DNA of 51,222 nt from Reclinomonas americana ATCC 50394 (taxonomy: Eukaryota), in contig PS015179.1 of NCBI GenBank assembly GCA_048213135.1, forward strand, positions 68,922-120,143, written 5' to 3'. The notes beneath the pieces are model-generated. The model was not told where the DNA came from, made no database searches, and was given only the letters and a program-made list of their open reading frames with translations. The translations under genes and the position numbers were made by a program. Numbering within the stretch: the first letter of the stretch is position 1; every line of letters starts with the position of its first letter. This document shows positions 1 to 51,222 of this stretch, in pieces.

Positions 1-50
1 TCCCTTCTCCTTCCCTTCTCCTTCCCTTCTCCTTCCCTTCTCCCTCTCCT
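1..50. repeat. Pyrimidine-rich 11-bp tandem repeat (TCCCTTCTCCT)x~4 in an upstream PUS1 intron
   Basis: Directly visible, followed by a polypyrimidine tract and the CAG acceptor at 75. Confidence 0.8.
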
Positions 51-75
51 TCTCTTTTCCCATTCTTTGTCACAG

Positions 76-1840
76 CTCGCGATCCGTCACTCAAGAAGCG
101 CAAAGTCGCCATGGTGCTGGGATACAACGGCCTCAAGTACAAGGGCATGCAGCTGTTGAGTGAGAGCGTGCATACTTGCGTGCGTGTGTGTGTATTAGTC
201 TTGCTTACCGTGCCTGCAGCAACCCGAATCAAGACACGATCGAGTTGCACTTGTTGGACGCGCTGGCCAAGGCCGGCGCAGTGTCGCAGCTGAATGCAGG
301 CGATCTGCACAAGGTCTTGTCGCCTTTTCCTCCTCGTTTCTTTCGTGATCGCACGCTGAATGCATGCCTTTGCAGATCTCGTTTCAACGGGCTGGGCGCA
401 CCGACAAGGGCGTGCACGCAGTGTCGCAGGTGGTCTCGTTCAAGATGCTGATGCACGACGGCGATCACACGCAGGCACAGAATGTGGAGCTCTTGCAGCG
501 CGTCAACTCGTTCCTGCCGGACGACATTCGCGTGTTTGGTTTCCGACGCGTCAACAAGGGCTTCAACAGCAAGAATGCGGCCTCGGCTCGTCGCTACGAC
601 TACATCATCCCTTCGTTTGTGTTTTACGACGGCTCTGAGCCAATGCCGGTGCATTTTCCGTGCCTTGTCTTCCCTTCCACTTGCTCCTTCCCCTTACGTA
701 TCTCTGTGACAGACCGCGTCCAGCACAAATCCCGACTGGAGACCGAATGAGAATCCTCACGAGTTTCGTAGAGGTGTCACAGTCTTGTGTGTTTGTTACC
801 TCCTAACGCGACATGCAGCATCACCAACTTCCGCCTGACTGCCGACATTCAAGCGCGCATCAACGAGGTGCTGTCGACCTATGTCGGCACGCATCCGTAC
901 CACAACTTCACCAATCATCTGTCGGCGGAGATGGAGCAAGCGAAGCGTCTCATTCGCTCCTTCCGGGTGGAGGAGGTGTTTGAGAGTGAGGGTGTGGAGT
1001 TTGCTCGACTGCGCGTGATTGGTCAGAGCTTCCTGCTTCACCAGATCCGCAAGATGGTCGGTGCGTTGGCTGGAGAAGACGGGTCGCCTTCTCACCGACG
1101 CCCTCTTACTGACTCCCTGTTTGCTCACAGCCATGACAGTGCTGGTTGTGCGTGGCAACTTCCAGCTGGCAGCCATGGTGTGGGCACTGCGTAAGCATGT
1201 GCGCGTGAACATTCCGCTCGTGCCCGCCATCGGTCTCATGCTGCGCCACGTCGAGTACAACATGTACAGTGCACGTGCGAATCGCCTGCATGGCGAATCC
1301 GCGGATCTCGATTGGGTCGAGGAGCAAGTTGCGCCGCTGCCTCCGCATGCCTATCCGCACTGCGCGCCCTCTTCTCACTCGCGAGTGTGCAGGAAGCGAT
1401 TGAGAAGTTTATGCGCGACGCCATCTATCCGTCCATTACGCAGCACGCCAAGGACATGTTGCGTGACTCGCCCTTATTTTCGCTCTGGTTTCACCCGCTG
1501 TGGTTGACTTGTGCTGCTCGCCAGTACTCTTGGCTGGCTCTACACCATGGATCGCGTGTTCTTGCCGAGGCTGCCACGAACGCCACGAGTTCCCGAGGAG
1601 GCTCAACTGGTGCAGTCGTCGCTGAAGAAGCTGGCGGCCGCCGACGAGTCCACTGCACCCTCGGAGGACGTTGCGTTGGCCGACTGCTTCCAGGAAGGTG
1701 CCGCCGACGATGGCGAAGGCGATGGCGACGAGGGCGGGGCGTCGGGCTCGGGAGCTGGGCGGTGCGTTGCCGACGACGACGATGACGATGGGTACGAGGG
1801 TGGTGGTGGCGGTGGCGGTGGCGACGGTGAGGACGACTAA
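76..1840 (+). CDS. PUS1: tRNA pseudouridine synthase, TruA/Pus1 family (spliced, 5'-partial; coordinates are the gene span)
   Basis: Spliced exons give KRKVAMVLGYNGLKYKGMQ, RAGRTDKGVHA (catalytic Asp motif, ~397-420), FNSKNAASARRYDY, YVGTHPYHNFT, GQSFLLHQIRKMV and IPLVPAIGLML, then an acidic/Gly-rich tail ending TAA at 1840. Donors at 155, 314, 649, 763, 1061, 1328, 1458 keep the frame. Confidence 0.93.
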
Positions 1841-1927
1841 GATAGTGATGAGACTAATTGCCAATGCAGCGAACGACCCTTTTCCTTTTTGGATTTGCTT
1901 TTTGGATGCAGGACCTTTACTGTGCCA

Positions 1928-1960
<33 letters not shown>

Positions 1961-1981
1961 TCCCTCTTTCTGCTACTTGCT

Positions 1982-3876
1982 TCACAAGAAGAGAACGGCG
2001 AAGCAGGTGAGTGTGACCAAGCTGAGGACGATGTTGGTCGTCAACCACTTGGCGGTGGCCTGCACGTTGTGAGCGTGCTCCGTGCGCAGCGTGGTGCCCC
2101 ACTCGTGTTGATGCTTGTGCAACTGCTGGATGCTGGCACCAAGTGAGGCCAGTTCCGTACCGTCCTCGGTGTCGTCGCCCGTCGTCGTCGGCGTCGTCGT
2201 CGTTGTCGCAGTTGATGGTGGCGGCAGCGTGCTTCCGTCGATGCCGCCAATCTCTGCTCGCATGGCCGTCACTTGCGTGGTCATCTCACGAAGTGCCTGT
2301 GATCGTGAGCAGGCATGAGCAGGTGCAGGTTGGGGAAAGGGAAGGGCGGCCTCACCTCGTCGAGATTCTTGCGCAGGTCGAACTCAAAGGTGAGAGCACT
2401 CCGCAGCGAATCGACCTTGCCCTCCAGATCACGGATGCACGCCGACTGGCTGTTGATGGCCGACTTGAGCTCGTTTTCCGTGCGCTTGTGCTCCTGCTGG
2501 TGCAACTTGGCGGTCTCTGCGCGCATGAGGGATAAGTGAGTTTCGGGTGCGAGTAATCTGACACGGTTCATGGAGCACCTTTTTCCTTGCGCAGGGTGAG
2601 GAGAGTTTTGCGTGTGTCTTCCTCGCGCTTGCGCAGGTCTGTCAGGTTCTGGTCGCGCAGCTTCAGTTCCTCCTCCAGCAGCACAACCTTGTCCTTCAGC
2701 GCCGAGTGTTCTGCACGGAGAAAAGGTCAGCTGGGTAGGATGCATGTGAGGTTCGCGGACTTTACGCAACGCTTGGTCATGCGACGTTTGGCTGTGGTGG
2801 CCTCCAGACGCTGCGACTCGGCCTCTGCAAGCTTGAGGCGCATCATATCCAGCTCCTCCAGCATGCTGCATGTCACGATCAGTCTCATGCAGGCACCGAC
2901 AGACTGAACCGCCTCTCACGTACTTTTCGTTGGCACGACGGTGCATGTCGACATGCGCTTGCAACTCGCGTATGCTCTCGTTCGCCGCCATCAGACGCTC
3001 GCCAGAGGTGCCTGCCGCAGTGCCGGTGACTTCCGGCTGTCGCTCACGGAGAGGCGGCCGTGCGTTCTCCTTATTGCTGGTGTCTTCCACGCTGCATAAC
3101 TCTTTCTCCTCCTGATCATGATCCTCTTCTTCCACATCCTCGGCCACCTGCAACTCGTGTTCCTGCTCCTCCTCATCGCGATCGTCGTCGTGGCCCTTGT
3201 CAAAATCATCCACGTCCACGAGCACTGTATGCGCGCGTGTGAGGCTCACCAGCAGTTGGCCTTTTGTAGAAGCGCACACGCAGTCGCAACATTCGGCCTC
3301 CACCAGTGCCCGCAAGCTCTGATCTCGCTCGCTCTCCTCAATCACTGGCGACAGTGGCGGGACTGGTGAGAGGGGTGAGAGCTCCACTTCTGCGCAGGAG
3401 GTGGTCAGTGAGAAGAGAGGAAGGGTGGGAGTGAGAGAGAGGCCAAACCTCGGAAGAATGGCACCAGTGCGGCCACTGCTTGCTGCACATCGGTCGCATC
3501 CACAAGCCCACTGGCCAGTCCGCCAGTCTCTGTTGTGGGTGAGAACAGTACTGCACAGAGCAGTCAGTGACAGGGTGGAGAGAGAGAGAGAGACAGTACG
3601 TGTCGCACGCACTCTCTTGTTCGTTGCTCACTGCGCATGTGTGGTGGCATGAGTGAGTGTACTGGTGCGGAGGGAAGGAGGGGGGTGATTACGCACTGGC
3701 CATTGTCTCGTCTGCTCTCTCGCGTCGCACTTCAATTGGGTTCGTGTGACGAAAGTGACGTCACTGGCGTGTGGACAATCTGCCGTGTCGAAATTCTGCG
3801 CACACACCTCCGGGACTAGGAAGAGAGCGATGCACCAGCAAAGAACAGCAATCATCCGAGAAGCGTGCAGTGTCAT
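1982..3876 (-). CDS. Uncharacterised coiled-coil membrane protein: putative signal peptide, acidic region, coiled coil, C-terminal TM helix (spliced)
   Basis: N-terminus MTLHASRMIAVLCWCIALFLVPEVCAQ (ATG 3876 or 3855); acidic DDDRDEEEQEHE stretch; heptad-rich exons (MLEELDMMRLKLAEAESQRLE, LKDKVVLLEEELKLRDQNLTDLRKRE, IRDLEGKVDSLRSAL); ends NIVLSLVTLTCFAVLFL-stop at 1982. The 5' exons are less certain. Confidence 0.6.
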
Positions 3877-4512
3877 GTGTGTTGACGAGCAACGCAATTT
3901 CAAGATCTGCAATAACTCGATATCCGATCGCAGCACACACCGTTGTGATCATGACAGTGATAGGTTCCCGTGCATCAACTAGGCAAGTACAGCGCTTGCC
4001 AAAAATCGCGTCTTATAGAGGCGCTCCCATTTATCAATGATGTCGAAAGACCAAATACTGGTGAAAAATTCGCGCAAGAAATCGCCAAGAGATGGCCACT
4101 TGTGCGACTCGAATGCTCTCTTATCTCCAGGCCTGCACCCTATCCTAGCACCCTCCCGCGTCCGTGTCATCACCCTCAAAAATTTGTACGCCAAAACTGT
4201 ACCATGGCCAATTGAATATTTCTTCCAGTCAATATTTCCTTTTTCTCTTACTCTTCTCATTGCACTCGCGTGCTATGCTGTTCCTCTCCACTAACCAGCG
4301 CTCCACCCCCGTTGCCACACTCTAACCGACGGGCAAACATCTGTTGCTGGTATTTCACACTTTTCCGACGCGGCTAGCCGTTTCATGTCGAAAACTGTTA
4401 TTGCAAATCGACGTTTTGAACCATTTGACGAGAGAAACACAACACGTGCCACTCAAACACACACACGCACACGCACGCACCCACACGCACGCACGCACGC
4501 ACACGCACACAC
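3877..4512. promoter_or_regulatory. Divergent intergenic region, probable bidirectional promoter
   Basis: About 640 bp, more AT-rich than the flanking genes, between head-to-head start codons (3876 on -, 4513 on +); includes a CA/CACG microsatellite at ~4457-4512. No specific promoter motif recognised. Confidence 0.4.
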
Positions 4513-7500
4513 ATGAGTGGCGGGCGCACGCTGCCCATGGTGGTCGGCCCACACAGTGCGGTCTTGGTGCCACCTCCTCAACCGCCCATGGCCAGCACCG
4601 CATGGCGAGTGCCTCCTCCACTCATCAGTCGACCGGGCACTGGTCACCACCACTCCTCCTCCTCCTCAGCCGCCTCATCTCCATCACCGTCCCCGTCGCC
4701 ATCACCACACCGACGCACGCGCAGTGGAAACGAGACAGTTGTCGCGTTGCCCAACAGACCAGCATCACGTCAGCGACAACCCGCAGCAGCAGCGGCAGCA
4801 TCGCCGCTGATTGATCACGATGGAGCCAGTGAAGAGCGACGATGGCATACGCTGGTCACGCGGCCGGTCAGCGCATGGTCGCGGCAAACGTCGCGGACAC
4901 CATCGCCGCGTCGTCGTCACACGCCGCCGCCGCCGTCGCCACCGCCGCCAGTGTCTGTTCCGTCGGCTGCGTCGCCGCTGCTGCNNNNNNNNNNNNNNNN
5001 NNNNNNNNNNNNNNNNNNNNNNNNNNNNNNNNNNNNNNNNNNNNNNNNNNNNNNNNNNNNNNNNNNNNNNNNNNNNNNNNNNNNNNNNNNNNNNNNNNNN
5101 NNNNCTACCCGAGACCGACTCCAGTCAGCACTCGTCTGCTCGTGCGTTTGTGCCTGCCCGCAGATATTCTGGTGTTGTGCGGCGACTCATGCTTTTTTTT
5201 TTATGTCACCAACAGGGTCGCTGGAGTTGGATAACGAGGTGTATGCAGAAGAGTCGCCACCAGAGGGATTGCCTCCGGCGAACGACATCGACAACGACGA
5301 CGAGGATACGGAGGATGTCGTGGATGCTGGTGACTCGTGTGCGCAGTCACCACAAGGCTGCTTCTCGCTGGTTGAAGGCGACGGCGATCGTGAGTCGTCG
5401 CTGGGACCGTCGGCGGTGGCCGACGATGAGCAGCAGATGGAGTCGATGCCACTAGATTACATGGAGCCGTCGTCGAATGGAGCTGACAGGCTTCAAATCG
5501 ATGTGGTTACCGATTGTGCGTACGACGAGGACGGCGGGAGCGTGGACGTTGGGTTGTTCTCGCCGCCCGTCTCCAGGTGCGTGTGTTGCCATTTTCCCCA
5601 ACAAAATCATCGCCACTAACGTCGAGACTGTGATGTTGCACAGTCCGGGAACACTGGCCATGTGGTGGGCCACCAGCTACTCCCTCCTGTCGCCTGGATC
5701 CACTGCTGTCGACAATGGACTGCGGCCGATTGCTCCCCCTGACGAGGACGCCATTGCTGACTCGCGTGGGTTGATTGCCTCGCCGCCGCCGGCGCCCTTG
5801 GTGTTGTCGTCACCCTCGCACTGGCGGTATGCGATCCGTGTATCATTCATTCATGTCGGCGCATTGCTGCTTTCTCACGCCTCGACCTGTTGAGCAGAGT
5901 GGTCCGTGCTTCTCCTGCCAGCTCCTCTGTGTCATCGGCGTCACACAACTCAATGGCCTCGGCCCTCGCCTCTCCCGCCGCCGCCGTCACCAACTCTGCT
6001 GTCGTCGCCACATCTGTCGCCAGCGCGGCACCAACGGCCTCGACAGACACCATTTCGACCGTCTGTGCCACCACCGGTACCGCCGCTGCCGGCCCTGCAG
6101 TTGAACCGGTACCACCGGCGCCACTCGCGCCGCTGGTGGAACTCAGACCAGTGGATCACTCGGGTCGCGGCGTAGCGGCTTCTGGTGCACGCACAAGGTC
6201 CGGTCGACAAACTGCATCACCAGCTGCGCCAAGCAGTGCACTCGACCGCGTGTGCATTGCTCCATCTGCTGCTGCTCCCTCTGGTGCCGCTGCATCTCCG
6301 CAACCCAGCGCCACAGCTGGTCACTCACGCCCCTCAAGTCGGCAGCAGCAGTTGTCCTCCTCGTCGTCAGCCCGCCACACGGCCCGCTCTCCCTCTCCAT
6401 CCACCACAACCACGTACGTGCAAACTGCGCTACCGGCGGTGACCATTCACATGGTGGCGGCGGCGTCTGCGAGCGACGATCAAGGCCAGCCACTTGTGGT
6501 ACCCCTCGAGGGTTCACCACCACCAGCACCCGCCGCTGGAAGGCAAGTGACACAGGCAGGTTCCCCAGTGGATCCGTCGTACGGAGTGTCGGCCACGGTG
6601 GCACGTCGTATTCGCCTGATGCGCAACGAGTCACCAACAACAACAGCAGCAGGTGGCGGTATGCCGAACGGCATACCCGAAGTCACAATGACCGGTGGGC
6701 ACGTACTTCAACCGTTTCCCAAGCCGTTTGTACTGCGACCACTGTCTAGCGGAGTTCGGCAGGGAGGATCCCTCCCTGCGCCTCGTGAGTTGCTGCCGCC
6801 ATTTTCTGCGACAGCAGCCGACACGGACGCCACGAGTGTGGAGCCGATGCTGGAGTCCTCGTCATCTGCCGCCGCGTTCGCCATTGGCGTTGGGCGGCTA
6901 CCTGAGATCCAACCTCGGCGACCGGCACCAATGCCCGACATGGTGGAACAGTTGCTGTTTGACGGTGCCACGGCGACTCCGCCGAAACCACTCGTCACCC
7001 CGCAGCGCACCGCCATGGTCTCATTTCCAGCATTTATTCCCGTCGAGGAGGAGGAGAAGCGGCGTCGTGATGCCATCCGTCGACTCCGTGCTTCGTCAAG
7101 TTCCTCGGCGTCGCGATCACGCTCACCCGCCACAGCAACGGCGCCATCGCCACTGCCATATTCGTCGTCGGCATCGTCCGCGTCCGCCTTTTCGCAGCAA
7201 CAGAAATCTCCTGCAAGCTCGCCGTCCAAGAGCGGCGATGCTGGTCCGCTGGCCTCCGACGCTGCACCGGCGGCGCGGCAGGCTGTGCCAATCCGCATGT
7301 TGCCACCACCGTCACCACCCACTCACCTGCTCGCGCAACAGAGGGCGCGGCTGTCCATGTCGCCAGGTGCCGTTGGCCCGCTCTCGCACACGACGGCATC
7401 TCGTACGCCATCACCCGCCGGCACCGATGACAGCGTATCGACGGATTTGTTTGGCCGCGAGCCGGGTGCCAGACGGGGCCGCCCGAGATCGCAGGGCGCT

Positions 7501-10500
7501 GCACGCATGCCCATGCGTGTAGCCCAAATGTCCATGGTCCTTGTCAACGGCGACGGTCGTGGATTGCTGCCCGACCCTTGCCGCGGCAACCGAGATCCCG
7601 ATCTTGACTCGCTGTCGGCACTGGCGGATCCGCACCCGCAGATGCTGCCCGACGTTGGACCGGCGACGAGTGGAGGGCGTGCACATTTGCGTTCCATGTC
7701 GGCCTCGGCGGTGCCGTCGGGTCGCCGACTGCAGGCCTTGGAGGCTCGGTCATTGGTTCAACCGTGGCCAGCGCCGGCCGCATGTGAGGCCTCGCAAGAC
7801 GTCTTCCCGCCGCAGCCACTGGCGGACCACGCCGAGTGGGGAGCAATCGAGATGCTTCATCCGGCCCCCGCTGCGTTGGTGCCGCAGCATGTGGTCCCGT
7901 CGGCCCAGTCCGACAGCCTGGATGGTCCATATGGTGCGTTGTCGCCACTGGCGCGCGCCACCATGCGGTTGAACTCGTCGCCGTCTGCTTACGGTGCGAT
8001 GCGCACTGCCGTGTCGCCATCTCGCGGACCGTGGATCGTTGCTCCACCTTCGCCCAGCGACTTGTTGATCATTGGCGACTCTCTCGCCACCTCGCCATCA
8101 GCATCGCTCACGTTGACATCGCCGACGAATGCGAAGCCGATGCACCCATTTCAGCAGCCACAAGCTCGCACTCCTGAGAGTCCGCCGCCACCACCGCCAC
8201 CACCATTGCAACCACCTCAACAACCACCACAACCACTGGCATCGTCGTCCTCCTCGGCGCCGAACTCGCCTCGGCACAAGCTGGCTCCTGCGCTGTGCTC
8301 GTCGCACGTACGGCATCGCTCTGCGTCGCCGGTGCCGGGCAGCCGCGAGCGAGTAGTGGGGTTCGCGACTGCGCCAGAGCTGGAGACGACTGACGCGGGA
8401 CTGGAGCACGAGTCGCCAGCGGCGCCGCCAGCACTTGCCAGATCGCGAGTGCCGCCGGCCATCGACACGGTCGGCGCAGAGACACCAACAGCAGCGGTAC
8501 ACATTCGTCGCATGTCGTTGTCGGTGGCCAGCCCCATGTCCACATCGTCGATGCGACGACGCATGTCACTCTCACCTTCACCGGCGATGCGCGACTCAAG
8601 CGACGAGCCGCCGCCCCTCATTCCCAGCGATTTCAGCGACAGTAGCGAGGTGCTTGATGGGCCACTCGAGGATCTTGCGTTCACTCTCGACAGCGTGCGG
8701 TGAGTACGCAACCTTGCAGGGTGGGATGAAGCACATGCACACGCTTGGCTGACATGCTGTGTTCCCTTGCAGCGAATGCACACCGCTTCTTGTGCAAAAG
8801 GCCGCACAACTCTTTTGCGTCACTCGTCAGCAGCCACTGGATGGAAGCGTCACGTGGAGAACACATGGATCCGTGGTGCTGCTGGAGTTTGGAGGTGCGT
8901 TGTTGCGCACACATAAGCAGTGGTGTGACGAGAATATCCATGTGTGCTCTTCCGCAGGCTTTGACGCTCATTGCGATCGACTCTGCACCGAAGCCGCCGG
9001 CAACGCCAACGTGACCGACTTGCGCCGTCTCATGGGCGAGTATTTTGGCATGATTTGCACCGCTGTACGCACTTTCCGTGGCGATGTATTGTCGCTCACC
9101 GGCAGCAGTGCGGTGCTGTACTTTGACGATGGCGAGGGCGACCACCACTTCCTTGTTTCGCATCTGACTTCGTGCCTGCGACACGAGTACGCCACCAATG
9201 CGGTGGACTCGGACGTGCTCAATGCTGCGCTTCAGCAAGCCTGCAACGACACCGAGGCGCTGCCGGGTCCCACAATTCGGGCCCTCCTATGTGCCACGAG
9301 TATTATGGCGCAGTCGTCGACGTTCAAGTTCCGCGGCACCACCATCAATGCGCAAGCGGGTAAGTCGCGTGCTGATTCGATCACAAGCAGTATTATTTCT
9401 TTTGCTGACCATTCTTCCCAAGGTGTCGGCGACGGCGACTTGATTCTGCGCCTCTTTGGCGGAGTCAACGGCAAGTGGCACTACATCTTTGGTGGGACGG
9501 CATTCGAGGCGGTGCAACGCGCCGTAAATGCCGCCAACCGAAGCGAACTTGTGGGCACGGCCTCGACCCATCAGGAGCTGTCGCGCATTGCTCCGTTGCA
9601 TCCGTTGCGTTCTGGCGCCCTCCTCGTGTGCTCTTTTCCCCGCCTCCTCACACATGGTGGAGCAGGCGGCTTGTCAGCTTGCTCGGAGTGCAGTCGACCA
9701 AGATCACTGACGGCGGCCGGGCAGCAGTGGCGCTGTACAAAGTGCGCTGCGCGGCCAACAACTCTGTCTTTACGCCCTCGGAGTCCACCATGGCCACTGC
9801 CGTGCCGCAGATGCCGCCACTGCCACCGACGCTTCCGCCGTCGACTGACGCGGCTCCGGCAGGCGAAGTGGCCATCGACAGCAGTGAGGTCATGCTGAAG
9901 GCATTGGGCAGCATGCTCAGCGACGATGTAGTCAACGCCCTCGCCGAGACAGGAACGGCTCGTGACCGAGTACGACGCAGCGCTGTGCGTTACTTGGCCA
10001 TGGTTTACATCACGCTTGTCGACGATGCCGCCCCGGCTGCCGAGTGGCTCAAACTCAACTCTCGGTGCGTCGACAACAGTTTGGTTGCGTGTCTCCCAGT
10101 TTTGTGGTGCTCACGGATTGTGTTTTTTACGCGCAGTGACTTGAGCGACATTGTGATCATGTTGCAGCACACGGCACTGGAGACTGACGGCACTCTTCTC
10201 TTGGTGCCAACAACGGAGCGTGGCCTCAAGGCTATGCTGCTGTTCGGCGCCTCGAAATCCGCCGGCGGCGACAATTCCGCCGACGCACTGCACCGGCGAG
10301 CGTTGCAGGCCGCAAGCAAGGTCGCCGACCGACTCAGCGCACTGCCCCTGCTCGCCGCGGTCGGTGTAGCCGGCGGTCATGCGTACGTGGGTGCCGTGGG
10401 CGGGGCCAGTCGTCGAGATTTTGCCGTGGTTGGCGACTTGGCGCGTCTGGCGGTTCGCTTGGCGAGCGAGGTCAACTTTGGCAGGCGCCATTTGTTGGTC

Positions 10501-13500
10501 TCTGATGGTGCGTGGCAAGCAAAATGACAAGCGAATGACTTGTTGCACTCGCTCGCTGCGTCTCAATCGACGTATTTATTCATGGTGGCGTGTGCGCAGT
10601 GTCCACGGAGAAGCGATTGCCGGCGCTGGTTGCCGACGGAGTGGCATCAAGTGTGGCTACGTCGACCCCCCCTGGCACCATTGATGCCGAGTACAGTGTG
10701 GTGGCACGCGATGCGCTCATGGTCACGATCTCCGGTACGTGAAGAAGATGAAGAAGAAAAAGAACAGGAGGGTTCAAGAGTGACTGATGCTGCTGCTGCT
10801 TACAGGCAAGAAACGACCAGTCAAGTGCTACGCCTTGGTGAGGTCGCTGAGTGAATCCGACACAGCGGCGCGCGCGTCGCAAGTGATTCGCAACAGGCAT
10901 TTCGGTGAGTGGCACCACCACACATCACCACCGCTTTCGGCAGGTAATGCTCATGTTTCGCTTGCAGTTGGCCGGCAATCGGAGCTGGAAATTCTCGTGC
11001 GCGCCTGGGACTCCACTCTCTCCCACACGTCGCGCGAAAAGCGTGCTATGTTCTCTGTGGAGGATGTCATGGCCACGGGGGCGGTGGTGGCTCACCGTAC
11101 CCGCCATGTGGTGGCGGTGGCGGGTGCTGCCGGCTCCGGCACGCGCACTCTCGTGCGTCATTTTGTCAACGTTTGCCGCGATCGATTGCCAGAGGCTGCA
11201 AAGGTATTTGGAGGAAAATATGCACTGCGCCATCTGCTGGTTCCTGAATCGAGCTCTGTTTGTGTTTGTAGCCGGCCGTCATCTTTTGCGCAGAGCAGGA
11301 GGCAATTGCCAGCGAGTCCTTTGGGTACTGGCGCCAGGCCTTCAAGTTCCTCATCAACGCGCTCACTTCGAAAGAGTTTCGTTGTAACGACGGCCGTCGG
11401 CATGCTCGAAGCTTCTCGTCACTCATCTGTGTCACCACCCGACAGTTGCATCGTGTCGTACGAGAAGCGCGCCAAACGCCTCCTCACGCAAGTGCTGAAA
11501 GACATTTTGTGCCAACATCTGGCCTCGCTGCTGAACATTTTCGCCGACGTCAGCTTTGTTGAGACGCCACAAGTACGGTGTCTGCGCCGCCCAGAGATGA
11601 TACAAGCTCGCGCCGAGTTGGCCGTGGTGGTGTTTGACGAGCTGGCACGTCGGGCGGTCGGACAGTCGCCGGGTGCCGTGCTGCTGGCCATCGAGAGTGT
11701 GCACTCCATGGACTCGGAGTCGCGCAGCCTGCTCCATCGGTACTTGGTGTTTGAGAACTGGCAGTCGGAGAACATGTACGTCCCGCAGCGCAAACTGCGC
11801 CTCCCGTGCCTGGTGGTGTTCGGCTATCGCACGCTGGTGGAGAAGACATCGCGAGCTGCCGGTGTGCACAACGAAGTCCTGCGGCTGGTGGGTCTCGAGG
11901 CGAAGCACACGGAAGTGGATCTGAGGGTGAGTTTGCGTTTGTGTGTCGTCGCGTCGAGGGGAGTGTTCGCACGGAGGACTGATTGTATATTTTTATTGCG
12001 TGTACGCACAGACTCTGTTCCTCGCACAACTCACCTACGGCGACTGTGCCGAGTACGCACGACTGGCCACTGGCTCGCGCACCTTGTCTGGCTACGTGGC
12101 CAATCAAGTGTGGAAAAAGAGCGAGGGCTGGCCCGGTCGTCTCGGCAGCGTTGTTCGCTGCTTCGTCGACAAGAAGCTGCTGGTTATCGAAGATGGATTC
12201 TGCCGAGTTTCGTACGGCGCGCCGCCGGCGCAGCAGAAAAGCAGTGGTCCGATGATGCGTCTCACCACTCATTGCAGTTCACCAACGTGGCCGACGCGGA
12301 AACTATTCACTTTGCCCACCGACTGGATCCGTCCATTCAGAAGCGGTACGACATGATGAGCGCAAGAGAGCGTGACATGCTTCGCCGAGGTTTGTGTCGA
12401 GCGAGCTGCATCAGCTGGGTGCGCGCCGTGCTGTCGCTCACCACGCCTTGTGATGCAGCGAGTGCCATAAGCATGGGTGCGCCTTTCACGGCGGCCGACT
12501 TGCTGGCTGCTGTGGTCGGCGACGTGGGCGACATGACAGTCGAGCAGGTGGCTGAGCTCCTGCAAGGCGCCGTGGCCGTGGGTCTGCTGGTGTCCACCGA
12601 GATCGCGCAGCCCAAGAAGGGCGGAGCATCGTCTTCCTCTTCTTCTGAGGCGCAGAAACGACGATGGTTTGCCAAGAGCAAGGGCGCAAGTGCCGCCGCC
12701 GCCGCCGCCGCGGCGAATGGCGAGGCTGCCGCCGTCGATCCACGCAACCTGCAGTTTGAGTTTGTGCAAACCACCACAGCGGCAGCGCTGTATGAGCTCG
12801 TTCCGCGGGCGGAGCGCGCCAAGTACCACACCTTTATGTACGAGCGACTGACTGCCTCCAACGAGGTGCGTACTGTCGTCACGCTTGATTGTCGCTGTTG
12901 CATCAGTCTCGTTAAACTAACGTGTTGGGGCAGCCTCCAACTCTGGATGGCGCACATGCTCGCCACATGTCCATGATGTTGCCTCTGCTGTCCAACATCT
13001 CGACGCACGCGCAGGGCGTGCTGGCCGAGTCCGAGTCGGAGGACCTCGACGACGGCGACTGTGAGACATTCGTGCTCAAGTCCATGCTGTACATCTTCTC
13101 GCACGCCAGCATGCAGGCGGCAGCAGGCGCGAATCACGAGGCTGTGGCGGTGGTGGAGAAGGGCCTGGCGTTCTTCGGGAAGTGGGCGGCAGGTGCGTGT
13201 CGGGTTGCAGGAGAAGAGGGGGAGGGGAGGGGAGGGGAGGGGAGGAGAAAAGAAGGAGATATGAGAAGGCAAGATAAGAAAGAGGTAAGAAGAGAAGAGA
13301 AAGTAGAGACAAGGATGTGATGAAAAAAGCTGGGGAAGGCAAAGCCAGTTTGCTATCGCTCACAAGCCGCATTCAACTGCACTTAGGCGAGTCATTCGAC
13401 GGCCAGAAGACCAAGCTTTACATGATGCGCCTGCTGGGAGAATCGCTGGCCAACACCGGTGCCTCCGACGCGGCTGAGGATGTGATTGGACAGACGCTGG

Positions 13501-15582
13501 TCATGCTGAACGAGCCGCGGGTGCGTTTTCTGTGATGGCTGCGATCGAGTGCGCACTGGCATGCAACCACATACTGACGATGCTCCCTTTCTTGCCTCAC
13601 AGATCAAATCGACTCACTTGTCCAGTGAGCTGCGCTTTGATGTGCTTTCACACCTTCTCAACATTACGCACACGCTGGAGGGGCATTCGCGGGCGAGCGA
13701 GCTGCACCGCGTGTGGACCGAACTGACGGAGGTGCTGTCGAGCATCACCGATCTGCGTCGGCGAATCAGCTACTACCGGTCCACCATTGTACATTTCACA
13801 ATGCGCGGCGAGCTGCCGGCTGCCCAGGAGGCGTACACCCAGCTGCAGCGCATTCTGCGCACGGAGATGCCGGCAGTCGAGCGGATACACTTTGACTGCA
13901 CGGTGGGAGTGGACCCAATTCTGCACGCCCACATTGTGATGGCGCGCAATCACGTGCACATGTGCAACGGTGACGCCGCCGTGCAATGTGTGGATCTGGC
14001 GCACGACTACGTGCAACTGCACAAAATCGACGACGAGCAGAACCGATCGCTGGTTCACATTGGTGGCAGCTACGTGTTGGCGAGTCTCCGCCACTGGCAC
14101 AGACTTCGCGAGGTGTGCATCGACGGCTACCTGACGGCGATGAAGCGCGATGAGTCCACACCTCGGCGAGTGTTTCTCTTTTACTTTTATCTCTCCGAGT
14201 TCTACCGCCATGCACACAGTTACGCGCGCAAGCGTNNNNNNNNNNNNNNNNNNNNNNNNNNNNNNNNNNNNNNNNNNNNNNNNNNNNNNNNNNNNNNNNN
14301 NNNNNNNNNNNNNNNNNNNNNNNNNNNNNNNNNNNNNNNNNNNNNNNNNNNNNNNNNNNNNNNNNNNNNNNNNNNNNNNNNNNNNNNNNNNNNNNNNNNN
14401 NNNNNNNNNNNNNNNNNNNNNNNNNNNNNNNNNNNNNNNNNNNNNNNNNNNNNNNNNNNNNNNNNNNNNNNNNNNNNNNNNNNNNNNNNNNNNNNNNNNN
14501 NNNNNNNNNNNNNNNNNNNNNNNNNNNNNNNNNNNNNNNNNNNNNNNNNNNNNNNNNNNNNNNNNNNNNNNNNNNNNNNNNNNNNNNNNNNNNNNNNNNN
14601 NNNNNNNNNNNNNNNNNNNNNNNNNNNNNNNNNNNNNNNNNNNNNNNNNNNNNNNNNNNNNNNNNNNNNNNNNNNNNNNNNNNNNNNNNNNNNNNNNNNN
14701 NNNNNNNNNNNNNNNNNNNNNNNNNNNNNNNCGTCGGTGTCACACGTTCTATCTCGACGCTCATACGCAGCGCCATCTTCACAGACCTGCCGCCCTTCCC
14801 ACAAGTGTGCTCTCAGTTTATTGAGTTGTCGCCCACACACGACGCCAGCTACGCCATTCGACAGTGCCGTGCGATCGCGGGAGCGCTTCACTCGAGCGAT
14901 TTCGCCTCCATGGTGACCATCAACCTGATCGACGCACTGGTGGTGCACGAGTGCCTCGGAGAGTCGGTGGAACGGCTCAGTTCGCTGCTGTCGCACCAGC
15001 AGAGTCGTGGCGATCACCAGTACCCGTGGTCGTCGCTGTACTGTCGCCTCTGTCGCATCATGTGCCGTCGACTGTTGCACTCGATCAACCAGTTCCACAT
15101 TGCCGACGGAGACTGGAACGACGAACGCTTCCGCTTCCAGGTACACATGCATCGCCGCACGACGCGTTTAGTCTGGTTACTCATCACGTTTTGTCTCCGC
15201 CCAACTACAGCAATCGGAATGGGCTCGTGCATACCACACCATCTCCGACGCCACTGTCATGTGCCTCGGCGAGCAAGCGGTGGATGCGGACATGCATCGC
15301 GTCACCCTGTGCTTGGCGTTCTGGTCCGCCTGCAACATGTACCGCGCCGAGAGACAGCAGCGTGGAGCGCTACGGTGGACCGACGACGAGATCGAGGCCC
15401 TGCTGGCCATTATTGATCAGCCAAAGGTGGAGAGTGCGTGGAACCGGTTGCCGGAGGAGTTGCGCGAGGAAGTCAATGCGACGCAGCACATGGACTGGGA
15501 TCCGCGAAGAAAGGTGGAGGATCGCGACGTGCGCTGGTTGGCGGTGCTGCAGGAGATCGAGAAGAGATTAAGTCGGCACTGA
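4513..15582 (+). CDS. ADCY10 / soluble adenylyl cyclase-like protein: long Pro/Ser-rich N-terminus, two degenerate class III cyclase domains, degenerate STAND P-loop domain, helical C-terminus (spliced, two N-gaps)
   Basis: C1-like: LRRLMGEYFGMICTAVRTFRGDVLSLTGSSAVLYF and GVGDGDLILRLFGGVNGKWHYIFGGTAFEAV. C2-like: RYLAMVYITL, ERGLKAMLLFG, AVGVAGGHAYVGAVGGASRRDFAVVGDLARLAVRL. Then VGRQSELEIL, VVAVAGAAGSGTRTLV (P-loop position, 11123-11146) and VLLAIESVHSMDSES. The 2.8 kb ORF 5890-8703 splices in frame (donor 8700 GTGAGT) into the cyclase exon. Stop TGA at 15582. Confidence 0.75.
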
Positions 15583-15712
15583 GAGCTAAATAATGCTCCA
15601 GTGCTGCACATCTATGAAAAATTTTGTGACATCATTTCATCGCCTGTCAAGTCTACACGTAAAAAAAGTACTCACAATTCCCCCTCCAACAAAAAACCAC
15701 CATTACTCGTCA

Positions 15713-18700
15713 TCACTGCACATACGCACGCGCATCGGAGAGGATCTCTTCCATCGCATCTTGGCTTCCTGTGGTCTGGAAGAGGAAGCGCGCGGCCTTG
15801 TTGGCGACCAAACGCCACTCATTCAAGTCTTCCGCATATCTAGTCTCCAGCACGGCCAGAGCGACAGCCGTGAACCACTGCGTGATACGACTCTCGTACT
15901 TGCGTCCGGCAGCCACGACGCTCGCCACGGGCACGTTGAGAACCGCAGCAATTGCTTCGCAGCGATGCCACACACCACCGGCCTACAACAACAACAACAA
16001 GGCATGGAGTGAGAAGCATGGTTGATGACACAGCGGACGACACCACACGCCGACGCACCGACTGCGAGTACACGAGGCGGTCAAAGAGCACGCGCTGTGG
16101 TGATTGCTGCGGCGCGGCGGCAGCAGACTGCACACACCACAGAAATAAGTCTCTCGTGCTACTGCACAATAGGCTGCCTCGCTCGGCCACAACATACCGA
16201 CTCGCCAGCTGCTGGTGACGGTCCACTGTCGTCGTCGTCGGCGGCTGCGCCGCGCTTCGACGAGGACGCCTGCACACAGAGAGTGAGCCACGATTGTCTC
16301 TGTTTCCAGCTGTGCCCACTCCATTCCATCAGCCAAACCTTGCGACCGCGATGAGGCTTCTTGTTGTACTCGATTGGCGACTTGCGCACGACAGGGTGGG
16401 AGAGAGTGCTGCGTCCGCGGACGGACGGGCGGCGGACTCCGGTCGCACTGTCGGCACGCTCATCCTGAACCACCAGCGACGAATGCTCCGAGGGCAGGTT
16501 GAAGGCCAGCGACCACTGCAGGATCTCCTCCTTGGGACTGCACACAGCACACAAAAGTGTAAGTCTCCACAGGGCACATGCGGTGCGGGGGGAAGAGGCC
16601 ACGCAACGCATTCAGATTCTCGAGTTCACGGATGCGATCGTTCACAGCCAGCGCGTGAATGTCGCGGGATACGAGAGCACTCGAGGGGCTGATTACAGCG
16701 GTCTGCGAAGCCACCAGTCCATCTGCAACAAGAAGAACAAGGAGAAGCAGGTGGAGAAGGAAGAAGAAGCAAAAACACGTCAGACAAATGAAAACAACAC
16801 AAGCCGCGAGGCACGCAAAAAGGCAAGCGCACCGACGGCCGAGTAGTACTCCACGCGGATGCGCACTTCCTCCGGCGGCATCATGGCGTAGAAGTGCAGC
16901 ACACTTCCACCGTACAAACAGGGCAGTTCGTCGAAAAGCGGAGTTACTCGCGGCGACGAGAACGACACCTTGACCGTGGTGAGTGACGACGACAACGCCA
17001 CTACGCAGTTGAGGACACAAACATTCTCCCGTCAGAGGCAGCCGAGAAGGGGACAGACAGACAGCGAGAGAGAGGTGCTGGCACTCAACTGCCAAGCATC
17101 TTGACGACAATGTCGGAGAGACCCTTCTGACCGATTTCGACAAAACTGTGCACACCAGAGCCGATACGAGCCTGCCAACGTGGAGCTGTCAGCGAGGAGT
17201 GCAATCTAACGAAGGAGAACGAGAGAGACGACACCATACCTGTTCCACTACCAAGTGCGGATCGACACCGTCTCCGATACCAATGGTGAACACACGCGTG
17301 TTGGCTGCGGCTCGACGAATGGCCTCGAAGCATGTCTGCTTCTTGTACACACGGCCGTCGGTCAGCAGGAACAATTGGCGCGAGCGGCCGACCTCCACCT
17401 GTCGAGGCGATGTGCCGATTGAGACCAATGTGCAGCAAAAGACAACTGCGACAAATAATGAAAAAAACGCGACGCAACTGGCGTGGAGAGCACACGCTCC
17501 AACACCGGCAGCAGACGGGTGCCAAACATATCGGCTCCCGCCTTGTCAATGTACTCGCGTGCCTCGGCCAGCGTTTCGTCATTGAACGGTCGTGACTCCG
17601 GCCACAACATGTCCAGCCAGTCACCGAACTTGACAATGTTGAAGGGCACGCCGTCCACCAAACTCTGCACAAAGACCTGCATGGCGCGCTTGCTCTCCTC
17701 CATACGCGCACCAGTCATACTGCGCGAGCAATCCAGAATAAAGATGAGCTCCGAATTGTGTGGTCCCAGCAGTTCGCGCGGGGCCACTACAGGAAACAGG
17801 TGACGAAAGAGTGTAAGTGTCGCTGCTTGCTCGAGGTAGCTCGAGAAAAGGGATTAAAAACGCAACACAGAGAAATGCACGCGCAGTACTCCTTGGAGTC
17901 ACCGGCTGCCGCGAGCGGGTCCTTGGCCAGTGTGACGGTGGGGAACGACAGGTGCTCTGGATACACAGCAATGATGGCATAGTCGTGCGCCTCCGGTACC
18001 GCATGGACGACCACGTCGGCAGTGTTGCCGCGGATCTGCGACCGCACATTGTGCGACGGCGACGCCACATCACGCACTGGCGTGCTCAACTGGCAGTGCA
18101 TGGTCATGAGGGCGTGATCGCCACTCCTGGGGAGGGAAAACAACAACACGTTCAGGGAGCGACCTCAGACGAGCAAGCATATTATGGTGTTTCGTTGACA
18201 AGGCACCTGTTTTCTGCCGGAATAAAGTACAGTGGCACAGGGGCCACAATGCTGTTCGACGTCTTGTCGTACGTCGTCTCCGTGGCGTACACCAGTTCGA
18301 CGCCAATCTGAGCGCGGTCATCAGCAAGACAACGAGAAGAAATACAGTGATACTGGTCACCAACACACACACACCTCGTCGCCCGGGTCGACACGGCCAA
18401 TCGACATCAAGTACACCTCCTGATCCAGATCGCGCGTCATGCTGTCGGCATCCTCCGGATTGCCAAAGTCCTCCACTGGCTGCACTTTCGGCTCGCAGGT
18501 GACCTGTGCAACAACGCGATGAGGATACACACGAGGCAGAAAAAAGCCGGCGAGGACGTGCAGAAACGCAACACTCAGTTGACGATTGCCAACGGTGACT
18601 CGCCAGTCGGCCAGTGCGGTCTCGGTGTTCAGTCGCGGGAACACGTACTCGACATCCATCACACTGTTACCCGTGTGCTGGAAGCGCTGCTTGATGCGAA

Positions 18701-21700
18701 TCTCCAGCACAAAGTCTGTAAGGAATGCTGTCNNNNNNNNNNNNNNNNNNNNNNNNNNNNNNNNNNNNNNNNNNNNNNNNNNNNNNNNNNNNNNNNNNNN
18801 NNNNNNNNNNNNNNNNNNNNNNNNNNNNNNNNNNNNNNNNNNNNNNNNNNNNNNNNNNNNNNNNNNNNNNNNNNNNNNNNNNNNNNNNNNNNNNNNNNNN
18901 NNNNNNNNNNNNNNNNNNNNNNNNNNNNNNNNNNNNNNNNNNNNNNNNNNNNNNNNNNNNNNNNNNNNNNNNNNNNNNNNNNNNNNNNNNNNNNNNNNNN
19001 NNNNNNNNNNNNNNNNNNNNNNNNNNNNNNNNNNNNNNNNNNNNNNNNNNNNNNNNNNNNNNNNNNNNNNNNNNNNNNNNNNNNNNNNNNNNNNNNNNNN
19101 NNNNNNNNNNNNNNNNNNNNNNNNNNNNNNNNNNNNNNNNGGATGGCGGGAAGTCCTGGCCACTAACCAATGGCAGCACGGTGCGCGGTCCGGCAATGAA
19201 CTCCTCATCGTCCACGACAAAGTAATCAGTGGTCGATGTGCGTTCCTTCTTGCCCTTCCAGAAGCGGCGTTTCCGTGGAGCATCGGGTGAGGCCTAAAGG
19301 GTGGGTGTTGGTCAGCAACAGGCACAGGAGAGAGGGAGGGAAGGATGGAGCAAGGGAGGGGAGGGAGGGAGGGAGAAATAAGAACGAAAGAAAGAAAGAA
19401 AGAAACAGAGACTAGGAGAGAATGGATGCGCTTGAAATGCATCTCCTCACCTCCGACGACTGGATGGGTGCTGGCATGACATGCACCTCGCTGTGGGATT
19501 GCGGCCAGCTCTGCAGAAACATGTCAGCACACAAACACCACCACATCAGTCGCGCACACAATCTCACGCAGACGGAACGACGTGCACGACGGCTCCGTCC
19601 ACCACGCCAGCTTCCACAAAGGTGAACTCGCTGTTCAGCGGCGCACCACCCGTCGCGTGCAGCGTCACATCCGGCTTCGAGTCGGGCGACACGTCGTCGG
19701 CGCTGCAGACCAGGGCCTTGATTTGCGGCTTCAAGTCGGCAATCGGTTGCACGGCTGGAGACAGAGCGTAAGAAAAACTGACGTGAAGAGTGGAATGTGA
19801 AGTGACGCACGAGAGGCAGTCATCGGAACAGCGTTGCCGCGCGGAGTCTTCAGCGTGAACCGGAGAGGATCCCAGATCTGCCAACAGGAATGGCCTTCAA
19901 CACGAGACAAGAGAATTATTGCAATAAGGGACATTCGATCCGCACCATGTCGACCACAGAGTTCTCCTGAATGCCGAGCTGCAGCAGTGTTGCTTCGTCG
20001 TCCAGCATCGCCTTTCCGTTGTACTGCAGACGAACCTTGCTGGCCGCAGTCGGAGGAGCGCGCTCTGCGTAGCACACTTGCTCCTTCAACTTGAGCACCG
20101 GTGAGGCAGCTGCTCGCAGACAAAAGTTAGATGCACACACAAGCACGTGTGTTTGTGTCACTCTCTCTGACGCAACGGCTCAGCACAATCTCATGACGCG
20201 TGCCCGTGTTGCTCTCCACACGCACAGACACCGGGCGCCAATCCTGCATTCATCGCCAACATGTTGGTGTAAGTGTACAACGAAAAAGATGAATAGTAAC
20301 ATAAAGACAAACGCACCGCTGTCAGGCGTTGGCGCGTGTCGACAACATCGGCGATTCGCGCACTGTCAGTGTCCAGAGGACGGCCGCGGCTGCTGAGCGT
20401 CAGCAGACGAGACTGCTCTACCGGCGCACCCTCGGCGTCGCACACACGTTGCTTGAGGTACAGCACGGTTTCGTTTGCTGTGAAAGGATTAGCGGGTAAC
20501 TCAGAAGAGCAACACGAAAACAGAGAGAGACGCAACGTCGAGCAGGCACGGAGAGCGGCTTGAATGACGGTGTGTCGATCAGCACATCGAGCACAGTAAT
20601 GTCCTGCACCAAAGGGAAAAATGTCAGGTATGCAAAAGGAGACAAACGGAGAAAAATACATCAACGCACTCCAAACACGCTGGAGCTCGGCGCAATGCCG
20701 ATTTCCATCAGCTTCGCCGCGTTGTTGTCCAGCGCGTGGCCGTCGTGTGTCAGAGTGACCAAGTTGGCACGCGACTCGGGAATTCCGTGTGCGCGAGCCA
20801 CATGTGCCTTGGCGTCTCCCACAGTGGTCGCAGCTGTGTCGGCGCCCCACAAATATTGAGAAACACACAGTGGCAGCCGAGATGGGCGTAACAGGGCGTA
20901 CCGAGAAGTGGAACCACCACATGGGTGCCGTCGGGCATGCGCACTGGCACCTGTCCAGGCTCCAGCACCTGACAATGGCACACAAGACGTGAGTTCGTGT
21001 TTACACACTCACCATCGGTCGGCGCGGACTCACCGCTCCCAGCGTGTCACCGTCCTTGATGTCAGTGTCGCCCAACTTGCGAGTGCGATCACCGACCGAC
21101 TGGCCAGCACGATTGATTGTCACCAGCGGGGACGCTGCGATGGGCAAGCCTTCGGCCTCTGCCACCACCTCCTGCACGTCGGAGACCGTGTTCGACGCTG
21201 TTCGCCAACAATTTGAGCGCAAGGACAACGCACGTGCATTTCTGAAAGACGAGGTGAAACGCAACGATCGAGCGTCACATGCACAGTCTTGCCAGTCCAC
21301 GTGCGCACAGCAAATGCCATCGGCAGCCAGTGCTACAGTACGCCGCCGAATCGTGAACACAAATACATAAACAGAGACAAAGCATGAAAAAAGCAATAAA
21401 CTCACCGACGACAGTGGTGTGCCTGACGAAATGCCGACTGCAGCCAGAGACTGGCGATCGGCCTCAGCTGGCAGTGGTTGTCCGTTGCGCGCCAGCGCCA
21501 AGTGATCCGACGCAGCACGCGACACGCCCTCTGCATCGCAAACCTTGTGCTTGACAACCATCACAGGCTCACCAGCTGCGTCGATATACACTCGTTAGCA
21601 CATGCAAGGCAATAAAATGCAACAATCTCCCCACAAAGTGAACCTTGAACAGGCACGGAAATCTGCTTGCCCGACGGCGTCTCGACCGAGAGTGTCAGCG

Positions 21701-24700
21701 CATCGAGCTCCTGTCATCACCAAAATAGTGATGAGAAGCAGAACAGATTGAGGAGCAGCAAGTCACACGCACCGCGTTGATCGTGTCGCCATCCGAGATA
21801 CCACAGTCGACCAGCAGCCGATCATCGCGATCCAGCGACTGGGAGCCGTACAACAGCGTAATCGCTGACGTGTTGGCGGCCGGAATGTCCAGCTTTTCGC
21901 CCACTCGCTTGCGCAACCAGTCAACAGTCGACGTGTCTGCACATTCACGGTAAGCAGTGGACACGCCATAAAAAACACAGCAGAAGCGCAGCATGCGGTA
22001 CGCACAGGAGAGGGGAATAGTTGTGGTACGATCGCCACCCGGCAGCACAACCTTGACGCGCAGCGGACCAAACTCAGCGACCAGTGGCGATCCATTGCGA
22101 ACAGGTGTCGACGCCAGAATGCGTGTGTCTGGTCGCAGAGGCTCGCCAGCATACTTGATGGTCACGTAGCGCACCGCTGACGGCGGCACGTGCTCAAAGT
22201 CGCTGACGGCGCGCTTGATGTCGCCAATTGTGTTTGGCGCTGCTCACAAATATGAGAAGGGCTGCGACACATGCTGCTGCGCAGAAAACACGACACGCAA
22301 CGAATAAGCGACATGGGCACAGTGGAGCCGCTCCATGACTGCACCGTGGGCGCAATAGTCTCCCATTGCTGCGACCAGGATAGTAATGAGGACCAGGATA
22401 GACAAGAGCATGAGGAGAACGTGAGTCTTTGCACTCACCGACGTCAACGCGTCGCCGTCACGCAACCCAGCAGCGGCAATCGACTGCGAATCGTCGCCGA
22501 GAATGACACGATTGTCGGAGGTGAGCAGCGTCAACATGGGCGACGTCTCCGCTGGTACATTCTCTGCCGACAGCACCGACTCCTTGAGCCGAGCAATCGA
22601 ATCCGCGGCTGTACAATAAACATGAGCAACGTGGACAGCAGGCGAACGAGCAAAAACGAAAATGTACACGAAACGCTTCACGTCGGAAACGCGGACACTC
22701 TTGCCCGTGGGTGACACCACCACCAACTGGAATCGTTCCAAGTCCTGCACAAGGACAACGGCATGACAATCAGCCGACGACGACATTCAAGACAACAGAA
22801 GATTGTGACGCACAGCGACAATGGCCTGGTTGCCGAGCAATCCAGCATGCGCCACCGTGGTATCGTCGTCCGAGGGGAGCGTCCGACCTTGATGTTGCAA
22901 GACAATAGAATCGGCGACACGCAGTGGCAGGCCCACTCGCTCGGCGATTCTGTTGCGCACAGATTCGAGCTTCTCCGCAGCTGTGCTCCCCCACACACGA
23001 TTTAGCATGCCGAAGAATACGGTGGCAAAAGGGACGCAAAAACGCACGAGTGACCAGCAGCGGCACGTGCTGATTGTCCCACGTCGTCACGTCGAGCGTA
23101 GACGTTTGCCAGGCCTGCAGCACAGGGGTGGTGAGTGAGTGCAGAATACTTACGCAGATTGTTACTCTGGTCAACGCAACAGAACGCAGTGCTGTTCCGT
23201 CCTGGATGCCGGCACTGCCGAGACGCGACCGGTCGTCGACAGCCACAGGTCGGTTGTCTTCCGTTGTCAGAGTCAACTGCGCAGCGGCAGCGCGTGGCAC
23301 CTTCTCGGCATCACACACCCGCTCCTTGAGCGCACGGATCGTGTCGGACGCTGCATTCGTACAATTAATGAGCAGTGGTTCCACAATGTGAGTGAAGAAA
23401 GGAAGACACACACAACGTTTCAGGTCAGACACTCGCAGATTGGTGCCAGACGGAGCCACCACCAGGATGTTGGCCTCGCCCAATGTCTGCGGCGTGCGCA
23501 CAAAGCGTGGTAAGGAAAAGAGAAGATGACAAGCGGCATGAAAAGTCAAAAACTGTCTACGCAACAGCGTGCACGGTCTCGCCACCGCGGAGTCCCGTGT
23601 CGGCCACTGTGCTGTCCTCCGTGTCGAGCAGCGCACGACCGTGGTCATTCAGCGTAACATACGACGCGGAAGCGGCGGGCAAGCCCTCTGCTTCGGCCAC
23701 TGTCGCCTTGATACTGCGCACCTTGGTGATGGCTGTGCGCGCACGAACAAACAGAAGCAGTGAGCGGCGCAAGAGAGAGGAAAATAGAGGCGGGCGGCAC
23801 GCACCAGACACAGTCATGGGCATGGTGCGACCGCTCCACGTGACCACTTGCAGCGGCATATCCTTCCACAGCTGCAAGGTGGAGCAGTGTTTCAGTAGTT
23901 GTCAGAGAAGCAACTTAAACAATCCCCCAACCCAACTGCAATGATGCGCGAGTTGGCGCCGACGCCACGACTGGCCAGCATGTCGTCGTCCGTGCCCTGC
24001 ACCGGCTGGCCGTTCAACAGCAACAGCAGTTGAGACGCAGCAGTGCCCGGAACGTGTTCAGCCTGGCGATCAATCACACAGCATGCGATTCAGCACACGA
24101 TAAGCCAGAGAAGAACAATGGACTGACAAACCTCGCACACGCGCTCACGGACGCTGCCGACAGTATCCACCGCTGCATTCGCCAACAACGAAAACGCATT
24201 CCGCACGCTTGTGAGATGACAACCGTGCGTACACACATACACACACGGAAGATGAACGCAACGTTTCATGTCGGTGATGTGCAGCACAACAGAGTTCGGT
24301 GTGACGACATCGAACGGTGTCGTGGCGACCTCCTGTGATGCATGTTGAGTAAAATAACAAGCACACTCATCACACTAGCATTAGTGAAAGAGAACAAAAC
24401 TGCAATGAGAAGCTCGCCACCATCCAGCCCGGCTTGCGACACCGTGGTCGCCGCATCAGCAGGCAGTGCACGACCGCGCTCGGTGAATCGGATGCTGCTG
24501 CTGGCAGCGGGCGGCAAGCGCTCCGCCGCCGCCACCGTGTTCTGCAGCTGCGAGAGAGGCGTGACGGCTGTGATGTGTATAGAAATTTGGTGTCAGCACA
24601 TTCGAACACGAGGGTGACGTCTATTGAATAGTAGCGAACGCAACGTTGCACGACCGGCGACAACGACTGGCCCGACCAGGTGACGACGTTGAGAGTGATG

Positions 24701-27700
24701 TCCTTCCAGCGCTGCACACAAGAGTGACCAATTAATAAGCACGCTGACAAGCGAGGAAAAAAAAACACACGCGCAAGCACACAAACCGCTGCCACAGCCG
24801 TGCCACCAACAATGCCGGCCTCGGCCAGGGATCCGCGATCCGGAGTGGTGACCAGGTAGTCACCCTCCTTGATGAGCTGCACCTGAGGCACAGCACTGAC
24901 CGGGGTACCGTCGACTGCTCGCCCCAACCAACAAATGAGTAACACGTGCCCCACAATTACGACAACGACGACGACGACGACGCACTCTGGCAAATGCGCT
25001 CCTTGAAGCGCCCGATGGTCTCGCTCGGCGACACATTCAACGTGCGTCGAGTACCGTTCAAGCTGACCACGGGCACATCAACTGGAATCCAGATGGCGCG
25101 CACAGTGGACCCATCGGCGATACCGGCCGAGCGCAGAGTGGCCTCGTTGGGTACCAGCACGTCGTTGTAGTGAATGGCCAGCGGCTCGGAGGCACGCGGC
25201 GGCAGCCCCTCAATCTCGCACACACGCAGCTTGAGGTCTTGAATCGTATCGGACGCTGGATACAAAACAGAGAAAGTACGTTCAGCCTATGCTGCTTCCA
25301 CGCCTCGGGAAAACACAATGCGTACCGTCGGCGTCGACCTGCACTGGGCGCTCGGGAGGCATAATCACAGTGATTGTGCGAGGTTCCTGCACACGCTTGC
25401 CGTGTCACAGACAATAAGAGAGAAAGACGAGAAAGATGCCAAAACTCACCGGCGCAGATGCAAATGCCGCATACATGTCGTCACCCTGCAGTCAGAAAAG
25501 ATGTCAAAAAAAGAGCCGTACTAAGTACGGGCAAAGGAAAGGGTGGATGACGGTACCTCGAGATCCGCAAACTGTCACGACAGAAGAGCGATAAACATGA
25601 ATTAACAACGAATGTATGAGCGACCGGTGCAACAAGAAAAGAACGCACTCCTCCAAGTGGCGGAATGTAGCTGCACAGGAAACGGAACATGTGAGATGGG
25701 AGCGGCGGTAAAAGACTCAGGGGAGTGCCGGCAACTCACCGGTAGCGATAGTCGGGCTTGACTCCAGTGGTTTGCGGTGACCGTGGCTGCGATGACAGGG
25801 TGAGCACACCATGCACACAACATGAAGAGCAACGGCTACCAACCTCGACGTCCACGATAATGTCGTCGTTCCATGTCTGTTTCATGCAGTTGCGTGTTCA
25901 GGACAACAAACTGATGCTAACACGCAGCACAGCAACACTAACCGCCTCAATCGTGGATCCAGGCTTGACGTTGTACGCTCGGAGCTTTCGCGTCGGATCG
26001 GAGAGCTCGGCGTCGGCAAAGGTGAGCGACAGCGTGTCTGCCGCGGGTCGAGGCAGTGCCTCCGCCTGTTGAACAGCAAGCCAAGTGTCAATCCACAGAG
26101 CGAAAGCACAAGCAACATTATATCTGGACACACGCAACGGTCACGACAGCGTTGCGCAGATCCTGCACGGAGTTGTCGCGAGCTGATGCAGACCTCAATC
26201 TGTCAGTCCCAGCAAAAAAACAGAAAAAGACCACACGGAAAACGCAACGATTCACGGCACACACAATGGGTCGATCGTCAGGCAACACCACCGTCACTTG
26301 CGTCGGGCCAGCACGCTGCAAGTAACGCCATGTGAGCAACACTGGATAAAAAATACAAAACAAATATAGTTATAGACCTGAGGAGCAGTGGCACCGGCCG
26401 GCCAGGTAAGCGTCAGCGGCTCGGCTTGAGTGGCATTGAGCACGGTGACTGGCGTGTCGGCGGCCACGGCGGCATTGCGAACAGTGGCAGCAGGCAGAGG
26501 AGCCTGTGGCACTCCTTCCGCAACACAGGCGCGACGGACGGCATCACTGACCGTGTCGGATGCGGCAACCGGAATCAACTCTGTGCGCTGCGGGTGCACT
26601 CGCACCGGCAGCATGATGAAGGGGCACTCGACGTGGTCCACCGCCGGCATGTGCGCCATGTGAGCCTGCACGAGCAAATTAGAGATGACCTACATTTGTC
26701 GCTCACACGCCCGCACACATATGCTTACGCACCACAGACTGGATGGCAGCAGTTGGTGGCCACGACTGCACGAAAGAGATGTCAGCTACGCGCTGCGCAT
26801 GGCATAATGCAGCAGGCGGTACGCAACTCCCACGAGGCGGTCATTCGGTTCGACGCCAGCAGCGGCCAGCGTGGCAGCGTTGTCCGCCAGCACACGATTG
26901 TCGTGACGCAGGACCAGCGAGCCAGCGGCCTCGGCCGGCAGAACCTCGGCGCCCACCAACATCTCCTTGAGGCGTCGGACAGTTGTTTCACGCACTAACA
27001 CCGTCGATGAGTGAGCGGGAATGACAGCGAGAGAAAACGGAAAAAACAGGGGAATCACTCACCTCGCACAAGGCACGCCAGCGAGCGACCACCAGGCATC
27101 GTGACGTAAACACGCTCCGGAACAGCAGCGCTCTGACATTTTTTGTGCATGAGCACGCGCACCGCAAGAGACACGAGCAATAAAGTAGGAAACGCTCACC
27201 GGTGGTGCCGGAGCATTCGATGGCCACGCCAACACGAGCGGTGTGGCGTCGGTGACTCCCAGCTTGCGTACAGGGGCGTTGCCGGGCATCTTGATGCCAG
27301 CCACCGTGGCAGCCACTGGTTGTGCGCCCTGAGGCGGCACCAGGGACGCTTCACCGAGATTCACTCGGCGCACCACATCGTCGACCAGATCGTCGACGGC
27401 AGCGTCCACTGTCTCTCGTCTGCCCGACGGGAGGACCACCGGAACAGACTGCGTCGGTCGGTACACGTAGCGCACAATCGGCGTAGTGGCGCCGAGGCCA
27501 GTGTCGGGCGACCGAGCAACGGCAATCGGCGGCGACGTGAACTGCGCGACGTCAGAAAGGGTCACAAAGCAAAACACACGCACGCACACAAAGACGCACC
27601 TCTGGGGCCAGCACGGTGGCGTTGGCAGGCCACTCCTGTGTCACGAATCGAGATAAGTAAAGGAGAGAGAGAAATAGTGCGGAGAGGAAGAGAAGAAACA

Positions 27701-30700
27701 CGCACCGCATACAGAGTGTCGCCAGGCACCACGTTCTGCGACTCCAGCGTCCGTGAGACGTCGGCCAGTGCGCGATTGTCGGCAGTGTGCAGTTGAATCG
27801 ACGGCGCCGTGCTGCTCGGCAGCACTTCGCACGAGGCAATCGCTCGCTGAATGTCTTGCACAGTCGTCTGGCCGGCTGTACAAGCCAAATAGAACAACAG
27901 GGAAACCACATCAGCGATCTCCAATCGCGGCTGCGAGACCATAGAGAGGGAATGTACGCAACGAATAATGGCGCACGCAATGCGGCGTGAGCTCGGAAGG
28001 CACACAAAGACGCGTGGCGGGGCCTCATTGCTCTGCGACACGAAAACAATACAGGAGTCAGTGTGCGCACCGGAGGCAAATGGGCCACAAGAGCGACGAA
28101 ACGAGTGGTGCGGCAACACCGCTGGGGAACTGCAGCACCAGTGGCCGCTCAATGCTCGGCGCGATCTTTGCAATGGCGTCGTCCGGGTGAGCCGGCTCAC
28201 CAGCCACCAGTGCGCGAATGTCTTCCTTGCCCAGCGGCGGTCGCTGAACGCCACCGGCCACGCAGGCTCGGCGAACGACCTCGCCGACAGTGTCGTCGGC
28301 TGCCGCCGGAATGACGTCGCGACGACTGTTGGGATAAACGACCGGCACACTCAGCGGAGCGCGGTGAACGAAGCGTGTCACCGGGATGCGAGCCGTGGGC
28401 TCGTCACGCGCGCGCTGCGTAGGGTGTGAGAAACAAGAAATGTCAGGACAGCGCAGTTTTACAAAGAACAGACCATGGCCGCCAGTGCCGCCGGCTCTGG
28501 CCACGTCTGTGTGTTTTGGGGCGCGCGTAAGCATCTTGGATGGAGAGAGAGAGAGAGAAGGAGAGGGAGAGGGAGAGGGAGAGGGAGAGGAAGAGGAGAG
28601 TGGGGAAGGGGAGAGGGAGAGGGAGAGGGAGAGGGTGAGGGTGAGGGTGAGAGGGAGAGGGTGGAAGGGAGAGGGAGAGGGAGAGGGAGAGGGAGAGGGA
28701 GAGGGAGAGGGAGAGGGAGAGGGAGAGAGGAAAGGAGTGATGCGCCACGCAGCCAACGTACCGCAAACAGCGTGTCACCCGGGCGCACTTGCTCGGCGGC
28801 CAGAGTGCGCTTGGGAGCGGAGAGCACTTGATCGTGGTCGGCCGTCGTGAGAACCAAGTAGGGAGAGTATTCGGACGGCAAGCCCTCGCTGGAGGTGACG
28901 GCGAATTTGACGTCGCCCACCGTGGTTGCCAGCGCTGATATCACCAACGTCGTCAAACAACGGAAGAAGACAAAAACAGGCAGTCAGAACAAACAACTCA
29001 CGTCGCACAGCACACGCCAGTCGGCGGTGACCTGGGAACTCGACAAAAATGCGAGGCGGCGCTTCCGACTACATAGTCCCCATGACGAGTGAGCAAATGA
29101 AAACAGCAGGTTGCACGATGATGGATGGAGGGGACGCACCGATGGTGCCACGTAGCCCGCGGGCCACGAGAGCGCAAGCGGTTGGTCGGGCGTGGCGCCG
29201 GTGCGCCACACTGGGCGCTCGTGAGGAATCTTGGTGTCGTCCACAGACACACGCACAGCGTCCAGCACGGCCGACGACGGCGCCGTCGGTGCGAGACCTT
29301 CCGAAACGTGCACGCGGCGAACCACATCGCGCACCGTGTCATCTTGGGCGCACACCACATTCTCCACACGGCCAGAGGGCAGCAGGACGGGCACGGTGTA
29401 CGTGGCACGATGCACGTAGCGCACCGGCGGGCACGGCAGGGTACGGTCCTGCGTGATGATCAGTGAGCAGCTGAAAGCAAATAGCGGAGAGGGGTGGCAA
29501 GAAACACAGTACGCAACCACAGCCGTGCTCGCAGTGACCGGCCACACCTGCGATATAAGAAAGGAGGAGTTATGTGTCAGCAGCGCACGCGCGTGCATTG
29601 CGAGTACAGCGAAGAGGCACTCACTGCCAGCAGTGTGTCGTTGGGCTCCACGCCCACAGCGTGCAACGACTTGGTGCCGTCCGCCAGCGGTCGATCGCCA
29701 TGATGAAGTGCCAGCGAGCCGGCAGCTTCGGCAGGCAGCGCCTCACTCGAGACGACTGCGTTCTTCACTTGCGACACAGTAGTCTCGCGAGCTATTCAAC
29801 GAAGAAGGGAGTGAGCCAACGAGAAAGAGAGAAAATGGAGAGAGGAACGCACGTGAGACGGCCACAGCAATGCGACGTCCGCCAGGGAAGACCACGTACA
29901 CCAGAGTGGGCTTGTGCACCTGCAGGCGTGACGAAGAGTGTGAGGATGGAGACACGAGAGTCGTGAGGGAGACGCCACACACACACGCAACTGGGGGCGC
30001 CGACTGGCCGGCCGGCCACGCCAGGACCAGAGGATGAGTGCGCGAAGCATCGACGTTCGTGATTGGAGTCATCAGCGGCACTGGAGCGCCACGCAGTGAC
30101 GCCGAAATGCGCGACTGGCCGGGCGGTGGGACAACCACGCCTTCGGCGACACAGACGCGACGGGTGACATCGTCGACCACATCGTCGGCCGCACACGGAA
30201 CCGTGACACGGCGTCCAGACGGCAAGCGGACTGGCACGTTGTGCGCCGGTCGCGTGGCATAGCGCACAGCGAGCACGCGATCGCCTTCGATGGGCGGACC
30301 AAGTGCTTTCGACGGCTACAAAGGACGGGAAGAAATAAGGAAGAGGAGAAGATGCGCAACAGGAGACGACGACGGCGCTTACGAACCAGAATCGGCAGCG
30401 ACGCCGTCGGCCACGACTGGAGAAAGGACTCAAGGTGAGTGCACACCAATTGGAGAACATCAGTGACAGTAAGCAAGAAAGAGAACGCACAGCAAAGAGG
30501 ACGTCATTCGGATTGATGCGGGCGGCGGTAAGCGTGCGGCCGTCTTCGAGAAGCGGACGCTCGCGCGTATCCAACAGCACGGTGCTCGACGCAAAATCGG
30601 CAGGCAGGCCTTCGGCCGCAGTCACTGCGGCTCTGAGACGGCCGACAGTGGTCTCGTTTGCTGCATGCCAAAAAGTCAAAACATATTCGCAAAAATAATG

Positions 30701-33700
30701 TGCGGCACATGTCGTTTCACGCAACGGCGAACGGCACACGCGACACGACGGCCATCGGGAAGCTCGACAAATACGCGAGTCGGAGCCGCCAACTGCGCCG
30801 ACGGGTGAGTGAAACAACATGACCTCTCATAAAACCTACAACTTCCCGACTCACCGGCACCGCCACTGTGGAGGGTGGGAACGAGAGAACCAGCGGATCG
30901 CTCTCTGTGGGCGCCGCCTGCACAATGGGAACCTGGCCGGCCACTGTCGTGCCACGAACCACGGCACCAATGGCGTGGGCGGCAGAGGTGGGCGGCGGTA
31001 CGCCTTCAGCAACACAAACGCGACGAATGACATCGTCGACGCTGTCGTCGGTGGTGGCGGGCACCACTTCGCGGCGGCCAGTAGGCAGTTGCACGGGCAC
31101 TTGGTGGGGATGGCGGTGCACGAAGCGAGTGACGGGCACCGTGGACATGGTGGGGGCGGCGGACACGCCGGCCTGTGGGTGGCGAAAGGGGGGAGGTAAG
31201 GGGAAGGTAAGAGGGAAGATAAGGGGGAGGGGGAAGGGGAAAGGAGAAAGGGGACAGGGGGAAGGGGGTAAAAGGGAAGGGCGGTAAAGTAAAGGGGAAG
31301 AGGGAAAGGGGAAGAGGGAAAGGATGGAGGGCGGAAGATGGAAGGGGGAAGACGGAGAGGAGAAGGGGGAAGGGATGGTCAAGGGACGACGACTCACCGG
31401 TACCGGGACAGTTGCGTGCATTGGCCAGGACTGCGATAAGAGGGGATGGAAGTAAGGGGGCAAACGGGGTGAGCTAGGTAAATGGATAACGAGAGAAGCA
31501 AGACAAGACGCAACAGCCTGGAGAGTATCCCCAGCAGCCACATTGACGGCCTCCAGAGTCTTCTTCGAGTCGTCCAGAGGTCGACCACCGGCTGTGCGCA
31601 GTGACATGGTGCTCACGGCGTTGTCGGGCAGGCCTTCACTTGAGACGACGGCACTCTTGATGCCACCGACGGTGGTGGTGCCAGCTGCATTTTGACGGGT
31701 TGTGAGTCGACAGTGCATCGTAAAAGCGTATTCACATAAAAGAGTACGGAACGTCGAATGGCGCAGGCCACACGTCGGGCGCCAGGCAGCTCGACATACA
31801 CACGAGGTGGGGCAGCTTGCTGCTCAGATGGAAAGAAGTTTAGATTGAGCTAAGCTCCAACCTTCGTCTCTCTTTCTCTCACCTGCGTAGCTCCATACGA
31901 GGGCGGCACGGCAAGCACCAGCGGGTACAACGGTGTCGGCCCAACATGCGCCAGCGGCACATCCAATGGCACATCCTCGCCGTCATACGACACCTGGATC
32001 GGCTCGTCGCCAAACTCGGGAGTCTTCAAGCCCTCGGCCACACACACGCGGCGTGCGACATCGCGGATGGTATCGTCCGTCGACGCAGCCACAGCTTCGC
32101 GGCGGCCACTCGGCAACACCACCGGCACCACTTGCGATGGGCGATAGGCGTAGCGGACAACAGGAATCGGTGTTCCGGGGACCGCAGCCACCGGCGGGGC
32201 GGAGCTTTCTGGCACACCCAGCACACCGGGCTGCACGAGAACGAACAGGTTGAGTGATATGCGTGCAATGCACGACAGGCTGTACAACTCACCTTGCTCG
32301 CCAGCATGTTGAGACGCGGCCACGACTGTTTGACACACAGACGTGTAAGGGAGATGCAAACAAACGCAGCGCAATAGAATGGGTACGAAACAGCAGTCAG
32401 CGTGTTTCCAGGCACCACGCCCACGGCGTTCAGTGTCTTGCGCGGATCGTCGAGTGCGCGGTCGCCAGGGGCACGCAGCAGCACCGCTGCGGCTTTTTCG
32501 GCGGGCAGGCCCTCGCTGGAGGCCACGGCACGCTTCACATCGGCGACCGTCGTCTCGCGAGCTGCAACGAGGAGACGCAAGAGTGAGCGACAAGCAGGCG
32601 AGCAGAAGAGTAAGCAGTAGCAGTGGTACTCAACGCTTGACAGCCACGGCAATGCGGCGACGGTTCGGCAACTCGACATTGATGCGCTCCGGTGCGTCGG
32701 TCTGGTGGCGAGCAACGGTCAGTTTTCCCCAGCATATCGTAAAGAGGAATCACTCTGAAGCGCACCGCGAATGATGCAGAGGGATTGTCCCACTGCAGCA
32801 CCAGCGGCGTCTCGGGTGTGATACCGGCATTGCCGACAGTCACATCCGACGGCACCACGACGCCGTCGACAGAGGTCGTCAGCGGCGGTCCATCGACCGA
32901 TGGCAGAGGCACACCCTCGGCCACAAACACACGACGCACAACGTCGTCCACCGTGTCGTCGGCAGCGGCAGGCACCTGATCGCGGCGCCCGTTCGGCAGC
33001 ACCACTGCAGCAGTGGTTGTCGGACGGAATACGTGGCGAATGACAGGCACGCCCGGCTGTCAAACTTCGAGTGAGCACGCGTCACTAGTGAGCAACAGCA
33101 GAGTTCTACGCAACCTGCTCAACCGAGCGGAAACCGCGGCGCGGGTCGCGCAGGTAGCGGTAGCGCATCACCGGTGCCTTGGAGGAAGGGAGAGCAACGA
33201 CTTGAGGGGGGAGGAGATGTGGGAAGGGGGAAATGAGAGGTTTCTAATCACCTTGATGCGATTTCCGCCGAGAGCAGTCACACCAGCCGGCTGCACCAAA
33301 TTGATTAATGTGCGCACGTGAGTTGGTAATCAATCGATGCGTAGAAGACTGGAAACACAAAGCCGCACCGATACACCGACACGGACATCATCGGGCCAGT
33401 GCTGTGTTATGAGAGAAGTAGTAGAGTGAGACAAAGGAACGTGCTGGGTAGTTGACGGAGAGACGCACCGCGTAGAGACGCGAGTCGGGAACCACGCCAA
33501 CGGCAGCGAGCGGGGCGGCATCGTCGTCAAAGACGTGGTCGTCGGAGCCACGCAAGACAACAGTGTCGGCGAGGACGGCGGGAATGCCTTCGGCACGCAC
33601 CAGATCGTCTTTGACGTCACCAATGGTGCTCTCGTCGGCTGCGATCGATTAGGGGAGAGTTGATGACGCGATTGCTCAATGAATAAAGTGGGGGCGCGTA

Positions 33701-36700
33701 CGCAACGCTTGATGGAGGTGACGACGACACGGTCGCCAGGCAGCACAATGTAGACCACGGGAGCCGCCGTGTGCTGCAAGTGAGGCAAAGTGTGAGTGAA
33801 GGGGAAGGGAGGGGCGCTCAATAGGAGAAGTTGAAGTAACGCGGACACACATACACGCACGACGCACGCACCAACAATCACAGGGCGCACATTCAGACAC
33901 ACGAAAGCATACTGATGAAGGACGCACAGACATCAGGACGCACATACAGACAAAGGACGAAGGACGTACACAGACAAAAGAACCCATGAAGACATCAGGA
34001 CGCATACAGACACACGAACCCATGAAGACATCAGGACGAAAACAGACACGTGAGAGCAGAAACAAATGCACGAACGTGAGCGCAGGATCAAACTGCATGC
34101 ACGCAAAAGAATACATCCGTGAACACAGATACTCGGACGCTGGGACACATGCAAGGAAGTACGAAGCAAAACCTCAGAACTGCAAGCACTCGACAGGCAA
34201 ACAACAACACACAGGTGCACGCCCGTGCACAAACAGCACAGATTCGCATACAGATACACGGAAGTACAAGGCAAGTTCACATAAACGCAATCACACGCAC
34301 AAACGCAAGCACCCCAAGAGAACACACACACACACAGTCACGCTTTCGCAGACATCGAACGCACGCGGAAGCAAGGAATGCACGCGCAAATACAAAGAGC
34401 ACGTTCCCAGAACAAAAAGAAAACGCAACCACTGGAACGGACGAGCCACTGGGCCAGGTCAGCACCAGCGGGTTCTCGGGTGTTGCACCAAGAGTGGCGA
34501 CGACAGTAGCAGGCGGCATGACATCCCCACCCACGGAGGCGCGAACGGCAGGTGCGCCGACTGCCGGCAGTGGCAAGCCTTCGGCGACCGACACACGTCG
34601 CACCACATCCACCACACGATCGTCGTGCGCCACCGGAATTTGCTCGACGCGTCCCGACGGCAGACGAACAGGTACGAGCAGAGGCGGGCGGTACAGGTAG
34701 CGTGCCAAGGGCATACGCACGGTGCGTGGGCACTGCAATCCGCGACGGTCAGCATAAAAAGGAAAGAAACAGGCAGCAGGGGAGAGAGAGAGAGAGAGAG
34801 AGAGAGACGGCGACAGAAAGAAAGAGCTACAGAGAGAGAGAGAGACGAGGAGAAGAACATGTACAGCAACAACAGCAAGAAAGAGAGAGACAGTACGAGA
34901 GAGAGACGAGGAGGTGAACAGCAAGAAAAGCAAGAACAGAAAAATGGCAAGAAAGACAAGAGAGAGAGAGAGAGACAAAGAGATAGAGAGAGAAAAGGAG
35001 ATCAAAAGAGAAAGTGAGAGAAAGACAGAATGAGAGAGTCAGAGTGTGATTGTGGAGGAGAGACAGTACGTTTGTGTGAGAGAGACTATGTGAGCGGAAG
35101 AGTGCAACAAACTGCGAGACAATGCGCCCACACATAAAAAGTGTACTCACCAATGGTTGGCCGTCGGGGTTGCTCTGTGCACACAAGCCACAGCACCAGT
35201 GAATACAAGAGTAACAGATGAGAAGCACGAGTGACGAGTGACGGACGCAACCTGTGTCGGCATGACATGGCGATAGCGAACGACTGGCAACTGGCGCAGG
35301 GTCGGGGCGGTGCTCTGCGACGAAAGAAATACGAGTGAGAAAGTCGCGCAGGCAAGACAACGATGATGACGAGACTCACCGGCATGCCAACGGCAGCAGT
35401 GTCGGGCCACGACTGCAAAGAGAAAGGTGAGCAAAGCAATGTTCGTCACGACAACATGAACGACGACACGCACCGCGTCCAGCATATCACGCGAACGGAT
35501 GCCGGCATCTTGGAGACTCTGCGAGTCGTTGTTCAGCTTGCGCCCGTTGTGGGTCAGCGTCAGCAACTCGGTGGCGTCCTGAGGCAGGCCCTCGGAGCTG
35601 CATGTGGCGTTCTTGACGTGCTGAACGGTTGTGGTGTCAGCTGCGTCAGGTGCTCAAGTGAGTTTGAAGCGAGTGACATGGGATCACTCAAGGGGGAAAC
35701 GCACGATCCACGGCCACGGCAATGACGCGCTTGCTCGGGTATGACACGTAGACAAACGACGGCGATTGGCGCTACAGCGAAGAAAATCTACGTCAGCGAC
35801 CGTACATCAAATCAGGGCGACAAAACAACATACCGTGGGCGCCATGCCTCCAGCAGGCCACGCCAGCGTCAGCGGCTGCTGCTGCGTCACACGCAGCTGT
35901 CCCACTGGCGCCACCGGCGACACTTGGTGTCCGCGCACGGTGGCGATGATTTGCGGCTGGCCGGTTGCAGGCACCGGCACGCCCTCGGCAATGCAAGTGC
36001 GCGCCACCACGTCCTGCACAATATCGTCGGCTGTGCATGGTAGCAAAAGTGTCATTCAGTTTCCAACCTGCACGATGATGAAAGAGACGAGCGACGCAAC
36101 AGCTGGCCGGAATGTCAATGACGCGGCCGCCCACCGACACGGGCACAGTGGTGCCGGGGCGATGCACGTAGACGGCGATGGGAACGGCGATTTCTTGCGG
36201 CTGATGTACGGGGTGAGAGACATGAGGAAAAGAAGGAGGAACAGTGAGAAAGCGCAGTGTCNNNNNNNNNNNNNNNNNNNNGAAGGGGGGTGGGGAAGGG
36301 GGGAGGGGAAGGGGGAAGAGGAAGGGGGAGGAGAAGGGGAAGGAAGAATAAAATGAAGAGGATGAGGGGAAGACGAAGGGGAAGACGAAGGGGGAAGAGA
36401 AAGGGGGAAGAGGAAGGGGGAAGGAGAATGGGGAAGGGGAATGGGGAAGGAGAAGGGGGAAGGAGGAAGGCGGATGGAGAAGAAGGAAGAATAAGGGGAA
36501 GAGAAAGGGGGAAGAGGAAGGGGGGAAGAGAAAGGAAGGAAGAGAAAGGAGGGAAGAGGAAGGGGGAAGAGGAAGGGGGAAAGAGGAAGGGGGAAAGAGG
36601 AAGGGGGAAAGAGGAAGGGGGAAAGAGAAAGGGGGAAAGAGAAAGGGGGAAGACAAGAGGAAGAAGAGGAGAGGAGGAGAGAGAGGAGAGAGTTGTGAGC

Positions 36701-39700
36701 ACACCGTCAACTGCGTCGAAATGGTCGTCGGCCAGTCCTGCACAAACAAAGGACTGTTCAGATGCGTGGCGGGCAACGTGGCAGGTCGATCGGCAGCGAC
36801 GCACGACATAGATTTCGTCCTCCTCCAACACGCCGGCCTCCTCCATCGTCTGCTCGTCGTCACACAGAATGGCGTCCTGACTGGTGAGCATAATCAGNNN
36901 NNNNNNNNNNNNNNNNNCGGTGCCTCGGCCTTGATCTGCTTGGTGCGAGACGGGAATGTCTGCGGAAAGGAGGAAAGGTGTGAGGATAAGTGGTCAGAAG
37001 GCAAAAACATAATCAAACTTCTCTGAGTGAGGGCTGTCTCGCACATGCACTGAGCGGCGCACGGCTCACTCTCTTCCTCTCCCTCCATTTTGGATTGCGA
37101 CTCGTTCAAGCGCGCGAATACACACACGCATGCGCTCGTTTCTCACTGATTCTAACTCTCTTTGAGTCATTGTCTCAATCCGGATCTCTCAAATTCTCAA
37201 CCTAACACGCAAACAATTATTCACCCACATTCACAAATACACACAGTCTTCCTCCCTAACTCGCTCCCTCCTACTTTCTTTCACTGAGTCGCCGTTCTGC
37301 TTTCTCTTCCTCCCCTTCCCTCTTTTTCTCCCTCCGTCCCATCTCTCTGTCACTTCACGAACCAGGTAAATGAGCTTGGTGTTGGAGATGGTGGACAGAC
37401 GATCCGAATCCTTCAGCGTCTTGTTGCTCTGCTTGGCCACAATGGTGCCGGAGGGCGGCGGAATGCCCTCCATCAGCAGCGTGCGCCGCTTCAGGTTGCG
37501 GACGTCGTCGGAGGGCGCCACTGGCACCTCGACTTGTCGCTTGTTCGGCAGCACCACGGTGTAGATATCAGCCGTGCCGTGCACCAGAGGGGCAGCGGAC
37601 GGGCTACCGCTGCCGCTGCCGCTGGGAGGAGCAGCAGCAGAGAGCGACCGGGCGACGGTGGGTGAGGCCTGCGCGATGGGGAAGGTAAGGAGGGCGCAAA
37701 GAGGGGCGAAGGGTGGCAGGCTGTCGAATCACGCACCGCACGACCGCGACGTCGGGGGACACCGGCGACGTTTGCAGGCCATAACTGTGGGCAGGGAGAA
37801 GGGGGAGAAGGGGGAGAACAAAGAGAAGAGATGGAGGGAGGGTCGAGAGTTAAGCTTAGTAATGCGGTTGAATGAAAGTGTGACACGGAGGGCAAGAGCG
37901 AAAAAGGTTATTGACTAGGAACGCCAAGGCGAGGGAGAGACAGAGGGGGAAACAGAGAGAGAAACAGAGGGAGAGACAGAGGGAGAGACAGAGGGGGAGA
38001 CAGAGGGGGAGACAGAGGGAGAGAGAGAAATAGAGAGAAACAGAGGTGAGAGACAGACGAGGGAGAGAGAGATAGAGGTAGAAAGACAGACGAGAGACAC
38101 AAAGAAAGGAGAGAACGCGCGTGCGTGAGAATGAAAGAGTGAGAGAGATGGGGAGAGACAAGAGAAACGAGGGAAAGGAAAATTTACCAGAAAGTGGCAG
38201 GGCGACACGGAGAGAGGGACAGGCGACGGAGAACTGAGAAGCACAAGCTCCAAGACGACGAGCAACGCAACGGCAGTCAAAATGTCCTGATCTTGCACGC
38301 CCGCATCACGCAGTTTGACATCGTCGGCGGGCGCCAACGCGCCGTTCGGCAATCTCAGCACTTGCGACTTGAGGGTGGCTGGCGGCAAGTTTTCGGCGCG
38401 AACCACTCCGCGCTTGATGGTGGCCACTGTGTCCTTGTCCACTGATTGACGGCGAGTGGTTAGAAGAGGGAAGGCTTGAAGGGAGAAAACATCCACACGC
38501 AACAGTCGACTCCGATAGGGACGATGCGCAGGCCGGCCACATCCACGTTCACCGTGTGCGGAGCGCCCGGTGGCGGAGTGCCGCGGGTGGTGGGTGGGAA
38601 GGACTGTGTTGAGGAGAAAGGAGAGGAAAAGGAGGAAGCACGACGATGAGCGAAGCTTGAAACATACGCGAAAAGGAAGATGTCACGGATGCGTGTGAGA
38701 GAATGGACATCAGGCAAAGGGAGCTAAATTAGGAAGGGGCAGACAGTGCACGGAGAGTGCGCAACGAGAGAGCATACTGATCGACTCATCGGTGATGGGC
38801 TCGAAGAAGAACCACGCCACCTTCTGAGAAACACATGGAGAGAGGATAACGACGAGGGAACCGTTGGGAGACGAAACGGCGAAATCGAGACGGTGATGAG
38901 AAGCTACGGGAAAGGGATGGGAGGAGAGATGGGGGTAACACCGCAGGAGAAGTGCACGACTGGGAGCGACAGGAAAAATAGGGAGAGACAGACAGACAGA
39001 CAGACAAACAGAGAGGGAGAGAGAGAGAAAGGCGAGAATTATTCGAAGGAAGGTGCAGAGCAGATAAAGCCAACGAGAGAGACAGAAGCCAGTGCACAGA
39101 AAGTGCGAAACGGGAGAACCAGCACGAAGGGAAGAGGAAAGGAAAATAGAGATGCGGAGATCGTATTGAGCCGTGTCGAGCACAGGTGACAGAACGGAGA
39201 CGGGAGGACAGACAGGAACCAGAGGCAGTGTGAGGAGATAGGGTGAAGGAGAATGCTGAGTGAACGAGGGGGGAGGCGAGGATCTCCAGAATCACTTGAC
39301 GACCACGCACCCCAGCCACTTGATCGCCGGCGGGAATGCCAGCGTCGACGACCATCATCTCGTTCGGCAGCGTGCGACCACCGTGTGAGAGCGACATGTT
39401 GGGCGCCGAGTCCGCCGGCAGTCCCTCTGCCACGCACACGCGACGCTTCACATCCGCAAAGTTTTCGGTGGCTGGAGACGAGAGCGTGAGCACACACAAA
39501 ACAAGAACAAGAAAAGAGGAGCGCCACGAAACGCTTGACGTTGAGTCGCACAGGCGCACGACCAGGAAGCACCACGATGAGCGACCGAGAGTCCATCGGC
39601 TGTGCTCGTCACCGCAGTGAGTGAGTGAGAGGGATGGCAAAGAGGAGTGCNNNNNNNNNNNNNNNNNNNNNNNNNNNNNNNNNNNNNNNNNNNNNNNNNN

Positions 39701-40144
39701 NNNNNNNNNNNNNNNNNNNNNNNNNNNNNNNNNNNNNNNNNNNNNNNNNNNNNNNNNNNNNNNNNNNNNNNNNNNNNNNNNNNNNNNNNNNNNNNNNNNN
39801 NNNNNNNNNNNNNNNNNNNNNNNNNNNNNNNNNNNNNNNNNNNNNNNNNNNNNNNNNNNNNNNNNNNNNNNNNNNNNNNNNNNNNNNNNNNNNNNNNNNN
39901 NNNNNNNNNNNNNNNNNNNNNNNNNNNNNNNNNNNNNNNNNNNNNNNNNNNNNNNNNNAAAGAGAGAGAGAGAGAGAGAGAGAGGTGGATGCAATGTCCG
40001 ATCTCATGTGCCAAAAAGGGAAAGGGCAGAGCAAAGACAACTCCAACGACTCTCGAAAACTAGAGTCGGCAGAGCAATGGGTGCTGTGAAGAGTGCAAAC
40101 GCAACAGGAAGCCGTGCCCGCGACTGCTGATTCATTGGAGGCAT
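15713..40144 (-). CDS. Giant poly-ubiquitin-like (~40 UBL domains) VIT-vWA protein with VWA5A-like C-terminus (highly spliced; 5' end uncertain)
   Basis: Repeated ~75-90 aa units with a beta-grasp pattern (VxVxLPxGR...TVxxVKxxVxxxEGLP...LxLxxxGRxLxDxxTLxxxGVxxGDxLxA) from ~39600 to 19579. Phase-0 splices (19578, 19450) lead into ASPDAPRKRRF..., then VIT (IKQRFQHTGNSVMDVEYVFP), vWA (ELIFILDCSRSM...FNIVKFG...GTRLLPVL...LFLLTDG...RVFTIGIG) and a VWA5A-like tail (WFTAVALAVL...EWRLVANKAARFL), stop at 15713. Start at ATG 40144 (MPPMNQQSRARLP|GTTGCGT) is tentative. Confidence 0.75.
17090..17760 (-). other. vWA domain with intact MIDAS motif (part of the giant gene)
   Basis: DCSRS (DxSxS) at 17719-17733, with the downstream GT and LLTDG residues present. 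Confidence 0.9.
28541..28732. repeat. Intronic polypurine (GAGAGG)n/(GA)n microsatellite
   Basis: Hexamer array directly visible, inside an intron of the giant gene (pyrimidine-rich on the sense strand). Confidence 0.9.
33913..34050. repeat. Degenerate intronic minisatellite, ~36-bp unit containing GAACCCATGAAGACATCAGGACG
   Basis: Core occurs at ~33980 and ~34015, with partial GACATCAGGACG/GGACG copies upstream. Confidence 0.6.
36282..36691. repeat. Intronic G/A-rich low-complexity tract (GAGGAAGGGGGAAA-like units)
   Basis: About 400 bp almost entirely purine on the + strand; similar tracts at ~31190-31375 and ~37930-38180. Confidence 0.85.
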
Positions 40145-40322
40145 GCGAGACGACAGATACAAGCACGGGGGAAACAGCTGAAGCAGTAAAATCACGCAAA
40201 CGAGGAAAACGAGAAGGAGAGGGAGTGGAAAACCAACAGTTTCCAGGGGAGGTGGACAGACACAACAACCGAGACCTCTTTGTCGATGAGGAAAGCAAGA
40301 ACGGTAAACAGAACAAGACACA

Positions 40323-40459
40323 GGGGAAGTGTATGAGTGCGAGAAATGGTGGCGGAGAGCCACGTGCATCACACAACAGGGGGAGTGGAAAGGCAAACAG
40401 AAGGGAAGTGTATGAGTGCGAGAAATAGTAGCGGAGACACGTGCATCGCACAACAGGGA
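40323..40459. repeat. Imperfect ~57-bp direct repeat, two copies
   Basis: GGGAAGTGTATGAGTGCGAGAAAT(G/A)GT(G/A)GCGGAGA..CACGTGCATC(A/G)CACAACAGGG at ~40324 and ~40402. Confidence 0.8.
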
Positions 40460-40566
40460 AGCGTAAAATCGACAGTTTTCAAACAAGAACAAACAGACAC
40501 AACAACTCAGACCTCTCTCGAAAAGAAAGTGTGAAATGTTAAGCAGCAGAAGACCAAGGATTGGTC

Positions 40567-42097
<1,531 letters not shown>

Positions 42098-42476
42098 GAT
42101 TCGCCTTGTGCGCGCGCTCACTCACGCGCAGACGGAAAAATTGTGCTTTGCCGTATCTTAGTTTCGTCTTGATTGGGAGAGTGTACACTCGAGGTGAATT
42201 GCCAGCGAGTTGCTGGGAGTGAGTAAGAGACTGATTGTGTGATTGTGTGTGTGTGTGTGTGTAGGCGTGAGGGAGGAGAGCAGCGTACTCGCATGATTTT
42301 GACGGGGAAGGCGTGCGCAAGATATCGAACAAGTAATATTTGCGACAAAACGCCAGCAACAGCGTAGCTGGAGAAGATCCATTGTGTTATTGCGCATTGC
42401 GCTCACGAGAGTTATTGAGCATCAGCGGTAGATGCTCATTGCTGTGTATGGCTCATTGCCGACGTTGAACAGGATT

Positions 42477-45400
42477 TTACTTTCTTCGTGGACTGCGTGA
42501 ACCCTTCGGCTGCTGGTGCTGCTGCTGTTGGCGTACAAACTTGATTTGCCAGGCAATCGTTTCCGACACAAGTGGGTGATCGTCTCCCAAAGCGCCCCTG
42601 ATGAGTGGCAGTAGGCTTGAGAGTTCTGATACAGTGTCACTCGGGTCAGCACTCATCGCCACCAGCTGCACTCGAGACCTGAGAGTGTCGACATGCTGCG
42701 GACCGAGAATTTTCGTCCGCAAGGGAATGACTCGCTTCAGGAGACGTTTTGCGTCCTTGAGTCGCCGCGTTGCAAAGAGGCATTGGGCCAGGTTGTTCAT
42801 CGAGTTGAGCGTGGATGGATGTCGTTCACCATACACCTCTGTCTGCGCCTCCACCACACGGCGATGCAGTCGTACAGCCTCCACGTGATCACCTCGCGAC
42901 TTCAAGCACATGGCAAGGCTGTTCATCGAGTCGAGCGTGGATGGATGTCGTTCACCCAACACCTCCGTCTGCATCTCCACCACACGGCGATGCAGTTGCT
43001 CAGCCTCCACGTGATCGCCACGCGACTCCAAGCACGAGGCCAGGTTGTGCATCGAAGAAAGCGTTGATGGATGCCGTTCACCCAACACCTCTGTCTGCAC
43101 CTCCAGCACACGGCGGTGTAGTCGCTCAGCCTCCACGTGATCACCGCGCAGCCCCACGCACAAGGCCAGGTTGTTCATCGAGGCGAGCGTGGATGGATGC
43201 AGTTCACCCAACACCTCTGTCTGCACCTCCAGCACACGGCGATGCAGTCGTACAGCCTTCACGTGATCACCACGCGACCCCAGGCACGAGGCCAGGTTAT
43301 TCATCGAGGTGAGCGTGGATGGATGTCGTTCACCCCACAACTCTGTGTGCCCCTCCACCACGCGGCAGAGCAGTCGCTCAGCCTCCACGTGATCACCGCG
43401 CGGCCACACACACAAGGCCAGATTGCTCATCGAGGCGAGCGTGGATGGATGCCGTTCACCCAACACCTCCGTCTGCACCTCCAGCACACGGCGATGCAGT
43501 CGTACAGCCTCCACGTGATCACCACGCGACTCCAGGCAGGAGGCCAGGCTGTTCATGGAGGTGAGCGTGGATGGATGCCGTTCACCCCACAACTCTGTGT
43601 GCCCCTCCACCACACGGCAGAGCAGTCGCTCAGCCTCCACGTGATCACCGCGCGGCCACACGCACAAGGCCAGATTGCTCATCGAGGCGAGCGTTGATGG
43701 ATGCCGTTCACCCAACACCTCCGTCTGCACCTCCAGCACATAACGATGCAGTTGCTCAGCCTCCACGTGATCGCCACGCGACTCCAAGCACGAGGCCAGG
43801 TTGTGCATCGAAGAAAGCGTTGATGGATGCCGTTCACCCAGCAACTCAGTCTGCACCTCCACCACACGGCGATGCAGTCGTACAGCCTCCACGTGATCAC
43901 CACGCGATTGCAAACACGAGGCCAGAATGCTCATCGAGGCGAGCGTTGATGGATGTCGTTCACCCAACACCTCTGTCTGCACCTCCACCACACGGCTATG
44001 TAGTTGCTCAGCCTCTACGTGACCACCACGTGACTCCAAGCACGAGGCCAGGCTGTTCATGGAGGTGAGCGTGGATGGATGCCGTTCACCCAACACCTCT
44101 GTCTGCACTTGTAGCACACGGCGATGCAGTCGTACAGCCTCCACGTGATCACCACGCGACTGCAAACACGAGGCCAGATTGCTCATCGAGGCGAGCGTGG
44201 ATGGATGCCGCTCACCCAACACCACTGTCTGCACTTCTAGCACACGGCGATGCAGTCGTACAGCCTCCACGTGATCACCACGCGACTGCAAGCACGAGGC
44301 TACATTGTTCATCGAGGTGAGCGTGGATGGATGCCGATCACCTGACACCTCCGTTCTCACTTGCATCACACGGCGATGCAGTCGCTCGGCTTCCACGTGA
44401 TCACCACGCGACTGCAAACACGAGGCCAGGTTGTTCATGGAGGTGAGCGTGGATGGATGCCGTTCACCCAACACTTCTGTCAGTACATCCACCACACAGC
44501 GATGCAGTCGTACAGCCTCCACGTGATCACCACGCGACTGCAAACACGAGGCCAGATTGCTCATCGAGGCGAGCGTGGATGGATGCCGATCACCCAACAC
44601 CTCTGTCTGCACTTCTAGCACACGGCGATGCAGTCGTACAGCCTCCACGTGATCACCACGCGACTCCAGGCAGGAGGCCACGTTGTTCATGGAGGTGAGC
44701 GTGGACGGATGACGTTCACCCAACACTTCTTTCTCCGCCTCCAGTACACGGCGAAGCAGTCGCTCAGCCTCCACGTGATCACCAAGCGACTGCAAACACG
44801 AGGCCAGGTTGTTCATGGAGGTGAGCGTGGATGGATGCCGTTCACCCAACACTTCTGTCAGTACATCCACCACACAGCGATGCAGTCGTACAGCCCCCAC
44901 GTGATCACCACGCGACTCCAGGCACGAGGCCAGGTTGTTCATCGAGGCGAGCGTGGATGGATGCCGTTCACCCAACACTTCTGTCAGCACATCCAGCACA
45001 CGTCGAAGCAGTCGCTCAGCCTCCACGTGATCTCCACGCGACTTCAAGCACGAGGCCAGGTTGTTCATCGAGGCAAGCGTAGATGGATGCCGGTCACCCA
45101 ACACTTCCGTCCTCACTTGCATCACACAGAGATACAGCCGCTCAGCCTCCACGTGATCACCACGCGACTCCAGGCACGAGGCCAGGTTGTTCATGGAGGT
45201 GAGCGTGGACGGATGCCGATCGCCAAGCACGGCTGTCTGCACCTTCAGTACACGGTGAAACAAACTCTCAGCCTCCACAACACGCCCACACTCATCAAGG
45301 CAGTGGGCTTGGAGTAGCTCCATTTTAATACTGTTTTCATCGACAGTCCCGACAAGACTCCTGAGAATGCCAGCAGCATCTGCGTACCGCCGCGAGGCGT

Positions 45401-48400
45401 GCAAAAGATACGCCGCGCACGTGACACGTCGAGCGACAGCATCGTCGTGATCAACAGGAATCGACAATGAATCCAGTGCTGCGATCGCTTCCGCTGCGTA
45501 CGACGCAGGAAACTCGACAGTGGACAGTCGGCCGTGCACCACGTGACATAAACCTTCCAAGCTGTGTGTGAACAACTGAAGCCAGGTATTGTCAACAGTG
45601 CTAGTCCCATGCCACGGAAGTGAAAGTACATGATGCGCGAGTTCAGCCCACAATAATTGCATCATCGGTGATATTGAAGTCAACACCTCGGTGCTGAAAT
45701 CGGCGTCGTGATCGACATCGGAGGTGCAGCCAAGCGCACCATACGCGATACTCGTCAAGCCTCGTCGACACACTGACAGCCCATTAACATCTCCGTCACA
45801 CACTCGACCCTGACAAAGCCACTCGACCACAAGATCGTGCACGCGGTAGTGGCACACATCGCGAACACCAGCTGCATCCCGTTGACACAACAGTTGCAAC
45901 AACTCGTTGCCCGAGCAGTGCGCAGTCATACTGACAATGCCTGACTTGCATAGTGCATCAAGGTCATCGCGAACACCGTCACGTGGAGCGCCCACAGAGA
46001 TCAGCACCTCCAGCTCGCGCCGCAGTTCCAAAATCGCCTCCGCACAGAGTGGGGGAAAGTGATATGGCGCGTCCCGCAACTCTCGATTCTTGATAACAGC
46101 TTGCTGCAACCGTTCGACAAGCCGCGCAAGGGCTGCTTCGCAATCGGCATTCGTAAGCGGCGCACCACCGCAGTCCGGCACTTCGTACACCGACAGCAGC
46201 GTGGCGACCAGTGTTGTCGTTGGCGGTATGCGCATCTCCTGCAGCGCGGCCACCAGCAGCAAAACTTGACGCATCCGGGTCGAACATGCACCAAAGTTGG
46301 ACTGCATCAGACCGGCAAGCGCCACACGATTCTTCTCGTCCAGCAGCCGGACGAGTTCATCGCCCATTAGCAACTCCACGTTGCATCGGATCAATTCGCT
46401 GTACAATTGACATTCAGCGAATGCACTTCGATAATGACTACATACAGCATTCGCAAAGACCGCACCTCAAACACAGTGATGCTCGAAACGCCTGTGGCTT
46501 CAATGACAGCATGTCCGCAACCCTCACGCGCACCTCTGAAGGCGCATGCGAGAGGCGACTGTCAACCAGTTCGACAATATCTGCAGCGTCCACATCGCCC
46601 ACTTCCTCACACAACACACATGCAGACGAGAATGCATGTCGCACGTCATCCGCTACCACCGCGAACCGCGAAGTGATGATAACGAACGGGGCAACAATAG
46701 ATTGATCTGCGAGAGGAAAGCGTATTAATATTGGGAAAAGCAATACCCTCAATGCGGCAAGACTCGACACGTGATACACACCTCGCCGCCTTCCTCGTAC
46801 ATGAGGAGCCAGGAGAGCTGCACTGACCTGCTCCAACGAACCTACGTTGTCCAGAAGCAAAACACCGCGGCTGTCTCGCATCAGTTCACTCAGCCGAATG
46901 CGCATGTTATCAACATCGGATGCACGTGACCACGCTTCAATATCAGAGCGCAGCTGTGCCGCGTCAGCAGGGAAATGCGCTTGAAGCTCGTCTGCGAAGT
47001 CGCGCAAGCATCCGGCCAACATCTCACTGGCCTGATATCCAGCAAAACACAGCATGAGTCTCATATGAATAGAAATCTGGTGATCAACAAACCGCACCGG
47101 TGTGTACAACTGGTGGTCTGCAATATGGCCCCGCATGTCTGCGTAGAGTGCTGAGCCACGCCACAAGCCGGCGCTTTCCATCTCACTGATAATCAGCTCG
47201 GCGAGCATGGTCTTGCCGCTGCCGGCCTCTCCTGTGAGTACCACAATGGCAGGTCGCTCGTCTACAACATACACACACACACACACACACGCACACACAC
47301 ACAGAGGGAGAGAGTGGGAGAGGGAGAGAGGGGGAGAGAAAGAAAGAGAGAGAGACGCACACACATACATCACACTGAGTCAGCAAGCGGAACACTAGAG
47401 CCAGCAAGCAAGCAATAGCAACTCACTGGCTTCAGCGCCCAACATGTGCGCGGCGATGTTGGCGGCCAAGTCACGGCGACGCGGAAACACAAACTGGTTG
47501 ATTGGGCCAACCGTCTTGACTTGAACTTTCGGGCCCAGAGGCGCCGCAGCTGCAGATAAGAAGGCAGCAAGCGCATCAGAAAGCCAGCATTGTTAATGAA
47601 AAACACACCCAATGCACCTCGCCGAATCTCATCTAGTTGCTCCACAAAGCTTTCGGTATCCGCAGCGGGCAAGTCGAGTTGACGGAGCTTCGCCGCAATC
47701 TCGCCTTCGCTGGAACCGTCACCAAGCAAGCGCACAAGATCAGCGCGATCCAACTCTGGCTTCTCGTGGCTAAGAGGATTGCGCAAGTCACTGCGGAGCC
47801 ACCCGACAGCATCGCGCTGCATGAAGAAAAGTGGAGAAAGTGAGTTCACTCTCTCCAGGATCCGCAGTGGGGAAAGCGCAGGAATTTGCAGGGATGATCC
47901 AGCACAGTGCGATGCTCGAGGACGTCTTCATGAGCACACACCTGAATGGGATCGTCAAGCATGCGAACCACTGCGCCCGCCGGTGTCTCGTAGTGTGCAC
48001 CAAGAGCCAATGCCGCCAGCGCAGTCGTGTCCAACTCGTCACACGATGGCTCCGCAGTGCCCGCCATCAAAGTGGCATGCCACGCGTCGAATAGAGGGTG
48101 GTGGTGATTGCCTCGAATCATTACGAAGAACTCGCCACTGACATGGCAACTGCGAACAGAGACCACATCAACGGTGTGTGAGTGAGCGAGTCGGCAGCGC
48201 ACACTGAGAAAGAGTCAGGCACACACTCACCGTTTGTCACGCTTGTTTTCGGCCTTCTTCCACTCCTGCATCAACCACAGACCAGTGTCTCGGTGGCACT
48301 GGAGAACGAATGGCGGAAGCAAGTGCTGCACCAAAGAGCGCAGGGCGGCAGTGGCCACGCGGCGTTGTGCCTTGGTGACGCGCCAAAAGTTGGATCTGCG

Positions 48401-48490
48401 AGAGTGAGAGAGTGAGAGAGAAGTGAGAACAGGCGTGTGCTGGCAGAAGCACAGCGGCACACACAACTCCTTGTCGGTGAGCAGCGGCAT
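42477..48490 (-). CDS. NLR-like STAND protein: N-terminal HEPN-like domain, NB-ARC-like NTPase, kinesin-light-chain-type TPR array (spliced)
   Basis: Start MPLLTDKE|SNFWRVTKAQRRVATAALRSLV; ELDTTALAAL; LRSDLRNPLSH (RNxxxH at 47766-47783); Walker A IVVLTGEAGSGKT (~47207-47245); Walker B GVLLLDNV; VIITSR sensor motif; intron 46465-46399 joins the final 3.9 kb exon carrying 20 HPSTL-type 42-aa repeats; stop TAA at 42477. Confidence 0.85.
42780..45290 (-). repeat. 126-bp coding tandem repeat: 20 near-identical TPR units (two further degenerate units follow)
   Basis: CACGTGATC recurs at a 126-nt period from ~42882 to ~45150 (one variant copy at ~44016); consensus LGERHPSTLxSMxNLASCLxSRGDHVEAxRLHRRVLEVQTEV. 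Confidence 0.97.
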
Positions 48491-49773
48491 GGCAGAAGAA
48501 AGATAAGTTGTGTGTGCGCGCGACTTTGCAATTCAATGCACAAGGGGGACGACGCAGACAAGGACGCGGTTCAAACCCGGCAACCACTGACAACATTTAT
48601 ACCCGACAACGAACACCCTTCGACGTCTGCTGTTCCTGCCCGATGCAGCGCGATGTACCGTTTTATACTCCGACGCCAACACAATCAAGCGTTTGGCACC
48701 GTACGCGTGCGAAGGTCGGAATGAATGAGTGACAGGACAACCACCAAGTCTCAACTCATAACTCCAAGCAACGCTGCTGCTGCTGCTGGCAAGTCTCCGT
48801 CGCTGAGAGAGATAGCACTGCTTGTCCCNNNNNNNNNNNNNNNNNNNNNNNNNNNNNNNNNNNNNNNNNNNNNNNNNNNNNNNNNNNNNNNNNNNNNNNN
48901 NNNNNNNNNNNNNNNNNNNNNNNNNNNNNNNNNNNNNNNNNNNNNNNNNNNNNNNNNNNNNNNNNNNNNNNNNNNNNNNNNNNNNNNNNNNNNNNNNNNN
49001 NNNNNNNNNNNNNNNNNNNNNNNNNNNNNNNNNNNNNNNNNNNNNNNNNNNNNNNNNNNNNNNNNNNNNNNNNNNNNNNNNNNNNNNNNNNNNNNNNNNN
49101 NNNNNNNNNNNNNNNNNNNNNNNNNNNNNNNNNNNNNNNNNNNNNNNNNNNNNNNNNNNNNNNNNNNNNNNNNNNNNNNNNNNNNNNNNNNNNNNNNNNN
49201 NNNNNNNNNNNNNNNNNNNNNNNNNNNNNNNNNNNNNNNNNNNNNNNNNNNNNNNNNNNNNNNNNNNNNNNNNNNNNNNNNNNNNNNNNNNNNNNNNNNN
49301 NNNNNNNNNNNNNNNNNNNNNNNNNNNNNNNNNNNNNNNNNNNNNNNNNNNNNNNNNNNNNNNNNNNNNNNNNNNNNNNNNNNNNNNNNNNNNNNNNNNN
49401 NNNNNNNNNNNNNNNNNNNNNNNNNNNNNNNNNNNNNNNNNNNNNNNNNNNNNNNNNNNNNNNNNNNNNNNNNNNNNNNNNNNNNNNNNNNNNNNNNNNN
49501 NNNNNNNNNNNNNNNNNNNNNNNNNNNNNNNNNNNNNNNNNNNNNNNNNNNNNNNNNNNNNNNNNNNNNNNNNNNNNNNNNNNNNNNNNNNNNNNNNNNN
49601 NNNNNNNNNNNNNNNNNNNNNNNNNNNNNNNNNNNNNNNNNNNNNNNNNNNNNNNNNNNNNNNNNNNNNNNNNNNNNNNNNNNNNNNNNNNNNNNNNNNN
49701 NNNNNNNNNNNNACGCGTACGCAGCGTCCATTTTGTCAGAGACAACTAAACTCTTGTTCGTCACAGGTGAGCC

Positions 49774-51222
49774 ATGGCTGCTGTGGTGGTGAACGCTGAT
49801 GAGATACACGTTGACGCAGCTGTCGAGGGGAGAGCCGACGCGGGTCCTCCGATCTGGGTGCAACGGCGGCATTGGAGGCATCTTGCACGCGCGTCCGCGA
49901 TGGTGGTGAGTGAGAGAGAGAGAGTGAGAGAGAGAGAGAGAGAAGAAAAGGGAAAGAGAATGAGAGAGGGGAGTGCAAGGTGTGGAGGAAGAGGCGAGAC
50001 ACTGTGGTTTAAATCACATTGTTGTCTGACGACGACGTCACTCTTGCACACGCGTACACGGTTTGGCTGTTGCAGTCCATGCTCTCTCAACTGTGGCCTG
50101 TTTTGTCCTCTTAAGCTAGATCTTGCTGTGTGCGCGTGTCGCTGCGCTCATGATCTTGTGCACCAATTCTCTTCGCAGATTATCCTTCGTTGATATCCAG
50201 TCATCTCTTGACCTGGTGTGCCCTCTTGCTGTCCGCGCGTCTCTCGATTCATTTCAGCGCTGTCCATGTGCCTTTTCACTCTCTTTGCAGTTATTTGATA
50301 TGCTTCTCGACCTGGTGTGCCATTTTTCGGTGCAGATCAACCACCCTTGCAATATCACTCTGATTTGCTCTCGCACACTCTGCCTGCGGCCGTCGCAGTC
50401 CATCCTCTCTTCATATCGCTGTGCCCTCTTGTTGTGCATCGACTTACGTGGTCTCTCAGTTCACACCACCCTTGCAGTGTCACTTTCTTTCACTTTCACA
50501 CACTCTGCTGTTGGCTGATGCAGACCATCCTCTCTTCATTCGTGGGCTTGTCTCTCAATCCACACTTCGCTGCCTGTGGCCTCCTCGCTCATGGTCTCTA
50601 CGGTGGTGTTCTGTTCATCTTTCACAGACGTATTGTCGTGTGTGGCCTGGTGGGCCTTCTTGTTGTTGTGGTTTCTCAATCCACACGTTGCCTCTCTGTG
50701 CAGATTGGCGACACATGGTACGTGGTGGAGATTCGGTGGTTTCGCCGATTCAAGGAGTACGCCAAGGTCAACAGCGCGGATGATGACGACAGAACCAACA
50801 GCTGGTTCGTGTTGCGTGTTGCGGAGGTCAGCATGGGCCGAAGTTACAATGTGTACATCCGCAGTGCACCCCGGCCCGATCGCAAACGACAACATCGTTC
50901 GAAGTGTCGAGGCTGATGGGTACGTGGTGCTGAAGCGGCAACTCTTTGATACCCTCGACTACACTCTTGTCAGCGAGCAGCAATGGGCAGCGTTGTGTGG
51001 ATGGTGAGCAGTGCGTCGACTTTTTTTGGTATTGCATGTTGCGATTGGTCTCATGATTGGTTGTGACCGCACAGGTACGGCGGTGGTCCGACTATCGCTC
51101 GTCAGGTGATTCCCAGGGGAATCCGCCGTACACCACAAGTTGAGGTGTACCCAGTGGTGCTCACGGTCACTGTGTCCACGAATTTGGCTGCCGCGGAGGC
51201 CGGAGGTCGCTCCGCACCACTT
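49774..51222 (+). CDS. Probable ubiquitin-specific protease, USP4/11/15-like, N-terminal DUSP domain (spliced, 3'-partial)
   Basis: IGDTWYVVEIRWFRRFKEY (from 50704), HPGPIANDNI, LKRQLFDTLDYTLVSEQQWAALCGW|YGGGPTIARQVI, QVEVYP match the DUSP pattern. Putative first exon 49774-49905 (donor GTGAGT, phase 0). The catalytic domain would lie beyond the window. Confidence 0.8.

Follow-up and report, generated by a model that had tools for sequence, protein, structure and literature searches.

Does the long run of ubiquitin-like coding units on the minus strand of this locus belong to the same protein as the VIT-vWA module encoded downstream of it, and what might such a protein do? The ubiquitin fold is familiar as a modifier and as an adaptor domain present once or a few times per protein, and we know of no array of permanent, divergent ubiquitin folds in one protein that comes close in length to the 40 units considered here. 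In the window, by which we mean the whole 51,222-nt stretch of DNA that was analyzed, these elements would form a single minus-strand nuclear gene of a GC-rich eukaryote, reaching from ~39596 down to 15713 and divided into some 110 exons, with a product of ~4,500 aa.

Starting from a single seed of each type, A and B, unit HMMs were built by iterated searches of the full set of 590 stop-to-stop ORFs (≥20 aa) on the minus strand. The A and B models gave 36 and 35 matches, respectively, at i-E ≤ 0.01, which merged by eye into 40 distinct positions, and each model recovers units of the other type. The resulting layout of 4 units, 10 B-A pairs and 16 further units reproduces in count and arrangement what a sequence-only reading of the locus had assembled by hand. 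As a control, the 637 ORFs of the plus strand returned 0 matches to the unit HMMs, and on the minus strand there is no match outside 19576-39484.

The four N-terminal units (36799..39596, minus strand), placed by HMM matches and by our exon-chaining model, have main exons at 39484-39305, 38439-38266, 37584-37369 (B-like) and 36897-36799, the last truncated by a gap at 36898-36917; the main-exon tops lie at 39457, 38433, 37584 and 36897, and the introns of this part are long and CT-rich. Units 5-24, the ten B-A pairs (25937..36200, minus strand; main-exon tops from 36043 to 26077), were defined in the same way, with the fold of the B type added by structure prediction. B units are ~95-100 aa long and mostly encoded by a single exon, the exception being the split unit 5, and in A units a 67- or 70-nt β1-β2 exon precedes a main exon of 167-170 nt, after which comes a mini-exon starting with the motif xWP. 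The final 16 units (25-40; 19579..25389, minus strand; tops from 25250 to 19725), identified by HMMs, the exon-chaining model and Pfam ubiquitin matches, measure 76-88 aa apiece except for a 129-aa slice for unit 25, and show short linkers and two sub-types in partial alternation.

Several lines of evidence place these units in the ubiquitin family. The Pfam ubiquitin model (PF00240) matches exon pieces with E-values of 8.4e-10, 4.4e-8 and 4.7e-5, and stand-alone matches at E ≤ 0.01 were obtained for 8 of the 40 pieces, which lack β1-β2. A profile of the main-exon pieces of all 40 units matches 339 PDB sequences at E ≤ 0.01, with E-values from 1e-9 to 5e-8 for single chains of ubiquitin and of 5e-85 for a 9x chain, so that by profile match the array units belong to the ubiquitin family. 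The AlphaFold model of a B unit (pLDDT 85.5) has strands at residues 25-30, 36-41, 71-74, 77-79 and 96-99, with residues 47-58 forming a helix, which is a predicted ββαβββ grasp fold for the B type. With this model, Foldseek returned ubiquitin and ISG15 on top (target TM 0.65-0.77, probability 1.00). An ESM Atlas search with one B unit yielded ubiquitin-family leads only, at 0.87-0.90.

Toward the 3′ end, the same strand encodes a VIT domain in three exons (18207..18732), beginning with TAFLTDF... at the edge of an assembly gap and assigned by Pfam, alignment and profile match; the Pfam VIT score (1.5e-3, 19.1 bits) is below the Pfam cut-off of 26.5 for this piece, which is cut by the gap. The vWA domain (17090..17786, minus strand) was assigned by Pfam VWA_3 (2.2e-14), by homologue alignment and by profile. 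Its MIDAS motifs, DCSRS at 17733-17719, GT at 17529-17509 (...MFGTRLL...) and TDG at 17368-17354 (...LLTDG...), align with those of the homologues, and all five residues are present. A VWA5A/Vwa1-type C-terminal domain (CTD; …EWRLVANKAARF…), recognized from the ORF listing and homologue alignment, occupies 15713..15982 on the minus strand together with the stop codon at 15713-15715. Its last ~90 aa align with the C termini of P0004, P0007, P0008, P0023 and P0135, including ...EW.L...KA....., and it gave 0 matches in Pfam, where this domain has no model. The spliced VIT-vWA model, compared with a profile of 40 homologues, scored E 1.3e-114 (370 bits) over positions 28-769 of 788 in one stretch, and the reversed sequence gave no match. 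Judged by these alignments, the 3′ part encodes the whole VIT-vWA-CTD module known from VWA5A and Vwa1, in keeping with the VIT domain, intact MIDAS and VWA5A-type tail described earlier from the letters. The chain would thus carry at its C-terminal end a complete VIT-Hyb-vWA-CTD module like that of the intracellular VWA5A/Vwa1 proteins.

The best 150 vWA relatives are 81-1460 aa long, with the vWA mostly near residue 270, and none of the 151 proteins fetched contains an array unit. Among 20 scanned VIT-vWA homologues, a Pfam ubiquitin domain occurs in 0, an N-terminal UBA-like domain in 4 and a ZZ finger in 2. These relatives, UBA-VIT-vWA (P0023, P0088, P0135, P0138) and ZZ-VIT-vWA (P0006, labeled "uncultured virus," and P0149), resemble the present protein in placing a ubiquitin-related module N-terminal to the same core, but what they add is a lone ubiquitin-binding or zinc-finger domain of small size, not a ubiquitin fold and never an array. 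Co-precipitation with an SCF F-box protein is reported for Dictyostelium Vwa1 (PMC10539598); together with the UBA-like and ZZ relatives, this link implies that N-terminal ubiquitin-system accessory modules recur in the VIT-vWA family. Word-index protein searches returned nothing that scored, whether the query was the vWA exon (against proteins of 287-2000 aa), the B-unit alignment (217-2000 aa) or a 368-aa A+B frame (645-2000 aa), the last a poor query containing a low-complexity retained intron. Two metagenome scans, one querying the vWA exon and the other a single B unit, confirmed no relative. The sequence-only reading knew of no described protein with this architecture, and we likewise found none among the relatives searched or in the literature; as read from the sequence, 40 ubiquitin-like domains joined to VIT-vWA is a new architecture of known domains.

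The junction between unit 40 and the VIT domain bears directly on whether the two parts are one protein. Unit 40 is followed by a 68-nt intron (19511..19578, minus strand; GTTCCG...TGCAG) that has stops in two frames, scores -0.384 in the open one, and has donor and acceptor scores of 3.56 and 5.11 (medians 4.33 and 5.18). Next comes a tail/linker exon (19451..19510), SWPQSHSEVHVMPAPIQSSE, which starts with the xWP tail motif seen after other A units, contains an in-frame ATG (…VHVMPAPIQSSE) and has a coding score of 0.322 per codon, where the 5th percentile of exons is 0.218 and the 95th percentile of introns -0.094. A CT-rich intron of 157 nt (19294..19450; GTGAGG...TTTAG) has a donor of 5.69 and a weak acceptor of -0.15, under the 10th percentile of 2.36, with three in-frame AAG acceptors downstream as alternatives. 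The pre-VIT exon beyond it (19168..19293, 42 aa; ASPDAPRK...RTVLPL) has a coding score of 0.559, contains no Met, and lies after an in-frame TAG and before a GTTAGT donor. The junction peptides ...GAVVHV, SWPQSHSEVHVMPAPIQSSE and ASPDAPRK... picked out by the sequence-only reading are all present with GT-AG borders in phase 0. As a correction to that reading, the pre-VIT exon probably ends with ...RTVLPL at 19168 and not at the gap edge; a 408-N assembly gap (18733..19140) lies inside the junction. The LPL of this exon aligns with the vPL at the VIT start of homologues, with ~5 residues missing. On its own, the exon matches neither Pfam nor the homologue profile, and it is this three-residue motif, the spacing and the coding statistics that probably link it to VIT. 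With the junction exons excluded from training, both score as coding, and the two introns of the junction as non-coding; all phases are compatible. On the strength of exon phases and coding statistics, and because the pre-VIT exon offers no start codon, we read the array and the VIT-vWA module as one transcript, and their fusion in one protein as likely.

The exon-intron anatomy of the remainder is regular. Our exon-chaining program allows one gene per segment, so an unbroken chain alone is not proof; it yields an open chain from 36261 to 19141 of 3406 aa in 85 modeled exons, and continuity over the 20-N gaps at 36898-36917 and 36262-36281 is an assumption of the model. The segments of 356 + 33 + 3406 + 688 aa, plus the 42-aa pre-VIT exon, put the modeled protein at roughly 4,500 aa, about the size estimated beforehand. 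The 108 modeled introns have a median length of 68 nt, 82 of them falling within 55-85 nt, and base composition separates exons (63% G+C) from introns (51% G+C, 36% T). Certain exon sizes recur (67 nt 14 times, 170 nt 8 times, 167 nt and 70 nt 6 times each). An independent search placed a β1-β2 mini-exon upstream of 23 of the 29 A/C-type units; the six others comprise units 1 and 2, which have their own first exons, the gap-cut unit 4, units 26 and 34, in which that intron is missing, and unit 39, which has a longer exon. A CTRAY branch-site motif occurs in 25 of 108 introns versus ~10 in shuffles, which is weak support. Locally the model errs, with exons of 1 nt and 3 nt and one wrong exon, and clean GT-AG alternatives exist for the mis-splices at 32754 (1-nt exon) and 29031-28995 (wrong exon). 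Two extra 3′ model exons, 15683-15676 and 15603-15586, were judged spurious. From this anatomy, the array would have grown by genomic tandem duplication of exon-intron modules, two-unit modules included.

At the 5′ end, the ORF listing and model choice point to an ATG at 39596 as the most likely coding start (39570..39596, minus strand, encoding MDSRSLIVV..., the first strand of unit 1), with an in-frame stop four codons upstream; it lies just below a 308-N gap at 39651-39958, in view of which an earlier exon is possible. Of the gene span 15713-40144 proposed originally, the stop at 15713 stands, but the upper end moves to this likely start; we found no coding-like sequence in 39959-40144. The predicted N terminus, MDSRSLIVVLPGRAPV..., has no hydrophobic stretch by eye, with the true 5′ end adjoining the gap, and the protein may be cytosolic, with a predicted N terminus that by eye does not resemble a signal peptide.

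Could the locus instead hold two adjacent genes, with the array stopping after unit 40 and a separate VWA5A-like gene downstream? The array would then end either by read-through into a stop at 19564 or, beyond the SWP exon, at 19412; the VWA5A-like protein would begin within the N gap or at the ATG that the SWP exon contains (MPAPIQSSE...). Stand-alone proteins prevail among the best 150 vWA relatives, the in-frame ATG in the 60-nt exon could, with an internal promoter, give rise to VIT-vWA as a protein of its own, the convergent spacer measures 130 nt in a compact genome, the pre-VIT acceptor is weak, and the 408-N gap hides part of the junction. However, the exon after unit 40 has the array's own xWP tail motif behind a typical 68-nt intron, which makes it part of the array transcript, and a VIT gene starting at its ATG would overlap an array coding exon. 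Reading the 118 nt between 19411 and 19294 revealed no ATG, and the pre-VIT exon offers no in-frame one while its phases fit throughout. We therefore consider two genes unlikely. Far less likely still is a non-functional locus, either a decaying repeat array or an assembly artefact. This is a draft assembly with nine N runs in the window, and the word-index searches of proteins up to 2000 aa found no B-unit homologues, but the 3406-aa chain stays open over 85 modeled exons whose sizes and phases are conserved, identical repeats wrongly assembled would not give copies this divergent, and the conservation of core residues implies purifying selection. Altogether, we hold it probable, from the sequence as assembled, that one gene encodes the 40-unit chain together with VIT-vWA-CTD.

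The units differ widely among themselves. Pairwise identity among the last 16 has a median of 24.8%, and mean column identity over the 40 unit pieces is 28%; the units would be old, divergent copies (median identity ~25%) in which the ubiquitin core is preserved. With ubiquitin numbering taken from the alignment of the 40-unit profile to PDB ubiquitin, E34 is retained in 33 and P37 in 32 of the 40 units. Conservation is limited to such core and turn positions (the EG-x-P turn, core Leu), and no surface position is conserved. The Ile44-aligned column is hydrophobic in 8 units and polar or charged in 32, and Lys occupies the Lys48 column in 2 units and the Lys63 column in 0. Gly-Gly is absent from the unit end in 39 of 40; the statement that no unit ends in Gly-Gly holds for these but needs qualifying for the B-type unit 5, whose tail holds ...LTLAWPAGG... 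and whose exon continues past that GG. The array thus has neither a Gly-Gly per unit nor near-identical units, as a modifier or polyubiquitin precursor would. The head-to-tail layout does recall polyubiquitin, and the AGG tail would suit cleavage into free ubiquitin-like modifiers, but with identity at ~25%, acceptor-lysine columns not conserved and unit tails leading straight into the next strand, we regard such a precursor as extremely improbable. Lacking C-terminal Gly-Gly, acceptor lysines and the Ile44 patch, the units are better read as permanent domains, as the earlier description of them as uncleaved and integral had it.

That description had also offered two functions, a multivalent decoy or platform for ubiquitin-binding proteins and an elastic tether; the former is weakened by the surface data, and the latter fits better. 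In a platform, the units would bind UBA, UIM, proteasome receptors or many partners while the vWA anchors the protein. In other proteins, proteasome receptors are common targets of UBL domains. The units are genuine members of the ubiquitin family, their divergent surfaces could suit unit-specific partners, and the UBA-like domains of some VIT-vWA relatives suggest cross-talk with ubiquitin folds. Against this, the Ile44 equivalent is polar or charged in most units, and conservation confined to core and turn positions is the pattern typical of structural repeats, and we consider the platform rather unlikely. If the one-gene architecture holds, we infer, tentatively and with somewhat less than even confidence, that the array is a structural tether or spacer: the ubiquitin-fold chain would be a long, mechanically robust element presenting the vWA head, which would bind a protein ligand via its metal site. 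Ubiquitin measures ~3.5-4 nm per domain, and from this an extended array would be on the order of 150 nm long. The more specific idea of a titin-like spring or ruler, holding a vWA "hook" up to ~150 nm from an N-terminal partner, is doubtful. The array may possibly also be a genetically encoded, non-hydrolysable poly-UBL chain read by dedicated receptors.

Among known systems, polyubiquitin consists of near-identical, Gly-Gly-ended units that are cleaved, USP7 carries five integral tandem UBLs, and ISG15, FAT10 and OASL have two ubiquitin-fold domains each. Like polyubiquitin of the UBB/UBC type, the array is a head-to-tail series of ubiquitin-family units (per unit, the profile reaches 1e-9 against ubiquitin), but it differs in its ~25% identity, in the 39 units without Gly-Gly and in its large C-terminal module. 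Bacterial "polyUbl" proteins have two to three repeats (PMC1779556). USP7, ISG15, FAT10, OASL and the bacterial proteins share with the array non-cleaved serial ubiquitin folds with divergent surfaces, but have two to five units rather than 40, and none is known to be joined to VIT-vWA. For the module itself, human VWA5A/BCSC-1 and Dictyostelium Vwa1 have the same order of VIT, hybrid, vWA with MIDAS, helical region and CTD (PMC10539598). They are intracellular and have no signal peptide; the predicted protein may be like them in this respect. These proteins are ~800-1100 aa long and start shortly before VIT, whereas here ~3,800 aa of ubiquitin-fold units precede it. PARP4 and the inter-α-trypsin inhibitor heavy chains also carry the VIT-vWA pair (PMC10539598); PARP4 partners it with BRCT-PARP and the heavy chains are secreted with a signal peptide, and both belong to other clades and are without ubiquitin folds. 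Neither appears to have the VWA5A-type CTD, a point that the paper makes for ITIH1 only.

If the architecture is correct, the protein offers a natural test case for the ubiquitin fold as a structural repeat, with respect to mechanics and inter-domain packing, for its escape from the conjugation and deubiquitinase machinery, and for the role of the poorly understood cytosolic VWA5A/Vwa1 module, here tied to the ubiquitin world as in its UBA-bearing relatives. Were the spring or tether reading true, it would be a previously unrecognized use of the ubiquitin fold as a building block of giant cytoplasmic tethers. The gene also illustrates array growth through duplication of exon-intron modules.

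An Rfam search of the window gave no match. A convergent neighbor gene ends 130 nt from the stop of the array/VIT-vWA gene, indicating a compact genome in which short intergenic spacers are possible. A neighbor gene with a 1329-aa uninterrupted reading frame lies beside the ~110 tiny exons, and a pseudouridine-synthase exon lies in the neighborhood.

Profile hidden Markov models were started from a single stretch of each type, A and B, and iterated over all stop-to-stop ORFs of 20 aa or more on the minus strand (590 in total); at i-E ≤ 0.01, the A model gave 36 matches and the B model 35. Each model also detects units of the other type, and the A and B types are therefore homologous. Merged by eye, the matches fall at 40 distinct places on the minus strand, with four units at the 5′ end, ten B–A pairs (main-exon tops from 36043 to 26077) and sixteen further units (main-exon tops from 25250 to 19725). 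Neither the 637 plus-strand ORFs nor the minus strand outside 19576–39484 gave any match to these models. The iterated models and the empty plus strand thus bear out the 40 units, in this order, proposed in the sequence-only reading.

The units are related to ubiquitin in both sequence and predicted fold. Single exon pieces match Pfam ubiquitin at up to 8.4e-10, and 8 of the 40 reach E ≤ 0.01 when searched in this way, as pieces without strands 1 and 2, which lie on a separate exon. Combined into one profile, the 40 pieces match 339 PDB sequences at E ≤ 0.01, with ubiquitin throughout the top of the list (1e-9 to 5e-8 for single ubiquitin chains and 5e-85 for a nine-unit chain). The profile of B units reaches ubiquitin weakly, with a best E of 0.0069. 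The B-unit structure predicted from an alignment of the ten B units (pLDDT 85.5, pTM 0.72) has the order β-β-α-β-β-β, and Foldseek matches it best, within the PDB, to ubiquitin, its variants and ISG15 (TM scores of 0.65–0.77, normalised to the target).

The units have diverged widely from one another. Median pairwise identity among the last 16 is 24.8% (range 13–46%), with signs of two-unit duplication, as in the pairs 30/32 and 27/29, and the B units are 25–47% identical to the first B unit. With columns numbered as in ubiquitin through the alignment of the 40-piece profile to PDB ubiquitin, the residues held in common belong to the core and turns: Glu34 and Pro37, in 33 and 32 of the 40 units respectively, and the columns of Leu43, Leu56 and Leu67. 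The interaction surface of ubiquitin is not kept in common. The Ile44 column is Thr, Ser, Arg, His, Lys, Asn or Gln in 32 of 40 units, and lysine occupies the Lys48 column in two units and the Lys63 column in none. The earlier statement that no unit ends in Gly-Gly stands for 39 of the 40 tails; the remaining one contains GG. Linkers between the last 16 units are a few residues each. The pattern, as read from the sequences, is that of a structural repeat apparently selected for its fold rather than for a common ligand.

In Pfam, the 3′ module matches VWA_3 (2.2e-14) and, partially, VIT (1.5e-3). Against a 788-position profile built from the first 40 of the fetched homologues 700–1000 aa long, the spliced module aligns in a single stretch over positions 28–769 (E 1.3e-114, 370 bits), and its reversed sequence gives no match. 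Aligned with homologues, the vWA domain has a complete set of MIDAS (metal site) residues, the last ~90 aa match the C-terminal domain, and the frame stops at 15713, where the homologues end too. The VIT domain, intact MIDAS and VWA5A-type tail recognised earlier are upheld by these comparisons. The module is of the VWA5A/Vwa1 kind, known as an intracellular form from Dictyostelium and human (excerpts of PMC10539598).

The window, which is eukaryotic, has a G+C content of ~58% and contains nine N runs. The analysis drew on this sequence, on collections of proteins and structures, and on a gene model. We modelled the gene, separately for each stretch between N gaps, with a small self-written program that links GT-AG exons into a chain, using codon log-odds and splice-site matrices that it had learned from its own output. 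On the minus strand this gave a 5′ piece of 356 aa starting at the ATG at 39596, a 33-aa piece between two 20-N gaps, an open chain of 85 exons and 3406 aa from 36261 to 19141, and a 3′ piece of 688 aa from 18732 to the stop. Of the span first proposed, 15713–40144, the 3′ end is retained, and the coding start most likely lies at 39596 instead of 40144. The program made local errors (exons of 1 and 3 nt, a wrong exon, and two spurious exons at the 3′ end), so the total of ~110 exons is only approximate; both errors that we inspected have clean GT-AG alternatives that keep the correct phase. After unit 3, at 37245–37340 (minus strand), the modelled sequence is rich in purines and very basic (…GRKRGKGRKRKQ…). 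This stretch, which differs from the CT-rich introns of the gene, may be either a linker resembling a nuclear-localisation signal or an intron that was modelled wrongly.

The 108 modelled introns have a median length of 68 nt (interquartile range 62–75 nt; 82 are 55–85 nt long) and are 51% G+C and 36% T, compared with 63% G+C in the exons. Although the program is blind to repeats, exon sizes recur: 67 nt 14 times, 170 nt eight times, and 167 and 70 nt six times each. When a model of the 67/70-nt exon peptides was searched independently, 23 of the 29 A/C-type units had a match upstream, which in 21 cases lay 69–100 nt above the main exon. The other six comprise units 1 and 2, which have their own first exons, unit 4, which a gap interrupts, units 26 and 34, which are without that intron, and unit 39, whose exon is longer. 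Most units keep an intron after strand 2, which is always in phase 1 and commonly begins GTTGCG or GTGCGT. The array introns were evidently duplicated along with the units. Across the array (19579–36200, minus strand), the unusual donors GTTGCG and GTGCGT open 24 and 22 of the 108 modelled introns, and the third donor position is T or G, almost never A.

At the junction with the VIT–vWA module, unit 40 ends in ...GAVVHV, the peptide quoted in the earlier reading, followed by a 68-nt intron and an exon at 19510–19451 (minus strand) that begins SWP, a tail motif seen after other A units and also closing B units (...LVLAWPAG...). Beyond a 157-nt CT-rich intron lies the pre-VIT exon at 19293–19168 (minus strand), directly after an in-frame TAG, which has no ATG and ends ...RTVLPL. 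Its 3′ border probably falls at 19168 rather than at the gap edge; the GTTAGT donor that follows leads into the 408-N gap (18733–19140), and the VIT domain begins TAFLTDF just past the gap. When this exon is aligned with six homologues in MAFFT, its LPL falls on the vPL that opens VIT, with five residues missing, and the consensus of the 40-homologue profile agrees with this spacing. On its own, the exon has no significant match to Pfam or to that profile.

With the junction excluded from training, the SWP and pre-VIT exons score 0.322 and 0.559 per codon (exon median 0.515, 5th percentile 0.218), and the two introns score −0.384 (68 nt) and −0.712 (157 nt); introns in general, scored on their best open frame, have a median of −0.424 and a 95th percentile of −0.094. 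We consider it quite probable that the array and VIT–vWA form one fused gene. That they are two separate genes seems to us rather unlikely; in favour of separation, the N gap lies within the junction, the acceptor at 19294 is weak (−0.15, the one exception among ordinary junction splice scores, with three in-frame acceptors a few codons downstream), and an in-frame ATG inside the SWP exon could serve a stand-alone VIT–vWA product.

We read the array of the predicted fused protein as a spacer or tether because core and turn residues are kept, the interaction surface is not, Gly-Gly is absent from all tails but one, and the linkers of the last 16 units are short. It would form a long spacer or tether bearing the vWA head, and ubiquitin itself resists pulling from its ends in single-molecule work. 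By analogy with MIDAS domains in general, whose metal site binds an acidic residue of a protein partner, we infer that the vWA head would bind its own partner in this way. A platform or decoy role is possible for the array if each unit has its own partner.

A HMMER search with the vWA exon, a full pass over 1.84 billion representatives, returned 2834 matches at E ≤ 0.001. Heading the list are three short fragments, all from environmental contigs, with identities of 79%, 55% and 50%; the other listed matches are mostly ordinary VIT–vWA proteins, with some shorter fragments. The best 150 of the 2834 are 81–1460 aa long, so there is no giant among them. Of 20 relatives scanned with Pfam, 19 contain VIT plus vWA, four have an N-terminal UBA-like domain, two a ZZ finger, one MshEN and none a ubiquitin domain. 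The UBA-like or ZZ-bearing relatives are P0023, P0088, P0135, P0138, P0006 and P0149, and one ZZ carrier is named 'uncultured virus'. The unit models had no match in 151 fetched proteins, metagenome scans with the vWA exon and with one B unit found no relative, and word-index searches with unit queries found none among proteins of 217–2000 aa; a giant orthologue that is annotated but longer than 2000 aa, and whose vWA has diverged, could have escaped these searches. The UBA and ZZ relatives, together with the reported Vwa1–FbxwD interaction (excerpts of PMC10539598), suggest a tie to ubiquitin-ligase biology; term searches of that paper did not bring up the connection that these N-terminal domains make between the VIT–vWA family and the ubiquitin system.

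A 40-unit array with VIT–vWA was not found in the literature searched, and the architecture is a new combination of domains themselves known. Proteins with two to five UBLs are among the nearest in print. So are bacterial 'polyUbl' proteins, which carry two to three repeats (excerpts of PMC1779556).

Upstream of the giant gene, at 42477–47379 (minus strand), is an NLR-like gene, as judged from its sequence, with a STAND-type P-loop NTPase (AAA_16 1e-6; NACHT and NB-ARC weak) followed by an uninterrupted frame of 1329 aa holding ~20 near-identical 42-aa TPR_12/TPR_10 repeats (TPR_12 5e-261). Its repeat part is intron-free, in sharp contrast to the many-exon giant gene. On the other side, a plus-strand frame at 15172–15582, weakly matching the ubiquitin-binding UBM motif (E 0.012, below cut-off), ends only 130 nt short of the giant gene's stop codon; the 3′ ends converge, and the locus is therefore compact. 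Several long plus-strand frames at 8753–14916 (381, 372, 730 and 468 aa; best match a weak AAA_16, E 0.077) may be parts of a further large multi-exon gene. Exons of a tRNA pseudouridine synthase (PseudoU_synth_1 2.8e-8; same family in ESM Atlas, 0.94) lie at 349–1194 (plus strand), near the left edge of the window. Long (TC)n/(GA)n and (AC)n microsatellites lie beside several N gaps, at 40540–41230 and other gap edges, and probably caused the assembly breaks there.

What the first reader, a model, noticed from the sequence alone, without database searches (positions are those of the whole stretch)
47600..48490. HEPN-like RNase effector at the N-terminus of a STAND-TPR (NLR-like) receptor
Seen: spliced N-terminus SNFWRVTKAQRRVATAALRSLV … ELDTTALAALAL … RDAVGWLRSDLRNPLSHEKPEL, upstream of intact Walker A (GEAGSGKT) and Walker B (LLLDNV). 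Known: R-x4-H (often RNxxxH) is the HEPN RNase active-site motif; the N..R…ALR / D.T.L / RN..H layout resembles the DZIP3-like HEPN family found on invertebrate NLR-like proteins; effector-STAND-TPR is the layout of fungal NLRs and bacterial Avs defence proteins. Inference: a ligand-activated, oligomerisation-dependent RNase, i.e. a candidate innate-immune or abortive-infection receptor in a microbial eukaryote.
Basis: partly seen in the sequence, partly recalled or inferred. Interest (0 to 1): 0.75.

Follow-up and report, generated by a model that had tools for sequence, protein, structure and literature searches.

The report
RNase-headed NLR with dead-headed cousins
An intact, predicted nine-exon gene of an unidentified eukaryote encodes an immune-receptor-style switch protein whose front end is likely an RNA-cutting (HEPN) domain, a layout already known from animals and bacteria, but here greatly expanded and with a large sister group that has lost the predicted cutting residues.

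Summary
A nine-exon minus-strand model (48490-42477, eight GT-AG introns, 1764 aa, no internal stop) places RNPLSH at aa 144-149, then Walker A, Walker B, a winged helix with an HD motif, and 20 TPR repeats. Splice sites are supported by conservation in paralogues; no RNA run was listed.

The head is probably HEPN, but of the Swt1/CXorf38 type rather than DZIP3. A family profile aligns colinearly with bacterial Swt1-like HEPNs (HHalign 64%, E 6.5e-5; controls E 0.25-0.5). R, N and H are kept in 59, 58 and 59 of 61 homologues, with dN/dS about 0.2. No Pfam HEPN cut-off is reached, fold searches are only suggestive, and RNase activity is untested.

The same head gives about 150 scored matches in a NACHT-WD40 family. 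A derived sister clade (29 of 40 further loci) lost the motif yet stays under purifying selection.

HEPN-STAND-repeat proteins were described in 2013, and this scan noted this family repeatedly on other DNA of the same genome. Verdict: new variant of a known kind, interest 0.4.

The parts
48468..48490 (-). Exon 1 (start codon, 8 codons; donor GT at 48467)
   Evidence: start and donor position conserved in paralogues
48231..48395 (-). Exon 2: predicted HEPN helix 1 and start of an insert
   Evidence: 16 matches in the genome
47942..48149 (-). Exon 3: rest of the insert, conserved W, P-x-C and D103 (ELDTT), predicted helix 2
47618..47816 (-). Exon 4: predicted helix 3 ending in RNPLSH (47783-47766, aa 144-149), then the closing helices
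47427..47549 (-). Exon 5: linker and pre-P-loop segment
47098..47261 (-). Exon 6: Walker A GEAGSGKT (47232-47209)
46782..47031 (-). Exon 7: Walker B LLLDNV (46860-46843)
46466..46706 (-). Exon 8: sensor-1-like IITSR (46680-46666) and start of the helical domain
   Evidence: motif name recalled
45225..46398 (-). Exon 9, first part: predicted winged helix with YRVHD (45848-45834, MHD-like) and a helical arm
42705..45224 (-). Exon 9: 20 TPR repeats at an exact 42-aa period; the first 19 are 85% identical to each other in DNA
42477..42704 (-). Exon 9 end: capping segment, short polyQ, polybasic tail and stop codon

Best explanation
The gene encodes an NLR-type STAND protein (NB-ARC-like ATPase, predicted winged helix, 20 TPR repeats) whose N-terminal 200 residues are likely a divergent Swt1/CXorf38-type HEPN RNase that would be switched on when the receptor oligomerises. 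Shown here: the open spliced reading frame with conserved splice sites, the motifs, homology of the head across two receptor chassis, purifying selection, and repeat-number variation. Inferred from how STAND proteins and HEPN enzymes are known to work: (1) the TPR array holds the switch shut until it binds a foreign or non-self ligand; (2) nucleotide exchange drives oligomerisation; (3) this pairs HEPN heads so that two RNxxxH motifs form one composite active site; (4) cellular or viral RNA is cut, giving growth arrest or death of the infected cell. My odds are about 0.85 for the HEPN fold, 0.65 for catalytic activity, and 0.6 for the whole mechanism in defence or non-self recognition.
For: The head is homologous to the single-exon head of the NACHT-WD40 family (HMM 48.8 bits against a best of 4.2 among 200 shuffles; HHalign 99.2%, E 2e-19). 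The combined 61-sequence profile aligns with 22 bacterial Swt1-like HEPNs over 123 columns, matching helix 1, the D-x-x-A-L segment and the motif helix in order (64%, E 6.5e-5); DinB, hemerythrin and Abi_2 controls gave E 0.25-0.52. With the motif helix removed, helix 1 alone still scores 23.7 (E 0.002), above the best of 100 column shuffles, 19.7. HEPN models lead the weak hits: HEPN_Swt1 in 22 of 49 homologues, CARF_HEPN in 23 of 49, DUF4559 in 7 of 7 motif exons from other TPR-type paralogues, best E 2.2e-5. The AlphaFold model of a paralogue head (pLDDT 89.6) puts R143, N144 and H148 at the end of helix 130-148, where HEPN motifs lie (PMC3710099, passages). The HEPN toxin AbiF gives the longest alignment among the Z>=5.7 rows (144 of 196 residues, Z 5.7, rmsd 4.1). 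R, N and H are kept in 59, 58 and 59 of 61 sequences, and 12 of 12 TPR-type. Head dN/dS is 0.10-0.23 in 10 pairs. The HD motif is invariant in 47 of 47 STAND bodies, and winged-helix chains match model residues ~37-218 (Z 6.2-6.9). TPR number is 20 here and 27 in the closest paralogue, with variation concentrated at a few positions such as 9, 12, 13 and 19, as in fungal NLRs (PMC4986451, passages).
Against: No HEPN Pfam model reaches its cut-off (best 24.6 of 27 bits for DUF4559 and 19.5 of 27.5 for Swt1). The window's own exons gave no HEPN hit, nor did the exon 3-4 read-through of its closest paralogue. The TPR-type profile alone matches Swt1 only at 4%, E 0.0095. The Swt1 set was chosen with the same Pfam model that gave the first weak hits, so it is not fully independent. 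Most of the HHalign score is local: 3 of 100 block shuffles reach it, and masking R, N and H drops it to 23.4. Foldseek found nothing at E<=1e-3, and unrelated helical bundles outrank the HEPNs (top Z 7.9). The Atlas recognition value of 2157 was under its 2300 mark. The folded head is a paralogue's, not the window's. This copy has a proline inside the motif and a one-residue insertion just before it, both or one shared only with its two closest relatives. A large sister clade is conserved without the motif, so this chassis does not need catalysis. There is no functional data.
Confidence: 0.6

Rival explanations
1. The head is HEPN-derived but in this gene works without cutting RNA, as an RNA-binding or oligomerisation/adaptor module; the receptor signals through a partner.
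For: 29 of 40 further loci examined lack RNxxxH, 28 of these 29 show an intact Walker A in the fetched stretch, and their exon 4 is conserved (dN/dS 0.16 over 24 loci). This copy has a proline in the motif. Inactive HEPNs are described as RNA binders (PMC3710099).
Against: R, N and H are invariant in all 14 TPR-type paralogues whose alignment covers the motif and nearly so in the distant NACHT family, which fits selection on catalysis.
Confidence: 0.2
2. The protein is an RNase-armed receptor, but for self/non-self recognition between cells of the same species or for programmed death in the life cycle, not for pathogen defence.
For: Near-identical internal repeats with variable number and a few variable positions are the pattern of fungal NLRs, some of which control incompatibility (PMC4986451).
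Against: A family of hundreds of matches on two chassis suggests many different ligands, as in pathogen arms races. This is inference.
Confidence: 0.12
3. The head is an unrelated, lineage-specific helical bundle, and RNxxxH is a structural helix cap that only mimics the HEPN motif.
For: No cut-off is reached, fold Z-scores are under 8, no outside homologue was found among 1.84 billion representatives at E<=0.001, and the motif is common by chance.
Against: Helix 1 matches Swt1-like HEPN without the motif helix, three segments align in order, and Pfam, PADLOC, the Atlas and the fold search all lean to HEPN families.
Confidence: 0.08

Closest known systems
CXorf38-type HEPN fused to NACHT in cephalochordates and cnidarians (Swt1-like group; PMC3710099, passages read)
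   Same: RNxxxH head on a STAND NTPase. DUF4559 gives the best Pfam hit on TPR-type motif exons (DUF4559 = CXorf38 is recalled). An upstream conserved Asp recalls the D134-H167 dyad proposed for CXorf38 (10.64898/2026.05.28.728550, passages).
   Different: Below the Pfam cut-off; the chassis is NB-ARC-like plus TPR rather than NACHT plus DEATH; no dsRBD; the host appears not to be an animal (inferred, lineage not determined).
Bacterial Swt1-like HEPN proteins: the Ava_2192 group and HEPN-STAND-TPR-S1 fusions such as Npun_F6454 (PMC3710099 Table 1)
   Same: Colinear profile match to 22 bacterial PF18731 domains. A HEPN + STAND + TPR order is listed in that table.
   Different: Longer insert after helix 1; intron-split; no S1 domain. 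The paper says that the eukaryotic Ava_2192 transfers (Naegleria, dictyostelids, Daphnia) are solo domains, whereas these are receptor-fused. I did not compare with Npun_F6454 itself.
DZIP3/hRUL138-like HEPN-NACHT proteins of bivalves (PMC9646362, passages read)
   Same: Expanded HEPN-headed NLR repertoire (more than 50 in pearl oyster), with TPR or WD40 sensors and an RNx3H motif.
   Different: No PF18738 match here. 194 of 202 oyster domains keep the motif, whereas a large clade here has lost it.
Fungal NB-ARC-TPR and NACHT-WD40 NLRs with highly conserved repeats (PMC4986451, passages read)
   Same: The same NOD-repeat pairings, one head on both chassis, 42-aa TPRs with high internal identity and variable number.
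   Different: HEPN was not among the effector domains in the passages I read; I did not read the whole paper.

Membership tests
HEPN superfamily | R-[NDH]-x3-H motif, conserved in the family | tested here: met
   RNPLSH aa 144-149; R 59/61, N 58/61, H 59/61
HEPN superfamily | Motif at the end of helix 3 of an all-alpha domain | tested here: met
   Model of paralogue L051: helix 130-148 ends at H148; the window's own head was not folded
HEPN superfamily | Structural match to solved HEPN domains | tested here: inconclusive
   AbiF Z 5.7, rmsd 4.1, 144 aligned; Csm6 Z 5.8, rmsd 6.6, 121 aligned; two Cas13 and AF0298 in the top 50, but unrelated bundles reach Z 7.9
HEPN superfamily | Profile-profile homology beyond the motif | tested here: inconclusive
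   64%, E 6.5e-5, 123 columns; helix 1 alone E 0.002, but 3 of 100 block shuffles reach the full score
HEPN superfamily | Metal-independent RNase activity from a composite dimer site | not testable with these tools
   needs biochemistry
DZIP3/hRUL138-like HEPN (PF18738) | Match to the family profile at its cut-off | tested here: not met
   0 of 49 single-exon heads at E<=0.1; 0 of 15 pieces; genome best E 0.6
Swt1-like HEPN (PF18731) / DUF4559 (PF15112) | Match to the family profile at its cut-off | tested here: not met
   best 19.5 of 27.5 bits and 24.6 of 27 bits on a single exon; 0 over cut-off in the genome. Filed as a relative, not a member
STAND NTPase, AP-ATPase/NB-ARC-like | Walker A, Walker B and sensor-1 motifs in order | tested here: met
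   aa 250-257, 352-357, 387-391; AAA_22 over cut-off; Atlas neighbours AAA_16, NB-ARC and NACHT
STAND NTPase, AP-ATPase/NB-ARC-like | Winged helix ending in an MHD-like HD motif | tested here: met
   H187 and D188 invariant in 47 of 47; beta-hairpin in the model; winged-helix matches Z 6.2-6.9. No solved NLR appeared; the MHD label is recalled
STAND NTPase, AP-ATPase/NB-ARC-like | Pfam NB-ARC at cut-off | tested here: inconclusive
   17.4 of 23.5 bits on a read-through that still contains two introns
NLR-like receptor | C-terminal superstructure-forming repeats | tested here: met
   TPR_12 E 1e-265; 20 repeats of 42 aa
NLR-like receptor | Ligand-triggered oligomerisation and defence phenotype | not testable with these tools
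   needs experiments

The most novel reading that the evidence does not exclude
This eukaryote runs an RNase-resistosome network. A small clade of STAND-TPR receptors with active HEPN heads (this gene) and a larger, derived clade with dead but conserved heads co-assemble. The dead-headed ones act either as sensors that recruit the active RNase or as brakes that poison its composite site, which would be a sensor/helper NLR logic built on a HEPN RNase outside animals and plants.
Probability: 0.12. Interest if true: 0.75.

Novelty: new variant of a known kind. Interest (0 to 1): 0.4.

Why it matters
HEPN-headed NLRs are predicted in animals and bacteria, but my four literature searches (listings and selected passages only) turned up no direct test of an NLR switching on a HEPN RNase. 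This family offers intact genes, single-exon heads that are easy to express, and a natural motif-less control clade. It could therefore make that question testable, and it extends large HEPN-NLR repertoires to a eukaryote with no sequence relatives of this head in the searched collections. The design itself is not new.

Tried and rejected
RNA support: no RNA holder was listed for 45300-48700; this is no evidence either way.

Homodimer prediction of the paralogue head: no answer, score 0.00, alignment not used; not evidence.

Outside homologues of the head: none among 7995 scored longer candidates, none among 1.84 billion representatives at E<=0.001, and no PDB sequence match better than E 1.5. 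A near-length word search was not run.

Foldseek of the head and of the STAND arm gave nothing at E<=0.001. No NLR structure was listed for the arm.

The alternative donors 48464 and 47608 were disfavoured by paralogue comparison.

The idea that the single-exon NACHT heads are retrocopies was set aside. Earlier notes describe upstream ubiquitin-like exons, and L020 and L078 carry an intron at the same Q|R site. It was not tested further.

Lineage: no chlorophyll a/b-binding match was found (weak, as the genome is fragmented and intron-rich). The thymidylate synthase search returned one intronless hit and was uninformative. The lineage remains undetermined.

The Abi_2 control had only 5 sequences and did not match, although AbiF is the best-covering fold hit.

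The careful tree did not finish; the quick tree was used. Its labels for some rows were carried over from the same gene, and 11 of 47 rows were unlabelled.

Head-to-head pairing of motif-bearing and motif-less genes was not seen in the contig lists; this was not tested systematically.

Supplements were not read. Additional file 1 of PMC3710099 may list closer relatives.

Full report
Gene model. The finding lies on the minus strand. Nine exons joined by eight GT-AG introns of 66-165 bases give 1764 residues with no internal stop. No RNA run was listed, so I tested the splice sites by comparison within the genome (108 Mb, 16,441 contigs). The acceptor directly before the RNxxxH exon is present in 14 of 14 paralogues. 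The Q|GT donor of intron 3 is present in 13 of 14 genes examined, the window included. Intron 6 reads through in the window but holds a stop in the closest paralogue, which favours splicing. The closest paralogue (contig C26) is 88% identical over 2.5 kb and bridges the upstream N gap in about 20 bases, so the head is very probably the true N-terminus.

The body. Walker A (aa 250-257), Walker B (352-357) and a sensor-1-like IITSR (387-391) lie in exons 6-8. Pfam gives AAA_22 above cut-off and NB-ARC and NACHT below it, on a read-through that still holds two introns. The first part of exon 9 has no NCBIfam match but about 100 matches in the genome. In an alignment of 47 of these, the H and D of YRVHD are invariant. 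The AlphaFold model (pLDDT 83.8) matches winged-helix proteins over residues ~37-218 at Z 6.2-6.9, though no solved NLR was listed. From recalled knowledge this is the NB-ARC/AP-ATPase pattern. Twenty TPRs follow at an exact 42-residue period, 85% identical in DNA; the closest paralogue has 27. Positions 9, 19 and 29 show more non-synonymous than synonymous difference in a pooled count, which is not a formal test. Fungal NLR TPRs behave this way (PMC4986451, passages).

The head belongs to a large family. Exon 4 gave 60 matches at E<=1. Some lie in long open frames encoding NACHT, pentapeptide and WD40 domains. One such single-exon head found 159 matches from 150 scored candidates, a lower bound that may include uncollapsed haplotypes. 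An HMM of 49 of them scores the window's spliced head at 48.8 bits, against at most 4.2 for 200 shuffles. HHalign of the two subfamilies gives 99.2%. So one head sits on both NB-ARC-like-TPR and NACHT-WD40 chassis. No outside homologue was found.

Is it HEPN? For: HEPN_Swt1 is hit weakly by 22 of 49 heads and CARF_HEPN by 23 of 49. DUF4559 is hit by 7 of 7 motif exons from other TPR-type paralogues, best 24.6 bits against a cut-off of 27. Atlas neighbours include sets with Swt1 (20% of members), DUF4559 (11%) and DZIP3 (11%). I collected 22 bacterial PF18731 domains over the cut-off from 552 genomes (partial matches were left out), with DinB, hemerythrin and Abi_2 control sets. The 61-sequence family aligns with Swt1 over 123 columns at 64%, E 6.5e-5, with helix 1, the D-x-x-A-L segment and the motif helix in order; the controls give E 0.25-0.52. 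Helix 1 alone still matches at E 0.002. The model of a paralogue head (pLDDT 89.6) ends helix 130-148 with the motif. AbiF aligns over 144 of 196 residues (Z 5.7, rmsd 4.1), with Csm6, two Cas13 chains and AF0298 also in the top 50. PMC3710099 groups AbiF, Swt1-like and CXorf38 in one Abi2/Swt1 block and lists DZIP3 apart (passages).

Against: no cut-off is reached. The window's own exons and its closest paralogue's read-through give no HEPN hit. The TPR-type profile alone reaches only 4%, and 3 of 100 block shuffles reach the full score. Foldseek finds nothing significant, and unrelated bundles score higher Z. I put the HEPN fold at about 0.85, as a relative of the Swt1/CXorf38 group and not DZIP3 (PF18738 was negative).

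Is it active? R, N and H are kept in 59, 58 and 59 of 61 sequences, and an upstream Asp in 60 of 61; 23 columns in all reach 90%. Head dN/dS is 0.10-0.23 in ten pairs, against 0.29-0.40 for the STAND arm in two pairs. This copy and its closest paralogue carry a proline inside the motif, and the three closest genes share a one-residue insertion before it. That may reduce activity, although distortions at this helix end are described for HEPNs.

A motif-less sister clade. I fetched 40 further loci, chosen from the weaker matches, so this is not an unbiased census. Of the 40, 29 lack the motif, 5 have RNxxxH, 3 have Rx5H and 3 gave no exon-4 hit. 28 of the 29 show an intact Walker A in the fetched stretch. 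Those inspected keep recognisable exons 2-4, and exon 4 has dN/dS 0.16 over 24 loci. In a quick tree of the STAND arm, the window lies in a 10-row branch (support 100) whose 6 labelled rows all keep the motif. The other branch holds all 29 rows labelled motif-less, plus L257, which keeps it. Since the NACHT family also keeps the motif, the loss is most simply derived. None of the 16 earlier notes shown to me mentions this clade in the lines displayed.

Mechanism. By analogy with STAND receptors and with HEPN enzymes, whose active site forms from two motifs (10.64898/2026.05.28.728550, passages), ligand binding at the TPRs would trigger oligomerisation and pair the heads into an RNase. Every step after the anatomy is inferred.

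Novelty. HEPN fused to STAND and TPR in bacteria, and CXorf38- or DZIP3-type HEPN fused to NACHT in animals, are listed in PMC3710099. The pearl oyster has more than 50 HEPN-NACHT genes (PMC9646362, passages). PMC13581612 and PMC8195603 (passages) mention HEPN only in passing. Searches listed no paper on this family or on a tested HEPN-NLR; I saw listings only for papers not named here. The scan's own notes record this family many times in the same genome, including a 27-repeat gene that fits my C26 paralogue. This is a new variant of a known kind. The added value is the better family placement and the dead-headed clade.

Noticed in passing
G000, many contigs; e.g. L220-L255, L014, L015, L026-L028: Large clade of STAND-TPR paralogues whose head lacks RNxxxH but is conserved (dN/dS 0.16), often several to a contig (C341, C195, C476).
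   Followed up: partly
L017-L019, L029-L077: The same head on NACHT-pentapeptide-WD40 genes, about 150 scored matches, with the head on a single exon; L020 and L078 instead have an intron at the same site as the TPR-type genes.
   Followed up: partly
window 42477-42506 (minus): A polyQ then polybasic tail is shared with the two closest paralogues; a GT overlaps the last codon and stop in all three and could be a donor to a further exon. No convincing CaaX exon was found.
   Followed up: partly
window 48829-49912 and L021:484-1830: The closest paralogue shares the upstream neighbour region at 91% identity and lacks about 1 kb spanning the N gap, so the gene lies in a segmental duplication.
   Followed up: partly
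window ~50500-51222 (plus): Exons that resemble a ubiquitin-specific protease DUSP domain (recalled resemblance, no tool check).
   Followed up: no
window ~20000-40000 (minus): A very long intron-rich gene that appears to be built of many diverged ubiquitin-like repeats (seen in ORF translations).
   Followed up: no
window ~16400-19300 (minus): VIT/vWA-like exons (DCSRSM motif), possibly the 3' part of the ubiquitin-like repeat gene; recalled resemblance.
   Followed up: no
window ~8700-15400 (plus): A gene that resembles soluble adenylyl cyclase-type proteins (cyclase-like region, degenerate P-loop, helical repeats); recalled resemblance.
   Followed up: no
L264 (G000:C1:397305-398111): The only thymidylate synthase match is intronless and on the first contig, which may point to a bacterial or viral sequence in the assembly.
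   Followed up: no
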